Below are positions 1-64,000 of a DNA stretch of 64,000 nucleotides, piece after piece. How positions within the stretch are numbered: position 1 is the first letter of the stretch; every line of letters begins with the position of its first letter. Both the position numbers and the translations under genes were made by a program. The DNA is taken from sequence record NZ_OX291475.1; one strand, given 5' to 3'. A model generated the notes under the pieces. It saw only the letters and a program-made list of their open reading frames with translations, was not told the DNA's origin and did not search any database. This DNA is from a plasmid.

Positions 1-213
1 TCGCGTGCTGGATAGCATCCCAGTTGATCCCAACATTGGCATCATGGTTGTCATGAACGATTTCCATCGCCGCCTCAATTTCGCAGGCAGTCAGCGCACC
101 GTCTAACTCAAGAAAATCATCATCCAGCCAAAAACTGCCCACACACAAAGCGTCTTCGGGATAGCGTTTTAAACGGGTAATCAGCCCTGCAATCGTCATT
201 CGTTCAAACATTG
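1..213 (-). CDS. hypothetical protein, 5' part only (gene continues beyond window start)
   Basis: Reverse-complement of 1-213 translates from ATG at 213 as MFERMTIAGLITRLKRYPEDALCVGSFWLDDDFLELDGALTACEIEAAMEIVHDNHDANVG... with no stop before window edge; same orientation as downstream leading-region genes. Confidence 0.35.
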
Positions 214-264
214 TGGTATTTCCTTTTGTGCCTAAAAGCGCCCCAAAGGGGCGAAACCGCCGTA

Positions 265-669
265 TTACCCGCCGTAATTCGGGACGTTACCTAATACATA
301 TTCCGGGCCAACAACCTCGGCGTAACCGTATTCATCACGCTCTTCTGACCATTCCAGATCGTCACTGGCACTGTCGATATATTCACCACACGCATAGACG
401 TGATAACCGCAGAACCCCTCGCCTGCCTCACTGAACGTATGAATGACGTGACAGGAAAACTGTTTACTCAGCGCCCGGATATCGGCACATTCCGGAGGCG
501 CCCAACGAGTATCAAAATCAATCTGCACAGTCCCTTCAAAGGCTGTCACATCAACATCGGCCTCGTTGAAAAAACTCACTTCTCCTTCGTCCCGGGCAAA
601 ATCGGTCACGGCGGTCAGTTGATCTGGGTTTCCAGTCACGATAATTCGGTTTGCACACCAGTTAGGCAT
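265..669 (-). CDS. hypothetical plasmid leading-region protein (N-terminus MPNWCANRIIVTGNPDQ; possibly DUF1281-like)
   Basis: ORF 265-774(-); internal Met giving MPNWC start chosen at 669; acidic C-terminal tail; assignment to a family is from memory only. Confidence 0.45.
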   Translation of the reverse strand: MPNWCANRIIVTGNPDQLTAVTDFARDEGEVSFFNEADVDVTAFEGTVQIDFDTRWAPPECADIRALSKQFSCHVIHTFSEAGEGFCGYHVYACGEYIDSASDDLEWSEERDEYGYAEVVGPEYVLGNVPNYGG

Positions 670-774
670 CATTCTTCTCCAGTCAGGTTGTCGGATATCG
701 GCTTGCGCCGTAGCCAAAACACAGACGTGCGCAAAGCGGAGAATGCAGGGGCCGTACCGCAGGCCGCAGCGCAA

Positions 775-1090
775 ATGACTGACCGCAGGGAGGGAGTGCG
801 AACGGGAGAGGATACGGGCAACGCGAACCCTTGCAGGCGTAGCGGCACGGCTACGTTCGGGCTACGGCGTAAGCCCAGGCGACGCCATACCCTTTTGATC
901 CCCGCCTGCAGGGCGGAAAAAGGGGAGAAAGCACGAAGGTTAATATCAGGGGATCGGTCGCGGCCGGTTCGAGGCCGGCAGTGACCGTTTGGGAGGAAAA
1001 AGGAAAATGACAATGCAGACGGGAGTGCGATGTTTCGGGGCCCCGGCTCTGCCGGGGATCCTTTTCGTGGCCAGCCCTGGCCACCATAAA
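775..1090. repeat. GC-rich structured repeat, copy 1 (shared core GAGTGCGAACGGGAGAGGATACGGGCAACGCGAACCC); candidate single-strand promoter/leading-region element
   Basis: Core motif GAGTGCGAACGGG(A/T)GA plus flanking CGCAA..GAACCCTTG recurs at 4345-4715 and 5540-5695, each immediately upstream (5') of a minus-strand gene. Confidence 0.4.
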
Positions 1091-1097
1091 CCCTGTG

Positions 1098-1655
1098 CTA
1101 GTTCACGTCGATATTGACCAGTTGTTCCAGCACCTGCAGCAGCCTGGCACACGGATAACTTGACCAGACCGGCAACAACGTGGCCAGCGTAACAGCCTGG
1201 GCGGCCAGCATCAGCCGACGTGGCAAAAGCCCCTGCTCATAGTGCTTGACGGTCCGCAGCGAAACCCCCAGATAATCCGCGGTCTGTTTTTGCGTCCAAC
1301 CCAGCGAGCCCCGCCAGGCCTTCATACCTGCAGAAGGCATAACAAGCGATATCACGCCCCTGGACTGGGGTGTTGTCTGGTCATGGCGCGTTAGTGCCTG
1401 CAGTTGCAAAACAATTTGCGGTTGGTCCATCCGGAGCAAATCGGGGAGCAGGCGGATCAACATCAGTGTCTGGATCCCCAGACGAGCCGATCGGGACACG
1501 CCGCTATTTTCATAGGTTCGGTAAGTCCGTTCTGACACCCCCAGAGCCTGGGCAGCATCCTCTTGCCGCCAATGGCTACCAGGACGTAGCGAACGCGCCT
1601 CAGACAGCGTAAAGTATTGACCGGCACGCCATAATCTCAATTCAAAAACATCCAT
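1098..1655 (-). CDS. transcriptional regulator with two tandem XRE-type helix-turn-helix domains
   Basis: 185 aa ORF; two HTH-like segments (..QEDAAQALGVSERTYRTYENSG.. and ..WTQKQTADYLGVSLRTVKHYEQG..). Confidence 0.55.
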   Translation of the reverse strand: MDVFELRLWRAGQYFTLSEARSLRPGSHWRQEDAAQALGVSERTYRTYENSGVSRSARLGIQTLMLIRLLPDLLRMDQPQIVLQLQALTRHDQTTPQSRGVISLVMPSAGMKAWRGSLGWTQKQTADYLGVSLRTVKHYEQGLLPRRLMLAAQAVTLATLLPVWSSYPCARLLQVLEQLVNIDVN

Positions 1656-1738
1656 GCATTGCCATCCCTTCTAAAAAACAGGCAATTTATGCACCCTGAA
1701 ACGCAATAACAAACACAGTAACCGGCAATAATTGCCCC

Positions 1739-2143
1739 TTAGAGCAATTTACCCAGTTTCTTACGCGCTTCACCAAGGGGAGCCAATTCGCTCGGCTGCT
1801 GAACAGGTTCGACCGGAACCACCGATCGACAATCATCACCGGACAACGCCGTAATCACGTCGCGGATCGCCGCCATTTCGGGTTTCCAGCCGGTTGTCTG
1901 GCCGACCAGGTTGACCAGCTGCTCGCTGGTCAACTGCCCGTTATACATCGTGGCCAACAACACCGGTAACCGTGGATCGAGCTGATGTAATGCCGCCGTT
2001 GTGATGATGGCATTACGCAGGAAATCCCCGCGTACTCGCTGCGAAATAGATTCAACCACATCCAGGGCATGGCGGTCAGCTTCGCAGTCCAGCTGCAAAT
2101 AGCTGGTAAATTTACGGCGGGTCTCACTGCTGTTATCGCTCAC
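1739..2143 (-). CDS. parR: ParR/StbB-like partition adaptor (downstream partner of ParM)
   Basis: 134 aa ORF immediately downstream of the actin-like ATPase gene with 2-nt spacing, same strand; typical parMR operon architecture. Confidence 0.5.
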   Translation of the reverse strand: MSDNSSETRRKFTSYLQLDCEADRHALDVVESISQRVRGDFLRNAIITTAALHQLDPRLPVLLATMYNGQLTSEQLVNLVGQTTGWKPEMAAIRDVITALSGDDCRSVVPVEPVQQPSELAPLGEARKKLGKLL

Positions 2144-2145
2144 GG

Positions 2146-3120
2146 TTATCCCTCTTGTTTATACAATGCCATTTCACTCGCCAGCGCCATTTGTGGGCTT
2201 TCGACCAACGTTATACGCTCTGCCGGCAGTTTCCAGGCTTTTCTTACCGCAGATTCTATCAGCGGAGCGCCCCCACCGACCAGCCAAACCCGGTTAACGT
2301 GGCGGAATCGCGCCAGTTCGTTCACCACACGATCGCCAAGTCGGGTGATGCCGTGCTCTATCGCTGCGATAACGTCATCAACCCGGGACGCATCATTAAC
2401 CAGCTGCGACAAAAAGGCGCGATCATGGCGGCGCTGGATCACCGTATCAGCAACATAGGCGCTCGTATCGCTGTCCGCCATACGCAGCGCCGTCAACGTG
2501 GCCTGCGTCACCATCGAAACACCAATCGTTGGATTGCCGTGGATTGCCGTCACATCGTCGAACTGCCCGACAATGACTCCGGCATCGAGCGTCGTGCCGC
2601 CCAAATCGATAACCAGGGACGTTTCCAGCGGCCCGACATTCTCCCGCACCAGGGGAGAAAACACTGCAGGCAGGGATTCAGGCATCACTTCAACAGCCTC
2701 CACGGTAAAGGCCTCCCCCTTGTTCAACGTCACAGGTCGAAGCAGGTTGTCGATTTTTCGCTGAATATTAACCGTGTTTTTCTGACAGTCTTCGGTATAA
2801 AACTCACTGATCGGCAATGTGACGGTCAGCTTAACCGCTTGCGGCTCCACACCACTGTTTAGCAAGGCATGATGCACAGCCAGGAGGTTGGTATCACCGT
2901 ACTGATACTCAATGTTGGTCGTGCTGATCGCCTGTTGGCTGACATCGTCAAAGGTGTACTTCACGCCATCAACGAGATAGTTGAACGTGCGACGGCTGCC
3001 GATACCATCGATTTTCCATCCCTGACGGAAAGAATTGGGTGACAAGGTCGTGCGTAAATCCCCCTCCACATACCAGGCCAGTTTCACATTGGTAGAACCA
3101 TCATCACAGCAAATATGCAT
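2146..3120 (-). CDS. parM: ParM/StbA actin-like plasmid segregation ATPase (type II partition)
   Basis: 324 aa; N-terminal MHICCDDGSTNVK (StbA/ParM-like start), actin-fold phosphate motifs (VIDLGGTTLD, VWLVGGGA). Confidence 0.8.
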   Translation of the reverse strand: MHICCDDGSTNVKLAWYVEGDLRTTLSPNSFRQGWKIDGIGSRRTFNYLVDGVKYTFDDVSQQAISTTNIEYQYGDTNLLAVHHALLNSGVEPQAVKLTVTLPISEFYTEDCQKNTVNIQRKIDNLLRPVTLNKGEAFTVEAVEVMPESLPAVFSPLVRENVGPLETSLVIDLGGTTLDAGVIVGQFDDVTAIHGNPTIGVSMVTQATLTALRMADSDTSAYVADTVIQRRHDRAFLSQLVNDASRVDDVIAAIEHGITRLGDRVVNELARFRHVNRVWLVGGGAPLIESAVRKAWKLPAERITLVESPQMALASEMALYKQEG

Positions 3121-3124
3121 TTCA

Positions 3125-3320
3125 CACCCCTTTAGTTACTCAATTTGAGTATCATTATAAGAAAAACATAACCCACATCAAGATAAAGTTACTCATATTG
3201 AGTAAATAAAAGAACTCAATATGAGTTTTTATGTATTCACCCGCATCGTTACGCATCAAACTGAGTTACTTTATGATTGAAGAGCCCCCTACTGGCTCCA
3301 TTGATACTCAGCATGAGTAT
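3125..3320. promoter_or_regulatory. parC-like centromere/promoter region: array of palindromic ACTCAATnTGAGT-type repeats upstream of parM
   Basis: TTACTCAATTTGAGTA, TTACTCATATTGAGTAA, AACTCAATATGAGTT, TGATACTCAGCATGAGTATCA all within 200 bp directly 5' of parM. Confidence 0.55.
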
Positions 3321-3375
3321 CAATGGAGCTTTGTCGCGCCGCGGTACTTTCATGAACGCGAACCAGGCGACACTT

Positions 3376-3747
3376 TTAACCCACCGACGTCATACAGAAC
3401 TCGGTTTGTGTAATGAGAAATTCGAGATGACCTTGTTTCTCGAGCAGGTGGTCAAAGGTCGGATCGTCCGACGGGAGGCGCTCCATAAAGTCGTCCCCAC
3501 CACATAACCGGCAGGCGTCCTCAAACACGTCACCACTGTCACGGATCGTCGGATCCAACCCTTCCGCATAGGCCAGTAACCGCTTTCCTTTGGTACGCGC
3601 TGCCGCCATCAAATACACCCCTTCATCTTTGACCAGCAGCACATCACACCCCTGTTGGCGTGCATGTGTGATCACCTCAAATGTCTTTTTACCTTTGAAA
3701 CAAATCTTGTTATTCATAGTGATATCCAATTTTTTAGCAGACGACAT
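3376..3747 (-). CDS. hypothetical protein (leading-region, unknown function)
   Basis: 123 aa ORF, minus strand, co-oriented with neighbours. Confidence 0.4.
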   Translation of the reverse strand: MSSAKKLDITMNNKICFKGKKTFEVITHARQQGCDVLLVKDEGVYLMAAARTKGKRLLAYAEGLDPTIRDSGDVFEDACRLCGGDDFMERLPSDDPTFDHLLEKQGHLEFLITQTEFCMTSVG

Positions 3748-3762
3748 TCATCGCCCTGATGA

Positions 3763-4258
3763 TTATTTGTAGACTTCGGCGATGACGGTCGTCAGTGCAT
3801 TCGGGTTCGACAACGGCTCCAGACGGGCACTCAGCAGGACCAGTTCTGTCGCCAGTAATCGGGCCGAAACGCTGAAATGTTGATCATGCTGCTTGCGACT
3901 ATTGATGTAGGTCAGAAGTGCGAATGCAGCATCCGGGTGACTTGCCTCCATCGCGGTAAACCCGGTGGTTTCCGCGTCAAAGTGCCCCATCGCTGTCAGT
4001 AATACTGCCTGTCGCCATAACGGAAAATCGTCATAGACACCGGCGGTGTGCAGGTGTTGCCCAAGGTGGTAGAGATCGGCCATCAAATCGGTGAAAACCG
4101 TGGTGACATCGCGATCATCGCCCGGGCATCGTTCCAGAAACGCCAATACGGCTTCCGCCGCCCCGGAGACGCGGACCAAAGCGGCCTCATCCTGCAGCGC
4201 ACTGTTCGTCTGGTTGCTGGCCAGTTCAGCCAGAACCTCTTTCAATGATTTCGTCATA
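3763..4258 (-). CDS. hypothetical protein (leading-region, unknown function)
   Basis: ORF 3763-4410(-); start placed at internal Met (MTKSLKEVLAEL..) because upstream part overlaps the GC-rich repeat. Confidence 0.4.
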
Positions 4259-4344
4259 AACCCTCCCGTTTCGACTTCTTTCTGGTGTATACCCCTTTTG
4301 GCTTTTTGCCGGCGCGGGGTGACTGGCGCCGTGACAACTTGACC

Positions 4345-4715
4345 GGGACGGGGTATCAGCTGACGATGCAAGGGCGGGACCGCAAGCCGCACGCGCAAGC
4401 GAACGACCAACGGGAGAGAGTGCGAACGGGTGAGGATGCCGGCGAAGCGAACCCTTGTAACGGCAGCGCCCCGGCCCAGGGTCAGTCACGGGGACGGACG
4501 CCTTGCGCGTAGCCAGGGCTAAGGGGATACACCAGAAAGGGCCAGGCTTTTGCCTGGCGGCATCAGCGAACGACCGCACAAGCGGTCGGGCAGTGAAAGC
4601 GGCGCCGGCGATTAGCCGGCTGCAAGCGTTGGGTGCATTGGTTCCTGCCGGCTCAACGCCGGTTGGAACCAACAGGGCAGCAAAAACAGACAGAAAAGGG
4701 GCCATGCCCCCTTCC
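4345..4715. repeat. GC-rich structured repeat, copy 2 (core GAGTGCGAACGGGTGAGGATGCCGGCGAAGCGAACCC)
   Basis: Shares core and flanks with 775-1090 and 5540-5695; lies directly upstream of the 3763-4258 gene. Confidence 0.4.
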
Positions 4716-4717
4716 CC

Positions 4718-5488
4718 TTAAACAGCGTGGAATAACGTCTTGAATTTCGTGACCATATCAACCATACGAAGTCTTTCGCTCCAGTCGTTGGCGTAATAAA
4801 TCGGGGTATGCCTGACCCGGGACATTTTCATCGTCAATGTATTTCCGGTATAGACCGAGGCCGGTAATCCCAATAGCGCAAGCTGGATAAAACACATATC
4901 CGCAGCCAAGGGATCGATATCTGTACAACGGATGTAGAGCACTTGTTGCGGGTTATACCCTTTAGAGAGCAGGTGTTCAGCAACGGCGATCACCATGCCG
5001 CCCGAACCACTGGCAGGTTCATCCAACGTGATAAACGGGCGATGCTCCAGCTCTTTAACATGGTCGCCAAGTGTCAGGGCGGCAATGAGTCGTGATACTT
5101 CACATGGCGTGAAAAATTGCCCCATCGATGACGAGCCAAATTCAAGCTCCATAAATATCCCGCCCAACAGGTCATCCATTCCCCCTTCCATCGCGCCGAT
5201 TAAGAAACAAAAAAGTTGCTGCATCCTCTGCAGATCAACAGCCTCGTATCGCTTACAAATCTGAACAGCTTCTTCCCTGCCCTCCTCTGACCGTACTCGC
5301 GCCAAATCGAGTTCGTTAGCCGCCAGGCGAATGAAGTCGCGGAAAACATCGAGACGACGGTGATAGGTCGCGATAACAGAGAACGTTTTGATGAATTGCT
5401 TCCTGGCTTCGCGTGGCGTCATATGCGGCGCACATTGAGCCGGGGTTTCAGGGGCTAACAGTGCATCGAAGGAAAGTTGGTTGCTCAT
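4718..5488 (-). CDS. orphan N6-adenine/N4-cytosine-type DNA methyltransferase (no adjacent restriction gene)
   Basis: 256 aa; SAM-binding motif I LDEPASGSGG and catalytic FFTP motif (amino-MTase motif IV-like); no nuclease partner in neighbourhood. Confidence 0.7.
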   Translation of the reverse strand: MSNQLSFDALLAPETPAQCAPHMTPREARKQFIKTFSVIATYHRRLDVFRDFIRLAANELDLARVRSEEGREEAVQICKRYEAVDLQRMQQLFCFLIGAMEGGMDDLLGGIFMELEFGSSSMGQFFTPCEVSRLIAALTLGDHVKELEHRPFITLDEPASGSGGMVIAVAEHLLSKGYNPQQVLYIRCTDIDPLAADMCFIQLALLGLPASVYTGNTLTMKMSRVRHTPIYYANDWSERLRMVDMVTKFKTLFHAV

Positions 5489-5539
5489 GGTGTGTCTCCC
5501 TTGGGAGGCAAGAACTCATTTTCTCGCCATGGCGCAAAA

Positions 5540-5695
5540 AAAAGACTCGCCAGTCAGGGATGTGGCAGGTACGACGGCCGAAGCCGCATGCGCAAACGAG
5601 TGGAACAACGTGAAAGGAGTGCGAACGGGTGACGCCGACGGCGCCAGCGAATACTTGCCACAGACCAGCGCGAGGCTAGGTTAAGCGCGGCGAAA
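5540..5695. repeat. GC-rich structured repeat, copy 3 (core GAGTGCGAACGGGTGACGCCGACGG)
   Basis: Third copy of the motif family, directly upstream of the methyltransferase gene. Confidence 0.4.
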
Positions 5696-5724
5696 CATGA
5701 GATCTCGCGCACCATCAGACAACA

Positions 5725-5845
5725 ATCAAAGTAATATCATTTTAATATCATTACAGTCTCATAAAACAGGCTTGACACACAAACCCAAAAGACTATTATT
5801 TAAACCTCATTTCACTATCAAAGTAATATTAAAAAAAGGTAGAAA
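5725..5845. repeat. partition-site-like cluster of TAATAT(T/C)A palindromic repeats upstream of parA
   Basis: CAAAGTAATATCATTTTAATATCATTACAG (5732-5750) and CAAAGTAATATTAAAA (5824-5831); same motif recurs at 6522, 6839 and 7424. Confidence 0.5.
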
Positions 5846-5849
5846 CGAT

Positions 5850-6494
5850 ATGATTATAACAGTAGGTAACACCAAGGGCGGGGTAGGCAAAACCACTTTG
5901 GCAGTAAACATCGCTGCAGCACGAGCACAACAGGGTCGAGATGTATTATTGATAGATGGGGATCGACAAGGCACGGCTCAAATCGCTGTTGGTATAAGGG
6001 CAAATGATGATTCTCTGCCAGGCATCGCCTGTGTGTCTTATCCCGAAGGACCGATCCTTCGTACTCAAGTGCTCCAGCAAAAGATGAAATATGATGACAT
6101 CATCATTGACGCAGGCGGCAGAGACTCCACAGCGTTACGTGCTGCTTTAGTGCTATCCGATGCACTGTTGGTTCCATACCGCCCTGGAAGCTTCGATGTT
6201 TGGGCTCTTGAAGACATATCTGCACTTATCAAGGAAGCGCGGAGTGTGAGAGATGGGTTGAACGTTTTCGCTATTATCAACGCTGCTGACTCCAATCCAC
6301 ACTCGATTGATAATCGAGAGGCTGCAGAAGTGATTGCAGACTTCCCAGAACTGACACTAATCCCCAAACATATTGTGGCGCGTAAAGCGTGGTCGAATGG
6401 GGCAGCATCAGGGAAATGTACGCTTGAAATGAAACCAAGAGATCCCAAAGCTGACGCTGATCTGGAAAGATTAATTTCAATCTTATTTTCATAG
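5850..6494 (+). CDS. parA: ParA/ParF-type Walker-A partition ATPase (type Ib)
   Basis: Start at [20 protein letters not shown] (deviant Walker A); 214 aa; followed by small RHH protein. Confidence 0.8.
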
Positions 6495-6509
6495 TCATTT
6501 AACACTATT

Positions 6510-6535
6510 TGAATATCAAAGTAATATTAATAAAC
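6510..6535. repeat. TAATATTA palindrome repeat between parA and parG-like gene
   Basis: TATCAAAGTAATATTAATAAAC at 6514-6535. Confidence 0.4.
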
Positions 6536-6552
6536 GATTAAAGAGGTAATAA

Positions 6553-6825
6553 ATGGCTATTGTAAGACCCACGAAAAAACACACTACCCCTGCTGAAGAC
6601 AGCGCAGCAGAAGCCTTTATAAATTCGGCTCCAGATGGCGCGGCAACGCGAAGAAAGGGCGTAGTAAAGGGCAAACGCCAACAGATCACGTTAACGATAG
6701 ATCCTGAGATTTTGGACCGGCTCGATGTAAAAGCCGCTGAAGATGGCGTGTCTCGGGCTGCGCTCATCAACATCGCAATTCGCCAGCTATTGAACCGAGG
6801 AGCCACAGTTGGAGGCGGGAGTTAA
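6553..6825 (+). CDS. ParG-like ribbon-helix-helix centromere-binding protein
   Basis: 90 aa; C-terminal RHH-like segment (KRQQITLTIDPEILDRLDVKAAEDGVSRAALINIAIRQLL); sits immediately after parA. Confidence 0.6.
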   Translation: MAIVRPTKKHTTPAEDSAAEAFINSAPDGAATRRKGVVKGKRQQITLTIDPEILDRLDVKAAEDGVSRAALINIAIRQLLNRGATVGGGS

Positions 6826-6908
6826 TTAACTATCATTTTAATATTAAAACACTATGAAAACAGGGTTGTTTGAATTGCATTTTGGATGGTAATTGAGAGG
6901 AATAACCA

Positions 6909-7337
6909 ATGATACAAGAAGTTATGGAAAAAATCATTGCCCTGGCCGATTACCAAAATATGATTAGCCCTGGGAGCCACCCAGCAAAGGGGCAATTCGT
7001 TGTCACCGGCACAACCCGCGGCGATAACGCAATACGTTTGGGTTATTGCATTCAGGTTCGAAAAGGCCGCGGTCAATTCGGCTCTGACATGGTTTTTCTG
7101 CGCCATCCGGACGGGACAATAAACACACATGAGAATCAGTTCTATCTCAGCATGACAGACGTACAAATTCAGCTTGCTCGTTCGGTCTTCAGCATCATGC
7201 CAGAAGACGAAGATGACTCACGGGGCTATTGCTGCTGCGGAAAAATCCGCGAATTCGGGTTCGTTGTCGAAAACTCAGGGACAGTTCCAACACCAGACCA
7301 CCCGTTTATGATAACGGTCTCTAGTGAAAAAGCTTAA
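6909..7337 (+). CDS. hypothetical protein
   Basis: 142 aa ORF with plausible RBS (GAGAGGAATAACCAATG). Confidence 0.4.
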   Translation: MIQEVMEKIIALADYQNMISPGSHPAKGQFVVTGTTRGDNAIRLGYCIQVRKGRGQFGSDMVFLRHPDGTINTHENQFYLSMTDVQIQLARSVFSIMPEDEDDSRGYCCCGKIREFGFVVENSGTVPTPDHPFMITVSSEKA

Positions 7338-7409
7338 CAGAATAGTTGAGCATATCAATACACTCATCGCCAATCAAAACAGGATTACTACAACATTAAT
7401 AAGATACAT

Positions 7410-7445
7410 TTTTGATATCATTTTAATATTAAAGTGATATCAAAA
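7410..7445. repeat. TGATATCA-TTTTAATATTAAAG-TGATATCA composite palindrome (same TAATATTA core as partition repeats)
   Basis: 7414-7442; both halves and the centre are palindromic. Confidence 0.45.
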
Positions 7446-7452
7446 ACACAAT

Positions 7453-7701
7453 TCAGCTTTGAACGTGAAGCAATAAAACTTTCTCCGCAAATCCCTCGTC
7501 CAGTACATAGAAATAACATTCCGGCACGTTGAGTACACGTGCCAGCGCGCACATCGTCGTAAAGGAAGGGGTGTAGGTACCACTCTCGTACTGGGAGATC
7601 CGCGAACGGGCGGTGGCTTCATCAATACCCGCCAGGACACCCAGTTTTTCCTGCGTATAACCAGCCCGGAGGCGGGCGCTTTTCAGTCGTTGGGGAACCA
7701 T
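7453..7701 (-). CDS. XRE-family helix-turn-helix transcriptional regulator
   Basis: 82 aa; LKSARLRAGYTQEKLGVLAGIDEATARSRISQYESG classic HTH_XRE. Confidence 0.65.
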   Translation of the reverse strand: MVPQRLKSARLRAGYTQEKLGVLAGIDEATARSRISQYESGTYTPSFTTMCALARVLNVPECYFYVLDEGFAEKVLLLHVQS

Positions 7702-7769
7702 GGTCTGCCGTCATAGAAAGGATTGACGACATGTTTAGCATCACTTAACATCAGACTTGTTTAGAGTTA

Positions 7770-8190
7770 CTAAACATCAGAGACACCAACCATGCAGTAC
7801 GCCAGGAAACACCAGGGAAACAAAAGGCCGGTCACTTGACCGGCCTGCCTTTTATTGGCATTCCACACACCAGTCATTCTCTGAGGATCTTTCAGTATCT
7901 CTACCGCGTCCACTCCAGGCATCGAGAACTGGTCGGGGATATAGTGGAGCAGGACGATCTCTTCCACGAACAGCAGTCCGGGTGACCCCATTTTCGAGTG
8001 CAATCCGGCGCAGCGCCAAGGCTACTGGGTAATCGATATTCACCAGAATCGACGACGGCGCGTTATAGTAGGCCACCGCATGCAGGAACTTGCCAGGAAT
8101 GATAGGAAAGATCACTGATGCTCCTTGAGAAGTACCACGCGAAACTGGTGCCGTAACGCCCCACGGTACGACACCAGTTTTACGCAGCAC
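7770..8190 (-). pseudogene. degenerate, frameshifted remnant of a tyrosine recombinase gene (N-terminal region only)
   Basis: Two overlapping minus-strand ORF pieces (7852-8190 and 7770-8003) give SILVNIDYPVALALRRIALENG and LLFVEEIVLLHYIPDQF, matching LPVSIDYPAALALRQMALVQDELP and LLAPEVSALFHYVPDLH of the intact recombinase at 10246-11022. Confidence 0.5.
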
Positions 8191-8492
8191 AAACTTTTAT
8201 GAATTGTACCAATCCCACAGGAAGATTGCCCCAACGGCCGCATACGTCAGCGCTAACCTCCGACGTGCATGGGTTTGGAAAAATCAGTCGGAAGTGAAAA
8301 GTGTCGTAAAAATGAATAAAAACCACTGTTCATGAACTAATTTTCATTTTCAAAATACCATTTTTTAACAACTCAATATATTGAATAATAATGATATTTT
8401 ATGTAAATTTTATCATTTATAAAGTCACCTGTATCTAGATAAGACGGTTTTTGCTAAGTACAATTCAAAAACGTTATCGAACAGGAGGATTT

Positions 8493-8633
8493 ATGAACAC
8501 TCTCTACTTAGTAATTTATCTTTTCATCGAACTTTCAAAAGTTGCGGACAAGCTTATTCCTCTATTTACCAGCGCATCTTTGTTAGTTGCGTTAGTGACT
8601 GTGCTGACCCTTTTGTTCAAAGGAAAAGCGTAA
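8493..8633 (+). CDS. small hydrophobic (single-TM) protein
   Basis: MNTLYLVIYLFIELSKVADKLIPLFTSASLLVALVTVLTLLFKGKA; GGAGG RBS 6 nt upstream; stop overlaps next ATG. Confidence 0.4.
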   Translation: MNTLYLVIYLFIELSKVADKLIPLFTSASLLVALVTVLTLLFKGKA

Positions 8634-9334
8634 TGGCGAAAAAACTCTGGATAAAAATGCCCACAAACTGGATTCATAAGGATGGCTTGCGAGAATTTAG
8701 TTGGTCAGTCCGTTCTGTAAAAGTGAGCAATGCACATAAAATCGCGGCGCTGCAATTGTATGTAGCGATAGCTATGACATGTGAGGATATGGAGATAACT
8801 AACCAAGAGGGGACGTCGCTAACCTGTTTCGCGTCATCACTAACTTACAACAGGCTGCAAGTTATGACAGGACTGAGTAGAGCGTCAGTTGCTGGCGGTC
8901 TGTCACTTCTTGAAAACAACGAAATCATTAAGGTTTTCAGAGAGGGGAGGAAAAATTACTACAGCCCGGCTGACTATAACGGCGTCAGTGGGTGGTGTAA
9001 GGTTCCGTATCGCAGACTACTGAATGACCAGGGTAATGTGACAGCTTTTCACGCATTTAAGTTACGAAGGAAAGCCGAACTGCATGCCCTGAAACTGTAT
9101 CTGTACCTATGCTATGCACGTCCTAACACGTCTCACTTTACGATGGCCTCCTATGAAGCCATCAATAAGGCGACAGGTATTCCTGAAAAATGTATCCCAT
9201 CGGCATATACCGTTCTGGTTGGTACGGGACTACTTTCACACATAGATAAAAGTGCCGAGGAAGGTGCCACAAACAAAAGAATGGCAAACTCCTACTACAT
9301 TACCGGCTATAGGGATCTGCTCCAAAATTTTTAA
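8633..9334 (+). CDS. hypothetical protein with two tandem winged-helix-like repeats (DNA-binding; replication-initiator-like architecture)
   Basis: 233 aa; two similar segments (..TYNRLQVMTGLSRASVAGGLSLLENNEIIKV.. and ..SYEAINKATGIPEKCIPSAYTVLVGTGLLSHID..); AT-rich gene. Confidence 0.4.
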   Translation: MAKKLWIKMPTNWIHKDGLREFSWSVRSVKVSNAHKIAALQLYVAIAMTCEDMEITNQEGTSLTCFASSLTYNRLQVMTGLSRASVAGGLSLLENNEIIKVFREGRKNYYSPADYNGVSGWCKVPYRRLLNDQGNVTAFHAFKLRRKAELHALKLYLYLCYARPNTSHFTMASYEAINKATGIPEKCIPSAYTVLVGTGLLSHIDKSAEEGATNKRMANSYYITGYRDLLQNF

Positions 9335-9480
9335 CGTGTGCAATAGAAAGGCCCAGCGTAACTCACTAAGCATCATGATGAGATTACTGTCATGCCGAAT
9401 ACCGTTGGCTAACATCAAGTTTAAAAACCCAAAGTTAGGCACGGTTTTGACAGAAAAACACAGAGCAGATACATAGAGGA

Positions 9481-10173
9481 TCAGAGGCTGTCACGCCAGA
9501 AATCGGCGCTAAAATTATTCAGCCTACCTGTCGTTGTCTGATACGAGTCAGGGATCAATGCACCGTCTCTCCCTTCTCTAAAATATTGCTGCACTGATTG
9601 GAGCCCTAGCGATTTTAGATGCTCCCACTCATGAGATAACTCACTTTGCCTATTTTGCTCTTGTTTAGCCGCACTGAGTTTGCGGGCCGGATGTGGGGAT
9701 GAATAGTCCGGCCGCAAGTCAGCATTGTGTAGAAAAGTGATGCAGCTGTATGACCAGTCATCCTCTACAGACTGGCGCCAGTGGTAGCAAACCCTAACCG
9801 TCAAACGTTCACTAAAATGAAGTGGCCATAGAATTTGCTCGTCGATGCCAAAGAGCAGTGCGTCGACTTCTTCCACATCTACCCTCGATTTCATCTGACT
9901 TACTGCAAAGGATAAATTATCGCCAGCTTTACGGGCTGAGTACCCCGTTTCTTCGCGCTTTTTCGCGGATTTAGCCCTGCCATGTGCAGAGACAGCATTT
10001 TCAAAGTTTGATAATTCTCGGGCCACATACGAACCGCACCTGTAAAGCTGGAGGGTTTGAAGAGGGTAAGTCCTTTCCTCTCTCAGGCTTTGCCTTATTA
10101 GCTGATCCAGCAGTTCAATATCTATCGCTTTAAGGGCATTTTTCACGTCTCGTGGAGTATTTATCTCACTCAT
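9481..10173 (-). CDS. hypothetical protein
   Basis: ORF 9481-10206(-); start placed at MSEINTPRD. Confidence 0.4.
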   Translation of the reverse strand: MSEINTPRDVKNALKAIDIELLDQLIRQSLREERTYPLQTLQLYRCGSYVARELSNFENAVSAHGRAKSAKKREETGYSARKAGDNLSFAVSQMKSRVDVEEVDALLFGIDEQILWPLHFSERLTVRVCYHWRQSVEDDWSYSCITFLHNADLRPDYSSPHPARKLSAAKQEQNRQSELSHEWEHLKSLGLQSVQQYFREGRDGALIPDSYQTTTGRLNNFSADFWRDSL

Positions 10174-10245
10174 CAAATTAATTCCCTTCTTGCTAAGAAG
10201 AACCATTGGAGAACCTACTCCGCTGGTTTTTAGTTAGTGATGCAA

Positions 10246-11022
10246 TCATGTTCCTTTCAGCATGGCAATGGCGTCAAGTTCCGGCATCGAGAACTGCACC
10301 CGATGCCGCGCCGCCACATCCAGCGCAAACACCTTCGTATAGACCTCCGTGGAGCTGATCGACTTGTGTCCCATCAGCGACTGCAGCACCTTGAGTGGAA
10401 TTCCGGCATACAGCATGTGCATCGCGTAGCTGTGGCGGAAGGTGTGCGGGGTGATAGGCACCGAGAACGTCACACCATCCTGCGCTGCCGCGTCCACGGC
10501 CTCGGCCAGCCAGCTGCGCACCGTTCTGTCAGTGATTGTCCACAGGCGTACTTTCTCCATGCGACCGGTTTTGGGGTCCCGGCGTTCCAGCGGAATTTTC
10601 AGCGTGGCCACCATGGTCTGCAGCTGTGCAACGTATAACGGATCAGACAGCGGCACCAGGCGGTGTGCCGAGCTGCCGGCCGGGAGCCGGCCTGCGGTTC
10701 GCGCGGTTTTCTCTGCCCGCTGCTTGAGCGTGGCCAACTGCGCGAACGGGTAGGGCGATGCCAGCGAAAAATCCCCCCTTGTCAGCGCCAGCGCTTCGTT
10801 AATCCGGGCGCCGGTATTCCATAGCGTAGCCAGCAACATCTTGCGGTGCAGATCCGGCACATAGTGGAACAGGGCGCTCACCTCCGGAGCCAGCAGGTAT
10901 TTCGGCAGTTCGTCCTGTACCAGTGCCATCTGGCGCAGCGCCAGCGCAGCCGGGTAGTCGATGGACACCGGCAGCTGAGCTGCAGTTCCTGGCTGCTGCC
11001 CCAGGGTAACGAGCCCAGCCAT
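10246..11022 (-). CDS. tyrosine site-specific recombinase (phage-integrase/XerD-like catalytic domain)
   Basis: 258 aa; R..HTFRHSYAMHMLYAGIPL..LMGHKSISSTEVYT catalytic box II with nucleophile Tyr. Confidence 0.8.
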   Translation of the reverse strand: MAGLVTLGQQPGTAAQLPVSIDYPAALALRQMALVQDELPKYLLAPEVSALFHYVPDLHRKMLLATLWNTGARINEALALTRGDFSLASPYPFAQLATLKQRAEKTARTAGRLPAGSSAHRLVPLSDPLYVAQLQTMVATLKIPLERRDPKTGRMEKVRLWTITDRTVRSWLAEAVDAAAQDGVTFSVPITPHTFRHSYAMHMLYAGIPLKVLQSLMGHKSISSTEVYTKVFALDVAARHRVQFSMPELDAIAMLKGT

Positions 11023-11840
11023 CAGGATGCCTCTCCGGCTGGAGGTATGTTCAGTGCTGACGCTATAATTTCCCGGTTTTCCTCATTACGCAAGTTACCG
11101 AAATAGCCCACTTCCAGGCGCAGGGACTGGTGTGCCGCCTCTATAAGGTCAGAGACGCTCTGCAGGGCATTCTGTAGCTGCTGCGCGGATATCGCTCTTG
11201 GCACATCATGTTCATCCACGCCGTTACGGTGTACCAGGTCGTTTCGCCAGTCTGCGATCATGCTCAGCGGCTCAACCGGCCAGATGGGGGGGATGTGCAG
11301 CACGGCGCCGAAATAGCGCTCAATGGTTTCAACGTTATGAAACGTCATTCGGGAAACAAAATTCTGCGCCGCAGGCCGGAACAGGGACAGATCCATGTCA
11401 CGGGCAGCATGTTTTTCCGGATTTTTGATTCGTTTGGACTTCATGTAATACGCATCCCTGAAGCGTTTAAGGGGCCAGTCATGTTCTAGCAGGGCCCTGG
11501 CGCAGTACATCAGGTACGCCTCCATGACAGTCACGGCATGGACGAAAGACATCCTGTACACCAGTTCAGGCTGCTCTTTATCGAGCAGGGCATATAACTT
11601 CTTCAGCTCCTGATTTGCGTGCAGGTAACGCTGATGAACATTGTTCAGGGAAGCCACAAACAGCCCGTGTTCATGATCCCACTGAGCCTGATCGGCAAGC
11701 GCCTCCTGCTCCCAGTAGTACAAGTTCGCGGCATGCTCCCATTCTTCAGAGTCGGGGACAACATCCGGGTAATTTTCCGCAAGCCATTCATCAAATCGTT
11801 CAGCTTCAATATCCAACATCAGGTCTTTCATGCTTCCCAT
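11022..11840 (-). CDS. hypothetical protein with C-terminal Rx4H (HEPN-like) motif, translationally coupled upstream of the recombinase
   Basis: Start at MGSMKDLML; contains ..IADWRNDLVHRNG..; stop overlaps recombinase ATG (ATGA). Confidence 0.4.
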   Translation of the reverse strand: MGSMKDLMLDIEAERFDEWLAENYPDVVPDSEEWEHAANLYYWEQEALADQAQWDHEHGLFVASLNNVHQRYLHANQELKKLYALLDKEQPELVYRMSFVHAVTVMEAYLMYCARALLEHDWPLKRFRDAYYMKSKRIKNPEKHAARDMDLSLFRPAAQNFVSRMTFHNVETIERYFGAVLHIPPIWPVEPLSMIADWRNDLVHRNGVDEHDVPRAISAQQLQNALQSVSDLIEAAHQSLRLEVGYFGNLRNEENREIIASALNIPPAGEAS

Positions 11841-12174
11841 AACACCTGTACCTCTCTGTGTGGTTTTATAAATGAGAAATCCCGACGCTGGCGACGGCGC
11901 AGGCATCTCGGGGTGAACGCCGGCACCACTAAACCGCTCATGCGTTATTCCTCTCGGCCAGTCGTTGCTCGTTCCGCGACTTTCGCTCTTTGCGCCAGCA
12001 TTGCCACAGCGTTTTCTGCGGAGACCAGCGGTATTTGTCGAGGCGGGAAGAGGGTATGCCGGTGATCTGCGGCCACAGGCCGGCGCTGTCTTTGACGATC
12101 TTCACGCCCTCAGTGGCAATAAACCAGTCACCCATGTGTGTTCCTTATTATTAAGTGCAAAATCACGCCCACCG

Positions 12175-12534
12175 TCAGGGTTGTTCAGCCGCAGCGCTGG
12201 CGATCGCATCCACTGCTTGTTTAACCGAAAAGGACAATCCATCCTTATCTTTCGGTGAAAAATGTACCCAGTAGCACAGATACGTACCGTAGTTCTGGTC
12301 GGTATGACGAGTTTCATAATTTACGCTGAATGCGTAAACCCCCCGGTTGCCCAGGCGATGGTCTGTGATTTCGCAGTAACGCAGATAAAGGTCGCGCAAT
12401 TCATCAAACAACCCTCCCTCTTTCAGCGGACCCACTGCTTTGACTGCTTCACGCTGATCCATGAAATAGTCCACGGCGGCTTTTTTGGATTTAAATTCCT
12501 TCTGCCCAATCTTCACAGGTTTTGAACGTCCCAT
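12175..12534 (-). CDS. hypothetical small protein (possibly DUF3223-like)
   Basis: 119 aa ORF; family guess is from memory only. Confidence 0.4.
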   Translation of the reverse strand: MGRSKPVKIGQKEFKSKKAAVDYFMDQREAVKAVGPLKEGGLFDELRDLYLRYCEITDHRLGNRGVYAFSVNYETRHTDQNYGTYLCYWVHFSPKDKDGLSFSVKQAVDAIASAAAEQP

Positions 12535-13216
12535 CCTGAACCCCTTTTGTTAACAGTGAAATAATCACACCCCGTAATCACCCCATCATCACGCCAGTGA
12601 TGATGATCGCCCTCGCAGTTACCCGCCAAAAACATAACCAATATGATAATAAGCAGGAATATAATCACTCAAGTAAATTACAGGATACCCGTCCCGGCAT
12701 GATCCGATTTTTCTTCATATAACAACTTTCCGGAAGTCTACCACGCACAGGAAATAAGCAAAGCGGCGTTTTTCGGTGCCGCGCACCGGGTCACAGGGCA
12801 GGGCGACAACACAACATATAGATGAAAAAGCAGCTGACGATGTGGCACATATTGTGTTTTTCTGCCACTACACGCCGGGCCGGGTGAAGAAGATCCGGGA
12901 CCACCAGAAATCGGATCTGCGTATGAAGAGAATGGAACTACTGCCTCTATGGCAATAAACAACATTTATTATTGCCTTAGTAGCACTGTTGTCATAAATG
13001 CAATAATTGAAATAATCTATTGCATCATGAGTAACTTCTGAAGCTGTTTGCCGCTCGCTCTCATCCTTAACCTGATTAATGCCGGTCGGGTTCAGATCAA
13101 ATATTTATTAACCGGTGATGGAAATAAAATGAAGCCGGAACGGGATCGCCCTACTATGAATAAAATTATACGGCGCCTCCGGGCATTCATCAGCGACTGA
13201 ATAAAGGTATCAAGGA

Positions 13217-15838
13217 ATGTATCCCGTATTTGAGAATGGATCCTGCTGGGTCAAGGTGGATTTTCATCTTCATACCCGTGCAGATAAAGAATTTCGCTAT
13301 GTCGGGGAACCCGACAGCTATATTCGTGACTACGTCAGTGCCCTGAAAGCGGCTGATGTGGGAGTAGGCGTGATCACCAATCATAATAAATTCGATCCCG
13401 GAGAGTTTAAGGCATTACGCAAAGCCGCGCGCCGTGAAGGCACTGAGCTGCTTCCCGGCGTGGAACTCTCTGTCAATGATGGTCAGGCCGGCGTGCACAC
13501 GCTTGTGGTGTTTGCCGATGACTGGTTCATCAACCCGCAGCAGACGAATCATATTGAAAGTTTCCTGACGGCCACGTTTGCGGGCGTTGATAATTTTGAG
13601 AACGAAAATGCCCGTTCAATAGAAAATATCACTCAGACCATCCAGCGCCTTGACCGGTATGAACGGGATTACTTCATTGTGTTTGCCCACGTTGAAGCCC
13701 CTAACGGGTTATGGCGCGGGTTCAGCCCTGGCCGGATCGGGGAGCTTTTTGATAATGAGCTTGTCCGCCGGCGCGTGATGGGGTTTCAGAAGGTGATGAC
13801 CCACGACCTGCGGGTTAAAATTCACGGCGTTCTTGGTAGGCGCTATCCTGCAGAAGTCCAGGGATGCGATGCCAAAACGCTGGATGACATCGGTGCCAGA
13901 AAAGTCGCCAGCTATCTGAAGCTGGGTGATTACAGTTTTGACGCTGTCCGATTTGCGCTGCAGGATTTCCCGCACCGCGTCAGCGGGGAAAAACCGGCCC
14001 TTATCCACAGCCATATCCGTCAGATAGCATTCGAGGGAGCCGGTTCGCTCGGCGGAACCGTGGTGAAATTATCTCCGGAGCTGAACACCCTGATTGGGAT
14101 CCGCGGCAGCGGAAAATCCTCCATACTTGAAGGGATCCGCTATGCCCTGGACATTCCGTTTGGCGAGAAGGCATCTGACCGCGACTACAAAGAAAATCTG
14201 ATCAGTAATTTACTCAAAAGCGGGGGGAAAATTACCGTCGACGCCGTGTGCCGTCTCGGGCGGGCATATCAGATAACCCGAATTTTCGGCCAGGAACCGC
14301 AGGTCATTTTTGACGGCCAGGCCAGGCACGGGGTCGCGCTCCGGGAAACGGTTCTGCACAAGCCAGTGTATTTTGGCCAGAAAGATCTGTCCAATACCGG
14401 CGCAGGGTTTGAACACGATCTGATTGAAAAGCTGGTCGGTGAGCGACTGGTTCCCGTGCGAGAAAAAATCCGGCAGCAGAATACAGTCGTGCTCGACAGG
14501 TTACGCCTGCTTCGTCGCCTGAAAAAATCGGGAGAAGCACTCTCAGAATGGCAGGCAAAAAAGGCGGATGCGCAGTTCCGCCTGCGCTTTTATGCCCAGC
14601 ATGGCATGGAAGAAAAACTGGAGCGGCAGACCACCTTCGGACGGGACGAGCGCTATCTCAGCAATACCTCTGCCCAGGCAACCCAAGCGCTGGACAGTCT
14701 GCAGGACGGTATCAGGGAGACACTCGACGAGTTGAAGCAGGAGCAGAAACATGAATCAGCGCATAACCAGGCCGAGATCGATGACTATTGTGAGGGATAT
14801 GATCGCTTCACGACCCATCTCAACTCCCTGAACACCATCGTCGACGGCGCCCGCCAGCTCCTCACAGAACTCGATACTAAGCAGCAGGCCTTCCAGCAGA
14901 AAAAGCAGGCGCTGACGGAGGAATTTGCCGAAATAGAGCGAGGCCTTGCAGAAGAGTTGCGGCGGGCCGGGGTGGAAAAAGCCGATCCGGCCGACTTTCT
15001 GAAACTAAAGGCTGGGCTGGAAACTGCGGAAGAGAAAATAGATGAGTTAACCCGGGCTGAAACCAGTCAAGCGTTACAGGAGAAGAGCCTCACAGAAGCG
15101 CTGAGCCGGTTGGCTGAACTCTGGGGGGAAGAGTATCACGAAATTGAAGCCGTGCTGGCCACCATCAACCAGGCAGATTCGCCCTTGAAGATCGTGCCGG
15201 CCTTTGCAAGCGACAAAAAAGCCATGCAATCTTTTCTGAAAGAAACGTTTATTGGCAGCCGGTTGCGGGAAAGTACCTACCAGACCGTAGCTGACGGCTT
15301 CAGCGATTTTGGCGAACTCTGGCTGAACAGGGATAAACTCCAGGGGATTATCAACGGCTCTGCTGAGACGTTCGGTGTGTATCTGGAACAGCAGATAGAA
15401 TCGCTAATCGTCTGGCAGATCCCGAATACCTACACCATTGAATTCCGCGGAAAACCACTGGAACAACACTCGCTGGGTCAGCGCGCCTCCGCATTAATGC
15501 TGTTTGTCCTGAATCAGCAGGATAATGATGTGGTGATCATCGATCAGCCCGAAGACGACCTGGACAATCAGACGATTTATGACGACGTGATTAAAATCAT
15601 CAGGACGATGAAACCCCGCACCCAATTTATCTTTGCCACTCACAATGCCAACATTCCGGTTCTGGGTGACGCAGAGAATGTCTGTGCCTGTGAATATTCA
15701 GACGGAAAGATCCAGGCTGCCGGTGGAGGCGTGGATGCACCTCATGTACAACAGCACATTATTTCGGTGATGGAGGGCGGGCGAGAAGCCTTTGAGCGGC
15801 GCAGGGAAGTTTACGGCTCATGGCTCAGTAAAACCTGA
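13217..15838 (+). CDS. PHP-domain phosphoesterase fused to Rad50/SbcC-like ABC ATPase with central coiled coil
   Basis: 873 aa. N-term PHP signature (VDFHLHTRAD.., ..GVITNHN.., ..VFAHVE..); Walker A GIRGSGKSS; Q-loop VYFGQKD; ~200-aa E/K/Q/L-rich coiled-coil region; signature-like HSLGQRAS; Walker B VVIIDQPEDDLD; H-loop FATHNANI. Confidence 0.8.
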   Translation: MYPVFENGSCWVKVDFHLHTRADKEFRYVGEPDSYIRDYVSALKAADVGVGVITNHNKFDPGEFKALRKAARREGTELLPGVELSVNDGQAGVHTLVVFADDWFINPQQTNHIESFLTATFAGVDNFENENARSIENITQTIQRLDRYERDYFIVFAHVEAPNGLWRGFSPGRIGELFDNELVRRRVMGFQKVMTHDLRVKIHGVLGRRYPAEVQGCDAKTLDDIGARKVASYLKLGDYSFDAVRFALQDFPHRVSGEKPALIHSHIRQIAFEGAGSLGGTVVKLSPELNTLIGIRGSGKSSILEGIRYALDIPFGEKASDRDYKENLISNLLKSGGKITVDAVCRLGRAYQITRIFGQEPQVIFDGQARHGVALRETVLHKPVYFGQKDLSNTGAGFEHDLIEKLVGERLVPVREKIRQQNTVVLDRLRLLRRLKKSGEALSEWQAKKADAQFRLRFYAQHGMEEKLERQTTFGRDERYLSNTSAQATQALDSLQDGIRETLDELKQEQKHESAHNQAEIDDYCEGYDRFTTHLNSLNTIVDGARQLLTELDTKQQAFQQKKQALTEEFAEIERGLAEELRRAGVEKADPADFLKLKAGLETAEEKIDELTRAETSQALQEKSLTEALSRLAELWGEEYHEIEAVLATINQADSPLKIVPAFASDKKAMQSFLKETFIGSRLRESTYQTVADGFSDFGELWLNRDKLQGIINGSAETFGVYLEQQIESLIVWQIPNTYTIEFRGKPLEQHSLGQRASALMLFVLNQQDNDVVIIDQPEDDLDNQTIYDDVIKIIRTMKPRTQFIFATHNANIPVLGDAENVCACEYSDGKIQAAGGGVDAPHVQQHIISVMEGGREAFERRREVYGSWLSKT

Positions 15839-15864
15839 TGCCATCAGGTTCACTGAGCATCCAG

Positions 15865-15889
15865 AAAAAGCCGCAAATGCGGCTTTTTC
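15865..15889 (+). terminator. rho-independent terminator after the PHP-ATPase gene
   Basis: AAAAAGCCGCAAATGCGGCTTTTTCT hairpin plus T-run 27 nt after stop. Confidence 0.6.
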
Positions 15890-16013
15890 TGTTTCCGATT
15901 ATTGGGGTTTTACCGAATCTCATGGTGGTATGTGTGATCCACCGTGGACGCACTCTACAGATATCATTATATTAGTCAGTAAAAATAGACAAACCGCAAG
16001 GGATGGGATTTAC

Positions 16014-16328
16014 ATGACACAGCTTGAATATAATGAGTTACTCGCCTTATACCGCGCCCGTCTGGATATTGCCTCACAAAGAGGTACCTACGCCTCGATG
16101 CTGCAAAGTATCCTTCGAGACATCAGTAATAAGGTCAAACGTGGCGAACTGACAAAAGAGCAAGGTCTCTCGCTGGCGAAAATACTGTTCAATATTTCCG
16201 TAGAACAGTACCACATTGATGGTGTTGAGTCTCTCAATGAGGAAATCAGAAAGGGGTCTCTTGATATTTCTTACGATGCCGCTGACGCTATGGCTGAAAA
16301 AATAGCCGCCATGAAGGCAAATAGATAA
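16014..16328 (+). CDS. hypothetical small helical protein (104 aa)
   Basis: Start MTQLEYNELLALY with AAGGGATGGG RBS; stop overlaps next start (TAATG); AT-rich. Confidence 0.45.
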   Translation: MTQLEYNELLALYRARLDIASQRGTYASMLQSILRDISNKVKRGELTKEQGLSLAKILFNISVEQYHIDGVESLNEEIRKGSLDISYDAADAMAEKIAAMKANR

Positions 16329-16855
16329 TGGCCGATCTCACAACTATCGAATCAGCAGCATCCGCAGTCTGGTCAACACGTGATTATCTTTATACTGCAG
16401 GCGTTTTTGTGGCCGTCATTTCAGCGTGGATTGCAGGTTATAGCGCATATAAAACTGGGAGGCGTGACCTGAATTCATTAGGGGATTCGGAAATCAAGAC
16501 GTTTGAAATGATTGCAAAAGCTGAAAAGGATTTTGCTGAGTTCAATGCACGTCTTACAGATAAAATTGATTTATTTGATGCTGATCCTGCGAACAAAGGT
16601 AAAGAGTATCCCCTCACTGGTGCGGAAACAGGACTGAGTGATTTCTACACACAAAGCGTGTTGAATGCCTATGAAATTGCCTGCCAACGTTACTTGGACA
16701 AAAAACTCGATGGCGAGAGATTTAAAAAAACATATCGAACGAGGCTTAATAAGATTTGTTCCTCACGAGCATATAACCCCATAATTGATGATGGGAGCCA
16801 TAACTACGCAGCATTGAAAAAAGTAAACGACATCTTTAACAATCCTGAAAAGTAA
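16328..16855 (+). CDS. hypothetical membrane-anchored protein (one N-terminal TM helix)
   Basis: 175 aa; YLYTAGVFVAVISAWIAGYSAY hydrophobic segment; followed by hairpin terminator. Confidence 0.45.
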   Translation: MADLTTIESAASAVWSTRDYLYTAGVFVAVISAWIAGYSAYKTGRRDLNSLGDSEIKTFEMIAKAEKDFAEFNARLTDKIDLFDADPANKGKEYPLTGAETGLSDFYTQSVLNAYEIACQRYLDKKLDGERFKKTYRTRLNKICSSRAYNPIIDDGSHNYAALKKVNDIFNNPEK

Positions 16856-16860
16856 ATTTA

Positions 16861-16896
16861 AAGAGCCTGCCAAACACGCAGGCTCTTTAAAAAAAG
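16861..16896 (+). terminator. hairpin terminator
   Basis: AAGAGCCTGCCAAACACGCAGGCTCTTTAAAAAAAG. Confidence 0.5.
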
Positions 16897-17156
16897 ACAT
16901 CAATACTTTTTTGCCACATTCCGTAAGGAGTGACAACGTCGTTAAATAGCCTTTCATGAATAAAATCGGTGATAAGTAAGAGAATATCGGACAGAACGCT
17001 AAAGAATCAACAGGAAAGGGAAAGTGTAAGGCGGTCAGTAACGCCCATTTACAGCTGTTAGCCCCATATACAGGCGTGGACGGTTGATAACCAAGAGATA
17101 AAATCGGTACAAAGTGGTCTACATGGAGTAAACCACTTCAAGAGGGGTTCCTAAGG

Positions 17157-17831
17157 CTAAAGAAAGATAAATCCCTTCGTAGTAAGCAATGGCCGGGTTC
17201 CTAAAGGTACCGTGAGGTTATATTTTCCAATATTATTTTCCTCATCGTAAGTATCGCCTAATCCTAAAATAACTTCCCTGTTACATAACTCAGGAATATC
17301 ACGACAAAGACTGGCGATAATATTGGTTAAATTATAAATAGATGTATATAAATCAAATCCTCCTGAATATAATTCACCCTTATGCAGGATTTGAGGATCA
17401 TTCGCGAACCCGTCTAAATTATCAAAAACAAAACTCAAGTCTTGGCAATATGTAATCAGTGAATTTTTTTCTTCTAACTTCCAGGGTTGTGATTTTCCAG
17501 ACATAAAAGCACGCAAAGCCTTCGCAACTATATGGATAGGGATAATTATCATTTCATTATGACTAAGTAACATATTTTCATGATTAAAGACAACACGGAT
17601 CTCATCAATATCACCTTGGTGATGATAATAGTTTCTTAAATGCTTGAGGATTTTGAACTCAGGATAACTCATTAAGTCAGTATCAAAATCTTGCTTCAAC
17701 CTGTCATTTAAAGAATGCAAACTATTTAAAAACGTATAAAGTGTTCTACCATTTCTTTTATGGGCACAAGTCACATCCATTAGCTCGAAGCTGCTTTCAA
17801 AAAATCTGTCAATGTACTTTAAATTATCCAT
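17157..17831 (-). CDS. hypothetical Abi-like protein with Rx4H HEPN-type motif
   Basis: 224 aa; ..ILKHLRNYYHHQGD.. ; AT-rich, in island with two other Rx4H proteins. Confidence 0.4.
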   Translation of the reverse strand: MDNLKYIDRFFESSFELMDVTCAHKRNGRTLYTFLNSLHSLNDRLKQDFDTDLMSYPEFKILKHLRNYYHHQGDIDEIRVVFNHENMLLSHNEMIIIPIHIVAKALRAFMSGKSQPWKLEEKNSLITYCQDLSFVFDNLDGFANDPQILHKGELYSGGFDLYTSIYNLTNIIASLCRDIPELCNREVILGLGDTYDEENNIGKYNLTVPLGTRPLLTTKGFIFL

Positions 17832-18178
17832 CTTCTCTCTCTGCTCTGGTTCGGACAGTTAACCGTCTACGTATCGCTTTCAGGCCATTGATGTTGCATC
17901 GGGTCACCTCACATTATCAGGGGCTGATAATATCTACTTATTGATATTTTGCAGCCATAGCAAGAGGATTACCAGGCTAATCGGTAAAAGAGGTGATTAC
18001 CTAATCAAGATACGAAACTTCTAACAAAATTCACAGAACCGCTCGGCGAGGTATGGAACACGCCGGGCGTCCAGGTTCATACGCGATTCGAAACATGCGC
18101 TGTGAAGGGAAACTGGCCGCTCCCCGAGAGGGATATAGCTGACCGATGCTTCCGATGAAAAGGTAGGTCACCGAGGGT

Positions 18179-18916
18179 TCATTGTAAGGGGCGGTGTTTA
18201 TTCTTATGATATTCCTGCACGGTGGAATTTATCGCTTCCACATATCGCGAGATTTCATCCACAGCGAAATTCAGGAAATTATTCTTGAGCAGGACTGTAT
18301 TGAAGCAAGTGACCGAAATTGCCTCGCTTGCCTTGCTAATAGCGCGCAACTGTCTTTTCTCGCTGTCTTTTTTTGCACGTGTCATTTTCAGCAGCTGATG
18401 ATACTCGTGAGCAACACCGTCGGCATGTGCCATTATATTCCTGATGATAGTCAGGTGATCAACATCGGCAATATCCTTCTTTCCGTAGATGGTGGTCAGC
18501 ATGTCGTGGGTTTTTTCAATCATTCCCCCCTTGAGTATTTCCGTATGCCCAGAAAGGCGAATCATCAATTCCAGGCAATTACTCATACGTTGCTCGAACA
18601 GGCCAAATATTGTCAAAAATGCAGAGCGCCGTGTCAGTTGGGTAATTAAATTAACGTACTGTAATTTGACTTCCTCGACATCGTTACCTACACACGACCC
18701 GCAGGAGTAATAGGTATACCATACCTGTCTGTAAGATCCATCCTCATTCTCCAGGTAGTCCTCAATTATATCTTCCGTGATAAAATCAGGCTCATCCACT
18801 GCTTTAACTTCGCGAATGATATTAGCTTCAGCCTGTTGAGCAAGCATCTTCATGACAGAAATTGACGAAGACGCTTCCCATAAAGGAACACTAAACAGAC
18901 ACTCTAGTTTTGCCAC
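18179..18916 (-). CDS. hypothetical protein with Rx4H HEPN-type motif
   Basis: 245 aa; ..TIIRNIMAHADGV.. Confidence 0.4.
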   Translation of the reverse strand: MAKLECLFSVPLWEASSSISVMKMLAQQAEANIIREVKAVDEPDFITEDIIEDYLENEDGSYRQVWYTYYSCGSCVGNDVEEVKLQYVNLITQLTRRSAFLTIFGLFEQRMSNCLELMIRLSGHTEILKGGMIEKTHDMLTTIYGKKDIADVDHLTIIRNIMAHADGVAHEYHQLLKMTRAKKDSEKRQLRAISKASEAISVTCFNTVLLKNNFLNFAVDEISRYVEAINSTVQEYHKNKHRPLQ

Positions 18917-19039
18917 GACATCATCCTAATTTTCAAAAATTAAACTGCTCAACAGTATGACGGCTTGTGCTTGTTTCATCCTGCTCTGGATGGGCGTCTT
19001 TACCCTCACTGCCCATTCAGAGCAAAAGCTGATTTACTA

Positions 19040-20110
19040 TCAGGCCTTTTTAACAGCAGTGGCTATTGGCTGACCACCTTGTTGCGTACTCTGCTCCGGC
19101 TCAAATGTAACCCTGTCATGCACCGCATAAGCGTTCATGCCCCCCACAAAGGCACCGGCAAAGGCAGTAAAGGTCTTTTTGTCCTTTTCGCTTTGAATCA
19201 TCACTATCTGGCTTGCCACGTTAATATTAACAACAACGCCAGTATGACGGGTTTCCAGCAGTGTATTTCCCAGCCACTGTTCACCACTAATAATGTCAAG
19301 TTCGGAAAGGCCGGCTGGCAGTCTCTTGTTTTTCCACAACGAGTGCGGACTGCATAGCTCGTTTACATTTTGGGTGTTTTCAATAATGCTCAACAATTTT
19401 AGATTAGACGGGTTGATCCATCGAATCACCTCGATACAGCGATGATATTCACGGGCAACTTTATTAATGGCCTGTTCGACAGAGTAGGTTTTATCAGAAC
19501 GCCATAATGGCTCGTGATGGGATATTCTGTTACGTAACGTATTTATATCCCGGAGATCTGCACCAATTCTGTTTATTGATAATGCTTTGCCATTTTTATT
19601 GGCATGGGGAAAAACGCGTGAAGTCAAGTCCGGCCATAAAGAAAGATAGTTGCAATAATTGGCATGAGTACGATCATATTTCTTGTCGACCAATGACACC
19701 CAAAATCCGAGTGTTAACTTTGAGATGAGATTTTCTGTTGTGTGCGGCTTTCCATCTTTATTAAGTTGACCTTTTGCCGCCGCGATAGCTTTAAACGATG
19801 TATTGTTGTTTGCCTGCGTCATTACAGTTACAAACCACTTATCATCGATATTCCCTTTCTTCTGCGCCCAGGTTGGTTGAGGATGGAGCCGTTTTATTTC
19901 ATCTTCTTCGAAAGCCTGTTTGGCCCCGCAAATGGCATTCCTTAATGAGACCTCGATCACCTGCAGTGCGGGAAGGAATGCGCCGGCGAGCTGTTTATTC
20001 CATAGATAAATGCCCAGGCACTCTTCTGGTGTGGCGCCGTTGAAAACGGAAGATTGGTAGGTTGCAAATCGGTGCTGTGATATAGAGCTTAAAATAGCCG
20101 CAATCGTCAT
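19040..20110 (-). CDS. Abi_2 (AbiD/AbiF)-like abortive-infection protein (HEPN superfamily)
   Basis: 356 aa; ..INTLRNRISHHEPLW.. resembles the conserved R-N-x-x-S/A-H-H motif I recall for the Abi_2 family. Confidence 0.5.
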   Translation of the reverse strand: MTIAAILSSISQHRFATYQSSVFNGATPEECLGIYLWNKQLAGAFLPALQVIEVSLRNAICGAKQAFEEDEIKRLHPQPTWAQKKGNIDDKWFVTVMTQANNNTSFKAIAAAKGQLNKDGKPHTTENLISKLTLGFWVSLVDKKYDRTHANYCNYLSLWPDLTSRVFPHANKNGKALSINRIGADLRDINTLRNRISHHEPLWRSDKTYSVEQAINKVAREYHRCIEVIRWINPSNLKLLSIIENTQNVNELCSPHSLWKNKRLPAGLSELDIISGEQWLGNTLLETRHTGVVVNINVASQIVMIQSEKDKKTFTAFAGAFVGGMNAYAVHDRVTFEPEQSTQQGGQPIATAVKKA

Positions 20111-20493
20111 AATATCTCCTTGATGTCCGATGAGTATATCAAAGCGCTTGACGTGAGCAAAAATTTGAAGGATGATGTGCCCCAGAGACAGGATCTCTAA
20201 CTGTGTGAGCGACTATGCCGGTGATAAATCACCCGCTAGGTTGCGAAATTTTCAAAGAAGGCTTCCTCCGGGGAGCCTTTTTTGATTGTGTCGATCAATG
20301 CACTAGCCAGCATTCTCCACTCACCTTCACCATATTCATCCGTATTTCAATCAAGCCCGTCACTCAGCCTACAAGTTCCGAAGAATTAGTTTGCCTAGAC
20401 ACGCCTGTGAATAACGCTTTGTTCGAAATCCCGCACCACCACTGAAGCTATAGCTATACTTTGGCCATGTCGACACAAAAGGATCACCTGCCT

Positions 20494-21180
20494 ATGTGTG
20501 GCCGTTTTGCCCAGTTCCATAGCCGAGAGGAATTTATCACCGCCCTGCGATCCGAAACGCCAATGATCACCACCGGTGACTGGCATGCACGGTATAACGT
20601 TGCCCCTGGCACGCCGGTACCGCTGTTCCATCATCATGATGATCAGCTGCAGCTAACACCGGTTGACTGGGGCTATGCGCCGATATGGTGGCGAGAGCAG
20701 GGAAAACCGCCACTCATCAACGCCCGCGTCGAAACCGCCGCAAGCAGCCGGATGTTCACGCCGCTCTGGAAACATGGCCGTGCGTTGGTACCGGCATCAG
20801 GTTGGTACGAATGGAAAAAGTCCCCGGACAATCCGAAACTGAAGCAACCGTATTTCATCTATCCCGCCGATCGCAGCCCGCTGTTCTTCGCCGCGTTGTG
20901 CTCCACTGATCCGGAAGAAGCTGGCAGCTTCGTCATCATCACGGCCGCCAGTCATGACGGTCTGGCGGATATTCATGATCGGCGCCCACTGGCGCTGCCG
21001 GCAGCCGCCGCACGCGACTGGCTCGATAGCCGGTTGACCCCGCCGCCAGGCGACATGTTGGCCGACGTTTATAGCCTGCAGGCGGATGATTTCAACTGGC
21101 AACCGGTCTCGCCGGCGGTAGGTGCCGTTCGCAATGACAATCCCTCACTCATCCTTGCCATCGATACACCAACGGTCTGA
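20494..21180 (+). CDS. SOS-response-associated peptidase (SRAP / YedK-HMCES family)
   Basis: Starts MCGRFAQ (catalytic Cys2); 228 aa; directly upstream of umuDC. Confidence 0.75.
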   Translation: MCGRFAQFHSREEFITALRSETPMITTGDWHARYNVAPGTPVPLFHHHDDQLQLTPVDWGYAPIWWREQGKPPLINARVETAASSRMFTPLWKHGRALVPASGWYEWKKSPDNPKLKQPYFIYPADRSPLFFAALCSTDPEEAGSFVIITAASHDGLADIHDRRPLALPAAAARDWLDSRLTPPPGDMLADVYSLQADDFNWQPVSPAVGAVRNDNPSLILAIDTPTV

Positions 21181-21344
21181 GCAGCGCGTTATCCACAGTT
21201 TTGGTGGATATCATGTGTGCAAACACACATGAAAGACGCCAAAAGCTGCAGAGAAAATCACTCGGAAAATTATTATATTACGTCGGATCGCGCTACGCGA
21301 CCCGGTTTCAGGCTTGCGTGTATGCACGTTTCGTTTATGATTTA

Positions 21345-21360
21345 CTGTATATATATACAG
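21345..21360. promoter_or_regulatory. LexA binding site (SOS box) for umuDC
   Basis: CTGTATATATATACAG = perfect CTGT-N8-ACAG palindrome 17 nt upstream of umuD start. Confidence 0.75.
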
Positions 21361-21376
21361 ATAAATTATACTTATT

Positions 21377-21793
21377 ATGAACACTAGAGAATTGTACTTT
21401 TTTTCACCAGGTCAGCCGGTAAAACTCCCACTCTACGGGACACCATGTCCGGCAGGCTTCCCCAGCCCTGCCGACGATTACATTGAACAATCCATTGATT
21501 TAAATGATTTTATCCGACATCCGGCCGCCACGTATTTTATCCGCGCATCGGGAGAGTCAATGAGTGAGGGCGGCATACTGTCAGGAGATTTGCTGATTGT
21601 CGATCGGGCTGAAAAACCCGTGCATGGTAGCATCGTGATCGCCGCGGTCGACGGCGAGTTTACTGTCAAGCGGCTGCTGCTGACACCCAGGGTTTGTCTG
21701 GCGCCGATGAATCCTGCCTACAGTCCTATTTATCCCGAAACGCTGGAAATTTTCGGGGTGGTGATCCACGCCCTGCACTCATTTGGAAGGTGA
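21377..21793 (+). CDS. umuD: UmuD translesion-synthesis accessory protein (LexA-like S24 peptidase)
   Basis: 138 aa; ..[13 protein letters not shown].., ..ASGESM.. Ser-Lys dyad region; close to E. coli UmuD. Confidence 0.85.
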
Positions 21794-21795
21794 TC

Positions 21796-22730
21796 ATGTT
21801 TATGCTGGCTGACGTCAATTCGATGTACTGTGCCTGCGAACAGGTCTTCCGGCCGGATCTGAAAGGCCGTCCGGTGGCCGTGCTTTCGAATAACGACGGT
21901 GCCCTGGTGGCGATCAACCGGGAGGGAAAACAACTCGGTCTTAAACGCGGCATGCCATTTTTTCAGGCCAAAGAAATCATTAAAAATCAAAATGTCACTG
22001 TTTTCTCTAGCAATTATTCTTTGTACGGCGACATGTCGGCGCGCTGCATGACGATTTTAGAATCTCTCGCGCCGGCGATTACGATCTACAGCATCGACGA
22101 GGCATTCCTTCACGTTGCCGGCATCGATGCCACAGAGTCATTCGAAGACTATGGCCGGCGCGTTCGCGATACCGTTTTACAGCAGACGGGACTCACCTGC
22201 GGGATCGGTGTCGCCCAGACGATGACGCTTGCCAAACTCGCGAATCACGCTGCGAAAACCTGGCCGGCCACCGGTGGGGTTGTCGATCTGACGAACCGCG
22301 ATCGACAACGCAAATTGATGGGGCTGCTGCCAGTCAACGAAGTTTGGGGATGTGGGCGCCAGTTGACTAAAAAGCTGGCTGCGATGGGGATCACCACAGC
22401 ACTGCAGCTGGCCGACAGCAACCAGGCGTTGATCCGCAGGACGTTCGGGGTTGTGCTCGAGCGCACCGTGCGTGAACTGAACGGTGTGCCATGTATCTCA
22501 ATCGATGCGCTGCCGGCAAAGCAGCAGATCATCGTCAGCCGGTCATTTGGCCAGCGCGTTACGCAGCTGCAGGACATGCGCCAGGCGGTGTGCCAGTACG
22601 CCGAGCGGGCCGCCGAAAAACTTCGCCGAGAGAAGCAATATTGCCGGCACATTTCGGTGTTCGCGCGAACCAGCCCATTTTCGCCTCATGATCCCTATTA
22701 CGCGAACAGCAACAGCGTGCGGCTCATGCT
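21796..22730 (+). pseudogene. umuC: umuC 5' fragment (DNA polymerase V catalytic subunit), interrupted by transposon insertion
   Basis: MFMLADVNSMYCACEQVFRPDL.. start overlapping umuD stop; reading frame runs into transposon IR at 22731; missing C-terminus found in frame at 41248-41580. Confidence 0.85.
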
Positions 22731-24133
22731 GGGGTCAGTTTGGATATCGAAAATTATTGTACTATAAGGGCTTCCCCGGCATGTCAACGCCGGTGTTTAC
22801 GGTTTCTGTCTGCACTATAGTAAAAAAATAAAGGGGAGAGACTGCGGTACTATAAACGGTCATGATGAATCGTCATCGATTCGGACCCTGATGAAAGACG
22901 CTCGTGAGGCTCTAGTTCGTTAGTCGGGTACACTTGCCCTGTACAATAAGCAGATATACCTCACGGGGTCTAACCCTTTATCATCAACGAGTTGCAGAAC
23001 AGATGGTCATACAGCTTTGTACTTTAGCTGGCTGAGTACAACCTGAAATCATCACCGTAATGCAATGATGCCCAGCACAGTCTTGCATTTTTGGCAGCGA
23101 TGGCAACAACAGCGCGCCAGTATCCTCTGCGTTCGACCAGTGAGCAGACCCAACGACTGAATAAATCAGTCCTTTTCTCCGCCCCGATCAGTACCGAGCG
23201 GGCACCCTGAACCAGAAGTGTTCTCAGATACGAATCGCCAGCTTTCGTTATCCTGCCAAGCTTCGACTTTCCGCCGCTGCTGTACTGCGATGGTGTCAGT
23301 CCCAGCCAGGCTGCCAGCTGGCGCCCATTCTTAAAATCATGTGCATTACCGATACTGGCGACCAGCGCACAGGCCGTTGTGGGGCCAACGCCCTTCAATT
23401 CCATCAGCCGCTGACTGCGATGATCTGTTTTGGCCATGCGGGACAAAATTCGGTCATATTCAGCGATGTTATCTTCAATGCGAGCAACGTGCTCCAGCAA
23501 ATCATCAACACATTGCTGAACCTGAAGTGGTAAAGAATTCTTCTGCTCAAAAACTATGTGGCGCAGGGCATCTGTACTTTGTGGGGCGATAACGCCGAAT
23601 TCAGATATCAACCCCCGGAGACGATTATATGTTGCTGTTTTCTCTTCGATAAAACCCTGTCGGGTACGATGCAGACACTGCATTGCCTGCTGGCTCTCAT
23701 CCTTAACCGGCACAAACCGCATATGTGGGCGACGAACCGCCTCGCAGATAGCCTGAGCATCAGCTGCATCATTTTTCCCTGATTTACCAGCCATGCGGTA
23801 AGGCGATACAAATTTAGCGGCCATCAGACGCGGCTCATGACCATACTGCCGAAACAGTCTTGCCCAGTAATGAGCCCCGGAGCACGCCTCCATCCCGATA
23901 ACACAGGGCGGCAAACCAGCAATCAGCCCGGGAAGAGCTGCGCGGGTTACTCTGGATTTAACCAGAACGGTTTTGCCATTCTGGTCAACGCAATGAACAG
24001 CGAACACATTTTTAGCAAGATCGATACCGACAGTAGTAATGGTCATAACGAATCCCTCCGGGGTTGTGTTTACCCCATGATTGCACAAGAGTTAATCAGG
24101 CACATAATCAGGGGAAGTCCCTTCCATTCGTTA
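22731..24133 (-). mobile_element. IS110-family insertion sequence (copy 1) occupying the terminal inverted repeat of the outer transposon
   Basis: Inverted duplicate of 39845-41247; outer 28 bp GGGGTCAGTTTGGATATCGAAAATTATT and inner ..CATTCGTTAAG look like split halves of a Tn3-type IR; IS ends show AAGGG(A)CTTCCCC inverted repeats. Confidence 0.6.
23024..24088 (-). CDS. IS110-family transposase (DEDD)
   Basis: 354 aa; MTITTVGIDLAKNVFAVHCVDQNGK.. N-terminus; identical copy at 39890-40954(+). Confidence 0.85.
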   Translation of the reverse strand: MCNHGVNTTPEGFVMTITTVGIDLAKNVFAVHCVDQNGKTVLVKSRVTRAALPGLIAGLPPCVIGMEACSGAHYWARLFRQYGHEPRLMAAKFVSPYRMAGKSGKNDAADAQAICEAVRRPHMRFVPVKDESQQAMQCLHRTRQGFIEEKTATYNRLRGLISEFGVIAPQSTDALRHIVFEQKNSLPLQVQQCVDDLLEHVARIEDNIAEYDRILSRMAKTDHRSQRLMELKGVGPTTACALVASIGNAHDFKNGRQLAAWLGLTPSQYSSGGKSKLGRITKAGDSYLRTLLVQGARSVLIGAEKRTDLFSRWVCSLVERRGYWRAVVAIAAKNARLCWASLHYGDDFRLYSAS

Positions 24134-26672
24134 AGGTTATTTTTTGACCTGCCTAATTTAGCTGGCCTCAGCCGACGAAACTTACCGGCTGACGGTATCC
24201 GGTTGCTTTTCCATATATAATCGCCTGTCAGATTGATGTGTTCCCAGCCTAGCGGGGACAAATGCGACAGCAGTTGCTCGTTGATCTTCACTCCCTTACG
24301 CTTCAGAGCATCGACAGCTCTTTCCATATAGACGGTATTCCACAGGGATATGGCAGCTGTCAGGAGCGTCAGTCCACTGGCGCGATAGCTCTGATTTTCC
24401 GGTTTTCGGTCCCTGATTTCTCCCAGCCGGTGCATAAATACCGCTCGCGCCAGCGCGTTACGGGCTTCACCTTTATTCAGCCCCGCCTGTACCCGCCGAC
24501 GCAGTGCAGGATCGCGGAACCAGTCGAGCATAAACAGAGTTCGTTCAATACGGCCAATTTCTCTCAGTGCTTTGGCCAGCCCGTTTTGCTTGGGGTAGCT
24601 GGCAAGCTTTTTCAGCATCAGGGATGCCGTCACGGTTCCCTGCTTTATCGAGGTTGCCAGACGCAGCACTTCACGCCAGTGAATTTCGATCTCTTTCAGA
24701 TTCAGGCTGGTTGTTGATATCAGTGACTGAAGCGCCGGGTACTGGCCTGCTTTCCCTTTGATAAATAGCTTCTTGTCGTGGAGATCCCTGATTCGCGGAC
24801 AGAACGCAAATCCCAGCAGATGCATCAGGGCAAAGACATGATCGGTGAAACCCGCTGTATCGGTGTAATGCTCCCTGATTTCCAGGTCGCTTTCGTGGTA
24901 CAGCAAGCCATCGAGCACATGGGTTGAATCTCTGACCCGACTGATTATGCAGGTGTAAAACGGGCTGTATTGATCCGAAATATGGGTATAAAACTGACGT
25001 CCGGGCTCCTGCCCGTATTTCGGGTTAACCTGCCCTGCGTAGCGGCCTGATCTGCCTGTTCTGAAATTCTGTCCATCTGATGATGATGTTGTCCCGTCTC
25101 CCCAGAATGCCGCCAGCGGCCTTTTCCCCTGCGCGTTTACCAGCTCTGCAAGGGCTGCTGAATAGGTTTCGTCGCGGATGTACCATGCCTGAATATCTTC
25201 GAGTGATGATTTGGTGCTACCGGGGCAGGCTTCCGCCATTTTGGTCAGGCCAAGATTGATGCCATCCGCAAGAATGGTGGTGAGAAGCAGGCGGATATCG
25301 GGACGGGTAATGTCAGTTTTTATATGCGAAAAATGTCGGGTAAACGTCGTCCAGCTGTTTACCTCATCGAGAATTTCCGTGATTTTAGGGCGCGGTAGCA
25401 TGCTGTAAACCAGCTCTGCCAGCGGTGAAACCTGCACCGGAACGCTGTTATCCAGCGGAGAGACTTTTACGCCCCTGTAAGATATTTCCACATCGGGCAG
25501 TTCACCAAGGGCAGCCATGGCATTGACCTCTTCAAGCCTGGACTGAAGCAGGGTCATACGGCTGGTAATGTACTCATGATAATCAGCAGATACGGGAAGT
25601 GGCAGCGCCGGTGTGAGTTTGTCAAAGTCCTTTTCGGGAATGAGGTAATCATCAAAATTTTTGTAGCGGCGTGAGCCTTTAACCCAGATGTCCCCGGAAC
25701 GCAACGCCCCCTTAAGCTCGCTGAGCGCACAAAATTCATAGTACTGCCGGTCAATACCCGCAGGTGTAATTACCACCTTGCGCCAACTTTCTGGGACAAA
25801 CTCAAGCGGCGCGGTGGCCGGAACTTTACGTGACTGCTTCCGGTACATATCCTTGATCACAACCAGCGCATCAGCCAGAGGTTGCGCTGCCGGAGTTGCG
25901 ATTAACTGTAAAGCTGACAACATGCGCGGGGCATATTTCCGTAATGTGCTGTATTTCTCGGTAATAATATGCAGCGGGTCAAAATTATTTTTTCTGGCGA
26001 GATGGCGTGTTTCCTCCAGACTGGCGACAAATTCAGGCCATGGGAGTATGTTTTCTATTGCGAGCCATGGATCTCCCCCGGAATCACGGGCATCAGACAG
26101 CGCCTGACCGACATTGATGTACTGCCTCAGTTTTGACTGGATCAGCTTTCCGGTCTGCTGAAGGCGCTCAGCCTGTGTTCTTTTGGCTTTGCTGAAAAGG
26201 CTGTTCAGCATTCGCTCATGCAACTCAATCACTTCGTCTGTCAGTGTGGCTCTGGCTTCTTCCAGCACGCACACCAGGATCGCATGACGCCGGGCTGCTG
26301 AAAATCGGGTCAAATCCCGGCTGCTCATCTTTCGGCCTTCCCGCGCCAGTTTCAGCAACCGGTTCTGGTGAATGGTACGATCTATACCTTCCGGTAATGC
26401 CAGCGATTCAATGCTACTGAGCCGATCAAGGTGTTGCAGCACGTTCTTACCATTGATTTTACCCGGAGGTTGCAGAAGCCATGTCAGCCTGGAAGACTGA
26501 TTATCCGATGACTCAAGTAAACAATCCAGAGCATCCCTGTGAGCCGGAGTTAACGGGGCATTCAGGGTCTGAAACACGATTTTATCGCCGCCTGCCATGG
26601 CCTCAGCACAGGAACGCTCCACGACATCAATCGAGGGGATTATCACGTTGTTCTGCCGGAGCCAGACCAGTA
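24134..26672 (-). pseudogene. tnpA: Tn3-family transposase TnpA of outer transposon, C-terminal 85% (split by inner transposon; 3' end reads through into IS)
   Basis: ..[16 protein letters not shown].. DDE region; continues in frame with N-terminal piece at 35551-35990 when the 26673-35549 insert plus one CAGTA are removed. Confidence 0.8.
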
Positions 26673-26694
26673 GGGGTCGTCTCAGAAAACGGAA

Positions 26695-28020
26695 TCTATG
26701 GTCACTCCCGTTTTTGCAACACCGATTTTGACGACAAGTTGGCTTGCTTGAATCTATCCGGCGTCTGAATGGGATTTTATTCCCGCGCCTTGATGAGTTC
26801 CGCGCCTGATGAACCTCCAGAAAATATACGGCTTCAATGAGCCTTTCCGTTTTACAGGTTCCTCAACAGGCCGGTGGGCCGTTAGTATCATCAATATCAG
26901 TATTCGCAAAACCAGATCAGTAATTCTTTAAACCGGTGTATTTCTGCCGTTATGCTACATAAGTTTGCTGTCGTGCCGTTAGGGCCCAGGCTATTCTGGC
27001 CAGCTTGTTTGCCAGAGCACAAGTGACGACAAAGTTGCTTTTCCGGCACAGTAAATCCCTGACCCAATCGGCCAATTTGCCAGACTGGTGTTCCAGTTTT
27101 TGTATGAATACCCTGGCACATTGAACCAACAAAGTTCGGATCTTTTTATTACCTCGCTTACTAATTCCCAGCAATGTCGTCCTACCTCCCGTGCTGTACT
27201 GCCGAGGTACAAGCCCTGTTGCCGCCGCAAAGTCACGGCTGCTGGCGTACTGCTTCCCGTCGCCAATCTCAGTTGAAATAGTACTCGCTGTCAGTGTTCC
27301 GACGCAGGGAATGCTCAGCAAGCGCTGTCCAACCTCATCTTCGTCCAACTTTCGTTTCAACTGGGATTCCAAATCTTTAATCTGCTCAACAAGATAGTGA
27401 TAATGCTGTTGTAATTTCAGCAATAACTGGCTGAGGTAAAGAGGCAAACTATTATCCTCAAGAATGGTACTCAGTCGGCTAATAACGGCAGCTCCTCGGG
27501 GAACGCTAATGCCAAATTCCAGCAGAAAAGCATGCATTTGATTGGTTGTTTTTACCTTATCCTGAACCAGGGATTCACGGACACGATGCAGAGCCCGCAT
27601 TGCCTGCTGAGATTCCGTTCTGGGCTGCACAAAACGCATAGACGGACGCGATGCAGCTTCACAAATAGCTTCGGCGTCGACAAAGTCGTTTTTATTGCTT
27701 TTAACGAACGGGCGGACAAATTGTGGTGATATCAGCTTTGGGGAATGCCCCAACTCTTCCAACTTGCGTGCCATAAAGTGAGAACCGCCACAGGCTTCCA
27801 TTGCGATGGTTGTAGCGGGGCATGTCGCCAAAAATTCGATCAACTTTGGCCGGGTAAATTTTTTACGGTAAACAGCCTTCCCGCGACGATCCTGGCAATG
27901 AATATGGAAAGAGTTTTTACCCAGATCGATACCAATGAGCGCAATGTTTTCCATGATAGTTCTCCGAATGAAAGCCTGTCCTCAGCATAGTACCGGGAAG
28001 GAGGGAGTGACCATCTCATT
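26695..28020 (-). mobile_element. IS4321/IS5075-like IS110-family element (1326 bp), copy 1, inserted in left IR of inner transposon
   Basis: Inserted between IR positions 22/23; ends TCTATGGTCACTCCC ... GGGAGTGACCATCTCATT; identical inverted copy at 34202-35527. Confidence 0.75.
26950..27954 (-). CDS. IS110-family (IS1111-subgroup) transposase
   Basis: 334 aa; MENIALIGIDLGKNSFHIHCQDRRGK..; identical copy 34268-35272(+). Confidence 0.85.
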   Translation of the reverse strand: MENIALIGIDLGKNSFHIHCQDRRGKAVYRKKFTRPKLIEFLATCPATTIAMEACGGSHFMARKLEELGHSPKLISPQFVRPFVKSNKNDFVDAEAICEAASRPSMRFVQPRTESQQAMRALHRVRESLVQDKVKTTNQMHAFLLEFGISVPRGAAVISRLSTILEDNSLPLYLSQLLLKLQQHYHYLVEQIKDLESQLKRKLDEDEVGQRLLSIPCVGTLTASTISTEIGDGKQYASSRDFAAATGLVPRQYSTGGRTTLLGISKRGNKKIRTLLVQCARVFIQKLEHQSGKLADWVRDLLCRKSNFVVTCALANKLARIAWALTARQQTYVA

Positions 28021-28032
28021 AAATAAAGCACG

Positions 28033-28590
28033 CTAAGCGTGCGTGGAGGCTGGCACCCAGCGGTACAGCGTCGGAATGGACACGCCGAGGTTCTTGGCCA
28101 CGTCCTTGGGCGGCACCCCGCTGGCCAGCAGCTTCTTGGCCGACTCGATCTTGCTGTCGGTCATCTTCGGCTTGCGGCCGCCTTTGCGGCCGAGCTGCTT
28201 GGCGACTTCCAGCCCGGCGCGGGTGCGCTCGACGGTCAGCTCGCGCTCCATTTCGGCAAGGCTCGCCATGACGTGGAAGAAGAACCGCCCGGATGGTGTG
28301 CCGGTGTCGATGGAGTCGGTGAGGCTCCTGAACTGGACACCGTGCTTGTGCAGATCGCCGACCAGATCGACCAGTTGCTTGACCGACCGGCCCAGCCGGT
28401 CGAGCTTCCAGACGACCAAAGTATCGCCTTCGCGCAGCATTTCGAGCGTCTTGGCCAAGCCAGGCCGGTCTGCCCGCGTGCCACTCACCTTGTCCTCGAA
28501 GACCTTTTTACATCCGGCCTTGCTCAAGGCTTCGCGTTGCAGCTCCAGGTTCTGATCCTGCGTCGAGACGCGCGCATAGCCAATCAACAT
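28033..28590 (-). CDS. tnpR: serine resolvase TnpR of inner transposon
   Basis: MLIGYARVSTQDQNLELQ.. catalytic Ser; C-terminal HTH. Confidence 0.85.
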   Translation of the reverse strand: MLIGYARVSTQDQNLELQREALSKAGCKKVFEDKVSGTRADRPGLAKTLEMLREGDTLVVWKLDRLGRSVKQLVDLVGDLHKHGVQFRSLTDSIDTGTPSGRFFFHVMASLAEMERELTVERTRAGLEVAKQLGRKGGRKPKMTDSKIESAKKLLASGVPPKDVAKNLGVSIPTLYRWVPASTHA

Positions 28591-28955
28591 GGCTTGTCTC
28601 GCGCCCGGTCGATGCGTTCCTGCATCGCCTGCATCACTTCTTCGTGGGTGTACGATCTGGCGTTGGCGTCGGTGGCTTGCCGCAGGGCTTCCTCAACCTC
28701 GCGCGTCATCCGCTCGTAATCCTCCGGCCACAGCGCTTGCTCCATGCGCAGCGACGCCTGACCCAGCAGGTGCAGCAGGCTGAACAGCCGCATGTCGTTG
28801 GTGGCGACGATGCGCTCCCGAATCTGCTCCTGAATAGCTTCGCTAGCCCGATGCGCTTGTGGTGTGGCAGTCCCCTCGTAGTCAGCGGGGAATTCCGCTT
28901 CCTCGGCAATCCTTGCCCAGGCGCTGGCCAGCGCCTCGATGGTTGACGTGCTCAT
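28584..28955 (-). CDS. hypothetical transposon cargo protein
   Basis: Start chosen at MSTSTIEALASAW; 124 aa. Confidence 0.4.
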   Translation of the reverse strand: MSTSTIEALASAWARIAEEAEFPADYEGTATPQAHRASEAIQEQIRERIVATNDMRLFSLLHLLGQASLRMEQALWPEDYERMTREVEEALRQATDANARSYTHEEVMQAMQERIDRARDKPC

Positions 28956-29464
28956 TTCCGCCGCTCCTGTGCTCTTTGGCGAATCAACCGGCCAAGGGGC
29001 CTCGACGCGAAAACCAGCAGCATCACGCCTATCGGATACCAGGTCGAGAAGACCACCAAGGCATCGAAGGCTGGCCGTCCGGTGTTGGTAGGCAGTACGG
29101 CGGTCACAGCCATCAACCCGCCGACCGTCCAGATGATGCGCCACACGTAGGGCATCACGCGGGGCACGTAGCCGTCATCGAAAGCGGTCTGGTAGTAGCG
29201 GCGCAGGCCGCGCTCGGCAAGCGCCTGGCGCTGCCGCTCCGACAGCGCATCCGTCCGGCCATACCAGCGCCGGAATGGTGGACAGCGCAGCAGCAAAGGG
29301 GTGAAGAGGATCATCACCGCCACGATCGCGACACCCCACGCCATGACGGCGCCGGCATCGGGCCGCTTGGCGTTCTCGATCACGGGCGCGAAGACGCCCG
29401 GAGCACCGATCATCCAGAACAGCGCAATGTGCTGATGGAAGGAGAGCTTCATTTGCTCATCCAC
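28952..29464 (-). CDS. hypothetical integral membrane protein (transposon cargo)
   Basis: 170 aa with 3-4 hydrophobic segments. Confidence 0.45.
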   Translation of the reverse strand: MDEQMKLSFHQHIALFWMIGAPGVFAPVIENAKRPDAGAVMAWGVAIVAVMILFTPLLLRCPPFRRWYGRTDALSERQRQALAERGLRRYYQTAFDDGYVPRVMPYVWRIIWTVGGLMAVTAVLPTNTGRPAFDALVVFSTWYPIGVMLLVFASRPLGRLIRQRAQERRK

Positions 29465-29775
29465 TTGCGCAGCAGGCGCTTTTTCAGGGAGGCGCGTTCT
29501 TGCGGGTTGCGTCCCTTGTGATTGGCGATGCGATCCGCCGTGGCGGCCTGGCGCTTGACGGGCCAGTAGGAGCGGCCATCCTTGCCCATCGACCAGACGC
29601 TGCTGGCCTGGTTTTCCAGCAGGGGCAGATGGGCGCTCAGGGCTTCGGGCGACGCGCTGGTCAGCGCCGTGCGCTCACGGGTGCGCCAGCGCTGATGCCA
29701 GAGCTTCTTGTCCTCGCGCTCGCTGCCGCAGGTCGTGTGCCCGACGATGGGTGTTTTGCGGCGGCTGCGGCTCAT
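29449..29775 (-). CDS. hypothetical basic protein (transposon cargo)
   Basis: 108 aa, Arg/Lys-rich. Confidence 0.35.
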   Translation of the reverse strand: MSRSRRKTPIVGHTTCGSEREDKKLWHQRWRTRERTALTSASPEALSAHLPLLENQASSVWSMGKDGRSYWPVKRQAATADRIANHKGRNPQERASLKKRLLRKWMSK

Positions 29776-30029
29776 AACGTAGTGGTCTCCAAGAACATTC
29801 AGGACTGATCCCAGGCGTCGATGGTCAAGACCTGATCGGCAGGACAGGCGGCTACGCGGTCGGGAACTGGATGGTGTTCAGTCTCATGCCGACCCCATTC
29901 GATTGATCGCGTCGCTTGCGGCACGCTGCGACGCAAGGAGGTTTGCGACCTGGTTTAGCAGCCGTGTCCGCTGCATGTCTGTTACCTATCTCCCCGACCG
30001 CTCATTGGACCAACTCCAGAGATTGGGCT

Positions 30030-30386
30030 CTATCGCTCAGCCAATACGAAACCGGCATTGGCTGATGCCACAACCGAGACTAACACAAATGGCTCGGTAC
30101 CTGTATTTCGCGCCCCGTGCACTTGGCCCGGTCTTGCCACGGCTATCTCACCTTCCCTGAGGGCACGAACAATCCCATTGCCCTGAAAGTAATCAGCCAT
30201 TCCCGACAAAACAGTCCACGTGTCTTGGCCGTGAGGATGAATGTGAGCCGCAATTTCCTGCCCGGGATGGACATGCCAAACCACGATAATTGAGTCTCGG
30301 GTTTCAAGCACAACGGAACGAATAGGCTCGCCTTCGGACGGCTGAACATACTCGGCTACAGAAAATATTCTCGATTCAACAGTCAT
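30030..30386 (-). CDS. cupin-domain protein
   Basis: ..HVHPGQEIAAHIHPHGQDTWTVLSG.. double-His cupin motifs; start chosen at MTVESRIF. Confidence 0.55.
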   Translation of the reverse strand: MTVESRIFSVAEYVQPSEGEPIRSVVLETRDSIIVVWHVHPGQEIAAHIHPHGQDTWTVLSGMADYFQGNGIVRALREGEIAVARPGQVHGARNTGTEPFVLVSVVASANAGFVLAER

Positions 30387-30777
30387 CGGAGATCCCTCTT
30401 TCACAGTTGTCGTTACGGTCTTCATCGTCGGCATCCTGACGCACGGCGGGCAATTGCTGGAGCAACGCCGGCAGCCATTCCTGTACCGTCTCCCACACCA
30501 CATCGAGGTTGATGTCGAAATAGCCGTGAGCCATGCGATTACGCATATTGCGCATGCTGCGCCACGGCACGTCGGCATGCGCCTGGGTGAACTCGACGTA
30601 GCCATCCATCACCTTTGTGGCCGCCTCGCCGATGACGATCAGGCTCATGATGACGGCCTGCTGGGTGCGCTTGTCGGCCAAGAAGTCGTCCTTGGCCATC
30701 CCTTCCACGAAGCTGCGCGCATCGGTTGCGGCCTGCTGAATGTGGTCGAGGTAATCGGGCAGGCGGTTCTCGCTCAT
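30376..30777 (-). CDS. hepT: HepT-like HEPN toxin (DUF86) of HepT/MNT toxin-antitoxin pair
   Basis: 133 aa; ..RNMRNRMAHGYFDI.. Rx4HxY motif. Confidence 0.7.
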   Translation of the reverse strand: MSENRLPDYLDHIQQAATDARSFVEGMAKDDFLADKRTQQAVIMSLIVIGEAATKVMDGYVEFTQAHADVPWRSMRNMRNRMAHGYFDINLDVVWETVQEWLPALLQQLPAVRQDADDEDRNDNCERGISDDC

Positions 30778-31070
30778 ATCGGTTGCGCCTCCGCGAGCAC
30801 CTTGGCCCGGAACTTCGGCGGCAGGTCGCCGGGAGTCAGCAGATCGACGTCAACGCCGAGCAGCGATTTCAGTTCTTCTTCCAAATCGCCCAAGTCCAAC
30901 AACGTGGCACCGGGCAGCGCATCGACCAACAGGTCGAGGTCGCTGCCATCCCGGTCGGTGCCATGCAGCACCGAGCCGAAGACGCGCGGGTTCGCGGCGC
31001 GAAAGCGGCCTACCGCTTCACGCACTGCGCTTCGCTTCATGTCAAGCACAACAGACGGTCGCATGCGCAT
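30774..31070 (-). CDS. mnt: MNT-type nucleotidyltransferase antitoxin
   Basis: 98 aa; ..VFGSVLHGTDRDGSDLDLLVD.. GSx(n)DxD motif; overlaps hepT by 4 nt. Confidence 0.7.
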   Translation of the reverse strand: MRMRPSVVLDMKRSAVREAVGRFRAANPRVFGSVLHGTDRDGSDLDLLVDALPGATLLDLGDLEEELKSLLGVDVDLLTPGDLPPKFRAKVLAEAQPI

Positions 31071-31222
31071 CCTTTCTTATCGAAACTCGTTGAGATGATA
31101 TGCAATCAAGAATAGAATTTCAAGAACTATTTTCGAGAATCGCAATGCCTTGATTCCCGTGCCGCGCCGGTTGCCTTGGCGGGCTTGTCACAAACCTACG
31201 TTTTCAAGAAGAAGGAAACCGC

Positions 31223-34189
31223 ATGCCCCGCCGTTCGATCCTCTCCGCCGCCGAGCGCGAAAGCCTGCTGGCGTTGCCGGACACCAAGGATGAGTTGATC
31301 CGTCACTACACGTTCAGCGAAAGCGACCTCTCCATCATCCGGCAGCGGCGCGGCCCGGCCAATCGGCTGGGCTTCGCGGTGCAGCTCTGCTACCTGCGCT
31401 TTCCCGGCGTCATCCTTGGCGCTGATGAGCCACCGTTCCCGCCATTGCTGAGACTGGTCGCCAACCAGCTCAAGGTCGGCATCGAAAGCTGGGACGAGTA
31501 CGGGCAGCGTGAGCAGACCCGACGCGAGCACCTGGTCGAGCTGCAAACGGTGTTCGGCTTCCAGCCGTTCACGATTGGCCACTACCGGCAGGCTGTCCAG
31601 TTGCTGACCGAGCTGGCCATGCAAACCGACAAGGGCATCGTGCTGGCCAGAGCCTTGATCGAGCACCTGCGGCGGCAGTCGGTCATTGTGCCCGCCCTCA
31701 ACGCCGTCGAGCGGGCGAGCGCCGAAGCGATTACCCGCGCCAACCGGCGTCTCTACGACGCCTTGGCTGAGCCGCTGACGGACGTGCATCGCCGTCGCCT
31801 CGACGATCTGCTCAAGCGCCGCGACAACGGCAAGACGACGTGGCTGGCCTGGCTGCGGCAATCCCCGGTCAAACCGAACTCGCGGCACATGCTGGAACAC
31901 ATCGAACGCCTCAAGGCGTGGCAGGCGCTCGACCTGCCCTCCGGCATCGAGCGGCTGGTTCACCAGAACCGGCTGCTCAAGATCGCCCGCGAGGGCGGCC
32001 AGATGACGCCCGCCGACCTGGCGAAGTTCGAGCCGCAGCGGCGTTACGCGACCCTGGTGGCGCTCGCCATCGAGGGCATGGCCACCGTCACCGACGAAAT
32101 CATCGACCTGCATGACCGCATCCTGGGCAAGCTGTTCAATGCCGCCAAGAACAAGCATCAGCAGCAGTTCCAGGCATCCGGCAAGGCGATCAATGCCAAG
32201 GTGCGGCTGTTCGGGCGCATCGGCCAGGCGCTGATCGAGGCCAAGCAAGCGGGCCGCGATCCGTTCGCCGCCATCGAGGCCGTCATGTCCTGGGATGCTT
32301 TCGCCGAGAGCGTCACCGAAGCGCAGCGGCTCGCGCAACCCGAGGACTTCGATTTCCTGCACCGCATCGGCGAGAGCTACGCCACGCTGCGCCGCTACGC
32401 GCCGGAATTTCTCGACGTGCTCAAGTTGCGGGCCGCGCCCGCCGCCAAGGACGTACTCGACGCCATCGAGGTGCTGCGCAGCATGAACAGCGACAACGCC
32501 CGCAAGGTGCCCACCGACGCGCCGACCGAGTTCATCAAGCCGCGCTGGCAGAAGCTGGTGATGACCGACACCGGCATCGACCGGCGCTACTACGAACTGT
32601 GCGCGCTGTCGGAGCTGAAGAACGCGCTGCGCTCCGGCGACATCTGGGTGCAAGGCTCGCGCCAGTTCAAGGACTTCGAGGACTACCTGGTGCCGCCCGC
32701 GAAATTCGCCAGCCTCAAGCAGGCCAGCGAATTGCCGCTGGCCGTGGCCACCGATTGCGACCAGTACCTGCATGACCGGCTGACGCTGCTGGAAACGCAG
32801 CTCGCCACCGTCAACCGCATGGCGCTGGCCAACGAGCTGCCGGACGCCATCATCACGGAGTCGGGCCTGAAGATCACGCCGCTCGATGCGGCGGTGCCCG
32901 ATACCGCACAGGCCCTGATCGACCAGACGGCGATGATCCTACCGCACGTCAAGATCACCGAATTGCTGCTGGAGGTAGACGAATGGACGGGCTTCACCCG
33001 GCACTTCGCCCACCTGAAGTCAGGCGACCTGGCCAAGGACAAAAACCTGTTGCTGACCACGATCCTCGCCGACGCGATCAACCTGGGCCTGACCAAGATG
33101 GCGGAATCGTGCCCCGGCACGACCTACGCCAAGCTGGCCTGGCTGCAAGCCTGGCACATCCGCGACGAAACCTACGGGGCGGCACTGGCCGAGCTGGTCA
33201 ACGCGCAGTTCCGACATCCCTTCGCCGGGCATTGGGGCGACGGCACCACGTCATCGTCGGACGGCCAGAACTTCCGCACCGGCAGCAAGGCCGAGAGCAC
33301 CGGCCACATCAATCCGAAATACGGCAGCAGCCCAGGGCGGACGTTCTACACCCATATCTCCGACCAGTACGCGCCGTTCCACACCAAGGTCGTGAACGTC
33401 GGCGTGCGCGACTCGACCTACGTGCTCGACGGCCTGCTGTATCACGAATCCGACCTGCGGATCGAGGAGCACTACACCGACACGGCAGGGTTCACGGACC
33501 ACGTCTTCGCGTTGATGCACCTGCTGGGCTTCCGCTTCGCCCCGCGCATTCGTGACCTGGGCGACACCAAGCTCTACATCCCGAAGGGCGATGCCACCTA
33601 CGAGGCGTTGAAACCGATGATCGGCGGCACGCTCAACATCAAGCACGTCCGCGCCCATTGGGATGAAATCCTGCGGATGGCCACCTCGATCAAGCAGGGC
33701 ACGGCGACGGCCTCGCTGATGCTCAGGAAGCTTGGCAGCTACCCGCGCCAGAACGGCCTGGCCGTCGCCCTGCGTGAGCTGGGACGCATCGAGCGCACAC
33801 TGTTCATCCTGGACTGGCTGCAAAGCGTCGAGCTGCGCCGCCGCGTGCATGCCGGGCTGAACAAAGGCGAGGCGCGCAACGCGCTGGCCCGCGCCGTGTT
33901 CTTCAACCGCCTGGGGGAAATCCGCGACCGCAGCTTCGAGCAGCAGCGCTACCGGGCCAGCGGCCTCAACCTGGTGACGGCGGCCATCGTGCTATGGAAC
34001 ACGGTCTATCTGGAGCGGGCCGCGAACGCCTTGCGTGGCCACGGTCAAGCCGTCGATGACGGCCTGTTGCAGTACCTGTCGCCGCTCGGCTGGGAGCACA
34101 TCAACCTGACCGGCGATTACCTCTGGCGCAGCAGCGCCAAGATCGGCGCGGGCAAGTTCAGGCCGCTACGGCCGCTGCAACCGGCTTAG
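31223..34189 (+). CDS. tnpA: Tn21-subgroup Tn3-family transposase TnpA (full length, 988 aa)
   Basis: [20 protein letters not shown].. N-terminus; stop codon TAG lies inside the inner IR half as in Tn21. Confidence 0.9.
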
Positions 34190-34201
34190 CGTGCTTTATT
34201 T

Positions 34202-35527
34202 AATGAGATGGTCACTCCCTCCTTCCCGGTACTATGCTGAGGACAGGCTTTCATTCGGAGAACTATCATGGAAAACATTGCGCTCATTGGTATCGATCTG
34301 GGTAAAAACTCTTTCCATATTCATTGCCAGGATCGTCGCGGGAAGGCTGTTTACCGTAAAAAATTTACCCGGCCAAAGTTGATCGAATTTTTGGCGACAT
34401 GCCCCGCTACAACCATCGCAATGGAAGCCTGTGGCGGTTCTCACTTTATGGCACGCAAGTTGGAAGAGTTGGGGCATTCCCCAAAGCTGATATCACCACA
34501 ATTTGTCCGCCCGTTCGTTAAAAGCAATAAAAACGACTTTGTCGACGCCGAAGCTATTTGTGAAGCTGCATCGCGTCCGTCTATGCGTTTTGTGCAGCCC
34601 AGAACGGAATCTCAGCAGGCAATGCGGGCTCTGCATCGTGTCCGTGAATCCCTGGTTCAGGATAAGGTAAAAACAACCAATCAAATGCATGCTTTTCTGC
34701 TGGAATTTGGCATTAGCGTTCCCCGAGGAGCTGCCGTTATTAGCCGACTGAGTACCATTCTTGAGGATAATAGTTTGCCTCTTTACCTCAGCCAGTTATT
34801 GCTGAAATTACAACAGCATTATCACTATCTTGTTGAGCAGATTAAAGATTTGGAATCCCAGTTGAAACGAAAGTTGGACGAAGATGAGGTTGGACAGCGC
34901 TTGCTGAGCATTCCCTGCGTCGGAACACTGACAGCGAGTACTATTTCAACTGAGATTGGCGACGGGAAGCAGTACGCCAGCAGCCGTGACTTTGCGGCGG
35001 CAACAGGGCTTGTACCTCGGCAGTACAGCACGGGAGGTAGGACGACATTGCTGGGAATTAGTAAGCGAGGTAATAAAAAGATCCGAACTTTGTTGGTTCA
35101 ATGTGCCAGGGTATTCATACAAAAACTGGAACACCAGTCTGGCAAATTGGCCGATTGGGTCAGGGATTTACTGTGCCGGAAAAGCAACTTTGTCGTCACT
35201 TGTGCTCTGGCAAACAAGCTGGCCAGAATAGCCTGGGCCCTAACGGCACGACAGCAAACTTATGTAGCATAACGGCAGAAATACACCGGTTTAAAGAATT
35301 ACTGATCTGGTTTTGCGAATACTGATATTGATGATACTAACGGCCCACCGGCCTGTTGAGGAACCTGTAAAACGGAAAGGCTCATTGAAGCCGTATATTT
35401 TCTGGAGGTTCATCAGGCGCGGAACTCATCAAGGCGCGGGAATAAAATCCCATTCAGACGCCGGATAGATTCAAGCAAGCCAACTTGTCGTCAAAATCGG
35501 TGTTGCAAAAACGGGAGTGACCATAGA
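34202..35527 (+). mobile_element. IS4321/IS5075-like element, copy 2, inserted in right IR of inner transposon
   Basis: Exact inverted duplicate of 26695-28020. Confidence 0.75.
34268..35272 (+). CDS. IS110-family (IS1111-subgroup) transposase, second copy
   Basis: Identical to 26950-27954(-). Confidence 0.85.
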   Translation: MENIALIGIDLGKNSFHIHCQDRRGKAVYRKKFTRPKLIEFLATCPATTIAMEACGGSHFMARKLEELGHSPKLISPQFVRPFVKSNKNDFVDAEAICEAASRPSMRFVQPRTESQQAMRALHRVRESLVQDKVKTTNQMHAFLLEFGISVPRGAAVISRLSTILEDNSLPLYLSQLLLKLQQHYHYLVEQIKDLESQLKRKLDEDEVGQRLLSIPCVGTLTASTISTEIGDGKQYASSRDFAAATGLVPRQYSTGGRTTLLGISKRGNKKIRTLLVQCARVFIQKLEHQSGKLADWVRDLLCRKSNFVVTCALANKLARIAWALTARQQTYVA

Positions 35528-35550
35528 TTCCGTTTTCTGAGACGACCCCC

Positions 35551-35990
35551 AGTAGTTCTTCGGCCAGGAGAATACCTTTATCGGTGCGCGTCGCCATCGG
35601 CAGCAGGTGTGTAATACAGTCCTGCTGTATTTTGCCGGTGAACGCTTTTAAGCCAAGATAGCGGTACAGTTCGGTTAAATGTTCGCGTCGCGTGGTTTCC
35701 CTGCCGGAAAGGTAAGCTGGCCAGAGATCCCCGGTAAGTTTTAGCCTGCTGGCGATATGCTTCAGCAGCGCATCAGAGGGAGGGATTTTTTTATCCGGGG
35801 TAAAGCCGACATTTTTCAGATAGCAAAGAAGGACGGCAAAACCAAAACGGCTGGCAGGTTTACGGTGGGCACTGATAAGTGCCAGATCATGTTCACTGAA
35901 ATACGCCATCCGGGTCAGCGTTAACTCTTCGTCCGGTAATGCCAGTAATGATTCTCTTTCCGACAGAGAAAGAATCTGCCTCCTTGCCAT
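35551..35990 (-). pseudogene. tnpA: N-terminal 147 codons of outer-transposon tnpA (separated from rest by inner transposon)
   Basis: [22 protein letters not shown].. ; frame reads into IR of inner transposon after ..AEELLG. Confidence 0.8.
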
Positions 35991-36157
35991 ATAGTTTCCC
36001 TCGTAAATTATCCGATGCGGTATTTTTAACAGAAATGCTTATCGCATAAGGGTACACCCTGACGCCATATTCAAAACGTGACGGCACACGATGAATGACA
36101 TAACCTATATGCGATAGATTAAATGCAATAACTTAAATGCGATAACGTGGTGGAAAA
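35991..36157. promoter_or_regulatory. res (resolution) site / divergent promoter region between tnpA and tnpR of outer transposon
   Basis: Divergent tnpA/tnpR arrangement as in Tn3; repeated AAATGCGATA / AAATGCAATA subsite-like motifs. Confidence 0.45.
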
Positions 36158-36793
36158 ATGTTCATCAGAGCTTATTTAAGGGCATCGACGGAAGATCAGT
36201 TCGCCGATCGGGCAAAAGAGATGCTGGAGCAGTTTGTTCAGGAGCGGGGACATAAAATAGCCAGTTACTACCGGGAGAACATCAGCGGTACAAAACTTGA
36301 CCGCCCGGAACTGGGGCGCTTACTGATGGACAGTCACCGCAATGATATTTTACTGGTCGAGCAGATAGACCGTCTGACCCGTCTGAGCAACAGCGACTGG
36401 ATGACGCTGAAAAAGCAAATCGAGCAACACGAGCTGCGGATTGTCAGCCTCGATGTACCCACCTCATGGCAGGCGCTGTCAGATAAAGATCCTTCGCAGG
36501 CTGACCCAATCACCCGCGCCGTGATAACCGCCATCAATAATATGCTTATCGACCTGATGGCCTCGATGTCGCATAAGGACTGGCTGAGCCGCCGCCATCG
36601 GCAGAAGCAGGGAATTGAACGGGCACATACGCTGGGAAAATACCGGGGCAAACAGGCCGATCAGGAACGACATAAGAAAGTTCTGTATTACCGACAGGTC
36701 AAGAAACTGAGCATAAGAGAAACTGCTGAAGCCACCGGTTACAGCACATCTCAGGTCTGCAGGATTCAGGCCCTGTTCAGGCCTGAAAATTAA
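36158..36793 (+). CDS. tnpR: serine resolvase TnpR of outer transposon
   Basis: 211 aa; MFIRAYLRASTEDQ.. catalytic Ser; C-terminal HTH (..RETAEATGYSTSQVCRI..). Confidence 0.8.
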   Translation: MFIRAYLRASTEDQFADRAKEMLEQFVQERGHKIASYYRENISGTKLDRPELGRLLMDSHRNDILLVEQIDRLTRLSNSDWMTLKKQIEQHELRIVSLDVPTSWQALSDKDPSQADPITRAVITAINNMLIDLMASMSHKDWLSRRHRQKQGIERAHTLGKYRGKQADQERHKKVLYYRQVKKLSIRETAEATGYSTSQVCRIQALFRPEN

Positions 36794-36820
36794 GCACATT
36801 TTCTGAGGCTGGAAATCAAC

Positions 36821-37672
36821 TCATGCTGACAGCCTGAGCCTGTTGGCATGGTAAGCAATGTGCTCACCAATAAAGCTGGAAATGAAATAATAGCTGTGGT
36901 CGTAACCAGTATGATATCGGAATGATGTGTTGATGTTCATCTCGTTGCACACTCTTTCAAGACTTTTAGTGCGTAACTGATCTTCATAAAAGGCGTCACT
37001 TAATCCCTGGTCAATAAAAATTTCTGGTAATTTCGCACCCTGTAAAATGAGACTGACGGGATCGTAGTGCTCCCACGTTTTTTTATTTTCACCCAGGTAC
37101 GCGGTGAATGCCTGTTGTCCCCATGGCACCTGAGAAGGTGACACTATTGGTGAAAATGCCGATACACTCACATATTCATCAGGATTTCGCAGCGACAGAA
37201 CCAGCGCTCCCAGCCCCCCCATGGAGTGACCGGATATTGATTTCCTTGATGTTACAGGTAAATGCTCCATGACAACATCCGGAAGCTCATGGAGAATATA
37301 GTCATACATCCTGTAATGCGTGTTCCACGGATGTTCCGTCGCGTTCAGATAAAATCCGGCACCCTGGCCCAGATCGTAGCTGTCAGCATCTGCGACATGC
37401 TCTCCACGGGGACTGGTATCAGGAACAACGACGATGATGTTGTTCCTGGCGGCATAATGCTGCATACCCGATTTGGTGATGAAATTCTGCTCCGTACAGG
37501 TCAGACCCGAGAGCCAGTACAGGACCGGCAGTTTTTCTGTTGCTGCTTTGGGGGGAAGATAAACACCGAAATTCATCCCACAATTAAGTGTTTGTGAATT
37601 ATGGCGGTATACGTTTTGCCAGCCGCCAGCGCTGGCATGCTGCTCGATGAGTTCCATCAGCCTCTGTCTCAT
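36821..37672 (-). CDS. frmB: S-formylglutathione hydrolase (esterase D)
   Basis: 283 aa; GHSMGG nucleophile elbow; close to E. coli FrmB/YeiG. Confidence 0.85.
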   Translation of the reverse strand: MRQRLMELIEQHASAGGWQNVYRHNSQTLNCGMNFGVYLPPKAATEKLPVLYWLSGLTCTEQNFITKSGMQHYAARNNIIVVVPDTSPRGEHVADADSYDLGQGAGFYLNATEHPWNTHYRMYDYILHELPDVVMEHLPVTSRKSISGHSMGGLGALVLSLRNPDEYVSVSAFSPIVSPSQVPWGQQAFTAYLGENKKTWEHYDPVSLILQGAKLPEIFIDQGLSDAFYEDQLRTKSLERVCNEMNINTSFRYHTGYDHSYYFISSFIGEHIAYHANRLRLSA

Positions 37673-37722
37673 GGTTATTTCCCCTGACAGGGAGTCAGGG
37701 GAAGTCTCTTTATAGCCGGACG

Positions 37723-38121
37723 TCAGATGAACGTATAAGCCGTGATTTTGTTACCCGCAGGGTCTCGCAGGTAGGCTGCATAGGCTCCAGGGAGATGGCT
37801 GCGCGGGCCAGGCTGACCTTCATCTTTCCCTCCGGCGGCAAGGCCCGCGGCGTGGAAAGCATCAACTTCTTCCGGACTTGCAGCTGCAAAGCCGACAGTA
37901 ACGCCGTTGGCCGATGGCGCTTCACCGTTGCCCGGATGTGCAATAATAAAGGCTGGCTTTTCGCGACCATAAAGTACCCAGCCATTGCCAAACGGGCCGA
38001 GGTTATTGATGCCAAGCGTACCGAGGACAGCATCGTAAAAATCAGCGGATTTTTCAACATCGGATGCACCGATGAAGACGTGGGAAAAAACGTCATTACC
38101 AGAAATTACAGGTGTTGCCAT
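37723..38121 (-). CDS. glyoxalase/VOC-family protein
   Basis: 132 aa; VOC-fold pattern (HVFIGASDVEKSADFY..). Confidence 0.6.
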   Translation of the reverse strand: MATPVISGNDVFSHVFIGASDVEKSADFYDAVLGTLGINNLGPFGNGWVLYGREKPAFIIAHPGNGEAPSANGVTVGFAAASPEEVDAFHAAGLAAGGKDEGQPGPRSHLPGAYAAYLRDPAGNKITAYTFI

Positions 38122-38162
38122 GATCCATTTCCTTCAGTTGGTTTGACTCAGTTAAGACGCTA

Positions 38163-39302
<1,140 letters not shown>

Positions 39303-39578
39303 CTATTTAAGATAGGCGCGAACCAGTTCAATCGTATCGTCAACGGATTTACTGATTTCATGGCTGTAGCTGTCATTCTGGTCAAAGGTTTCCCGTATGT
39401 GGCTCTCGAGCACCTCTGCCATAAGACCGTTAGCTGCTCCGCGAACGGCAGCTATCTGCTGAAGAATGGAACGGCATTCAGCACCATTTTCCAGCGCTCT
39501 TTCCAGAGCATCAATCTGACCCCGAATGCGGCGAACACGGGTAAGGACCTTTTTTTTCTCTTCAGGAGTACTGGGCAT
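39303..39578 (-). CDS. frmR: FrmR/RcnR-family formaldehyde-responsive repressor
   Basis: 91 aa; N-terminal Pro2, CsoR-like helix pattern. Confidence 0.75.
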
Positions 39579-39604
39579 TATTTACCTCACCATTTTTGAT
39601 TTTA

Positions 39605-39657
39605 TATACTATAGTGGAGTATATAATTATCGTCAATGCATACTCCACTATAGTATA
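39605..39657. promoter_or_regulatory. candidate FrmR operator: 17-bp perfect inverted repeat ATACTATAGTGGAGTAT ... ATACTCCACTATAGTAT
   Basis: Located 27 nt upstream of frmR start in the promoter region. Confidence 0.55.
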
Positions 39658-39844
39658 ACTAAGAATAAACATAACTACCTTTATTTACGATATAAATCAT
39701 ATATTTATATTATTTTTGGCTGTGATACTGTCGGAAGGAAAGTTACTACAAAAATGATATCTACCGATACGGGATTTGGGGCATAGGCGGTTCTGTTAAA
39801 TTTCGCCAGATATTGGCTCATCATTGATGGTCAAAAAATGAGCC

Positions 39845-41247
39845 TAACGAATGGAAGGGACTTCCCCTGATTATGTGCCTGATTAACTCTTGTGCAATCA
39901 TGGGGTAAACACAACCCCGGAGGGATTCGTTATGACCATTACTACTGTCGGTATCGATCTTGCTAAAAATGTGTTCGCTGTTCATTGCGTTGACCAGAAT
40001 GGCAAAACCGTTCTGGTTAAATCCAGAGTAACCCGCGCAGCTCTTCCCGGGCTGATTGCTGGTTTGCCGCCCTGTGTTATCGGGATGGAGGCGTGCTCCG
40101 GGGCTCATTACTGGGCAAGACTGTTTCGGCAGTATGGTCATGAGCCGCGTCTGATGGCCGCTAAATTTGTATCGCCTTACCGCATGGCTGGTAAATCAGG
40201 GAAAAATGATGCAGCTGATGCTCAGGCTATCTGCGAGGCGGTTCGTCGCCCACATATGCGGTTTGTGCCGGTTAAGGATGAGAGCCAGCAGGCAATGCAG
40301 TGTCTGCATCGTACCCGACAGGGTTTTATCGAAGAGAAAACAGCAACATATAATCGTCTCCGGGGGTTGATATCTGAATTCGGCGTTATCGCCCCACAAA
40401 GTACAGATGCCCTGCGCCACATAGTTTTTGAGCAGAAGAATTCTTTACCACTTCAGGTTCAGCAATGTGTTGATGATTTGCTGGAGCACGTTGCTCGCAT
40501 TGAAGATAACATCGCTGAATATGACCGAATTTTGTCCCGCATGGCCAAAACAGATCATCGCAGTCAGCGGCTGATGGAATTGAAGGGCGTTGGCCCCACA
40601 ACGGCCTGTGCGCTGGTCGCCAGTATCGGTAATGCACATGATTTTAAGAATGGGCGCCAGCTGGCAGCCTGGCTGGGACTGACACCATCGCAGTACAGCA
40701 GCGGCGGAAAGTCGAAGCTTGGCAGGATAACGAAAGCTGGCGATTCGTATCTGAGAACACTTCTGGTTCAGGGTGCCCGCTCGGTACTGATCGGGGCGGA
40801 GAAAAGGACTGATTTATTCAGTCGTTGGGTCTGCTCACTGGTCGAACGCAGAGGATACTGGCGCGCTGTTGTTGCCATCGCTGCCAAAAATGCAAGACTG
40901 TGCTGGGCATCATTGCATTACGGTGATGATTTCAGGTTGTACTCAGCCAGCTAAAGTACAAAGCTGTATGACCATCTGTTCTGCAACTCGTTGATGATAA
41001 AGGGTTAGACCCCGTGAGGTATATCTGCTTATTGTACAGGGCAAGTGTACCCGACTAACGAACTAGAGCCTCACGAGCGTCTTTCATCAGGGTCCGAATC
41101 GATGACGATTCATCATGACCGTTTATAGTACCGCAGTCTCTCCCCTTTATTTTTTTACTATAGTGCAGACAGAAACCGTAAACACCGGCGTTGACATGCC
41201 GGGGAAGCCCTTATAGTACAATAATTTTCGATATCCAAACTGACCCC
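39845..41247 (+). mobile_element. IS110-family insertion sequence (copy 2) occupying the other IR of the outer transposon
   Basis: Exact inverted duplicate of 22731-24133; inner flank ..CATTCGTTAG vs ..CATTCGTTAAG on the other side. Confidence 0.6.
39890..40954 (+). CDS. IS110-family transposase, second copy
   Basis: Identical to 23024-24088(-). Confidence 0.85.
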   Translation: MCNHGVNTTPEGFVMTITTVGIDLAKNVFAVHCVDQNGKTVLVKSRVTRAALPGLIAGLPPCVIGMEACSGAHYWARLFRQYGHEPRLMAAKFVSPYRMAGKSGKNDAADAQAICEAVRRPHMRFVPVKDESQQAMQCLHRTRQGFIEEKTATYNRLRGLISEFGVIAPQSTDALRHIVFEQKNSLPLQVQQCVDDLLEHVARIEDNIAEYDRILSRMAKTDHRSQRLMELKGVGPTTACALVASIGNAHDFKNGRQLAAWLGLTPSQYSSGGKSKLGRITKAGDSYLRTLLVQGARSVLIGAEKRTDLFSRWVCSLVERRGYWRAVVAIAAKNARLCWASLHYGDDFRLYSAS

Positions 41248-41580
41248 ATGCTGGCCACGCAAGATACCCGCGACATCGTTGCGGCGGCTGAGAAAGCCCT
41301 CGATGCCATCTGGCGTGACGGTTTTCGCTATCAGAAAGCGGGCATTATGCTGAACGATTTCTGCGACAAGTCAGGCCAGATCGACCTATTCGACGAACAG
41401 CCACCGCGCGCCGGCAGTGAACAGCTGATGAAGGTTATCGATGGCATAAACCAGTCCGGGTTGGGGAAAGTTTGGTTTGCTGGCCAAGGGATCAATAAAG
41501 CCTGGACAATGCGTCGCGAACTGTTATCCCCTTGTTACACAACGCGCCTGCAAGATATACCGGTAGCAAGGTTGGCTTAA
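41248..41580 (+). pseudogene. umuC: umuC 3' fragment (C-terminal 110 codons)
   Basis: MLATQDTRDIVAAAEKALDAIWRDGFRYQKAGIMLNDF..SPCYTTRLQDIPVARLA matches the UmuC C-terminus and is in frame with 21796-22730 across the ATGCT duplication. Confidence 0.85.
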
Positions 41581-41654
41581 AATATGGGATGGTTATGAAC
41601 GACGTTGGTCCGAACGCCAAATGAAAGGATCCATTAGGATCCTCTGCCTCCCTC

Positions 41655-41727
41655 CACCCTGCTAAGACTGGTCTTTTTTCGAAGCTAGACGCACCACATC
41701 AGCTTAGATCGCAACGAGCCGTTGCGA
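41655..41727 (+). repeat. direct repeat A1: ..CCTGCTAAGACTGGTCTTTTTT.. plus perfect palindrome TCGCAACGAGCCGTTGCGA
   Basis: Second copy at 44170-44242 (palindrome TCGCAACGTGCCGTTGCGA at 44224-44242); the two copies bracket the Rep_3 replicon module. Confidence 0.5.
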
Positions 41728-41879
41728 TACCCATCTTATAGACAAAAGAGCTACCTTAGCTTTTGACCTGATGACTAACGACCCTAGTGCTTCATTTTTT
41801 ACGTCGGGACCCGCCGGGAACCCGGTGGGGGCTACTGCAGTTTGTATCGCATAAACTTTAGGTGTTTCCCATAATTGAG

Positions 41880-42200
41880 TTATCCACATATCTACAGGAT
41901 TGTTTTTTAAATCCTTTTTTTTGTTTTTTAAAACATTTTAAAAGCTTTTTAGACAACACGTGAGCCCTTTCTTGGTGCGGCCTTCAGCCCTGTCAATATG
42001 GGATATACCAAAACTAACTATGGGCGAAACCTAAAGTTACTATGGGTAATGCCCCAAGTTGTTATGGGAAATAGCTAAAGAACGTATGGGAAATAGCTAA
42101 AGTTAGTTCTTTCTGTGAACCCGTATGGGAAACAACATAAGTTTGCCTTGACCACATCATCTAGCTGATGCAACTATGGGTACATTACAAACAACCCATA
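41880..42200. other. iteron-type replication origin (oriV): DnaA box, AT-rich unwinding region and ~22-bp iterons
   Basis: Perfect TTATCCACA at 41880-41888; T/A-rich run 41905-41955; TATGGG(A/T)AA-containing repeats at ~42019, 42040, 42063, 42085, 42123, 42174; inverted copies downstream of rep (42925-43060). Confidence 0.65.
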
Positions 42201-42211
42201 GATAGTTATAT

Positions 42212-42923
42212 GAATGAAAATAAAGGGATTGTTAAAACAAGTCGCCCAGCTATAGCACAATCGAATGAACTCACCGAGGCAGCTTACTATCTCTCGCTGC
42301 AGGCAAAGCGAGTACTGTGGTTATGCCTCATGGAAACCTATCGGCAAGAAGACCATCCGGGTACGTTTACAGTGCGGGTTGCGGATTACCAGCGATTGTT
42401 CAAGGTGAGTCAAGCTACGGCCAGTACAGATGTCAGGAAGGGCATTGATGCCCTGTCAAACAGCTCTGTTACCTTCTTTCCATCTGATGGGGAGTATGAG
42501 GAACGGAAACGCCCTTGGCTGGCAGAAGCTGGTTTAAAACGTGGCAGAGGTTCATGGAACATTGAATTCAATAATAAAGTGATGCCCTACCTTCTTGATC
42601 TTAGTAGTCAATTCACTACTTATAATCTATATGATTGTGGCCGCATTAACAGCGTTAGAGCTATCCGCCTTTACGAAAGCCTTTGTCAGTTTAGAAAATC
42701 TGGCATATGGATCACAACACCAAATTGGTTAGCTGAGCGTTACCAACTCCCACAATCGCAACGAGATAATTTTGCTGAGATGAAACGGACGTTCATCAAG
42801 CCGGCTCTGGATAAGATCAGTAAAGAAACCCCTTTAACGGCTTCGATGTCAGAGACCGAAGACGGCAAACTAATTTTTACCATCATAACTAAAAACCCAG
42901 AACCAACCTTACCTAACATTTGA
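42212..42923 (+). CDS. rep: Rep_3-family iteron-binding replication initiator
   Basis: MNENKGIVKTSRPAIAQSNELTEAAYYLSLQAKRVLWLCL.. typical RepE/RepB N-terminus; 237 aa. Confidence 0.8.
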
Positions 42924-43065
42924 ACTTTAGCTTTTTCCCATAGTTTACCCGATTATGCCTAGCGAACTTGTGCTGTCTCCCATACTCGTTGGGCTAATCC
43001 TTTTATTGCACTGTTCTCCATGCAAAAACGGCTTTGACTTTGGCTGTTTCCCATAACCTAACCTT

Positions 43066-43941
43066 TCAAGGCATCCCAATTGTCTTTTTCTTCAGTTTCA
43101 ATTCTATTTCGTCGATCATCATCTGCATCATTTTCACCAGGTCTATCGTCAACTGTTCTGCTGCTTCAAAACTGAGTTTAAGAATGTTGATTTGCCCTTC
43201 ACCTAGAACATTTTGCAGAGTGACCCGTTTAAACCCATCCAGGTGACGCCTTTCTTTCAGTAACTGAGTAATACGCTTGGTGATGATCTTAGCTATGTCA
43301 GGATACTCAGGGCTTTCGAAAACGTGCTGATGGCTTTTGACCAAAGGCTCCCAAGAAAACAGGATGTCATATCGTGTAACAAAACGAGCCTGTTTGGGTG
43401 GAAAGTGCCACAACACAATAAACGGCATGCTATTTCTCATGCACAGCTCAAAATGGTGCTGCCAGACATTAGGAATCGCCCTTCCTTCACACAACAGATA
43501 ATAATCGGAAGGCTTAAGCGTTGGGACACTCACGGGCATCGGATCAGACAAAACGGTACCTATCCGGGTTTGCCAATGTTCGCGCAATGCTTCGTTCATT
43601 GGAGGGATCGTAATACATAACCAACTGAGAGGGATGTACACAGCTATAGAAGGGTCAACAGCCCCTTCTTCTGAACGTAGGTATACCTTACAGCTATCAA
43701 CTATTTCGACAGCTCGAGGGTTGTCTTTGTGCGTTTCTAGCCAAGCGACAAATGGGCTCGGTACAACATGGCACAAATTTCCCCAGCTACGACCATATTT
43801 ATAGAGCTCCCAACCAGTCTGTCGGATGTAGTGATGCTGCACGTATCGCACTAATTGCTGAATCAAATCATCCTGAGAGGTTGTTTTGAGCCGGAATCTT
43901 TTACGCGGTTTGATAAGTAAATCAATAAACAACGTCGCCAT
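43066..43941 (-). CDS. hypothetical protein (291 aa) convergent with rep
   Basis: Long ORF with no overlapping alternative; no recognisable motifs. Confidence 0.4.
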   Translation of the reverse strand: MATLFIDLLIKPRKRFRLKTTSQDDLIQQLVRYVQHHYIRQTGWELYKYGRSWGNLCHVVPSPFVAWLETHKDNPRAVEIVDSCKVYLRSEEGAVDPSIAVYIPLSWLCITIPPMNEALREHWQTRIGTVLSDPMPVSVPTLKPSDYYLLCEGRAIPNVWQHHFELCMRNSMPFIVLWHFPPKQARFVTRYDILFSWEPLVKSHQHVFESPEYPDIAKIITKRITQLLKERRHLDGFKRVTLQNVLGEGQINILKLSFEAAEQLTIDLVKMMQMMIDEIELKLKKKTIGMP

Positions 43942-44169
43942 AAATGCCTATCAGTCTGTATACCGTGACTAAACCTATAATCTTACTCAAGATTTCCGTG
44001 AATAGCATCCCAAACCACGAGTTCTATTCGCCGTAAAACCCTACTTTATGCACGCTTTAATATTGATTGATCAGTAATCGTTCAATGGATTTGTTCAATA
44101 TTTATAGGACAACTATTCCTTCTGTGGATTCATTCGCAATTATTGTCCACAGCTACCCCAAACGGCCCC

Positions 44170-44242
44170 CCATCCTGCTAAGCCGGTCTTTTTCGGTGAT
44201 TAAAAGATTTACTGCAGCGTAGATCGCAACGTGCCGTTGCGA
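44170..44242 (+). repeat. direct repeat A2 (partner of 41655-41727)
   Basis: See A1. Confidence 0.5.
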
Positions 44243-44704
44243 AGCTGTACTTTGCAGTTGGTGAGCTAACTTGGAGGCGAAGCCGACTTTGGTGGGTGAA
44301 CATTGTAACTTGAAGAAGCGATTGAACTAGGATTTTTCTGGTTATCGAGGTTTTGTGCTCTATGCGATGCAGTGTTGTTGCCCGAAGCAAAGCGGAGGGA
44401 GCTATTTTCGAGAGCCTGGCTTTAGCCGGCACGAAATATACTCCCCTTTTTTGGGGCTTGTTTTGTTCAGAAATAACCTTCGAAATTAGCTATTTTTTGG
44501 TGAGATCGTTCGAAGTTAACTGAATGATATTTCATCAACTGTTTGAGTTGACGGTCGGAGACCATGAACTACGACTAATTTCTCGTTCCAGGAGGCACTT
44601 TTGAATGGAACCTTAAACATATACAAGAGGGTTTTTAGCTCTTACACGCAGCACAAAACCCGCGCAAGGGCACGTGTCATTGTGTTGAACGGTGAAAATA
44701 ATGC

Positions 44705-45631
44705 TTAGTGGAGTACGCCGGCGCGTTCCAGCAACAGCCGGTAATACTGTTCAGGATCATCCCGCTCTAAAGACGGGTGTTCATCAGTTAGAACACGCTT
44801 GAGCTGCATAATCTTTATTGGGTGAGCCTCAGCACTAGTAGACCAACGAACCCAGGTCATTTGATACCTGTTCACTATTTTTCCATTGCGCGTTCGCATT
44901 TTAGACGCCAGTTCATCTAGCTCTTTCCCTAGATCTTCAACAATCGCCTTCTTCTCTTGCAGCAGATCGGGACTTACGACCCACCTCTTAATCTGACGCA
45001 GGCGGTTTTTTAGCGAATGGTGTGAATCAATATCAATACCAAGGCGGGCCATGCGTAGTTGATGACGTTCGTGCTTCTTACGCAGTGATTCAGTGAGGCC
45101 ATTGACTATCGCCCACTGGCGATACCCGTGAAGCCATAAGCGAATTTCCTCAACAGATATCCCGCGGCTAGTAAAAAAGCGTTCCGTCAAAAAAATACGC
45201 ATCGCTTTATATTGGCCAGCATCAGCATCCCAAGCCCGATGCACAACCAGGTAATCCAACTCCTCCATCACATCCCTAGCATGGGTAGCCACATCACAAG
45301 ATTTACGGCCACTCTCATAAATATGCAGCACGCCGATGGCGCGAGCGATTTCCTCGAACGGAGCAATAATCTCAAACGGGTAATCAGCATCCGGGTTATA
45401 GTCACAGTTGGCTGCTAATGCTAAGGAAAGTGCGGTCAATGCACGCCGGCTTTCTTCACGTGTGCTCACTCGCATAGGTTTCGGGGTATAACTTGGATCG
45501 TTTCGACGTCGATATGGGATATATCCACGTTGACGCAAAGCAACCAACGCAGAATTCCGGTTCCAGTCATGCTGACGAATACGAGCAACGACTTTAGCAG
45601 CTGCACCACGCGGTACGGTACCGGAGAACAC
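44705..45631 (-). CDS. repA: IncFII RepA-family replication initiator (RepA1-like); start uncertain
   Basis: By-eye alignment with the R100 RepA1 sequence as recalled from memory (blocks RRAxxAL, CxYxP, IxxTxxFTS, xxSxExx, RKK; ours ..IFLTERFFTS.., ..GISVEEI..); first ATG gives 415 aa (too long); GTG at 45631 gives 309 aa. Confidence 0.6.
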   Translation of the reverse strand: MFSGTVPRGAAAKVVARIRQHDWNRNSALVALRQRGYIPYRRRNDPSYTPKPMRVSTREESRRALTALSLALAANCDYNPDADYPFEIIAPFEEIARAIGVLHIYESGRKSCDVATHARDVMEELDYLVVHRAWDADAGQYKAMRIFLTERFFTSRGISVEEIRLWLHGYRQWAIVNGLTESLRKKHERHQLRMARLGIDIDSHHSLKNRLRQIKRWVVSPDLLQEKKAIVEDLGKELDELASKMRTRNGKIVNRYQMTWVRWSTSAEAHPIKIMQLKRVLTDEHPSLERDDPEQYYRLLLERAGVLH

Positions 45632-46350
45632 CGCTTCATGGCGACAGTGGATTTTTGGTAGTCCTTTCCGTAAACGGTTTGATTCACCGCGACGGGTTGG
45701 ACAATAGACAGGTTCAGGGCGAACCTGATAGTTGATTGCTTGCTCAGTCACCCTGTCCTGATCTAATGGCGGACAGGTATTGTTTTCTAAATAGCATGCG
45801 TTATAATCTCTGCAGGCCAGCGCCTGCTTTTGACCCCCTGATATCTGACTCTTCCGCCAAGTTGATGACAGATTTCGGGGGGTTTTTGCATTCAAGGCCA
45901 GTACATTCCAAGCCTTGTTCCTTAGACATTTAGGATATGCCCTATCCACCACAGTCTGTAATTTTCGTTACACACTGTTCGAATTACGTCGACTGCTCAG
46001 GTACTCAATACCTTAAAAGAACAGCATAAATCACTGCAAATACTACCCGATTTTCGCTTCCTTGCAACAAAAGGATCTCTGGCGATCTTTTTTTGTGCAG
46101 TTCACCTACATTTCTGATGATTGACCGGCACGGCACAACTAGCCAGGTATTCCCGCAAGAACCTCCCTAATCGAAAGGTCGCCTGAGTGATTTTCATACC
46201 ACAATAGAGCTGCCACCTATCTAGCAATCTCAATTCAATAAGAATCCACCTAAATAATCATATGGAAATTACTTTTTTACGGAAAATTGTTCAAAAAGCA
46301 AGCAAACGGATAATTGATTAATATAGTTAATTATTCTGTTTTGATAGTTA

Positions 46351-46395
46351 TGTCGATCTAATGATCTGAAAAAAGGATCTTTTCTAGATCATTGA
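46351..46395. promoter_or_regulatory. GATC-rich near-palindrome (4 GATC in 36 bp): candidate Dam/SeqA-regulated site
   Basis: TCGATCTAATGATCTGAAAAAAGGATCTTTTCTAGATCA; GATC at 46355, 46363, 46376, 46387. Confidence 0.4.
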
Positions 46396-46578
46396 TTCAA
46401 AAAATTGAGTTATACAGGATTTTAGCTCTGTTTATAGTGTGTTTCACAGCATTTCAGATCGTCAAAAAAACCGTTTACACAATTTAACTTTGCAAATACA
46501 CTTCGCGGCATACTTAAGCACAGGTTTCACTGGATCGCCAGTCCGCCAACTAGTAACTCATTGAACCTTGCCATCAAG

Positions 46579-46656
46579 CTTTAGCCTGGACTGCGCCTGA
46601 TTACACCTAATCGGGCACCTCCCTGCCTCAGGTGTCGGGTGCAGTCCAGGCTAAAG
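46579..46656. other. long inverted repeat / stem-loop (16-bp perfect arms, nested 6-bp inner stem)
   Basis: CTTTAGCCTGGACTGC ..46 nt.. GCAGTCCAGGCTAAAG; inner ACACCT..AGGTGT. Confidence 0.5.
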
Positions 46657-46795
46657 CGCAGTCGGGAGAAACCGCGATGTCCGCTTCCTCTTACAGCAGC
46701 AATTGCCAATCACCCAGTATGGGGACGGTTTTGGCGGAGCCTGCCTGACACACTGCGCCTTATCATTTTTCTACCGCTCATCAACGGGGAATGTC

Positions 46796-47278
46796 ATGGA
46801 ACGCTGGTATCTCGCCTGCCATAAAGCGGGTAAAGACAATGTCTTTAAAGCCCAAATGACGTTAGAACGCATGAATATCATGGCATTCAGCCCAGTTATG
46901 CGTACTTACCGTCCCCGTTCCGATCGACCAGGCCAGTTCCGTCCAGTGATCGAACAAATGTTTCCTGGCTATTTCTTTGTATTCTTTGATACCGAAATCC
47001 ATCATTCATCAAAAATCGAACTCTGCCCTGGGGTAAGTCACCTTGTCCGTTTTGCCGGCGAAATCACCCCAATTCGGGATGCTGTTGTTGATGACGTAAT
47101 GCAGCTACCTGTTTGTGTGCAAGCCTTTTCCCGTAAGAACCCAGGCAAACGGCGTTGGGATAAAGGGGCAACACCTCTCAATCAGCAACAGCGCCAACAA
47201 ATTCAGGCGTTGGTTGATACAAATGATGGCGACACCCGCAGCGCCCTATTCTTTGCCTTCATAGAAGCCCTGCGCTAA
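46796..47278 (+). CDS. NusG/RfaH-family transcription antiterminator paralog (plasmid transfer regulator)
   Basis: MERWYLACHKAGKDNVFKAQMTLERMNIMAFSPVM..FPGYFFVFF NGN-domain pattern; upstream of pilus operon. Confidence 0.6.
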   Translation: MERWYLACHKAGKDNVFKAQMTLERMNIMAFSPVMRTYRPRSDRPGQFRPVIEQMFPGYFFVFFDTEIHHSSKIELCPGVSHLVRFAGEITPIRDAVVDDVMQLPVCVQAFSRKNPGKRRWDKGATPLNQQQRQQIQALVDTNDGDTRSALFFAFIEALR

Positions 47279-47317
47279 CCGCTCCCTTCGCTTTATTTGA
47301 TTAACACCCCTTTGGCT

Positions 47318-47345
47318 GCCCGGTTCCCCGGGCGGTCTTTTTTTC
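47318..47345 (+). terminator. rho-independent terminator
   Basis: GCCCGGTTCCCCGGGCGGTCTTTTTTT. Confidence 0.55.
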
Positions 47346-47390
47346 ATTGATTACGTGCTTACGTTTCGACGTAACCGAGGTGATAAACAT

Positions 47391-47624
47391 ATGACACAAC
47401 GAAAAAACTACTCATTGAATGCCAAACATAATCAAATGCTTAATGAGCAAGCTGTAAATTTGACGGGGATCCTCAGTCGTCCAGTGGCTTGTCGTGATGT
47501 GCTTGAGGCCATTTTGGACCTGACCTCAACGCTGGATAATAACGCCCTGGCACAGCGAGTTCTTGATCGAGCCAATGAACCAAAGCGAGGTCGACGCCCC
47601 GGCCCGAGGAAAAATCGCCTATGA
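47391..47624 (+). CDS. small hypothetical protein (77 aa) preceding pilL
   Basis: Start MTQRKNYSL; stop overlaps pilL start. Confidence 0.4.
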   Translation: MTQRKNYSLNAKHNQMLNEQAVNLTGILSRPVACRDVLEAILDLTSTLDNNALAQRVLDRANEPKRGRRPGPRKNRL

Positions 47625-48649
47625 AATCATTCCTCCCCGTCGCTCTCGCTCCGGTGGTGTTGACTGGGTGTGCTCTTAATACCCACACACCGCCGACAGT
47701 ACCGGCACAGCAGTTTGTCACTACGCTGATCCAAGAACAGATACCCCTAATCCAACAGGCACAGGCAGAACTCGCTAAAGCCAGCCGTGTACATCTCTCA
47801 CCGGGCACGCCATTACCTTTACCTGCTTCATCAAAAGCCCTGCTGGCAAAACATGCAACGGAGACACCTGCACTGGCGGGTCAGGCTGTTCCCACATTGC
47901 ATGCTATTCGTTATCTCGGGGAGCGTGTTGGGACGCCTGCGCTGGCGGGTGCAGGCAAATCCCAGACACTTCGTCAGGCTTTGCGCCAGATAGTGCCGGC
48001 AGGGTGGCAAGTTGCTTTCTCGCAAGAACTTAAGCCGGATATTCGCGAAACACTGCAATGGACCGGTAATGACCAATGGCCATTCGTTTTAGACGACATC
48101 TTGCAGCGACAGAACAAGGTGGCGTTGCTCGATTGGCAAGCTCAGCGCGTTTCCGTTGCGGCCAAATCAGCAGCATTTAAACCAGGAACGGCAGTAACAC
48201 AACCACAAATCAAAACGCCAGGATCTGCACCTACAACCCCAGCGAGCACCAGTAAACAAAGTGTGGTTGCATCTGGTCGCAATCCATTCGATGGAAAATT
48301 TCCGACGCCACGTCCTGCTGCAGCTGTTAAAACCACTGCATTTGTGGCCTTGCCTAAAACAGTTATTAAGCCAAAGGTATGGCGGATAGAAGCCGGTAGC
48401 ACGCTGAAAGACACCCTGTTTAATTGGGCTGCAAGTGAAACCTGCTCTACTCCGGGAGTCGCTAATTGGACTGTGGCGTGGCTGACACAAGCCAACTATC
48501 GTATCGATGCTCCGTTGCAGTTTGAGGGGAGTTTCAGAGATGCGCTGAACGGATTGTTCACGCTATACGGTACGGCAAAAGTGCCACTGTATGCAGGTAT
48601 GCGTAACGAACAATGCGTCATATCGGTGGACGATAAGGAGATCCACTGA
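47621..48649 (+). CDS. pilL: thin-pilus lipoprotein PilL (IncI type IV pilus)
   Basis: Lipobox LTGC after signal peptide; 342 aa; position/size as R64 PilL. Confidence 0.55.
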   Translation: MKSFLPVALAPVVLTGCALNTHTPPTVPAQQFVTTLIQEQIPLIQQAQAELAKASRVHLSPGTPLPLPASSKALLAKHATETPALAGQAVPTLHAIRYLGERVGTPALAGAGKSQTLRQALRQIVPAGWQVAFSQELKPDIRETLQWTGNDQWPFVLDDILQRQNKVALLDWQAQRVSVAAKSAAFKPGTAVTQPQIKTPGSAPTTPASTSKQSVVASGRNPFDGKFPTPRPAAAVKTTAFVALPKTVIKPKVWRIEAGSTLKDTLFNWAASETCSTPGVANWTVAWLTQANYRIDAPLQFEGSFRDALNGLFTLYGTAKVPLYAGMRNEQCVISVDDKEIH

Positions 48650-49074
48650 TGGTCTATTGGCTGTTATCGGTGTTTATAGGTTTCCTCGTCTGGTCAAACA
48701 TATCACCCCATGACCAAACGGGCTCACAGCTGCAGGATAGCACGCTGAGTCAGCGCGCTATTCAAACCGTCCGTTATATCAATGATATCAATGACTGGCG
48801 CTATAACAATCCTGCGCAAAAAGACGGTGTAATCCCGGACAGCGCCTTCGGCTGGTCATCCCTTCCTGCGTTACATAATGTACTGCAGGCTGACCGTGTC
48901 TATGTCTACCAACCTGACCAACCCGGACTGATGTCTGCGCTGTTAGCACAAAGTCAGCACTCAGCCTTAGTTGGAAAAGTTGTTGCGAGACGCCTGTTGG
49001 ACAGTTTTGGCAACGACATGCAGGTAAATGTGCCGGATAGCATTACTGACGGCAGCCTGGTGTATCTCAACTAA
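48649..49074 (+). CDS. pilM: PilM-like pilus biogenesis protein
   Basis: 141 aa, N-terminal TM; gene order. Confidence 0.45.
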   Translation: MVYWLLSVFIGFLVWSNISPHDQTGSQLQDSTLSQRAIQTVRYINDINDWRYNNPAQKDGVIPDSAFGWSSLPALHNVLQADRVYVYQPDQPGLMSALLAQSQHSALVGKVVARRLLDSFGNDMQVNVPDSITDGSLVYLN

Positions 49075-49097
49075 TCCCTCTCCTCCCAAGGTTAAAA

Positions 49098-50732
49098 ATG
49101 AAAAAGCACCTCCCCTTAACCGGGTTGGCGGCGACATTATGTTTGCTGCTTTCCGGCTGTGCACCACTTGAACGTATCGACAAAATAGACAACACCGTCT
49201 CACAGAATGAAAAGCAAGCCGATAAACACCTGCATGCGATAAAAAATGGCGCTGTCGTTCGTGATCTGACATCACAATGGATCAACCCCTATCCATTAAA
49301 TGCCCAGTCCGGAAGTAATAGTTTACTCCCGCCCTGCGCTGTAGCCATCAACCGCCCTGGTAGCATTACCCTGGCAGAAGTCAGCGCCTTCATCAGTAAA
49401 CGCTGCCGACTGCCTGTCGTCGTCACACCTGATGCACAAGCCATACTCGCACCAACAGGGGGTGGGAAGACTGAACAACTCAGTGGTCCTATTCCCGCGC
49501 CAGATCCTAATGGAATGGTGGCTCTGGCAGCGTTAGGTGGTACGCCTACCCGCACAGCTCCAGCCGTGAGCGGTGGCTCTGCCCTCAGAGGATTGTTCTG
49601 GCAAGGAGAGTTAGGGGGGCTACTCGACAATGTCACCACACGCCTGGGATTGTCATGGCGTTATGAGCAAGGCCGGATCGCCATTTTCTACCTCGATACA
49701 CGCACCTTCCCAGTCATGTTTATGGACAGTAAAGCGAGCTTTGGCTCCAAAACCGTGAGTGGCACCACCTCCTCGATGGGGGCTACGGGCGACAGCAGCG
49801 GCGGTGGGCTCAGTGGAGACTCCAATACCTCACAGGCGACTGAGATGGAAATAAAGTCCAGCCTTTATGAGGACGTCACCAATACCATCAAGTCAATGTT
49901 GACGCCGGGCACCGGCCGCATGAATTTATCCGCCGGCGTGCTGACCGTCACGGATACGCCACGTGTACTCGAACAGATAGGCCGCTATTTGGATGACCGC
50001 AACAATGAGCTCAATCGTCAAGTGGTGCTCAACGTACAGGTCTATAGCGTGGAAAAACGCACGCAGGATCAGTACGGCATTGACTGGAACGCCGTATTCA
50101 ACAGTGGCAGCGTCGGTTTGTCCCTGACCAACGCGTTTACCGGCGCGGCTTCCGATGCGTTGAATGGTGGGGTTTCTATCCTTGATGGCAAAGGGGCAGG
50201 CACCAAAGCCTTTATCAAAGCCCTGTCGGAACAGGCGAATGTCAGCGTGATGACAGAGGCCTCGAGCATGACCACTAACCTGTCAGCGGTGCCGATCCAA
50301 GTTGCACTGCAGCAAGACTATGCCTCCAACGTGACTACGGAGAACACAGCTAACGTCGGCTCATCGAGCAGCATCACCAAATCAACCATCACGACGGGCT
50401 TCAATATGACTGTGCTGCCGTTCCTGATGCCCCAGTCGCCAAAAATGCAGCTGCAGTTTGCAATCAATATGTCGGATGACCCGACGATGCGCACGTTCAC
50501 CAGTGACAACACCTCGGTCGAACTCATGAAAACGCGACTCAAGACGTTTACGCAGCGCGTCATTATGCAATCCGGCCAGACGTTGGTGCTGAGTGGTTAT
50601 CAGTCTCTTAATAATACCGCCAACCGCCAGGGTGTCGGCACTTTCCGCTTCTTCGGACTCGGTGGCGGTGCCAACGGTGAAAACAACAAAACCATGCTGG
50701 TCATTCTTATCACTCCGGTCATTTTGGGATAA
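49098..50732 (+). CDS. pilN: secretin-family outer-membrane lipoprotein PilN
   Basis: Signal + LSGC lipobox; C-terminal secretin domain (..VLSGYQSL.., GLGG..). Confidence 0.65.
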   Translation: MKKHLPLTGLAATLCLLLSGCAPLERIDKIDNTVSQNEKQADKHLHAIKNGAVVRDLTSQWINPYPLNAQSGSNSLLPPCAVAINRPGSITLAEVSAFISKRCRLPVVVTPDAQAILAPTGGGKTEQLSGPIPAPDPNGMVALAALGGTPTRTAPAVSGGSALRGLFWQGELGGLLDNVTTRLGLSWRYEQGRIAIFYLDTRTFPVMFMDSKASFGSKTVSGTTSSMGATGDSSGGGLSGDSNTSQATEMEIKSSLYEDVTNTIKSMLTPGTGRMNLSAGVLTVTDTPRVLEQIGRYLDDRNNELNRQVVLNVQVYSVEKRTQDQYGIDWNAVFNSGSVGLSLTNAFTGAASDALNGGVSILDGKGAGTKAFIKALSEQANVSVMTEASSMTTNLSAVPIQVALQQDYASNVTTENTANVGSSSSITKSTITTGFNMTVLPFLMPQSPKMQLQFAINMSDDPTMRTFTSDNTSVELMKTRLKTFTQRVIMQSGQTLVLSGYQSLNNTANRQGVGTFRFFGLGGGANGENNKTMLVILITPVILG

Positions 50733-50735
50733 GCC

Positions 50736-52040
50736 ATGAAACAACAGACTACCTATACGTTGCAGAATGGGAGTGCCTGGCTGGTTGCCGGATTGCACTG
50801 GCAGTATCTGCCGCTACGTGGGCGCCGTAGCATGCGATTACGTGCTAAAGAAGCCCATGCCACACATTGGGCGGCGTTACCTACCGGCGATGGCCAGGCG
50901 CAAGGCACTTTGCTGGGCACCGTCACCCTGTCGGACAAAACACGCCGAAAAGGCGGTCGACATACATTGGCATCAATGGCGTTAGCCGTCCTGCCGGCAT
51001 TACCGGAGGCCTGTTACGGTGTTTTCCCGTTACCGGATGGCCAATACTGGTTTGTGGCTGTCAGCGACGGCATGTTGTCCCCGTTTGGCGATATCGTGGG
51101 TGATGACGCGGCCATACGAATAGCAGTGTCCAATTTTCTGCAAATCACCTCTGCGCCGGTGACGGGTTGGACCATATATGCCCCAAACGGCTTTTTCCCC
51201 GAACAAGGCACCGAAGATAAGGCGCTCTCGACACTGACCGACAATAAGATCGGTTTGCGACGAGCCCGCCTGAGTAAAACCCATAATCCGCAGATGCTGT
51301 GGTTGTGGGGGATTGCGGTGGTGGCGTTGGGCGTAGGGTATACCGGCTATTCGGCATGGCAGGCGCATCAGGAAGAAGTGCGTATTGCCGCTGCTCAGGC
51401 GGCGCTGATGGCCAGGCAACAATTGGAACAACAGGCTCCGGCCGACAATCTGAAGCCCTGGGCAACGCAACCGCGATTCCCGCCGATGCTCAGCGCCTGC
51501 AGTAGCGTGTGGAAAGATGCGCAGATATCTATTGCCGGCTGGGTATTCAATACGGCGACGTGTGATGCTCACGGCACGATCACGCTGCACTACACCTTGC
51601 CGAACGGGGGCACCGTGGGGGACTTTGCCTTGCGGTTACCCGTTATCTATGGCTCAGATATTCAACCGGTGTTCAATATTCCCGGCAGCGCGGATGACGC
51701 TTCCTTTGCGTTACCGGTGTCGATTTCCCCTCCTGAACACCCCGAAGCACTGCTCCCGGGCAGCCAGCAAATCCAGCATCTGACCAGCTATGCCCAGCGT
51801 ATCAATGCCCGTTTGCGCCTTAGCGAAATGGACGCGAGTTCCCAATTAACGCAGGGTGACGTACAAAACCTGCCTTGGCGCACCTACAGCTTTACGTTCA
51901 TTACCGACATTCCGCCCGATCGGTTGTTTGCGCCAACGCGCTTCAACAGCAGCGGGATAAGGGCGTCCAGTATCACGACGACGCTCAAGAACAACCGTCT
52001 GGAATACACCATTGAGGGACTTCTGTATGCCAACCGTTAA
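50736..52040 (+). CDS. pilO: PilO-like pilus assembly protein
   Basis: 434 aa; internal TM; gene order. Confidence 0.45.
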   Translation: MKQQTTYTLQNGSAWLVAGLHWQYLPLRGRRSMRLRAKEAHATHWAALPTGDGQAQGTLLGTVTLSDKTRRKGGRHTLASMALAVLPALPEACYGVFPLPDGQYWFVAVSDGMLSPFGDIVGDDAAIRIAVSNFLQITSAPVTGWTIYAPNGFFPEQGTEDKALSTLTDNKIGLRRARLSKTHNPQMLWLWGIAVVALGVGYTGYSAWQAHQEEVRIAAAQAALMARQQLEQQAPADNLKPWATQPRFPPMLSACSSVWKDAQISIAGWVFNTATCDAHGTITLHYTLPNGGTVGDFALRLPVIYGSDIQPVFNIPGSADDASFALPVSISPPEHPEALLPGSQQIQHLTSYAQRINARLRLSEMDASSQLTQGDVQNLPWRTYSFTFITDIPPDRLFAPTRFNSSGIRASSITTTLKNNRLEYTIEGLLYANR

Positions 52041-52611
52041 ATCATGGGTAACACCCTGGGCATTGTGCCTGGTGTTGACCGCACCCGGTGTATTCGCCGC
52101 GCCTGTCGCTGACATACCGGCGGCTCCCCCTGCTACACCTTCGGCTGAAAAGTTGGTGAAGCCGCCAACGTCAGCAGAGATTTCCCTGCCAACCACGTTC
52201 ACCCGCACCGAGGCTGGGCGAGCGTTAAATCTGGGTCAGTTGGAAGCCATACAGGCTGAGACGGTGCTGTATGAAGCTCAGCTTGCCAGGGCAAAGGCGT
52301 TGAATGAACTGCAAAAGAACGGCTATGACCGTGCCTTGGATCAGCCTTTTAATCCGGCGCCGCCTTCTCAGGACAATAAGGCGGAGGTCAAGGGGGCGGC
52401 TCAAGATGCTGTTCCGCCACAAATCGTGGAGATCACCGGTACCGGCAAGGGGTTTACGGCCGTGCTGGCTCTCAGCAACGGCAATCAGGTCACTGTGCAG
52501 TCAGGGAACCGCATTCCGGGTACGGAATACGTCGTTAAACGGATCAATCTCAATGAGGTCGTTGTCGCCGGGAAGAACCAAACGCTGGTATCTCTTTCCT
52601 TTGCGGGGTAA
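52027..52611 (+). CDS. pilP: PilP-like periplasmic protein
   Basis: Signal peptide MPTVKSWVTPWALCLVLTAPGVFA; gene order. Confidence 0.45.
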   Translation: MPTVKSWVTPWALCLVLTAPGVFAAPVADIPAAPPATPSAEKLVKPPTSAEISLPTTFTRTEAGRALNLGQLEAIQAETVLYEAQLARAKALNELQKNGYDRALDQPFNPAPPSQDNKAEVKGAAQDAVPPQIVEITGTGKGFTAVLALSNGNQVTVQSGNRIPGTEYVVKRINLNEVVVAGKNQTLVSLSFAG

Positions 52612-52616
52612 CCGAT

Positions 52617-54107
52617 ATGTATGAGAAACGTGGTTCAACCTATATCCATTTAGATTTGGCCAATTCTGACGCCCCAACGCTGTATGTGTCTGACGCGCAC
52701 AATAACAGTCTGGCCGTCACGTCAGAGATTGCCGGCGCGTATAAGAAATACCCCAGACTGCAGGTTAAGCGGGTTCAGCTCGACAAGCTGAAAGAGTTGC
52801 AGCAAAGCCAGGTAACCGACAATCCCGCGGCTAACGATTATTCCGCTCAACAGGCGAAAATCATCGGGTTTTTTCGGGAAGCCAAGAAGAAAGGCGCCAG
52901 TGATATTCATCTGCTGATCGGGATGAATAATGTGACTGTGGTGCAATTTCGTGTGCACGGCGACCTTGAAACGTTGACGCAGCTGGATCGCGCCGAAGGA
53001 ATGACGCTGGCGTCGACGATTGTGATGTCCATGTGCGATGTGGCCGAGAAAAGCTTTAATCCCAATCGCGCTCAAGATGGGCGGGTGCGCAAAGAGTTTC
53101 TGCAGGGGCTTAAGTTATTCGGCGCACGTTATGCGCACACGCCGGCAGAATTTGGGTTGTATGTGGTGATGCGCATTTTGCCTGATGAAGGAAAGGCCCC
53201 CCCCACGCTGGACGAACTGGGTTTTTTACCGGAACAGCAAACGCTCATTCGTCGCATGCTGGCGCGGCCTGAAGGCGTCATTATCCTCTCCGGGCCGACC
53301 GGCTCCGGGAAAAGTACCTCCCTGCGTACATTCAGCGAGATGTACCTGTCTTTTACCGGTCACCGCAAACGCTTGATGACGCTGGAAGATCCGCCAGAGG
53401 GGTTGATTCTAGGGGCAGTTCAGACCCCCATCATTGCCGATAAAAACGATCCGGATGCCGTTAGTCGTGCCTGGGTTAGGTCTATTTCTGCCGCGTTGCG
53501 CTTGGATCCTGATGCCATGGTCGTCGGCGAAATTCGTGATGCCAACTCGGTTAAATCTGCACTGACGGCGGCCAAGTCCGGCCACCTGGTGGAAACCACG
53601 CTGCATGCGAATGACGCTGTCGGCATTCTTGACCGTCTGACAGACACGTTGGGCATCCCTATGGGACAGGTGGCCGATCCTCAAGTCATGATCGGTTTAA
53701 TCGCTCAACGACTGGTACAGCTGCTGTGTCCGCACTGCAAGAAAAGCTGGAGTGACGTCAGTGACGGCCTGGAAGACGAGAAAAAAGCGTTACTTGAGCG
53801 CTTTTGCCGCGTGGAGACGTTGGCCTTTCGCCATCCTGAGGGATGTGAGCACTGTTATAAGGGTGTGACGGGCCGGCGTGTCATTGCTGAAGTTATTCGT
53901 CCCGACGCCAAATTCATGGAGCTGTTTCGTCATGAGGGCAAGCTGGCCGCGCGCAGTTATTGGGTGAATGTGCTGTGCGGCATTACCCGCGGTCAGCACC
54001 TATTGCGTTATCTCGATGCCGGGCTGGTCGACCCGATTGATGCGGATTACATCAGTCCGCTTGACGAGGACAGTCTGACCTTGCTACCCCCGGAGGTCAT
54101 ATCATGA
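52617..54107 (+). CDS. pilQ: type IV pilus assembly ATPase (GspE/PilB family) PilQ
   Basis: Walker A LSGPTGSGKST, Walker B, tetra-Cys zinc motif CPHCK..C..C. Confidence 0.8.
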   Translation: MYEKRGSTYIHLDLANSDAPTLYVSDAHNNSLAVTSEIAGAYKKYPRLQVKRVQLDKLKELQQSQVTDNPAANDYSAQQAKIIGFFREAKKKGASDIHLLIGMNNVTVVQFRVHGDLETLTQLDRAEGMTLASTIVMSMCDVAEKSFNPNRAQDGRVRKEFLQGLKLFGARYAHTPAEFGLYVVMRILPDEGKAPPTLDELGFLPEQQTLIRRMLARPEGVIILSGPTGSGKSTSLRTFSEMYLSFTGHRKRLMTLEDPPEGLILGAVQTPIIADKNDPDAVSRAWVRSISAALRLDPDAMVVGEIRDANSVKSALTAAKSGHLVETTLHANDAVGILDRLTDTLGIPMGQVADPQVMIGLIAQRLVQLLCPHCKKSWSDVSDGLEDEKKALLERFCRVETLAFRHPEGCEHCYKGVTGRRVIAEVIRPDAKFMELFRHEGKLAARSYWVNVLCGITRGQHLLRYLDAGLVDPIDADYISPLDEDSLTLLPPEVIS

Positions 54108-55219
54108 TTTCCCGCTTGCGTGAACGTCTGACGGCATTGCGGGGCAATATGCCGTCATCGGAAAAAATGAATGAGGGCTTAGGCCGTTGGTTGGCGCAGA
54201 AAACCTTCTCTACGGCCGACCGCCTGACGCTCTATGAAGACCTGGCTTTCCTGCTCGACAATAACCTTAAAGTAGAAAAAGCCATCAATTCAATGATAGG
54301 GAGCTACGGGAACAAGCGCCCCCCGGTGGTCTATTGTCTGGAGGATATGCTCAGTGCATTGCGTCAGGGCAGATCAGTCGATCAGGGATTGGCGCCATGG
54401 ATACCCCGACAGGAAGCCGCCATCCTCAGCTCCGGTGTTCAGGACGGTAACCTGGCTGCCGCCTTATATCGGGCGATCACCGTGGTTCAGGGGATGTCGG
54501 ATATGAAATCAGCGCTGGTTTCCACACTGGCTTACCCGACGCTGCTGATGGCAACCACGTTCGCCATGATGAAGATGGTGACTGTCTATTTTTTGCCCCG
54601 CCTGGTGTCATTATCCTCCCGAGAAAACTGGGCAGGAGGGCTGTGGTGGCTCAGTGCCATCTCAGAATTCTTTGTCAATAATGCCGTAGTTCTCAGTGGG
54701 CTGATGATCTTGTTAATTGGGTTCGTTGTTTGGTCAATGCCCAATCTGATTGGGAAAATACGACAGCATGTTTTGGACCGTTTATTGCCCTGGAGTGTGT
54801 ATCGCGACGTACTTGGCGTAGGCTTCCTGCTGAATTTCAGTGCGTTGATGCGTGCTCAGGTGAAGACGGAAGACGCCATCGAGATGCTGAGTCGCTATGC
54901 GCCGCCCTGGTTGTATGAACGATTGGCCGCCACTCAGCGTCAGGTTAAACAAGGTGACCACCTGGGGCTGGCATTACGCAATGCCGGCTACGGATTTCCC
55001 TCCCCACGCGCTATCGACAAGTTGGTCCTGCTAACCGATGGCGATAACGCTGAAATCATAATTGAAAATTTTGCACGGGCCTGGCTTGTGCAAACCGTAG
55101 CCCGGATCAAGCGGACGGCATCTTTGCTTTCTTACATCGCATTGAGCACCAACGCTGGCTACATGATCCTGATCCTCCTGGCCACACAAAACCTCAATGA
55201 CCTCGTGGGTGCACGTTAG
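54104..55219 (+). CDS. pilR: GspF/PilC-family inner-membrane platform protein PilR
   Basis: 371 aa polytopic; follows ATPase with 4-nt overlap. Confidence 0.65.
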   Translation: MISRLRERLTALRGNMPSSEKMNEGLGRWLAQKTFSTADRLTLYEDLAFLLDNNLKVEKAINSMIGSYGNKRPPVVYCLEDMLSALRQGRSVDQGLAPWIPRQEAAILSSGVQDGNLAAALYRAITVVQGMSDMKSALVSTLAYPTLLMATTFAMMKMVTVYFLPRLVSLSSRENWAGGLWWLSAISEFFVNNAVVLSGLMILLIGFVVWSMPNLIGKIRQHVLDRLLPWSVYRDVLGVGFLLNFSALMRAQVKTEDAIEMLSRYAPPWLYERLAATQRQVKQGDHLGLALRNAGYGFPSPRAIDKLVLLTDGDNAEIIIENFARAWLVQTVARIKRTASLLSYIALSTNAGYMILILLATQNLNDLVGAR

Positions 55220-55254
55220 CCCCCCACTCTTTTAAAAACCTAAAGGAAACAGTA

Positions 55255-55845
55255 ATGGAACTGACACAAACCCCTCACTCGGCCGTCAACCGTGGAGCTC
55301 TCAACCTGCTTGAAGCGGCCATTTTTTTTGTTCTTGTACTCCTGGTCTTAGCTCTAGCCATTACCCAAGGAGGCGCTTTATTTAATCGTAACGACGCCAG
55401 CACTGAGTACGCCAATGCTGCAGAACTTATGACCAATACTCGGACCATGTTGAAAACCTCGGGTACTTATAACTTTGCTGCAGCTGATGCCATGACGGGT
55501 GCACTGATCCAGTTTGGTGGGGCTCCTGCCAACATGACAGTAGTAGGCACAAAGTCATCCGGGTCCGCGAAATTACAAAACCTGTGGGGCGGCGCGGTCA
55601 CAGTGCAACCTGTTGCCACTGCAGGCGGTCAAAAATCCACATTCTCACTGACCTACGCGGCAATCCCTCAGGAAGCCTGTATTACCCTAGCGACCAAACT
55701 GAGTGCGGCACCGAGTGTTGTGACCACTATGGTAAACGGCACATCGACTAATGGCGCGATCGCTGCCAGCGCCATTGGCGCGCAGTGCACTGCAGATAAA
55801 GGCTCCGTTGGTCAAAACACCCTCACTTTCACCAGCAACACCTGA
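55255..55845 (+). CDS. pilS: type IVb prepilin (major pilin) PilS
   Basis: Long leader then hydrophobic segment NLLEAAIFFVLVLLVLALAI. Confidence 0.65.
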   Translation: MELTQTPHSAVNRGALNLLEAAIFFVLVLLVLALAITQGGALFNRNDASTEYANAAELMTNTRTMLKTSGTYNFAAADAMTGALIQFGGAPANMTVVGTKSSGSAKLQNLWGGAVTVQPVATAGGQKSTFSLTYAAIPQEACITLATKLSAAPSVVTTMVNGTSTNGAIAASAIGAQCTADKGSVGQNTLTFTSNT

Positions 55846-55899
55846 TGCCCATCCCGCCGGTAACGTCCTGTTGCCGGCCTCCTTCTGGAGTGCATTCTT

Positions 55900-56385
55900 A
55901 TGTTGTTTTCATTTCAACGTGCCTTGTCCTGCCTGGTGCTGGGCGGGGCGTTATTATTATCGCTGCCGGCACAGGCGTTCTGTTTTAACGAGGCGGGCGC
56001 CCGCTATAAAGTCGACCCCTTATTACTGCGTTCAATGGCCACCGTTGAAAGCAGTCTTAACCCACGTGCTATCGGCAATAATCGCGATAAAAAAGGACGG
56101 GTCACCAGCCGAGACTTCGGGCTGATGCAGATTAATGACCGACACATACCCCAGCTGCGTGCGCTGGGCATTATTCAAAGTGAGCAGGACCTGCTGACAA
56201 ATACGTGTCTCAACGTACAGATAGGGGCCTGGATACTGGCAAAACATCTCAAGCAATGCGGCGTCAATTGGCAATGCCTCGGTTCCTACAATGCCGGGTT
56301 TGCTGACAACAACGGTCCGCGGCGCATGATATATGCGCGGAAAGTGTATGCGATGTACATGAAACTTAAGGGCGGTGCAGCCTGA
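55900..56385 (+). CDS. pilT: lytic transglycosylase (SLT domain) PilT
   Basis: Signal peptide; ..ESSLNPRAIG..GLMQIN.. SLT catalytic Glu motif. Confidence 0.7.
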   Translation: MLFSFQRALSCLVLGGALLLSLPAQAFCFNEAGARYKVDPLLLRSMATVESSLNPRAIGNNRDKKGRVTSRDFGLMQINDRHIPQLRALGIIQSEQDLLTNTCLNVQIGAWILAKHLKQCGVNWQCLGSYNAGFADNNGPRRMIYARKVYAMYMKLKGGAA

Positions 56386-57053
56386 TGACCCTGTATCTCC
56401 TGAAGTTCTCGTTACTGATGGCCTTCGCCAGCGCCACTTTGTGCATTGGTGCCCAACCGTTGGTTCACGGGGCGAAACAATTCTTGCGGAAGCATGATGG
56501 TCCGCCACTCACCCGGCTGCAGGTCAGAGGCGTCACAATCGTTTTCGCCGGTACCGGTACTGTCCTGATCGCAACAACAGCACTCGCGGGTTTCCCCTGG
56601 TTAGGAACGGTCAAAATTCTGGGGCTGTTTGCGTGTGCTATTCCCATGGTGCTGCTTGATATGCGCAATTACTGGCTCCCGCTGCGTTATACCTCCGTTT
56701 TTTGGCTGACAGGTCTGCTGTTTACCTGTTTGCCTGGGAGCACACTCACCCTGACGGAGGCGCTCACAGGCAGTATCGGTATGTTTATGTTCCTCTATGC
56801 CTTTCACTACGGCGCCAAACGCCTGCGGGGTGAAGAAGGGTTTGGTCTGGGCGATGTGCATTTGATTGCCGCGCTGTGTGCCTGGTTTCCCTGGCGATTG
56901 GCTAGCGTGCTGAGTGGATGTGCCTTCTTGCTGTTTATCGTCGGCGCGTTGCTGACGAAAAAAACGGTTCAACCTTATGCCCCCTGGCTGTTCGCCTTAC
57001 TGGCGATTTTGGCCGGAAGCTTCCCTCAACTGACCCTATCAGGTGCCTTATGA
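56385..57053 (+). CDS. pilU: prepilin peptidase (A24 family) PilU
   Basis: Polytopic; ..GLGDVHLIAAL.. second Asp motif. Confidence 0.65.
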   Translation: MTLYLLKFSLLMAFASATLCIGAQPLVHGAKQFLRKHDGPPLTRLQVRGVTIVFAGTGTVLIATTALAGFPWLGTVKILGLFACAIPMVLLDMRNYWLPLRYTSVFWLTGLLFTCLPGSTLTLTEALTGSIGMFMFLYAFHYGAKRLRGEEGFGLGDVHLIAALCAWFPWRLASVLSGCAFLLFIVGALLTKKTVQPYAPWLFALLAILAGSFPQLTLSGAL

Positions 57054-58435
57054 CTGCTGAAATTGCCAACCCTCGTATCAACCGGGGGATGTCGTTGATC
57101 TCAATGGCCATCGTGCTTGGGATTGTGTTGATTGCCGCCCCTATCGGGCTGGAAAGATATTCCAACTATATAGAGGAACAAACCTGGGTCGTGACAGCCA
57201 CACACCTGAGCACGGTGAGCCAGGGTGCACGCCGATACGTCAAAGATAACTATGATGCCTTGCTGAATCAGGTTAAAGGGGGTGGAAACGTCACGGTAAC
57301 CGGACAGACTCTGCGCGATAAAGGGTATTTACCGGCGGGCTTTTCTCTGACCAACAATAACGCCCAAACCTATATTCTTGCCGTGACACGCAATCCTGCG
57401 CAAACCGACAAACTGGTCGCCTTTGTTTTGACCGCTGGCGGTCAGAACATTGCGTTCAAGGGCCAACGCTATATTGCTCAGAATACTTCTGGCTTGGGGG
57501 GTTATATCGAACCCGTTAATGTGGCCAACGGCGCCGGCGGTGGCTGGCAGGTCAACCTATCGAATTTGGGGCTCAGCGGGCAGAGTGGTCACTTGGCAGC
57601 CTATCTGACGTCTGATGTATTGGCTGGAGGAGCGGAAGAAAGTGATCGCCTGTATCGTTTCCAGGTTAACGGTCGTCCCGACCTCAACAAAATGCATACT
57701 GCGATCGATATGGGGGCCAATGACCTGCATAACGCAAATATTGTTGATGCAAATACGGGTAACTTCAAGCAAAACGTCAACGGGCAGAATGTCTATGCGA
57801 GTGCGGATATGTCGGCAAATCGTATTTCATCCAACACTTCGGTTTGGGCCGGGGGCTGGATTGGGGCTGTCGGGGATGTCCGGAGTGATACTGGTTGGCT
57901 CATCAGTAAACACGGGAAAGGCTGGCTCAATGAAGATCACGGTGGCGGATTTTATATGGATGATAATGACTGGATCCGCTCGGTTAATAACAAAGGTATA
58001 TATACAGGAGGGCAGCTAAAAGGCGGAACTGTTAGGGCCGACGGGCGAGCTTCCGTTGGTGAATATTTGCAACTTGATGGTACAGCCAACGCAGGGTGGG
58101 GATGTAGTCCAAATGGACTCGTAGGAAGAACGCCCGAAGGTATTCTACTTTCTTGCCAGAACGGAATTTGGAAATCATTAGGTGCGCTAGATACATTTAA
58201 TGTAACTAGCGATGAGCAATGTCAAAATCTCAAAGAAGCGAGAGCCTATTGCCCCGCGGGAACAAAATTAGTGTCTGGAGGATATCGACTGTCTCGTTGG
58301 ACGGCTAGTGATGCAGCACATAACTCTCCTGACGCTGCTTATCCTGATATCTTTTCAAATAGCTGGATTGTGGTTACACCTAATAATGAATGGCGCACGA
58401 CGTGCTTTCAGGCTATTGCTATTTGTACTAAATGA
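57050..58435 (+). CDS. pilV: PilV-like minor pilin / tip adhesin (prepilin-type N-terminus, ~460 aa)
   Basis: MTAEIANPRINRGMSLISMAIVLGIVLIAAPIG prepilin-like; ATGA overlap with pilU; C-terminal ~130 codons markedly lower GC. Confidence 0.6.
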   Translation: MTAEIANPRINRGMSLISMAIVLGIVLIAAPIGLERYSNYIEEQTWVVTATHLSTVSQGARRYVKDNYDALLNQVKGGGNVTVTGQTLRDKGYLPAGFSLTNNNAQTYILAVTRNPAQTDKLVAFVLTAGGQNIAFKGQRYIAQNTSGLGGYIEPVNVANGAGGGWQVNLSNLGLSGQSGHLAAYLTSDVLAGGAEESDRLYRFQVNGRPDLNKMHTAIDMGANDLHNANIVDANTGNFKQNVNGQNVYASADMSANRISSNTSVWAGGWIGAVGDVRSDTGWLISKHGKGWLNEDHGGGFYMDDNDWIRSVNNKGIYTGGQLKGGTVRADGRASVGEYLQLDGTANAGWGCSPNGLVGRTPEGILLSCQNGIWKSLGALDTFNVTSDEQCQNLKEARAYCPAGTKLVSGGYRLSRWTASDAAHNSPDAAYPDIFSNSWIVVTPNNEWRTTCFQAIAICTK

Positions 58436-58514
58436 CATAAGGATATTGAGAGTGGAGTTTCATAACTCAATGTAATATAATTTATTTTTAATTCATTCAA
58501 TTTTAAGAACTTTT

Positions 58515-59591
58515 ATGAAAAATGATAAATTGGCAAGCATTCAAGTACTGAGAGGACTTGCAGCGCTTGCTGTTATGCTATTTCACTTCCGCTGGAATAT
58601 AAATCTGTCCTATCCTAAATTGGGCGATCAGTTATTCGGATGGGGGGCAATTGGTGTTGATATGTTTTTCATAATCAGTGGGTTTGTTATCACGCTTTCA
58701 GCAAAGAAACTAACACCAGGACTATCGGCGGTAGGGATGTTTTTGAAACACCGCGCAAGGCGAATACTACCGACCTACTTTATTATCCTGCTAATTACTT
58801 TCCTTTTGTCTGGGGCCATGAGTACGTTCCATTATCCAGAGAAAGTGAGTAATTTTGCGAGCGCACTCACTTTCTCACCAATCGATGCCAATAACGCTCC
58901 ATTCTATGTTGATGATGGCGGTGTCTATGGTATTCGATGGACATTGAACTACGAAGTTTTTTTCTACTTGGCAATGGCAATTTGTCTTATATCAAAATAT
59001 CGATGGCCACTGTTGCTTGGTGTGTTTTCGTTAAGCCTGGTTGTTTTACCTATGTTGGCTGGGCAATCACCAACCTTGGCGGTTAGTGGCTATCAATTTC
59101 ATTCAGCTTACTTAAATTTAATGACTAATCCCATCATATGGCAGTTTTTGGTTGGTGTTGGGTTTGGACTTATCTATCCCTATGCAAAAAAATTAAATAG
59201 TCAATTATGTTTAGCAATGCTAGCTGTGGCAATAGTTGTTACTGGGTACTGCATTCTATTTACATCATCACTGGGTCATGGGTTAATGATGTCAGGATGG
59301 TATCTGTCAATTTTGTTTATTGCTGTAATTTTAAATGACGAACTTATAGCGAAATACACGCCAAGATTTTTAGTCACTTTTGGAGAAATATCATTCTCTC
59401 TCTATCTCATACACACGCTAATGAATGGTGGGATAGGAAATCGTCTTGAAAATCTTGGTGTACCCGATGGCACCCCAAGATTTATTTGGTCATGCGTCAT
59501 TTCCATAGGATTAGCCTACTTGTCGCATAGGTTTATTGAAAAACCTATGCGTTGGGGAAAAATAAAAGCTGTAAAGATTCAGGAAGCGTAG
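58515..59591 (+). CDS. acyltransferase-3 (OafA/YrhL) family integral membrane acyltransferase
   Basis: 358 aa, ~10 TM; ..LRGLAALAVMLFHF.. motif; AT-rich. Confidence 0.65.
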   Translation: MKNDKLASIQVLRGLAALAVMLFHFRWNINLSYPKLGDQLFGWGAIGVDMFFIISGFVITLSAKKLTPGLSAVGMFLKHRARRILPTYFIILLITFLLSGAMSTFHYPEKVSNFASALTFSPIDANNAPFYVDDGGVYGIRWTLNYEVFFYLAMAICLISKYRWPLLLGVFSLSLVVLPMLAGQSPTLAVSGYQFHSAYLNLMTNPIIWQFLVGVGFGLIYPYAKKLNSQLCLAMLAVAIVVTGYCILFTSSLGHGLMMSGWYLSILFIAVILNDELIAKYTPRFLVTFGEISFSLYLIHTLMNGGIGNRLENLGVPDGTPRFIWSCVISIGLAYLSHRFIEKPMRWGKIKAVKIQEA

Positions 59592-59593
59592 TT

Positions 59594-59620
59594 AAAAAAA
59601 GGGGGGAAGCCCCCTTTTCC
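59594..59620 (+). terminator. rho-independent terminator
   Basis: AAAAAAAGGGGGGAAGCCCCCTTTTCC. Confidence 0.55.
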
Positions 59621-59691
59621 ATATTCCCTACCATGCCCATAGCTAAATCTCTCATAATTGCAAAAACCTCGAATATATAGGATAAAGAAAC

Positions 59692-60156
59692 ATGAAAATT
59701 TCTTGCATGTTATTCTTTTTGCCTGTGGTGCTTAGTGGATGTCAACTCCCAGCTAAAAGCACTACAGTCATGCCGCTTCAAAATACGGACATTCAATATG
59801 ATACTCAGGAAATTCAAAACACACAGAATACTTTGTATTTTTCTGGAGTTATAAATCAAAAAAAAACCACCTTATTTACACCAGGAATTAGTGCTAACTC
59901 TCAGCGAGTTTCGGTAGATTGGGATGGAGATGCTATCGAACTGCTCAGTCAGTTAGCGCATCAACGCGGTTTGTCCTTTGCCTATACGGGCGTTCGCCTG
60001 CCCCTGCCCCTGACAATCCATGTACAGGCCGCAACCTTTGAACAGGTTCTGCGTTTGGTTCGCGCCCAGATCGATTGGCGAGCTCAGTTGGATCAGCAGC
60101 CAACAGAGCTACGGCTCTATTTCATGTTGCCCCTGAAAAAAGGAAAACTGGCATGA
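59692..60156 (+). CDS. traH: DotD/TraH-like lipoprotein (type IVB secretion)
   Basis: Lipobox LSGC; 154 aa; R64 order traH-traI-traJ-traK conserved. Confidence 0.45.
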   Translation: MKISCMLFFLPVVLSGCQLPAKSTTVMPLQNTDIQYDTQEIQNTQNTLYFSGVINQKKTTLFTPGISANSQRVSVDWDGDAIELLSQLAHQRGLSFAYTGVRLPLPLTIHVQAATFEQVLRLVRAQIDWRAQLDQQPTELRLYFMLPLKKGKLA

Positions 60157-60941
60157 CACGAAAAGCCCTGGCCCTGTGCCTGGCACTTGTCACGGTGCCG
60201 GCTATCGGGGCTACAACTGAATCATCCCCGCCACCAAGTATTGATGCCTATTTGTCACCCAAGACAATAGACAAACATGGCCTTAACGACACGCTCTGGC
60301 AGCTACTAAATGATGCAGGTCAAACCGTTGGTTTTCGTGGGGGAAAGGCTCAACGCGCCTGGGAGCTTCAACAGGCTCTGAATGGTCAGAACGATGCGCT
60401 TAATCGCCTATATACGTTCGCCCCCCTCATCAGCAGACAAGGTTGGTTACCTCCGGTGATCGTAGCATCTGAATCTCTGGCCCACATTACCGATAGTCAG
60501 ATCCGCACAGCTAACAAGGTCTACAACATTCTCGTTCCCGAGCGATTTGTCAGTAACCCGCCGACCTGGCGCCAATATTTGCTGGCTGGCTTGGGCATCA
60601 ACACAGACATTCCAACGGAAATCCGTCCTAAAAATGGAGATGAGGAAAAAGTCTGGAGGGCAGCCATAGAGAAAGGGTGGCAGGAAGGGCGAGAAAGTGC
60701 CGACCGAACCCTAGAAAGTAATTTTGGACGACTGACCCGGGATTACACAGGAATGGTGCGTTATTCCACCCTTGTACAACAGGGCATGATCACACCACCA
60801 GTGGTCAGCGAACAACTGCAGTCTGTCACCGGTTCGAAAGACAAGCTGATGCTGGGCGATAAAGTCCGTGACCTGAAACAACGTGCCGGCTTCGAGCTGG
60901 ATAAAAAACGCTGGAAGCCCACGATAAACACCCAACAGTAA
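60153..60941 (+). CDS. traI: DotC/TraI-like periplasmic protein (type IVB secretion)
   Basis: Start MTRKALALCLALVTVPAIGA signal peptide; ATGA overlap with previous gene. Confidence 0.4.
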   Translation: MTRKALALCLALVTVPAIGATTESSPPPSIDAYLSPKTIDKHGLNDTLWQLLNDAGQTVGFRGGKAQRAWELQQALNGQNDALNRLYTFAPLISRQGWLPPVIVASESLAHITDSQIRTANKVYNILVPERFVSNPPTWRQYLLAGLGINTDIPTEIRPKNGDEEKVWRAAIEKGWQEGRESADRTLESNFGRLTRDYTGMVRYSTLVQQGMITPPVVSEQLQSVTGSKDKLMLGDKVRDLKQRAGFELDKKRWKPTINTQQ

Positions 60942-60971
60942 TCAACATCACACTCAGCAAGGAGTGTCGAC

Positions 60972-62129
60972 ATGACGGATCTAGACAGTTTTGATTTCAG
61001 GGGCGGTCTTACCGCTGACAAACTCCGAGAATTCTTCGTTCACTGCTACCGCCACAACGTATCGGATATTCATCTGCAAAGTGGCAGTCCCATCGTTGTC
61101 GATCATCATGGTCGTAAGGTGGTCGCCGGTCAGTTCCCTCTGGAGCATGCCAATTTGGTTCGCCTGATTGATGAGGTATATACCCCGGATATCAAATCCC
61201 TCGTTCAGGGGGGGCAAGGGGCCGATCGTCCCCTGCAGTTAGAAGGTGACAATAATGGCCGTTTTGGGCTCGAACGCGGTGAGCGTGTCAGATTTCGGAC
61301 CAACTTCATCCAGGCGACGATCGGTGCACTCAATACCGCCATTGCCATGACTCTGCGTATCATCCCGTCGAACATCCCCATCCTTGAGGATATGGGGATA
61401 GAAGAGGATTTGTTCCGCAGCTTTTTACCGATGGATGGCATGGGGTTGGTCTGCGGCCCAACGGGTTCGGGAAAGTCCACGCTTCTGGCCTCTGTATACC
61501 AGCATTACGGAGAAACAAACCCTAACGGCAAATTGGTGACCTATGAGGATCCTGTCGAGTATTTGTTAAATAGCCCCCGATTGTTGCTGCGACCGCAGCA
61601 GTCTGAAATAGGACGCGATGTACCCAGTTTTGCCCACGGCTTGCGTCTGGCTTTACGTCGGGCACCCCATATTATCGGCATCGGTGAAATCCGTGACCTT
61701 GAGACGCTCCAGGCTGCAGTCGCTTGCGCCCAGTCCGGACACTTAACGTTAGGTACACTTCACGCCTTCTCACCCGGGCATGCGTTTTCACGCTGTGTCT
61801 TAATGGCGCCCAACGACTCACGTGAACAAATCGCCTTCGACCTTCTGGATGCCATGCGCTTTGTCGTTGTGCAACACCTGTTGCCGACGATCGATGGCAG
61901 ACGCCAGGCCGTCAGGGAATATGTGCTGTTTGATGACGACTGGCGCCACCGGCTTGGACTCGAACACTACTCACGCTGGCCAGACATGATCAACGCAACG
62001 CTACGGGAAAAACAAAGTCGGATCGCAGATCAAGCCTGGACGATGTTTGTTGAAGGCCGCATCGATAGCCGTGTCGCAGAAAGAGTGATCGGTTGGCGGG
62101 AGTTCACCGATAAACAACGGAGGCATTGA
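60972..62129 (+). CDS. traJ: DotB/TraJ-like secretion ATPase (PilT/VirB11 superfamily)
   Basis: Walker A VCGPTGSGKST; 385 aa. Confidence 0.75.
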   Translation: MTDLDSFDFRGGLTADKLREFFVHCYRHNVSDIHLQSGSPIVVDHHGRKVVAGQFPLEHANLVRLIDEVYTPDIKSLVQGGQGADRPLQLEGDNNGRFGLERGERVRFRTNFIQATIGALNTAIAMTLRIIPSNIPILEDMGIEEDLFRSFLPMDGMGLVCGPTGSGKSTLLASVYQHYGETNPNGKLVTYEDPVEYLLNSPRLLLRPQQSEIGRDVPSFAHGLRLALRRAPHIIGIGEIRDLETLQAAVACAQSGHLTLGTLHAFSPGHAFSRCVLMAPNDSREQIAFDLLDAMRFVVVQHLLPTIDGRRQAVREYVLFDDDWRHRLGLEHYSRWPDMINATLREKQSRIADQAWTMFVEGRIDSRVAERVIGWREFTDKQRRH

Positions 62130-62395
62130 TGGATAACGACTATTCCCCCTGGCTAGACAGTGGGCGGCCCGCCACCTTCTGGGGCATTCCCGTATTGGTT
62201 TATCTGGTGTTTCTTATCTGGGTCATTAGGCCAAGTCTGCCTATGTTCATATTTTGCATCGCCTTACTGATTTTTTACAAGGTGCTGGCCATCTTCGGTT
62301 ACACGCTAACGGTGCTATTGCAACGCCTGCTGCACCGGCTGCGAGGAAACATCATTACCGGGCGACCTTGGTGGTATCGAAAATTTTTTGAATAG
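62126..62395 (+). CDS. traK: IcmT/TraK-like small inner-membrane protein
   Basis: 89 aa, two hydrophobic helices. Confidence 0.45.
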   Translation: MMDNDYSPWLDSGRPATFWGIPVLVYLVFLIWVIRPSLPMFIFCIALLIFYKVLAIFGYTLTVLLQRLLHRLRGNIITGRPWWYRKFFE

Positions 62396-62537
62396 GAGCT
62401 GTGATGAAAGAACAATATGCAAAATCTGACACGCCATTGCTGGCCGGCTATTTACTCCAATCCCTGATATACCGCCCTACTCGCATTTGGATTGGTATCT
62501 ATTCGGGTAATGTCGACGAACTGGGCTGGGAGGGGAT

Positions 62538-64000
62538 ATGAAAGTCACCGAACCGACTTACTTGGTGATCCCGTTTGAGCAACTTAAAGAAGCCAAGCGC
62601 CAGGCAGGCAAACTTGAAAATGGCCAGAATGCCCTTGAGTTCGATGCAGATAAAAAATTGTGGTTCGCCAGACCCGGTGCTGACCTCAGTAAGTTGTCGC
62701 AATGGCGTACCGACACTGCTCTGGTGATGTCTGCACAGGGCGATCCGCAACAAGAATTTGGCGACTTTATCCGCGTCCTTGGGGGAAAACTCAGCGGGCC
62801 TCCTGAAATGGATGGAAAAGCTCACCGTATCGCAATGGATGATGATAAACCCGGGAAACAGTCAGGGGTTTATGTAGGCCATAAGGATGGCTTTGCCAAC
62901 GGCTGGTTCACCGACCATCGCGCGGGAGATCACCGTAACGTTTGGTCATCAGCCTCTGTCCGGCCAGATCCTACTGTTATTGCTCACCAAAAGGCGATAG
63001 CCGCTCAGGAGCAACATCGGCGTGAACAACGCAAGATAAAGGAACACAATCAGGTCGCACAGGCATCCGCCTCTCGTTACGCCCCCCTCAATCAGGCTGG
63101 CCATAATCATGCTTACCTGAACAAAAAAGGAGTCAAAGCCGCAAAAGGTCTCCGCTCAGAACGAGAAAATCTGGTCATTCCGCTCAGCAATGCGGCCGGG
63201 GATATCCGTACACTGCAAACCATCGCCCCCGATGGCAGTAAACGCCTCAGTAAAGGTGGCCAAAAGGAGGGTAGTTTCTTTGTCGTCGGTGGATCATTGA
63301 AAAACGGCAATCCCATCGTCTTTGCCGAGGGGTACGCGACTGCATCCAGTGCGGCAATGGCCCTTCAGCATCCCGTCGTCATGACAGTTGACTCCGGCAA
63401 CCTGGTAAAAGTGGCGAAAGCCCTGCATGAACACTATCCCGACAGCCCTAAGCTGTTTTTGGGTGATGACGACCTGCCAAAACCTAAACGCCCTGGTAAC
63501 CCAGGCAAAGAGAAAGCAGAAGAAGCCGCCAACGCCACGGGCGGCACGGTAATACTGCCAACGTTTACGCAGTCAGAACGCCAACAAGGCCTCACCGATT
63601 TTAACGATTTTCACCAGGCCCGGGGGTTAGAAGCATTAACGCAATTCCTGGCACCAACATTTGCCGCATTGAATGTCACTCAAGTGGAGCACACCGTGGA
63701 AAATACCCCCGTCGCTGAACCGGCACAGGCACCGGTAGACGATATGCCACCTCCGTCCATACCGGAACCAACCGAACCGAAAATCAGTACCAACGACGCT
63801 AAGATGGCAGCGTCATCCGATCCTGAGCCAGCTGTCACGGTCGCAGCATCTGCTGAACCTTCGCTGCCCGTCCAGGAGGACTATGCCGACTACAGCCATA
63901 TTATTGCAGAACTGGATGAACAGGAGACCCTGGAGTATTCACCGACAGTCCCTGCCCCAGCATCCATAAAGGATGAGCAGGAAACTGATGAAGCTAAATT
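62538..64000 (+). CDS. DNA primase with N-terminal DUF5710-like domain and Toprim motif (Sog/TraC-like), 3'-truncated by window end
   Basis: ATG at 62538 open to end of window; ..VIPFEQLKEAKRQAGKLENGQNALEFDADKKLWFA.. and Toprim-like ..IVFAEGYATASS..; Pro/Glu-rich linker. Confidence 0.5.
   Translation, partial: MKVTEPTYLVIPFEQLKEAKRQAGKLENGQNALEFDADKKLWFARPGADLSKLSQWRTDTALVMSAQGDPQQEFGDFIRVLGGKLSGPPEMDGKAHRIAMDDDKPGKQSGVYVGHKDGFANGWFTDHRAGDHRNVWSSASVRPDPTVIAHQKAIAAQEQHRREQRKIKEHNQVAQASASRYAPLNQAGHNHAYLNKKGVKAAKGLRSERENLVIPLSNAAGDIRTLQTIAPDGSKRLSKGGQKEGSFFVVGGSLKNGNPIVFAEGYATASSAAMALQHPVVMTVDSGNLVKVAKALHEHYPDSPKLFLGDDDLPKPKRPGNPGKEKAEEAANATGGTVILPTFTQSERQQGLTDFNDFHQARGLEALTQFLAPTFAALNVTQVEHTVENTPVAEPAQAPVDDMPPPSIPEPTEPKISTNDAKMAASSDPEPAVTVAASAEPSLPVQEDYADYSHIIAELDEQETLEYSPTVPAPASIKDEQETDEAK

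Follow-up and report, generated by a model that had tools for sequence, protein, structure and literature searches.

Three leading-region hairpin repeats of a Serratia-family plasmid as putative single-stranded DNA promoters of the ssp2/ssp3 type

Why do three copies of one structured repeat stand in front of separate groups of minus-strand genes, an orphan DNA methyltransferase among them, at one end of a plasmid sequence? A preliminary description proposed that they are Frpo/ssi-type single-strand promoters. In the window, that is, the whole stretch of 64,000 nucleotides analysed (NZ_OX291475.1), the core GAGTGCGAACGGGWGASG has three exact matches, all on the + strand: 794-811 (copy 1, where it reads GAGTGCGAACGGGAGAGG), 4418-4435 (copy 2) and 5617-5634 (copy 3). 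Shuffled sequence gives an expectation of 0.16 matches and three were reached in none of 100 shuffles, so that the repeats are real; a family profile search of the window matched these three sites only. The positions first given for the cores (803, 4421 and 5622) lead to the same sites and are off by 3 to 9 nt. The flanks are as described, with GCGCAA on the 5' side of the core and, on the 3' side, GAACCCTTG in copies 1 and 2 and GAATACTTG in copy 3, and copies 1 and 2 share 76% identity across an alignment of 83 nt. Each copy does lie in a spacer upstream of a gene, but the spacers (670-1097, 4258-4717 and 5489-5849; 428, 460 and 361 bp) run somewhat longer than the 150-370 bp reported. Against a window mean of 51% GC, the spacers of copies 1 and 2 are GC rich as claimed (61% and 64%), whereas that of copy 3 reaches 59% in its hairpin part and only 47% overall.

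Between 1 and 5488, every real gene is encoded on the minus strand, again in agreement with that description. Copy 3 is followed by the orphan N6-adenine DNA methyltransferase (4718-5488, minus strand, 256 amino acids, Pfam N6_Mtase), homologues of which occur in 2167 PLSDB plasmids, mostly conjugative. An intrinsic terminator (4692-4716, minus strand) follows this gene, and there is a second terminator-like hairpin at 4541-4558; such terminators separate the units. Downstream of copy 2, orf164 (3763-4257, minus strand), which matches no known family, precedes a gene for a protein assigned to DUF3085 by domain search (3376-3747, minus strand). The first gene after copy 1 is orf134 (265-669, minus strand), with a DUF1281_C (Api92/YubB-like, ferredoxin-like) domain found in the same way, DUF1281 being a prevalent leading-region family (Samuel et al. 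2024); the second is a small open reading frame (2-211, minus strand), cut by the window edge, with its N-terminal part retained. From this context, an anti-restriction role of the methyltransferase and of the small open reading frames is plausible. Not every gene of the block depends on the repeats: the parM-parR(StbB)-HTH unit (1098-3181, minus strand), inside the leading region, has no repeat upstream and possesses its own double-strand sigma-70-like promoter at 3181-3154, in parC.

Since oriT is outside the window, the polarity of the region was checked in the Serratia marcescens plasmid pQC08_2, to which the window is about 99% identical. In pQC08_2, an R64-type oriT, with the NikA-site repeat GGGGTGTCGGGGC..GCCCTGACC and the nick region ACACATCTGGTCCCGT, lies about 9.2 kb upstream of what is position 1 of the window, on the same strand as the repeats and 9.2-14.9 kb from them; it is homologous to the oriT of R64 and pESBL, and the oriT-repeat geometry matches that of pESBL. 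The plasmid holds seven repeat copies, all on the + strand, all between oriT and parA, and each upstream of a minus-strand unit, such units including psiB/psiA and ardA-like genes. It follows that the region is a leading region, as previously proposed, and, with the nick region on the same strand, that it is the + strand which is transferred and which also serves as template for the downstream genes. For the window, this polarity is deduced from near-identical relatives.

Every core forms the apex of an imperfect hairpin of 175-260 nt, and a minus-strand transcription unit lies directly downstream of each. On the + strand, copy 1 spans 686-891 (inverted repeat I1 and single-strand folds), with a robust stem in which 700-715 pairs with 860-875; copy 2 spans 4278-4539 (262 nt, inverted repeat I12 and single-strand fold) and is the most stable of the three; copy 3 spans 5511-5705 (single-strand folds) and marks the distal boundary of the leading region. 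Only the fold of copy 2, computed with its surrounding 462-nt spacer, is thermodynamically significant when compared with shuffled sequence (z = -7.7), the stability of the regions of copies 1 and 3 being not clearly above that of shuffled sequence (z = -2.1 and -1.5); for these two, therefore, the case for a hairpin rests on homology and covariation. In the alignment of the hairpin family, 13 of 20 consensus pairs show compensatory changes, and the cells of the consensus pairs are paired in 91.8% of cases, compared to 27-40% with the partners slid. The consensus pairs give a covariation score of 0.368, which compares with at most 0.105 and which none of 500 shuffles reached. Furthermore, cognate arms pair at -33.3 kcal/mol and swapped arms at -18.5 kcal/mol, with the cognate arm ranked first in 15 of 19 cases. 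The repeats thus form long imperfect single-strand hairpins which are conserved in evolution.

The homology of these hairpins points to what they may do. The class 2 and class 3 single-stranded DNA promoters ssp2 and ssp3 of pESBL and F were validated by RNA-seq early in conjugation and by 5' RACE, which in pESBL revealed early induction of the downstream genes and mapped start sites (Wen et al. 2025, NAR gkaf1299); in pESBL and F, ssp2 stands in front of klcA/ardB and ardA (Wen et al. 2025, NAR gkaf1299; Fraikin et al. 2026 preprint), and ssp3 precedes the M.EcoGIX operon of pESBL and has a counterpart in F. A family profile built without E. coli sequences matched three sites in pESBL and the two equivalent sites in F, with E values from 2e-17 to 1e-11, the pESBL matches being immediately upstream of klcA (E=2e-17), of ardA (E=3e-15) and of the M.EcoGIX operon (E=1e-13). 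In the reverse direction, pESBL ssp3 retrieved copy 2 (E=2.5e-10) and copy 3 (E=1.8e-6) from the 64 kb, and pESBL ssp2 retrieved copy 2 (E=5e-5) and copy 1 (E=1e-3); beyond the three copies, these reverse searches of the 64 kb (BLAST and an E. coli-only profile) gave one chance-level match (E=0.71). Judged by sequence comparison, the repeats are homologous to the class 2/3 promoters and belong to their lineage.

The resemblance to ssp2 extends to a common core (AAGCCGCA ... GA(A/C)CGGGTGA ... GGCGAAGCG-ACCCTTG ... CCCGGCTAAG-T ... GGCACGGC), to the position on the transferred strand upstream of leading-region genes of the anti-restriction type, and to a hairpin whose stem contains the -35 and opens into a bubble at the -10, as predicted in the Serratia copies. 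Different from ssp2, however, the Serratia copies lack its apical insertion of about 60 nt and number seven per plasmid rather than one or two; their identity to the validated promoters of the E. coli plasmids is only 49-58%. Copies 2 and 3, for their part, have their best direct BLAST match in ssp3, which shares with them a compact apex without insertion and, in pESBL, drives a distal methyltransferase-containing unit, as copy 3 would in the Serratia plasmid, but the downstream methyltransferases, M.EcoGIX and the orphan N6-adenine enzyme, proved unrelated on comparison. Class 3 has been described as unlike all other hairpins (Wen et al. 2025, NAR gkaf1299). Aligned with the Serratia copies, classes 2 and 3 show 60% identity and have an invariant core in common, so that the Serratia copies join them into one superfamily; the alignment suggests that the two published classes are a single widespread family with a conserved apical module.

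In all three copies, we could predict a TTGnnn -35, a spacer of 15-16 nt and a (T/C)AnnnT -10, in the same register as in pESBL ssp2 (TTGCAT-15-TAAGAT) and ssp3 (TTGCAT-15-TAACGT). The predicted folds place the -35 in the stem and A(-11) of the -10 in a conserved bubble, this nucleotide being unpaired in 78% of 37 copies against a background of 17%. In particular, the putative elements of copy 1 are TTGCAG (831-836, + strand) on the 3' (non-template) arm, overlapping the CCCTTG (828-833) that pairs with CAGGGG (746-751), and TACGTT (852-857, + strand), with A853 and C854 unpaired; the predicted start (+1) lies near 864, across from template nucleotide ~711, which would give a leader of about 42 nt to the ATG at 669. 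For copy 2, TTGTAA (4455-4460, + strand) and a weak CAGGGT (4477-4482, + strand), with A4478 and G4479 unpaired, would set the +1 near 4489, opposite ~4331, and a leader of about 74 nt to the ATG at 4257. For copy 3, TTGCCA (5655-5660, + strand) and TAGGTT (5677-5682, + strand), with positions 2-6 unpaired, would set it near 5689, opposite ~5528, about 40 nt from the ATG at 5488. The models thus rebuild both boxes in the stem of every copy. The predicted hexamers are weak, that of copy 2 being CAGGGT, and a spacer of 15-16 nt is suboptimal for sigma-70.

Very probably, then, the repeats are hairpin promoters that, in the single-stranded state, switch on the first-entering genes of a conjugative plasmid, a further example of a known mechanism whose promoter family was recently described. 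Upon entry into the recipient, the transferred (+) strand would fold with the repeat at the apex, and the stem would recreate a double-stranded sigma-70 promoter, the TTGnnn of the 3' arm pairing with CAAGGG of the 5' arm and the -10, 15-16 nt away, having A(-11) in a small pre-melted bubble. RNA polymerase would use the 5' arm as template and run leftwards out of the hairpin, towards oriT, from copy 3 into the methyltransferase gene, from copy 2 into orf164 and the DUF3085 gene, and from copy 1 into orf134 and the next small open reading frame. Synthesis of the complementary strand would then remove the hairpin and turn the promoters off, so that expression would be a transient early burst (zygotic induction), and promoter activity would presumably be restricted to the single-stranded form.

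The type of element suggested in the preliminary description was therefore right, whereas the Frpo/ssi assignment, in the sense of class 1, was not. Class 1 comprises F Frpo1/2, equivalent to ssiD, and ColIb-P9 ssi1-3 (Masai & Arai 1997; Bates et al. 1999; Nasim et al. 2004). Queries with F ssiD/ssiE and ColIb-P9 ssi1-3, which recovered their own sites in F and pESBL, gave no match at E<=1e-3 in the window, L001 or L002, and we rejected class 1 homology for lack of detectable sequence similarity. The likeness is one of design: in both cases, a leading-region hairpin of the transferred strand mimics a double-strand sigma-70 promoter and transcribes towards oriT, and the folds of all three repeats do contain the conserved stems with -35/-10-like boxes anticipated for such elements. 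The class 1 apex, however, is A+T rich and UP-like, while that of the repeat family is G+C rich with an invariant GCCGCA / GAACGGG motif. No class 1 copy occurs in the Serratia plasmids, where even the psiB/psiA unit is preceded by an ssp2/ssp3-like repeat.

A mainly replicative function, in which the hairpins would be initiation signals for RNA primers or roadblocks delaying the complementary strand and downstream transcription would be secondary, appears improbable as the whole explanation. It draws on the facts that Frpo was originally isolated as a signal for priming, that ssp1 transcripts prime conversion in vivo in F, and that F ssp2, a homologue of the repeats, stalls complementary-strand synthesis until resolved by UvrD; copy 2 (-85.7 kcal/mol) and F ssp2 (-82.4 kcal/mol) have similar stabilities. 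Yet every copy is exactly upstream of a gene or operon, the conserved -35/-10 geometry and A(-11) bubble would be needless for pure priming or stalling, start sites have been mapped for the pESBL homologues and the genes behind them are induced, and F ssp3 has no roadblock activity. This view and the promoter model are complementary and do not exclude each other: the hairpins may additionally be a source of RNA primers, and, by analogy with F ssp2, the very stable copy 2 could act as a UvrD-resolved roadblock.

Already disfavoured, and very unlikely, is the reading of the repeats as structured 5' leaders of mRNA (riboregulators or stabilisers) or as double-strand repressor operators served by ordinary promoters further upstream, for which their intergenic position on the 5' side of each unit and the HTH regulator encoded nearby could speak. 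The strand that folds speaks against it: of 41 copies, 40 fold better as the template strand than as the complementary, mRNA-sense strand (p=2.6e-8). In addition, G·T pairs outnumber A·C pairs by 34 to 7 among the consensus pairs and by 112 to 10 in the individual folds, and these wobbles, being on the + strand, would correspond to A·C mismatches at the mRNA level; compensatory helix changes, co-evolving arms and this bias all support a folded transferred strand. A search for minus-strand sigma-70-like promoters found none in any of the three spacers; a weak promoter-like site at 5821-5792 on that strand, upstream of copy 3, could read through this copy in the double-stranded state and would suit a leader, but upstream of copies 1 and 2 no sigma-70-like promoter was found, and terminators separate the units. 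An Rfam search gave no family match, and the element is conserved in plasmids of Enterobacterales, Aeromonas, Pseudomonas, Burkholderia and Agrobacterium with no common regulator. Finally, a functionless selfish or neutral family of REP- or MITE-like palindromes spread in plasmid intergenic regions is hardly credible: the repeats are multicopy and palindromic, and near-identical copies can share one plasmid (for example, L002 7213 and 17785), but all except the weakest matches keep a fixed orientation relative to the transferred strand, the copies occur in the leading region only, unpaired apical nucleotides are invariant while the arms co-vary in plasmids from three proteobacterial classes, and promoter activity was demonstrated for homologues.

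Under the promoter reading, the stems drift by compensatory change, whereas the apex module immediately 5' of the -35, AAGCCGCA ... GA(A/C)CGGGTGAGGA ... GGCGAAGCG, is almost invariant and largely unpaired, a contrast that would make the apex a recognition site for a host factor and not only a scaffold for the hexamers. It is possible to hypothesize, although we regard it as somewhat doubtful, that classes 2 and 3 are one ancient superfamily of Alpha-, Beta- and Gammaproteobacteria whose apex is a sequence-specific single-stranded DNA site for a conserved host factor; if so, candidates would be a part of RNA polymerase, SSB, UvrD and PriA. In Serratia plasmids of the pADAP type, a group including the amber-disease plasmid pADAP itself, the ssp2/ssp3-like family may have fully replaced the classical Frpo and drive all seven leading-region units.

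Single-stranded DNA promoters set the timing of genes for anti-restriction, SOS inhibition and methylation, on which the survival of an incoming plasmid depends, and, once they are recognized, sequence alone is enough to tell which region leads, which strand is transferred and which genes form the early set. In the present case, they single out four uncharacterized open reading frames and the orphan methyltransferase as candidates for early expression. An alignment treating the repeats as one family could guide mutagenesis and annotation models better than BLAST with few sequences. The published query set exemplifies why better models are wanted: its 18 sequences (BLAST cut-off 1e-6 in Samuel et al. 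2024) match copy 1 (E=2e-20) and copy 2 (E=1.6e-9), both intergenic in the leading region as that scheme asks, and miss copy 3 even at E<=1e-3. Among them, 'Frpo*' and "Frpo'4", from the insect-gut metagenome OFEI01000013.1, are low-certainty computational candidates (Samuel et al. 2024), listed there without experiments. The 'Frpo*' candidates are direct homologues of the repeats, Frpo*1 matching 700-876 of the window with 73% identity (E=2e-20), and Frpo'4 is 83% identical to pESBL ssp2.

The 64-kb window contains the 18-nt core GAGTGCGAACGGGWGASG at exactly three places, 794-811 (copy 1), 4418-4435 (copy 2) and 5617-5634 (copy 3), always on the + strand; in dinucleotide-preserving shuffles the mean was 0.16 matches, and three were never obtained. 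A 27-nt block is common to all three copies, and copies 1 and 2 are 76% identical across 83 nt. The core is preceded on its 5' side by GCGCAA and followed on its 3' side by GAACCCTTG, in place of which copy 3 has GAATACTTG. The three repeats and conserved flanks reported in a preliminary description are therefore present, but the positions given there were off by 3 to 9 nt. The spacers that hold copies 1, 2 and 3 measure 428, 460 and 361 bp, longer than the 150-370 bp it had described, and two of them are clearly G+C-rich, as it had stated for all (61% and 64% GC, compared to 51% window-wide). Its observation that all the genes from 1 to 5488 share one orientation was correct, every one of them lying on the minus strand.

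The same description had regarded the repeats as candidate promoters of the Frpo/ssi type, active on single-stranded DNA (ssDNA). Homology to the classical Frpo/ssi elements (class 1) is rejected, since five queries (ssiD and ssiE of F and Frpo1-3 of ColIb-P9), which recover their own sites in F and pESBL, showed no similarity to the window or to two Serratia loci. What stands is the homology to ssDNA promoters of class 2 (ssp2) and class 3 (ssp3). A family profile was built from 35 copies on plasmids of Serratia, Yersinia, Enterobacter, Edwardsiella, Aeromonas, Citrobacter and Pseudomonas and on the IncW plasmid R7K, with no E. coli sequence. In pESBL it gave three matches, directly upstream of klcA (E=2e-17), of ardA (E=3e-15) and of the DUF1281/M.EcoGIX operon (E=1e-13), and in F it matched two equivalent places. 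The klcA and ardA sites are class 2 promoters and the M.EcoGIX site is a class 3 promoter, as documented by strong early induction in transconjugants, 5' RACE starts and longer induction in a uvrD recipient (Wen et al. 2025, PMC12672017). In the reverse search, pESBL ssp3 found copy 2 (E=2.5e-10) and copy 3 (E=1.8e-6), and pESBL ssp2 found copy 2 (E=5e-5) and copy 1 (E=1e-3). The E-values of the 35-copy profile on the window itself are circular, because the profile contains identical sequences, and were not used as evidence. A profile of the five E. coli plasmid elements only matches copies 1 to 3, its sole other match in the 64 kb being at chance level (E=0.71). The "Frpo*" sequences, low-certainty candidates from an insect-gut metagenome (Samuel et al. 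2024), are also clear homologues (E=2e-20 for Frpo*1 against window 700-876). Rfam gave no relevant or matching family for window 1-6500 at gathering and E-value thresholds.

Folded as ssDNA, the + strand forms long, imperfect hairpins, with a repeat copy at the apex of each, at 686-891 (copy 1, with a perfect 16-bp basal stem, 700-715/860-875), at 4278-4539 (copy 2, -85.7 kcal/mol) and at 5511-5705 (copy 3). The 462-nt spacer around copy 2 has a z of -7.7; for copies 1 and 3 the stability relative to shuffles (z = -2.1 and -1.5) is unconvincing by thermodynamics alone, but the comparative evidence for the hairpins is strong and bears out the conserved folding that had been anticipated. In an alignment of 37 distinct copies, RNAalifold identified 20 consensus pairs over the apical domain and the -35 helix, with compensatory changes in 13 of them. 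Paired cells amounted to 91.8%, compared to 27-40% when the partners were slid by 1-3 columns, and the covariation score was 0.368, compared to at most 0.105 after sliding; the observed values were reached in none of 500 shuffles. With MAFFT and RNAalifold, no helices emerged other than those of the apex and the -35. Since the lower stems diverge too far to be held in register by MAFFT, they were tested indirectly, by swapping arms between 19 non-redundant copies in place of a covariance model: cognate arms averaged -33.3 kcal/mol and non-cognate arms -18.5, and the cognate arm was the best of 19 in 15 cases. An insertion of ~60 nt in ssp2 of pESBL/F and one of ~55 nt in one Yersinia copy, unlike each other in alignment, occupy the same apical site (alignment columns 130-200; loci L012 12075-12359, L010 8458-8743 and L006 5958-6241); thus, additional stem-loops can be accommodated at the hairpin tip without change in the invariant motifs on either side.

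The + strand folds more stably than its complement in 40 of 41 copies (means of -54.8 and -46.5 kcal/mol), with a Wilcoxon p of 2.6e-8 that is indicative only, the copies being phylogenetically non-independent. Furthermore, G·T outnumber A·C oppositions by 34 to 7 in the consensus pairs and by 112 to 10 in the individual folds. Were the hairpins RNA leaders of the minus-strand mRNAs, the reverse of this bias would be expected.

The -35/-10-like elements that were looked for are found in the hairpins. In every copy, the 3' (non-template) arm carries TTGnnn, a spacer of 15-16 nt and a (T/C)AnnnT hexamer, and CAA/CAG on the 5' arm is the pairing partner of the TTG. The boxes are TTGCAG-15-TACGTT in copy 1, TTGTAA-16-CAGGGT in copy 2 and TTGCCA-16-TAGGTT in copy 3, in register with those of ssp2 of pESBL/F (TTGCAT-15-TAAGAT) and of ssp3 (TTGCAT-15-TAACGT). 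Of the 37 copies, 78% have an unpaired A at -11 and about half have the following two bases unpaired, compared to 17% of positions in the rest of the arm, which would amount to a conserved pre-melted bubble at the base flipped out by sigma-70. Setting +1 seven bases after the hexamer, template starts are predicted near 711, 4331 and 5528 for copies 1, 2 and 3, with predicted leaders of ~42, 74 and 40 nt to the start codons at 669, 4257 and 5488. By consensus scan, none of the three spacers contains a sigma-70 promoter on the minus strand; the single good sigma-70-like promoter on that strand in 1-6000 lies at 3181-3154, within the parC-like repeats upstream of parM, and parM-parR-HTH is therefore an ordinary double-strand unit inside the leading region. 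This unit, complete with parM, parR (StbB) and HTH genes (1098-3329), has no preceding ssDNA-promoter repeat, and its parC-like palindromes (3131-3329) include a perfect 16-bp inverted repeat at 3295-3329. The methyltransferase unit is set off from the next one by intrinsic terminators at 4716-4692 and 4558-4541. Short additional G+C-rich hairpins stand in series at 897-1085 and 4541-4680, between the ssDNA-promoter hairpin and the preceding gene. One of them, at 1041-1057, is a terminator-like site on the + strand, which carries no gene there; speculatively, it might halt transcription that runs rightward from those same hexamers in the double-stranded state.

The polarity of the region was examined in its relatives, no oriT being found within the 64-kb window. 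Window 1-6500 shares 99% identity with the Serratia marcescens plasmid pQC08_2 (AP028558.1; MOBP relaxase, MPF_I) and 90-98% with a large set of Serratia plasmids, with at least 80% query coverage in 43 records. The gene order shared by pQC08_2 and S. proteamaculans EBP3064_p1 starts with the relaxase, mobA, oriT and mobC and continues on the minus strand with DUF932, higBA, psiA, psiB, a ParB-like nuclease, an ArdA/YubI-like antirestriction gene and small ORFs. There follow genes also present in the window (HTH, stbB, parM, DUF3085, orf164 and the N6-methylase) and then the divergent parA. This stretch has seven occurrences of the core motif, each on the + strand and each upstream of a unit on the minus strand, and the last three copies are those in the window. 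Two copies in pQC08_2 (locus L002, 7213-7433 and 17785-18057, the latter the counterpart of copy 2) lie 10.6 kb apart and are identical across 221 nt, which suggests that promoter copies have recently been duplicated or have undergone gene conversion.

The mobA-mobC intergenic region of pQC08_2 aligns to the R64-type oriT of pESBL, with the repeat GGGGTGTCGGGGC..GCCCTGACC in common and the nick region reading ACACATCTGGTCCCGT in pQC08_2 and ACACATCCTGTCCCGT in pESBL. The pattern YATCCTGY has no match at the pQC08_2-type oriT, where ATCTGG stands in its place, and oriT was therefore called by this alignment. We take the R64 nick to fall after ATCCTG (the IncI1/IncP nick consensus); the polarity argument is independent of the exact nucleotide. 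In pESBL, whose transfer direction is established, the oriT strand shown is also the strand of the hairpin elements, which lie 3' of oriT. This geometry recurs in the Serratia plasmid, which makes the window's + strand the transferred strand (T-strand), in agreement with the leading-region polarity previously proposed. As judged from this comparison, it would enter 5' to 3' from a nick ~9.2 kb left of window position 1. Because the + strand also serves as template for the minus-strand genes, these are read in the direction of oriT, as has been reported for leading regions in general.

The evidence best supports the model already established for the homologues. As the DNA enters the recipient, the hairpin on the T-strand would mimic a duplex promoter, host RNA polymerase would initiate on the 5' arm and transcribe towards oriT, and complementary-strand synthesis would then remove the hairpin and shut off the promoter. 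By analogy, two further roles may apply: the priming of complementary-strand synthesis by the transcripts, shown for relatives, and the UvrD-resolved roadblock shown for F ssp2, which keeps the leading region single-stranded longer. The stability of copy 2 is close to that of F ssp2.

Copy 3 is predicted to drive the gene at 4718-5488 (-), encoding a 256-aa orphan N6_Mtase protein with homologues in 2167 PLSDB plasmids, for the most part conjugative. A relationship to M.EcoGIX of pESBL is ruled out, there being no similarity, and a PDB sequence search gave no match. Copy 2 would drive orf164 (3763-4257, -), whose only match is weak (E=5.6e-6) and to a PHROG without a known function, with none in Pfam, NCBIfam or PDB, together with the DUF3085 gene (3376-3747, -). 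Copy 1 would drive orf134 (265-669, -), coding for a DUF1281_C protein, and a small ORF truncated by the window edge. For these ORFs, Pfam returned only DUF1281_C and DUF3085, both without known function, NCBIfam returned nothing and PHROGs only families of unknown function. Samuel et al. (2024) count DUF1281 among the families prevalent in leading regions. Because of their position, the downstream genes are candidates for early establishment or anti-defence roles.

The mechanism and the promoter family are already known: class 2 and 3 promoters were published in 2025 (Wen et al. 2025, PMC12672017), F ssp2 was further studied in 2026, and the candidate sequences of Samuel et al. are already in use for PLSDB annotation. 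Classes 2 and 3 were described as different hairpins (Wen et al. 2025, PMC12672017); on alignment they are 60% identical and have the invariant core in common, and the Serratia copies are equidistant from both. The element also occurs in plasmids of Burkholderia (134 records), Pseudomonas, Xanthomonas, Ralstonia and Agrobacterium, in the same orientation and upstream of runs of small genes including ssb and ardC. GCCGCA, GA-CGG and the first T of TTG are invariant in all 37 aligned copies, and the adjoining GGCGAAGCG is highly conserved. An invariant apex on co-varying stems hints at sequence-specific recognition. The alignability of classes 2 and 3, the wider host range and the invariant apex seem not to have been stated in the published accounts consulted. 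The 14-mer GCGAACGGGTGAGG, too short a pattern for the 596 Gb of genome_contigs, hit 120 loci there, and only one, in a Hydrogenophaga MAG, is a real family member. One extra copy in reversed orientation was noticed in each of two related plasmids, from Agrobacterium (L134 3041-3151, -) and from Pseudomonas (L007 3713-3812, -); these face the leading-type gene run, and a promoter role does not fit them.

Elsewhere in the window, A+T-rich iterons (TATCAAAGTAATATTAAAA and relatives, one of them a 22-nt palindrome) at 5724-5836, 6498-6534, 6815-6862 and 7409-7447 lie on either side of the divergent parA and of the small genes that follow it, and probably serve a second partition system as its operator or centromere. 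Ahead of parA stands a near-consensus promoter on the + strand (TTGACA-16-TATTAT, 5772-5799). The Rfam PK-repBA pseudoknot (91 bits, 45762-45884, -) lies upstream of a 415-aa ORF (44705-45952) that has no Pfam match and may be the replication initiator; the pseudoknot suggests that replication is under antisense control of the I-complex type. Two transposase ORFs of the IS110 family, opposite in orientation and equal in Pfam score (26950-27954, -, and 34268-35272, +), bracket a Tn3-family transposase gene (31223-34189), and a second Tn3-family transposase gene lies at 24070-26646, so that 24070-35272 looks like a mosaic of transposons. Finally, an 873-aa ATPase with weak AAA_21 and SMC_N matches (13217-15838) and an Abi_2 protein (19040-20110) are possible plasmid-borne defence genes.

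Follow-up and report, generated by a model that had tools for sequence, protein, structure and literature searches.

The gene at positions 13217–15838 (+ strand) of the plasmid DNA analysed here, a 64-kb stretch referred to below as the window, encodes a protein of the TrlF family and belongs to a plasmid lineage that has lost trlG, the partner gene retained by most other trlF genes. This loss is the new observation. Our analysis indicates that the gene is probably a TrlF-family cassette without partners, whose product would serve in defence as a DNA-sensing nuclease similar to the anti-phage protein Ppl. The window is 100% identical to plasmid pQC08_2 of Serratia marcescens QC08, a MOBP/MPF_I conjugative plasmid, and the open reading frame begins at an ATG codon and is uninterrupted (873 aa). 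Against the NCBIfam TrlF profile NF045780, which has a curated cutoff of 350 bits, the protein scores 539.3 bits (E = 2.8e-161; residues 7–867 on profile positions 1–944 of 944). RefSeq names copies TrlF on more than 100 plasmids, and plasmid copies are 88–92% identical to the window protein. On this profile match the protein belongs to an already named family. The initial annotation had given the TrlF name correctly, and had also proposed an undescribed defence effector with no characterised mechanism; those two descriptions fall, because TrlF is named, the same architecture is that of the validated anti-phage protein Ppl, and the Ppl homologue has a published mechanism.

The trlF product is confirmed as a single chain in which a PHP-fold domain is fused to an ABC/SMC-type ATPase head split by a coiled coil; its motifs, an AlphaFold2 model and Foldseek agree on this architecture, which had been proposed from the motifs. 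The model (pLDDT 74.7) displays a beta/alpha barrel at residues 10–250, followed by a head interrupted by long helices at 398–650, with low confidence in the C-lobe (pLDDT 46–60). The PHP domain is assigned to residues 8–262 (13238–14002, +) from invariant alignment columns, motif register, Foldseek and a pLDDT of 80–90. It contains the motifs DFHLHT (D15, H17, H19), D23, NHN (H56), ELS (E83), GVHT (H94) and AHVE (H158), which are in register with TM0559, YcdX and RNase AM. The putative metal ligands (H17, H19, D23, H56, E83, H94, H158 and D218) occupy columns that are invariant in an alignment that includes one true Ppl, and the ninth canonical position is lysine across the whole TrlF family (D218-A-K220). 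Foldseek against the PDB matched this domain to the PHP enzymes EndoQ (5zb8), RNase AM (7ug9, TMt 0.66) and BAD_1165 (3e0f/3o0f) and to the PHP domain of Pol III alpha. A PDB sequence search with the full protein matched nothing, a search with an N-terminal profile gave weak PHP matches only (E 0.03–0.5), and there is no solved Ppl or TrlF structure among the PDB sequence or fold matches. Among profile HMMs, NF045780, SMC_N, AAA_23 and AAA_21 match, but the Pfam PHP model PF02811 gives no match at E ≤ 0.01; the domain is called PHP on the grounds of its fold, its motifs and its homology to Ppl.

The N-lobe of the ATPase head (residues 263–397; 14003–14407, +) is supported by Pfam SMC_N and AAA_23 and by invariant alignment columns, and carries the Walker A motif GIRGSGKSS (294–302) and the Q-loop GQKD (Q388). 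The C-lobe (residues 651–873; 15167–15838, +), supported by Pfam AAA_21, the alignment and 33% identity to the Ppl C-lobe, carries the signature SLGQRAS (752–758), the stretch IIDQPEDD (774–781), with Walker B at 772–779 and the D-loop at D780/D781, and the H-loop ATHN (H809). The His/Asp and ATPase motifs listed initially are thus all present, and they are invariant or nearly so in a 28-sequence alignment of the TrlF family. Between the lobes lies an antiparallel coiled coil (residues 398–650; 14408–15166, +), delimited by DSSP helices on the model (398–461, 465–506, 518–576 and 591–650) and by the family alignment. Its apex falls at about residues 507–517 (QKHESAHNQAE), where S514 and N517 are invariant, and at some 250 residues it exceeds the earlier estimate of about 200.

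This arrangement resembles SbcCD/Mre11–Rad50, in which a coiled-coil SMC-like ABC ATPase is coupled to a metal-dependent nuclease at DNA ends, and Rad50 structures are found among the Foldseek matches of the ATPase and coiled coil, which are headed by JetC and also include SMC, condensin, RecN and RecF. The description 'Rad50-like' stands as an analogy but not as an assignment, as Rad50/SbcC HMMs give the window protein only 15–25 bits against cutoffs of 700–1087 and there is no CxxC zinc hook anywhere in the 873-aa protein. Rad50 has such a hook, and the TrlF arms are much shorter (~110–130 residues each); the nuclease of Mre11–Rad50 is calcineurin-like and separate, whereas that of TrlF is of PHP fold, in cis and N-terminal. 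No Mre11/SbcD calcineurin-like nuclease gene is present among the neighbours. A related ATPase head is shared with OLD/GajA (Gabija), AriA (PARIS), LmuB (Lamassu), JetC (Wadjet) and mad3 of MADS (PADLOC, 1e-13 to 1e-5), but the effectors of these systems are other domains (Toprim, Cap4, others) or separate subunits, and none is PHP. The Spaf_1101 family AAA-like ATPase (NF045781) is a sister family with the C-terminal ATPase lobe in common; the window protein scores 171 bits, below its cutoff of 475, and its best match covers residues 746–867 only.

Sequence comparison places TrlF beside Ppl as a sister family, distinct from Ppl proper. Models for Ppl exist in NCBIfam ('anti-phage protein Ppl', NF042955) and in PADLOC; the window protein reaches 163.9 bits on the former, where the cutoff is 1000, and 127.6 bits in two fragments (1e-37) on the latter, where a true Ppl scores 1778.8 bits over its full length. 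With the 895-aa protein that RefSeq annotates as Ppl on E. coli p94EC-1, it shares 27% identity over residues 8–311, which take in the PHP domain and Walker A, and 33% over 726–864 in the C-lobe; the homology extends to both catalytic parts. The two share a single chain of ~880–895 aa, an N-terminal PHP domain, an ABC head split by a helical insert and a stand-alone gene, and Ppl too is found on IncF plasmids. They differ in the central coiled coil, which cannot be aligned between them, in the D-A-H of Ppl against the D-A-K of TrlF, and in that the TrlF lineage, unlike Ppl, was ancestrally accompanied by a TrlG partner. In a phage collection we found no Ppl of the P2/P4 type, and the only records recovered were Listeria 'phage' entries that duplicate TrlF genes of Listeria plasmids. 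Ppl was reportedly discovered by Gao et al. 2020, which agrees with reference 33 of PMC11482910, and its mechanism has reportedly been worked out by Xu et al., Mol Cell 2026. Ppl is a single-gene anti-phage system with reported phage phenotypes (PMC11482910), and a second paper describes it as a 3'-5' exonuclease on ssDNA that NTPs inhibit and 3'-OH ends or overhangs activate (PMC12904381).

As first proposed, the window gene is monocistronic: a promoter-like site of its own precedes it and a strong terminator follows. An operator-like inverted repeat (12942–12985, +; core GCAATAA-N10-TTATTGC at 12952–12975), identified in an inverted-repeat search, lies 5' of the −35 element and abuts it. The pattern has one match in 64 kb, compared with 0.03 expected, and an upstream alignment shows it to be kept in the trlF copies of E. 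coli, S. fonticola and Dickeya; we infer that it is a candidate regulatory site. It is followed by a sigma-70-type promoter-like site, TTGTCA-16-(TG)AATAAT (12989–13016, +; 10/12 matches, extended −10), and by a leader of ~200 nt, conserved in the upstream alignment (13017–13216, +), that contains a 23-codon open reading frame (13129–13200) and a Shine-Dalgarno-like AAAGGT...AAGGA (13203–13216). The leader matches no Rfam family, the sole Rfam match being the terminator hairpin, below threshold, and its folding is not unusual (z +1.16). A remnant of trlR or HsdM_N in the leader was considered and rejected, as none was detected there. The intrinsic terminator (15862–15891, bidirectional, A-run/T-run), found by hairpin and folding calculations, has perfect 14-nt arms at 15862–15875 and 15878–15891 (dG −27.4 kcal/mol, z −4.9); the hairpin had been noted before, and begins 24 nt, not 27, past the stop codon. 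The AT-rich character ascribed to the region holds for the leader (44.6% GC) and the downstream island (42.3%) but not for trlF itself (53.4%).

Together these elements form a cassette of ~12905–15910, the sole part common to 147 plasmids of differing backbones: the promoter-like site lies within an upstream block of ~310 nt that accompanies trlF in all of them, and the common block ends ~20 nt past the terminator, at ~15910. Our preferred explanation includes, at the same level of confidence, that the solo trlF of Enterobacterales probably moves among plasmids and chromosomal islands as such a promoter-gene-terminator cassette. A transposon was rejected as the identity of the cassette, since neither direct nor inverted repeats bound it at its two ends, ~12905 and ~15910.

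TrlF takes its name from the temperature restriction locus trlR-trlF-trlG of Photorhabdus laumondii, which stops growth at 36 °C and is transcribed more strongly on temperature upshift; the heat phenotype, the only one known for the locus, mapped to trlG, and trlF was hit in none of over 30 mutants (Hapeshi et al. 2020, PMC7554251). Photorhabdus TrlF is alike in length, domains and motifs (56% identity to the representative P0107), but its locus has trlG and trlR, which the window gene lacks, and the window gene is plasmid-borne and lies in a separate Enterobacterales clade. TrlG combines a Schlafen/AlbA_2 (SLFN_AlbA_2) domain with HATPase_c_4, and TrlR is a small HTH_73 regulator; when the literature was searched for a named defence system with this AlbA_2/HATPase_c_4 partner, only the 2020 Photorhabdus paper was found. 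Among 80 species-level loci, 71 have trlG directly 3' of trlF and overlapping its stop codon, and trlR is present in Y. ruckeri, Methylomonas and P. caribbeanensis. Both genes are absent from the entire 64-kb window (best tblastn for trlG, E 1.6), in which trlF is followed by its terminator and then by unrelated genes. No copy in the solo clade has trlR upstream, nor do remnants of trlG or trlR lie in the upstream regions of these copies. The solo clade forms one Enterobacterales group in a neighbour-joining tree without bootstrap support, and at least three further TrlG-less lineages of independent origin in that tree persist within restriction-modification (R-M) operons. These sequences indicate that the Enterobacterales clade with the window gene lost trlG and trlR and that the ancestral TrlF lineage had TrlG. 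The early description of the gene as a stand-alone unit is accordingly right for the solo clade and atypical of a family in which most loci carry trlG.

Solo trlF occurs in 125 of 5426 complete E. coli genomes (2.3%), on plasmids only, and E. coli-type trlG in 38 of the 5426, each time adjoining its own trlF, so that most E. coli with the solo gene have no trlG in trans. Within the solo clade dN/dS is 0.12–0.15 overall (~0.13) and 0.06–0.17 per domain, and the catalytic motifs are all intact down to 60% identity; by these measures solo trlF is under purifying selection and still functional. Eight fixed differences separate solo from coupled TrlF (positions 345, 503, 739, 743, 766, 851, 863 and 870), six of them in the ATPase C-lobe, and they offer a suggestive but weak case for an interface patch that distinguishes the two forms.

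Four HEPN-like genes flank the window gene, all with RNxxxH and one of them Abi_2/PD-T4-5, which, with the identity to pQC08_2, bears out the plasmid and defence-island setting first described. In Yersinia, solo trlF lies between Hachiman, a PemK-like toxin, HEPN_AbiU2 and a KAP NTPase, and in Dickeya it adjoins a TIR protein and CTD6/MC2 conflict-system genes; plasmid copies adjoin resolvase, partition and toxin-antitoxin genes. The settings of the solo clade are thus defence islands or the accessory regions of plasmids. Relatives are embedded in R-M operons of types I and III. The association of homologues with defence is moderate: of 28 full-flank loci, 8 have R-M within 10 kb, and others are flanked by housekeeping genes.

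By analogy with Ppl, TrlF would act as a homodimer formed through ATP-sandwiched heads. It would sense foreign DNA, probably as DNA ends or single-stranded overhangs with a 3'-OH, along with the cell's nucleotide state, and the PHP domain would degrade the DNA so sensed, which may protect the plasmid host from phages and perhaps also from rival mobile DNA. Several points weigh against this explanation: the Photorhabdus phenotype lies in trlG, the distance from Ppl is large (164 bits against a cutoff of 1000), K220 replaces the canonical residue and the Pfam PHP model is silent. The poorly modelled C-lobe, the maintenance-type plasmid neighbours, the moderate defence association and the lack of bootstrap values for the tree are further such points.

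PHP domains also act in DNA repair, as in EndoQ and in the proofreading domains of Pol X and Pol III, and this, with the SMC/RecN/Rad50-like fold and the proximity of resD/resolvase, parM/parA, ccdAB and rep genes on IncF and MOBP plasmids, would suit a plasmid maintenance or repair enzyme that processes hairpins, ends and replication or conjugation intermediates in the manner of SbcCD and has no part in immunity. We consider this unlikely. The same clade occupies chromosomal defence islands without plasmid functions nearby, relatives lie within R-M operons and the nearest homologue to have been characterised acts against phages; moreover, with carriage in only 2.3% of complete E. coli genomes and on differing backbones, trlF behaves like accessory cargo and unlike a gene for core maintenance. 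It is quite improbable that the gene is instead a stress-triggered growth-restriction or addiction module of the Photorhabdus kind, harming its host under heat or other stress and not acting on invaders. The locus that gave the family its name does halt growth at 36 °C under heat-raised transcription, and toxin-antitoxin genes flank several copies, but that phenotype mapped only to trlG, absent here, with no trlF mutation selected (PMC7554251), and the conserved cassette holds no antitoxin-like partner.

The close packing of trlF in a 9-kb island of HEPN-motif genes could point to a multi-gene system, with either the pair at 16014–16855, which the initial annotation suggested testing together with trlF, or the HEPN/Abi genes as the other components. 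Such a system is very improbable, as a strong terminator separates trlF from 16014, the downstream pair occurs only in pQC08_2 among the 147 cassette plasmids, and what lies downstream varies across all the other contexts (vapB, DUF2913, HEPN_AbiU2, MazE). The frequency of trlG (71/80 loci) and its overlap with the trlF stop codon suggest that TrlF and TrlG are perhaps an obligate pair, in which case solo TrlF might be an inert leftover, inactive without TrlG. We give this hardly any credence, given the low dN/dS in every domain, catalytic motifs intact across a clade diverged to 60% identity, spread to 147 plasmids as well as chromosomes, and the persistence of at least three more independent TrlG-less lineages in R-M operons.

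A broader proposal, which we regard as unlikely when taken as a whole, is that TrlF-TrlG is an undescribed, phylum-spanning two-nuclease immune system and the plasmid TrlF-only version a streamlined exclusion weapon. A PHP-SMC DNA sensor and nuclease would then be paired with a Schlafen-GHKL RNase-like effector, heat restriction in Photorhabdus would be autoimmunity, and TrlF on conjugative plasmids would destroy DNA with free 3' ends, both phage genomes and the single-stranded transfer intermediates of rival plasmids.

A defensive role for solo TrlF would introduce no new principle, since single-chain PHP-ATPase defence proteins are already known. The partner-less and partnered forms of TrlF nevertheless constitute a clean natural experiment on the role of TrlG. 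If solo TrlF defends alone, the PHP-SMC module would be a self-sufficient sensor-effector and TrlG an add-on, the Ppl mechanism of sensing DNA ends and the nucleotide pool would extend to a family of far greater size (591 clusters at 50% identity, E ≤ 1e-30), and the conjugative IncF/MOBP plasmids of clinical Enterobacterales would carry a further piece of defence cargo.

The trlF gene (13217-15838, + strand) is an uninterrupted ORF of 873 codons with an ATG start, and the window as a whole is 100% identical to pQC08_2, a conjugative plasmid (MOBP/MPF_I) of Serratia marcescens QC08. The initial annotation described the product as a PHP domain fused to an ABC/SMC-type ATPase, which is borne out by conserved motifs, by an AlphaFold2 model and by the way that Foldseek matches divide between the two halves. 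All of the motifs that it listed are present, and an alignment (A1) of 28 family members at 53-92% identity shows little or no variation in them. The PHP part carries D15-F-H17-L-H19-T, D23, N55-H56-N57, E83-L-S, H94 and A157-H158-V-E160, and the ATPase part carries a Walker A (G294-IRGSGKSS), a Q-loop (G387-Q388-K-D), a signature motif (S752-LGQRAS), a Walker B/D-loop (I775-DQPEDD) and an H-loop (T808-H809-N). In the model, which was built from A1 (mean pLDDT 74.7; 80-90 for the N-terminal domain, just 46-60 for the ATPase C-lobe), residues 10-250 form a beta/alpha barrel, followed by an ATPase head broken by four long helices (398-650); the coiled coil comes to ~250 residues instead of the ~200 first estimated. 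Foldseek searches of the PDB matched the ATPase and coiled coil to JetC, SMC and condensin heads, RecN, Rad50, MukB, RecF and LmuB, and the N-terminal domain to the PHP enzymes EndoQ (5zb8), RNase AM (7ug9, TMt 0.66), BAD_1165 (3e0f/3o0f) and PsfC and to the PHP domain of Pol III alpha. A profile of the N-terminal domain returned only PHP-family structures from the PDB (TM0559, YcdX, RNase AM); these matches are weak (E 0.03-0.5), with the HxH, D, H, E and H motifs in register with TrlF. Eight of the nine canonical ligand positions of the barrel are filled, the last motif being D218-A-K220 in all TrlF proteins as against the canonical D-A-H of the anti-phage protein Ppl. In TrlF the PHP barrel is joined to an SMC-like ABC head that is intact and bears a coiled coil.

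In the profile searches proposed as a check on this assignment, the Pfam PHP model had no match to the window protein at E <= 0.01. The NCBIfam equivalog NF045780 ('TrlF family AAA-like ATPase') matched over the full length (E 2.8e-161), its 539 bits exceeding the cutoff of 350, and the family name offered by the initial annotation proved right. RefSeq already applies it to 88-92% identical copies on other plasmids. The family is large, with at least 4,900 clusters at 90% identity among the matches listed and 591 representatives at 50% identity in an exhaustive search (E <= 1e-30); its members span many phyla and are mostly full-length, at 860-920 aa. Two unannotated 18-20 kb 'Listeria phage' records (OR848124.1 and OR846775.1; search matches H16 and H17) encode a full-length TrlF 37% identical to the window protein, and TrlF of Listeria monocytogenes plasmids (H48, H49) has the same identity and score against the query; the two records may be plasmid-derived or transduced DNA and not phage genomes.

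The name comes from the 'temperature restriction locus' of Photorhabdus laumondii, which blocks growth at 36 C (Hapeshi et al., 2020; PMC7554251). Its members are trlR, encoding a 79-aa HTH protein, trlF, annotated as a histidinol phosphatase, and trlG, whose product has Alba_2 and HATPase_c_4 domains and was mis-annotated as recG. All of the heat-tolerant mutants fell in trlG and none in the larger trlF (PMC7554251), so TrlF took a name from this work and no demonstrated function. The Photorhabdus luminescens representative in A1 (P0107) has Gly at the equivalent of D218 (EGCGAK versus EGCDAK), and P. caribbeanensis (locus L014) keeps the Asp. If P. laumondii DJC has the same Gly, its PHP site may be compromised, and this might be relevant to the absence of trlF mutants from the 2020 selection.

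The fusion is not undescribed, as had been supposed, since the TrlF family is named and widely annotated and the same architecture occurs in Ppl; nor does it stand without a characterised mechanism, Ppl being a close analogue whose mechanism is published. TrlF is a sister of Ppl, and the PHP-ATPase architecture was already known. The window protein lies far below membership of NCBIfam 'anti-phage protein Ppl' (NF042955; 164 bits against a cutoff of 1000), and scores 128 bits with the PADLOC Ppl model, compared with 1,779 for the RefSeq-annotated Ppl of E. coli plasmid p94EC-1. BLASTP aligns TrlF with the latter over residues 8-311 (PHP through Walker A; 27% identity) and 726-864 (signature through C-terminus; 33%), and the coiled-coil region is not alignable. 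Ppl, an anti-phage system of one gene, impairs T7 and Bas63, the latter of which counters it through gp130 (PMC11482910). According to a 2026 review it is an ssDNA 3'-5' exonuclease, held inactive by NTPs on both the PHP and NTPase domains and triggered when the phage depletes nucleotides and phage homing endonucleases generate 3'-OH ends (PMC12904381), the primary source being given as Xu et al. (Mol Cell 2026;86:180).

A new point of the analysis is that the window TrlF has lost its partner. Among 80 species-level TrlF loci (42-58% identity) from Proteobacteria, Planctomycetota, Spirochaetota, Firmicutes, Chlorobi, Verrucomicrobiota and other phyla, 71 encode a TrlG homologue of ~380 aa directly downstream on the same strand, its match starting a few bases before that of trlF ends; those without an adjacent TrlG are mostly contig ends. 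TrlG comprises SLFN_AlbA_2 and HATPase_c_4 domains and is similar to the Schlafen-GHKL module found in SLFN-pAgo proteins (PADLOC pAgo match). Prokaryotic Schlafen domains are reported in recent papers to have defence roles, one of them the cleavage of tRNA during type III CRISPR immunity. The pairing of TrlF with TrlG, widespread across phyla, is not described as a defence system in the literature searched. Neither trlG nor trlR was found in the 64-kb window (best tblastn E 1.6), nor was any remnant of trlR or an HsdM_N fragment upstream of trlF.

This absence extends to relatives as far as 60% identity, which occur on an E. coli IncF plasmid (L002; flanked by ccdAB/resolvase and vapB), a Serratia fonticola plasmid (L003; resolvase adjoining), a Rahnella plasmid (L087; Rep3, ParA and a TacA/GNAT toxin-antitoxin pair nearby), the Yersinia enterocolitica chromosome (L089; among Hachiman (HamA and helicase), a PemK-like toxin, HEPN_AbiU2 and a KAP NTPase) and the Dickeya zeae chromosome (L091; adjoining a CAP12-PCTIR TIR protein and CTD6/MC2/AAA_23 conflict-system genes). 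At <=59% identity trlR(HTH_73), trlF and trlG are again together in a complete operon, as in Methylomonas. A neighbour-joining tree, which lacks bootstrap support, groups all of the above solo genes in one clade, sister to a TrlG-coupled gammaproteobacterial group that includes the Photorhabdus and Y. ruckeri operons. The same tree places at least three further independent origins of TrlG-less TrlF, again in defence operons: between an SNF2 helicase with N6/N4 methylase and a ResIII helicase in Planctomycetes, directly before HsdR at L047, and elsewhere adjoining an Mrr-type endonuclease or T5orf172 protein. In a 91-sequence alignment just eight fixed differences (residues 345, 503, 739, 743, 766, 851, 863 and 870) separate TrlG-coupled proteins from the solo clade of Enterobacterales, and six of them belong to the ATPase C-lobe, with the C-terminal helix included; these positions are a weak hint of where TrlG might contact TrlF.

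Of 5,426 complete E. coli genomes, 125 carry solo trlF, in every case on a plasmid, and only 38 have E. coli-type trlG, each by its own trlF in a type I R-M operon; these counts come from a DNA-level search that very divergent trlG would escape. A dependence of solo trlF on trlG at another genomic location is therefore unlikely, at least in E. coli. In those 38 genomes and on the IncC plasmid pNDM10505 (L005:5032-15795), Tn7-like transposition genes adjoin the operon, whose gene order on pNDM10505 and E. coli chromosomes is hsdR-trlF-trlG-hsdS...hsdM. An HsdM_N fragment sits between trlR and trlF in Methylomonas, and at the same place on Y. ruckeri pYR3 are small fragments annotated as type I R-M methyltransferase subunit M (PMC7554251). 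The trlF-trlG pair, this suggests, has repeatedly entered type I R-M loci or been cut out of them.

The solo gene travels as a compact unit. DNA common to 147 plasmids of IncF, MOBP and other backbones spans ~12905-15910, consisting of a ~310 nt leader, trlF and the terminator, and outside it the genes vary from plasmid to plasmid, which supports the earlier monocistronic reading. The terminator, also noticed earlier, is real: a hairpin with perfect 14-nt arms (15862-15875 / 15878-15891; dG -27.4 kcal/mol, z -4.9). A good sigma-70-like site with an extended -10 (12989-13016) is the promoter candidate, and directly upstream of its -35 lies an operator-like inverted repeat, GCAATAA-N10-TTATTGC (within 12942-13200, +), matched once in 64 kb against 0.03 expected. 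Both this repeat and a putative 23-codon leader ORF (13129-13200, +), with six nonsynonymous and four synonymous changes between window and E. coli, are kept in the E. coli, S. fonticola and Dickeya copies. With these, trlF has expression signals of its own, yet the cassette has no regulator gene. No terminal repeats of the cassette were found, and the leader matched no known RNA family and is not unusually structured. The AT-rich setting described earlier holds for the leader (45% GC) and downstream island (42%) but not for trlF itself (53%).

Association of TrlF with defence islands, expected by the initial annotation, is real yet moderate. Type I R-M genes lie within 10 kb at 16 of the 80 loci, and at eight of the 28 with full flanks (a single reference set). 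PADLOC and Pfam families for 118 ORFs at 22 full-flank loci give type I, type III and MmeI-like R-M components as the commonest recurring neighbours, with SWI2/SNF2-ResIII helicases, a BrxL protein and, elsewhere, housekeeping genes (polA, gidA, gyrase). In the window, four genes flanking trlF, all on the - strand, carry a HEPN-type RNxxxH motif: 11022-11906 (weak HEPN_RiboL-PSP match), 17157-17831 (224 aa) and 18179-18916 (245 aa), both without a family match, and 19040-20110, the only one with strong model support (Abi_2 / PADLOC PD-T4-5, 1e-31). The 119-aa product of 12175-12534 (-), which lies between the resolvase module and trlF, weakly matches the Hachiman-associated domain DUF3223 / HamC (PADLOC 1e-5). 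Further downstream, 20461-21180 (+; 239 aa from an internal MCGRF motif) by eye resembles an SRAP/YedK-type abasic-site protein, and the next two ORFs (around 21377-22767, +) resemble umuD and umuC.

By analogy with ABC/SMC biology and Ppl, two TrlF heads would engage around ATP, with the Walker A of one chain opposite the signature motif of the other; the dimer would sense DNA, probably ends or 3'-OH single-stranded tails, plus the nucleotide pool, and the PHP domain would then break down DNA. In the canonical pair TrlG would probably bring a Schlafen-type RNase or abortive arm, and in the solo lineage the PHP nuclease may act alone, as in Ppl. On this analogy solo TrlF is probably an autonomous Ppl-like defence protein.

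A role in plasmid maintenance or repair is the least improbable of the alternatives, though unlikely, and a stress or addiction module is less likely still. We give little credence to trlF being part of a multi-gene system with its window neighbours. The adjacent pair 16014-16328 and 16328-16855 (+; 104 and 175 aa, overlapping at ATGA, the second with a hydrophobic N-terminal helix) has no match in Pfam, NCBIfam or PADLOC, and comes with a promoter-like site of its own (15945-15973) and a strong hairpin that is bidirectional (16857-16891); it lies beyond the end of the common block and, among the 147 plasmids with the cassette, only on pQC08_2, which argues against a functional link. Marginally less probable again is an inert orphan: dN/dS of the window gene against three relatives is 0.12-0.15 (by domain, PHP 0.11, ATPase N-lobe 0.06, coiled coil 0.17, C-lobe 0.12), so the solo gene is not decaying and is under purifying selection. 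The observation behind the initial annotation is thus confirmed and its interpretation partly supported; what remains notable is that the plasmid clade is a natural, partner-less variant of TrlF.

Follow-up and report, generated by a model that had tools for sequence, protein, structure and literature searches.

The window analysed here is a 64,000-nucleotide stretch of plasmid record NZ_OX291475.1, and all positions are those of the window. It carries a umuDC operon whose second gene, for an error-prone DNA polymerase, is split by nested transposons.

The umuDC operon and the break in umuC

21345..21360, plus strand: LexA (SOS) box CTGTATATATATACAG, 17 bp upstream of umuD
21377..21793, plus strand: umuD, intact, 138 aa (NF007621, 141.5 bits against a cutoff of 110)
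21796..22730, plus strand: umuC 5' fragment, 311 codons and 2 nt
22726..22730: ATGCT, left-hand repeat of the Tn6901 5-bp target duplication
41248..41252: ATGCT, right copy of this duplication
41253..41580, plus strand: umuC 3' fragment, 109 codons and stop (end of IMS_C, all of DUF4113)

An earlier note on this DNA had claimed that umuC is split by a Tn3-family transposon with ATGCT at both junctions and that umuD and its SOS box are intact, and both claims held. The left junction (22730/22731) reads CGGCTCATGCT/GGGGTCAGTTTGG... and the right junction (41247/41248) ...CCAAACTGACCCC/ATGCTGGCCACG. In-silico removal of 22731-41247 with one ATGCT joined 21796-22730 to 41253-41580 in a 1263-nt umuC reading frame of 420 aa with no internal stop, whose product scored 657.9 bits on the UmuC model NF002955 (cutoff 431). 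Alignment with the intact 1263-nt umuC of S. nevei pCUVET18-1371.2 was gapless at 87% nucleotide identity; the two proteins are equal in length and 92% identical (389 of 421 positions), and ATGCT is present once in the intact gene, at the matching position.

In the window the truncated umuC frame runs into the terminal inverted repeat (IR) and the insertion sequence (IS) behind it, stopping at 22767 after 323 aa. The break at residue 311 falls within IMS_C (242-357), and DUF4113 (368-417) is lost. Since UmuC is cut inside its little-finger domain and the C-terminal domain is gone, Pol V can soundly be expected to be non-functional, and LexA-regulated umuD would remain while Pol V is lost.

Two nested Tn3-family transposons

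The outer element comprises the following features:

22731..22762, plus strand: Tn6901 terminal IR, outer 32 bp (IR uninterrupted in S. marcescens pQC08_2 and in the sister sequence L006)
24130..26672, minus strand: inner part of this IR and the 3' 2.5 kb of Tn6901 tnpA
35555..35990, minus strand: 5' part of Tn6901 tnpA
35991..36157: tnpA-tnpR intergenic region, presumed res site by position only
36158..36793, plus strand: Tn6901 tnpR, serine recombinase, 211 aa
36821..39578, minus strand: formaldehyde detoxification cargo of Tn6901
36821-37672, minus strand: fghA/frmB
37723-38121, minus strand: VOC/glyoxalase (PF00903)
38163-39272, minus strand: frmA
39303-39578, minus strand: frmR
41216..41247, minus strand: second Tn6901 IR, outer 32 bp

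The cargo profiles for fghA/frmB, frmA and frmR (TIGR02821, TIGR02818 and NF008464) all scored above their cutoffs. Excision of 26673-35549 together with one CAGTA restored a single outer tnpA frame encoding 995 aa (NF033527, 1127 bits), confirming that the gene is split by a second Tn3-family transposon between two copies of CAGTA. The division of tnpA into two parts, as previously described, thus stood, while the starts given for them (24134 and 35551) needed correction to 24130-26672 and 35555-35990. The last two native codons and the stop lie in the IR tip at 22754-22762 (stop codon at 22754-22756, minus strand), parted from the rest of tnpA by an IS, and the 5' part of the gene now runs into the inner IR and a further IS as a fusion ORF (35454-35990).

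With the inner transposon and the IS copies deleted, the outer element measured exactly 6901 bp. Positions 1-6901 of this cleaned element were matched at 100% in one piece in many independent plasmids, and at least 80% of it was held by 219 records. The exact length and the end-to-end matches identify the outer element as Tn6901 (=Tn6399a), a formaldehyde-resistance transposon of the Tn3 family. This unit transposon, originally observed on plasmid Rts1 of Proteus vulgaris, takes its name from its 6901-bp length, is flanked by 5-bp direct repeats and has the layout IRL-tnpA-res-tnpR-frmB-glo-frmA-frmR-IRR (PMC6737455 for IRL-tnpA-res-tnpR). With a broken tnpA and two split IRs, the copy in the window would be immobile.

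The inner element comprises the following features:

26668..26672: CAGTA, first copy of the 5-bp duplication by the inner transposon
26673..35549: ISPa38/TnPa38-like Tn3-family transposon, 8877 bp with two IS copies, 6223 bp without
28033..28590, minus strand: inner tnpR, serine recombinase, 185 aa (PF00239 listed for a same-sized gene)
30376..31070, minus strand: HepT-like RNase and MNT nucleotidyltransferase pair (toxin-antitoxin)
31223..34189, plus strand: inner tnpA, intact, 988 aa (NF033527, 1313.6 bits)
35550..35554: CAGTA, second copy

Its GGGGTCGTCTCAGAAAACGGAA tips lie at 26673 and 35549, flanked by the CAGTA pair, and its genes are ordered tnpR, three small ORFs, cupin, HepT/MNT toxin-antitoxin and tnpA. 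The inner TnpA is one residue off a protein that PGAP calls 'Tn3-like element ISPa38 family transposase'. The cleaned 6223-bp element was again matched from end to end (1-6223) at 100% in one piece in many independent plasmids, with 269 records holding at least 80% of it. The inner element had been called Tn21-type, but in content this was rejected, mer genes and an integron being absent; the element is an ISPa38/TnPa38-like transposon with IRs of the Tn21 subgroup. Its tnpA is intact, yet both of its IRs are split.

S. nevei carries the same inner transposon with identical ISs in both IRs at another site, where it has its own TGGAG duplication. Either IS-plugged copies are still mobile, or the IS re-invaded afterwards.

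Insertion sequences in all four terminal inverted repeats

22763..24129, minus strand: IS1618-like IS, copy 1, 1367 bp (boundaries from the uninterrupted IR; NF033542, 353 bits)
22763-23023: 3' non-coding region of this copy
23024-24046, minus strand: transposase of this copy
26695..28021, minus strand: IS4321/IS5075-type IS, copy 1, 1327 bp (38-bp IR cut into 22 + 16 bp)
34201..35527, plus strand: IS4321/IS5075-type IS, copy 2, identical to copy 1
39849..41215, plus strand: IS1618-like IS, copy 2, in the frmR-end IR

All four terminal IRs are interrupted by IS1111-group ISs, the outer two by IS1618-like and the inner two by IS4321/IS5075-type copies. The four copies form two identical pairs with transposases of the IS110 family, and they create perfect inverted repeats of 1420 bp and 1373 bp, which the earlier note had missed. 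Both types have subterminal IRs with terminal extensions of 6-7 bp and 3 bp. The outer pair shares 88.8% identity with a copy that carries the annotation 'IS1618 family', which, with a paper's description, suggests the name IS1618-like; here it is inserted at GGATATCGAAAATTATTGTAC/GTTA, 32 bp from the Tn6901 tip. S. nevei L001 has copies identical to the inner pair, and these bear the PGAP label 'IS4321 family'. IS4321 and IS5075, both of the IS1111 group, have the 38-bp IRs of the Tn21 transposon family as their target, and the literature records repeated, independent insertions.

Downstream of the transposase gene, the 3' non-coding region of either IS is predicted to fold into a stem, an internal loop and a hairpin. 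The internal loop contains 9-10 nt identical to the target sequence adjoining the insertion point, and its two strands match the bottom and the top strand of the target at that point. Matching 9-mers abutting the junction arose in ~1.3% of shuffles for each IS; when a match anywhere in the target was allowed, the IS1618-like element gave a figure of 9%, and a low-complexity 9-mer came up in a cross-control. An Rfam search returned no match. The non-coding region shows a modest fit to the published mechanism of seekRNA- or bridge RNA-guided IS110/IS1111 transposition (Siddiquee et al. 2024; Durrant et al. 2024).

Insertion history and comparison with known systems

The backbone is 99.7-100% identical to that of S. 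marcescens pQC08_2. Both pQC08_2 and the draft contig BQCS01000045.1 have identical umuC-ATGCT-IR and tnpA-CAGTA-IR junctions, lack IS1618-like copies, have uninterrupted Tn6901 IRs and carry the interior reversed relative to the window. L006 matches window 16621-22762 at 100% over its positions 1-6142, and its positions 6142-10622 then follow the window from 39849 back to 35369; its junction differs from that of the window only by the IS insertion and the reversed continuation.

The history that we favour, with a probability of about 0.85, is insertion of Tn6901 into umuC and of the ISPa38/TnPa38-like transposon into its tnpA, invasion of all four IRs by ISs and then an inversion. The window would come from a conjugative plasmid of Serratia, sister to pQC08_2. 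Tn6901 would have entered umuC at about codon 311 by replicative transposition, duplicating ATGCT, and its tnpA would then have been hit, or have been hit already, by the 6223-bp transposon, duplicating CAGTA. Site-specific IS1111-group ISs, using a DEDD transposase and a seekRNA/bridge RNA from the 3' non-coding region, would afterwards have invaded the terminal IRs: the IS4321/IS5075-type element both inner IRs, the IS1618-like element both Tn6901 IRs, 32 bp from the tip. Homologous recombination across the resulting perfect inverted repeats of ~1.4 kb, between the IS1618-like copies, may then have inverted everything between them, leaving the 32-bp IR tips and the ATGCT copies unmoved.

Since all four IRs carry IS1111-group insertions, at least six insertions took place, along with an inversion or an orientation ambiguity, and the 'fully reconstructable two-step insertion history' proposed earlier has to be given up. 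That history, a Tn3-family element into umuC and a Tn21-type element into its tnpA to give an 18.5-kb nest and nothing further, builds on 5-bp duplications and in-frame rejoinings that are real in both cases, each duplication having a chance expectation of ~1/1024. The decisive test, however, was the end-to-end 100% single-piece matching of the cleaned 6901-bp and 6223-bp products, and such matches appear only after removal of the four IS copies that interrupt all four IRs; the sister interiors are reversed, and the inner element lacks Tn21 cargo. Two clean insertions are thereby refuted as a complete account, and we consider that reading extremely improbable. For the first two steps, either order is compatible with the sequence. 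The inner transposon might have entered a Tn6901 tnpA elsewhere, the nested composite then moving into umuC with another Tn6901-family copy providing TnpA in trans. The second, diverged Tn6901-like copy in pQC08_2 and part of the nested junction on pQC08_1, a second plasmid of the same strain, make a trans-acting transposase and movement of the composite plausible, but the composite with both Tn6901 ends was not found anywhere else, and insertion into a resident Tn6901 is the simplest reading, so we regard this route as unlikely.

The opposite orientation of the sister interiors points to an inversion across the inverted ~1.4-kb IS copies, unless it reflects an assembly ambiguity. Instead of a fixed inversion, it could reflect the choice of an assembler or a mixed population that flips back and forth: the two arms show no difference in 1420 bp, no read shorter than the ~1.4-kb repeats can phase what lies between them, and the L006 junction differs by nothing beyond the IS insertion and the reversed continuation. 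There is no positive evidence of misassembly, though, and inverted repeats of this length should recombine in a RecA+ host, which makes a real inversion equally natural. We give this alternative a minor share of the probability; it overlaps with a fixed inversion, as the recombination behind the latter would also give rise to a mixed population. Far less credible is that Tn6901 hit the same umuC pentamer independently in both lineages in opposite orientations. Tn3-family elements can reuse preferred target sites, and the two identical IR tips would give the same junction sequence in either orientation, but the backbones are 99.7-100% identical, the duplicated pentamer is the same, and the nested tnpA-inner transposon junction is 100% identical over its tnpA side and occurred in PLSDB in this plasmid lineage alone, where a single record covers it. 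That the same double event happened twice independently would be very unlikely.

The splitting of umuC by nested transposons is real but ordinary mobile-element layering, in which every component has been described before and end-seeking insertion sequences plug each of the four transposon ends. The operon resembles plasmid umuDC/mucAB-type Pol V operons in its LexA box, its umuD with an Ala-Gly cleavage site region, its one-gene-gap umuC and the fit of the rejoined UmuC to the full-length model, and differs in that umuC is insertionally inactivated. The outer element has the published Tn6901 gene order (tnpA-res-tnpR-frmB/fghA-glo-frmA-frmR) and 5-bp duplications, and once cleaned agrees from end to end, at 100%, with copies on many plasmids of Enterobacterales, whereas here both IRs contain an IS, tnpA is split by a further transposon and the interior is inverted relative to the sister plasmids. 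An IS110-family insertion at the tnpA end was already described in Tn6399b, which is Tn6399a with IS1618, and is also present in CP067618. The inner element shares tnpR, passenger ORFs and 5-bp duplications with ISPa38/TnPa38, and its 6223-bp form occurs commonly on plasmids of Klebsiella, Citrobacter and Serratia; a K. pneumoniae ISPa38-like form is reported to match the 6455-bp P. aeruginosa element at 96% coverage and 99% identity. The inner element differs from the P. aeruginosa one in length (6223 against 6455 bp) and in the interruption of both IRs, and from Tn21 in lacking the mer operon and the integron. The ISs in its IRs agree with IS4321/IS5075 in size (1327 bp), 334-aa DEDD transposase, 12-bp subterminal IRs, 7-bp and 3-bp extensions, and insertion 22 bp into GGGGTCGTCTCAGAAAACGGAA/AATAAAGCACGCTAAG in constant orientation relative to each IR with no duplication, and differ in nothing material. 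Both IS types resemble seekRNA/bridge RNA systems in the position and fold of the non-coding region and in loop strands that match the target, a likeness that here is a sequence-level match with modest statistics.

The interrupted umuC and its SOS region

The 18.5-kb insert in umuC is composed entirely of named elements: the formaldehyde-resistance transposon Tn6901/Tn6399, a TnPa38-like transposon nested within it, and insertion sequences (ISs) of an IS1618-like and an IS4321/5075-type.

Features of the umuC region (window coordinates)
21345-21360: LexA box CTGTATATATATACAG, 17 bp before umuD
22763-24129 and 39849-41215: IS1618-like IS, 1367 bp, inserted 32 bp in from the tip of the Tn6901 terminal inverted repeat (IR), at GGGGTCAGTTTGGATATCGAAAATTATTGTAC/GTTA...
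26695-28021 and 34201-35527: IS4321/IS5075-type IS, 1327 bp, splitting the 38-bp IR of the inner transposon into 22 + 16 bp

As encoded in the window, umuC is split at residue 311, with junctions ...CGGCTCATGCT/GGGGTCAGTTTGGATATCG... at 22730/22731 on the left and ...CGATATCCAAACTGACCCC/ATGCTGGCCACG... at 41247/41248 on the right. Joining 21796-22730 to 41253-41580 gave 1263 nt with a 420-aa ORF and zero internal stops, a full-length match to the UmuC subfamily (657.9 bits on NF002955, cutoff 431) with IMS, IMS_C and DUF4113 Pfam domains, an assignment that applies to the rejoined ORF only. In the related S. nevei plasmid pCUVET18-1371.2, umuD and umuC are both intact. The umuC gene there has the same length, 1263 nt, and aligned to the rejoined gene without gaps (87% nucleotide identity, 389 of 421 amino acid positions identical), and ATGCT, found on both sides of the insert in the window, occurs there once at the junction position. 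An earlier note on this DNA, made from the sequence alone, had read umuC as two in-frame parts bounded by ATGCT. Two of the checks that it proposed supported this reading: in-silico excision and translation restored umuC and the outer transposon's tnpA to one open frame each, and the plasmid with intact umuDC showed the same length, no gaps and one ATGCT. Its statement that umuD and the SOS box are intact was likewise confirmed by the LexA box and by a umuD score above the cutoff of NF007621.

UmuC is interrupted after residue 311, inside the little-finger domain IMS_C (242-357), and the C-terminal DUF4113 domain (368-417) is detached as well. Knowledge of E. coli UmuC places the clamp-binding-like QIDLF motif in the detached part. 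Because the polymerase is cut in IMS_C and has lost both DUF4113 and the part with QIDLF, an active Pol V is not to be expected from the truncated 323-aa product. An exact-protein look-up of this product found no record, so the IS-bearing junction is absent from that collection under this gene call.

Two other features of the region were observed. A second CTGT-N8-ACAG match (CTGTGCCTGCGAACAG, 21828-21843, plus strand), with a spacer that is not AT-rich, is found just within the 5' end of umuC. It has probably arisen by chance, as two or more matches turned up in 18 of 100 shuffles. A gene for a YedK-like SOS response-associated peptidase (SRAP; 20461-21180, plus strand) immediately precedes the LexA box and umuD. 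The order SRAP-umuD-umuC recurs in the S. nevei plasmid and in the draft contig BQCS01000045.1, which suggests a conserved plasmid DNA-damage-tolerance cluster.

Nested transposons plugged by insertion sequences

The earlier note included no IS in its account of the insert; we found that four IS copies interrupt all four transposon IRs. A repeat scan detected two long perfect inverted-repeat pairs (22730-24149/39829-41248 and 26666-28038/34184-35556), each arm of which carries an IS110-family transposase gene. The encoded 340-aa and 334-aa proteins scored 353 and 341 bits on NF033542 (cutoff 140), identifying both as DEDD (IS110-type) transposases, with PF01548 and PF02371 listed for the latter; they are only 37% identical to each other. 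IS boundaries were set by comparison with the uninterrupted IRs of relatives. The two copies of each type are identical, sit at one and the same point of the IR and face the same way with respect to it, and are the only copies in the window; their exact excision restored known sequences, with no target duplication. Subterminal IRs with terminal extensions define the IS1111 group (PMC11187229), and both types have this structure, with asymmetric extensions of 6-7 bp on the left and 3 bp on the right: the IS4321-type ends are TAATGAG + ATGGTCACTCCC and GGGAGTGACCAT + AGA, and the IS1618-like ends, with one indel, are GAATGG + AAGGGACTTCCCC and GGGGAAGCCCTT + ATA. Copies identical to the 1327-bp IS carry the annotation "IS4321 family". 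The 1367-bp IS is present at ≥99% identity in 193 plasmids and shares 88.8% nucleotide identity with a Yersinia pestis copy annotated "IS1618 family", the copy with which the comparison was made.

Tn6901 was first found in plasmid Rts1, was named after its 6901-bp length and later renamed Tn6399a, and is organized as IRL-tnpA-res-tnpR-frmB-glo-frmA-frmR-IRR with 5-bp direct repeats; Tn6399b is Tn6399a with an IS at the tnpA end, called IS1618 in the literature (PMC6737455, PMC6339943, PMC6498974). When both 1367-bp ISs, the inner transposon and one CAGTA were deleted from the outer element, exactly 6901 bp were left, with this gene order and with the gene families confirmed. The restored outer TnpA is a 995-aa ORF scoring 1127.1 bits on NF033527 (cutoff 500), as for large DDE Tn3-type transposases. 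FghA, FrmA and FrmR of the formaldehyde cargo scored above curated cutoffs; for the tnpR serine recombinase gene (36158-36793), NCBIfam scores were under the family cutoffs and PF00239 was listed. The element has identical 32-bp IR tips at 22731 and 41247 and a 5-bp target-site duplication (ATGCT), and the uninterrupted IRs of the S. marcescens QC08 plasmid pQC08_2 and of BQCS01000045.1 read GGGGTCAGTTTGGATATCGAAAATTATTGTACGTTA(A/G)G..., the Tn3-family pattern of an IR of ~38 bp beginning GGGG. Many Enterobacter, Klebsiella and Edwardsiella plasmids carry the cleaned sequence unbroken and 100% identical from position 1 to 6901, and 219 PLSDB records contain ≥80% of it. By sequence, then, the outer element is Tn6901 (=Tn6399a), with identity measured against plasmid copies other than the Rts1 reference (AP004237). 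Tn5403 was also considered and rejected. At the tnpA end, the IS1618-like insertion severs the last two codons and the stop of the gene (...NLNVQ*; 24070-24129 and 22754-22762, minus strand), and the reading frame instead runs on into the IS for a tail of 19 aa; this tail explains the 1012-aa rather than 995-aa transposase of some records (L002, CP067618).

Outer tnpA is itself split, as the earlier note had described, by a second transposon flanked by CAGTA. The duplication (26668-26672 and 35550-35554) flanks GGGGTCGTCTCAGAAAACGGAA tips, and removing 26673-35549 plus one CAGTA gave a single tnpA reading frame. Deleting both 1327-bp ISs, which restores the inner IR as 22 + 16 bp, reduced the element to 6223 bp, matched over 1-6223 at 100% in many plasmids (269 records contain ≥80% of it). 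A Tn3-family transposon, ISPa38/TnPa38, has been described, and Klebsiella has a closely related form of it (PMC12466754). The inner TnpA (1313.6 bits on NF033527) is one residue, G669 vs E, from WP_003100881.1, annotated by PGAP as "Tn3-like element ISPa38 family transposase", and the element as a whole has the ISPa38/TnPa38-like arrangement of TnpA, tnpR and passenger ORFs between 38-39-bp IRs with a 5-bp duplication, its genes including tnpR, three small ORFs, a cupin gene and a HepT/MNT pair. No mer operon or class 1 integron (In2) was found in the cargo, and Tn21 proper was rejected as its identity on this basis. The earlier label "Tn21-type" thus holds for the IR subgroup, the IR sequence being presumably Tn21-like, and fails for the content of the element, which has an ISPa38-like TnpA.

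The HepT-like RNase and MNT nucleotidyltransferase form a toxin-antitoxin pair (30376-31070, minus strand) between inner tnpR and tnpA, a position reported for such pairs in other Tn3-family transposons. At 63% G+C, the inner core (28022-34200) stands above the ~50% of the backbone, Tn6901 and both ISs, as would fit a Pseudomonas-type origin of the ISPa38-like element.

Tn6901 thus has a broken tnpA and two split IRs, and the inner transposon an intact tnpA and two split IRs; neither would be expected to move without precise excision of the ISs. In pCUVET18-1371.2 (3001-11880) the same inner transposon lies elsewhere, flanked by TGGAG, with IS copies in both IRs showing 0 mismatches to those of the window. 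Either an IS-plugged transposon may still move, or this IS variant may have re-invaded both IRs after transposition.

Sister plasmids and the history of the insert

Outside the insert, the window matches pQC08_2 (AP028558.1) at 99.7% (1-21795) and 100% (41581-64000), and the two share the umuC/ATGCT/IR junctions and the tnpA/CAGTA/IR junction. On its tnpA side, the nested junction shows 100% identity; every difference lies within the IS. In pQC08_2 the Tn6901 IRs are uninterrupted, and the frmR end, not the tnpA end, adjoins the 5' umuC fragment. BQCS01000045.1, from another assembly, gives a clearer picture of this arrangement: its positions 1-6142 are 100% identical to window 16621-22762, and 6142-10622 run backwards along the window from 39849 to 35369, with 2 mismatches. 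The window differs from both sisters in that the IS1618-like element is present in both Tn6901 IRs and everything between the copies is inverted; the 32-bp tips and ATGCT copies are unchanged. The simplest account is that the IS1618-like element inserted into both IRs and that homologous recombination between the inverted copies then inverted the interior. Perfect repeats of 1.4 kb would also allow the reversed interior to be an assembly choice or to reflect a mixed population, an explanation we regard as unlikely; independent Tn6901 insertions in opposite orientations were considered and rejected. Of the "fully reconstructable two-step history" proposed earlier, both transposon insertions and their duplications stand, to which four IS insertions and the interior reversed relative to the sisters must be added, and which of the two transposons inserted first cannot be proven from sequence.

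No PLSDB record covers ≥80% of the whole 20.7-kb region or ≥80% of the left umuC/IR/IS junction, and PLSDB yielded no example of the exact window arrangement (four IS copies, inverted interior). From plasmid to plasmid, the IS copies in the inner IRs diverge by up to 5-7%, in keeping with independent IS invasions on repeated occasions.

Further rearrangements were seen in the QC08 plasmids. The left backbone (window 1-21795 vs AP028558.1 26048-50564) aligned in 3 pieces spanning 21.8 kb vs 24.5 kb, therefore placing a ~2.7-kb indel between the plasmids somewhere upstream of umuD. A second, diverged Tn6901-like IR and tnpA (10565-10720 of the pQC08_2 sequence compared; e.g. GGATATAGAAA for GGATATCGAAA) sits ~440 bp into the inner-transposon tnpA of pQC08_2, where the remainder of that gene, intervening DNA and one IS4321-type copy have been lost, as if another Tn6901-family element had inserted and had then recombined with the copy already present. 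Part of the nested junction recurs on the larger QC08 plasmid, pQC08_1 (AP028557.1), which carries at 9226-20537 a 5' fragment of Tn6901 tnpA joined to the complete inner transposon, including a 178-aa fusion protein identical to that of the window, IS copies that are 5-7% diverged, and another IS4321-type copy immediately beyond the transposon, suggesting inter-plasmid exchange of a tnpA-fragment/inner-transposon module.

The main value of these results is a correct annotation. All components and processes are already described, the umuC::Tn6901 insertion itself is in deposited sequences, and current understanding of these systems is unchanged. In a Serratia conjugative plasmid lineage, a formaldehyde-resistance transposon appears to have cost the plasmids their SOS-inducible mutagenic polymerase. 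The case also illustrates that element boundaries can be validated by exact in-silico excision, and that IR-targeting IS110-family elements mask true transposon boundaries and generate long inverted repeats, which leave the interior orientation unstable or beyond short-read resolution.

Putative guide RNAs of the IR-plugging elements

In IS1111-group elements, a seekRNA/bridge RNA is made from the non-coding stretch that follows tnp, and short segments of it match each of the two target strands (PMC11187229). The non-coding region of both ISs folds into a stem, an internal loop and a small hairpin. The 5' strand of the loop has the same sequence as the target's bottom strand immediately beside the insertion point (TTATTGTAC for the Tn6901 IR, AAAACGGAAA for the Tn21-type IR), and the 3' strand resembles the target top strand across the junction. 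These junction-abutting matches are 9-10-mers in the internal loop; 9-mers of this kind arose in ~1.3% of shuffled non-coding regions for each IS. A looser test, which accepted guide matches at any position in the target, gave a weak result for the IS1618-like element (180 of 2000 shuffles), and its cross-control gave a low-complexity 9-mer; the case for a guide match is accordingly confined to the junction-abutting test and the shared loop geometry. An Rfam scan of 20500-42500 at E<=0.1 detected no curated bridge-RNA or other RNA family.

IS4321 and IS5075 target the terminal IRs of Tn21-type transposons, repeatedly and independently (PMC8269217, PMC11187229). Both ISs here have a 3' non-coding region of ~260 nt (261 nt and 255 nt), and both are consistent with the published seekRNA/bridge-RNA mechanism, short of proof. 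We put at about even odds (roughly 0.5) that the IS1618-like element is an RNA-guided IS1111-type element whose putative seekRNA/bridge RNA is programmed for a Tn6901-type terminal repeat. If so, ISs at both ends would turn unit transposons into immobilised, RecA-invertible cassettes, the window and its IS-free sisters would be an example caught in the act, and the IS1618-like element with Tn6901 would form a second natural IS-transposon "end-parasite" pair beside IS4321/IS5075 and Tn21.
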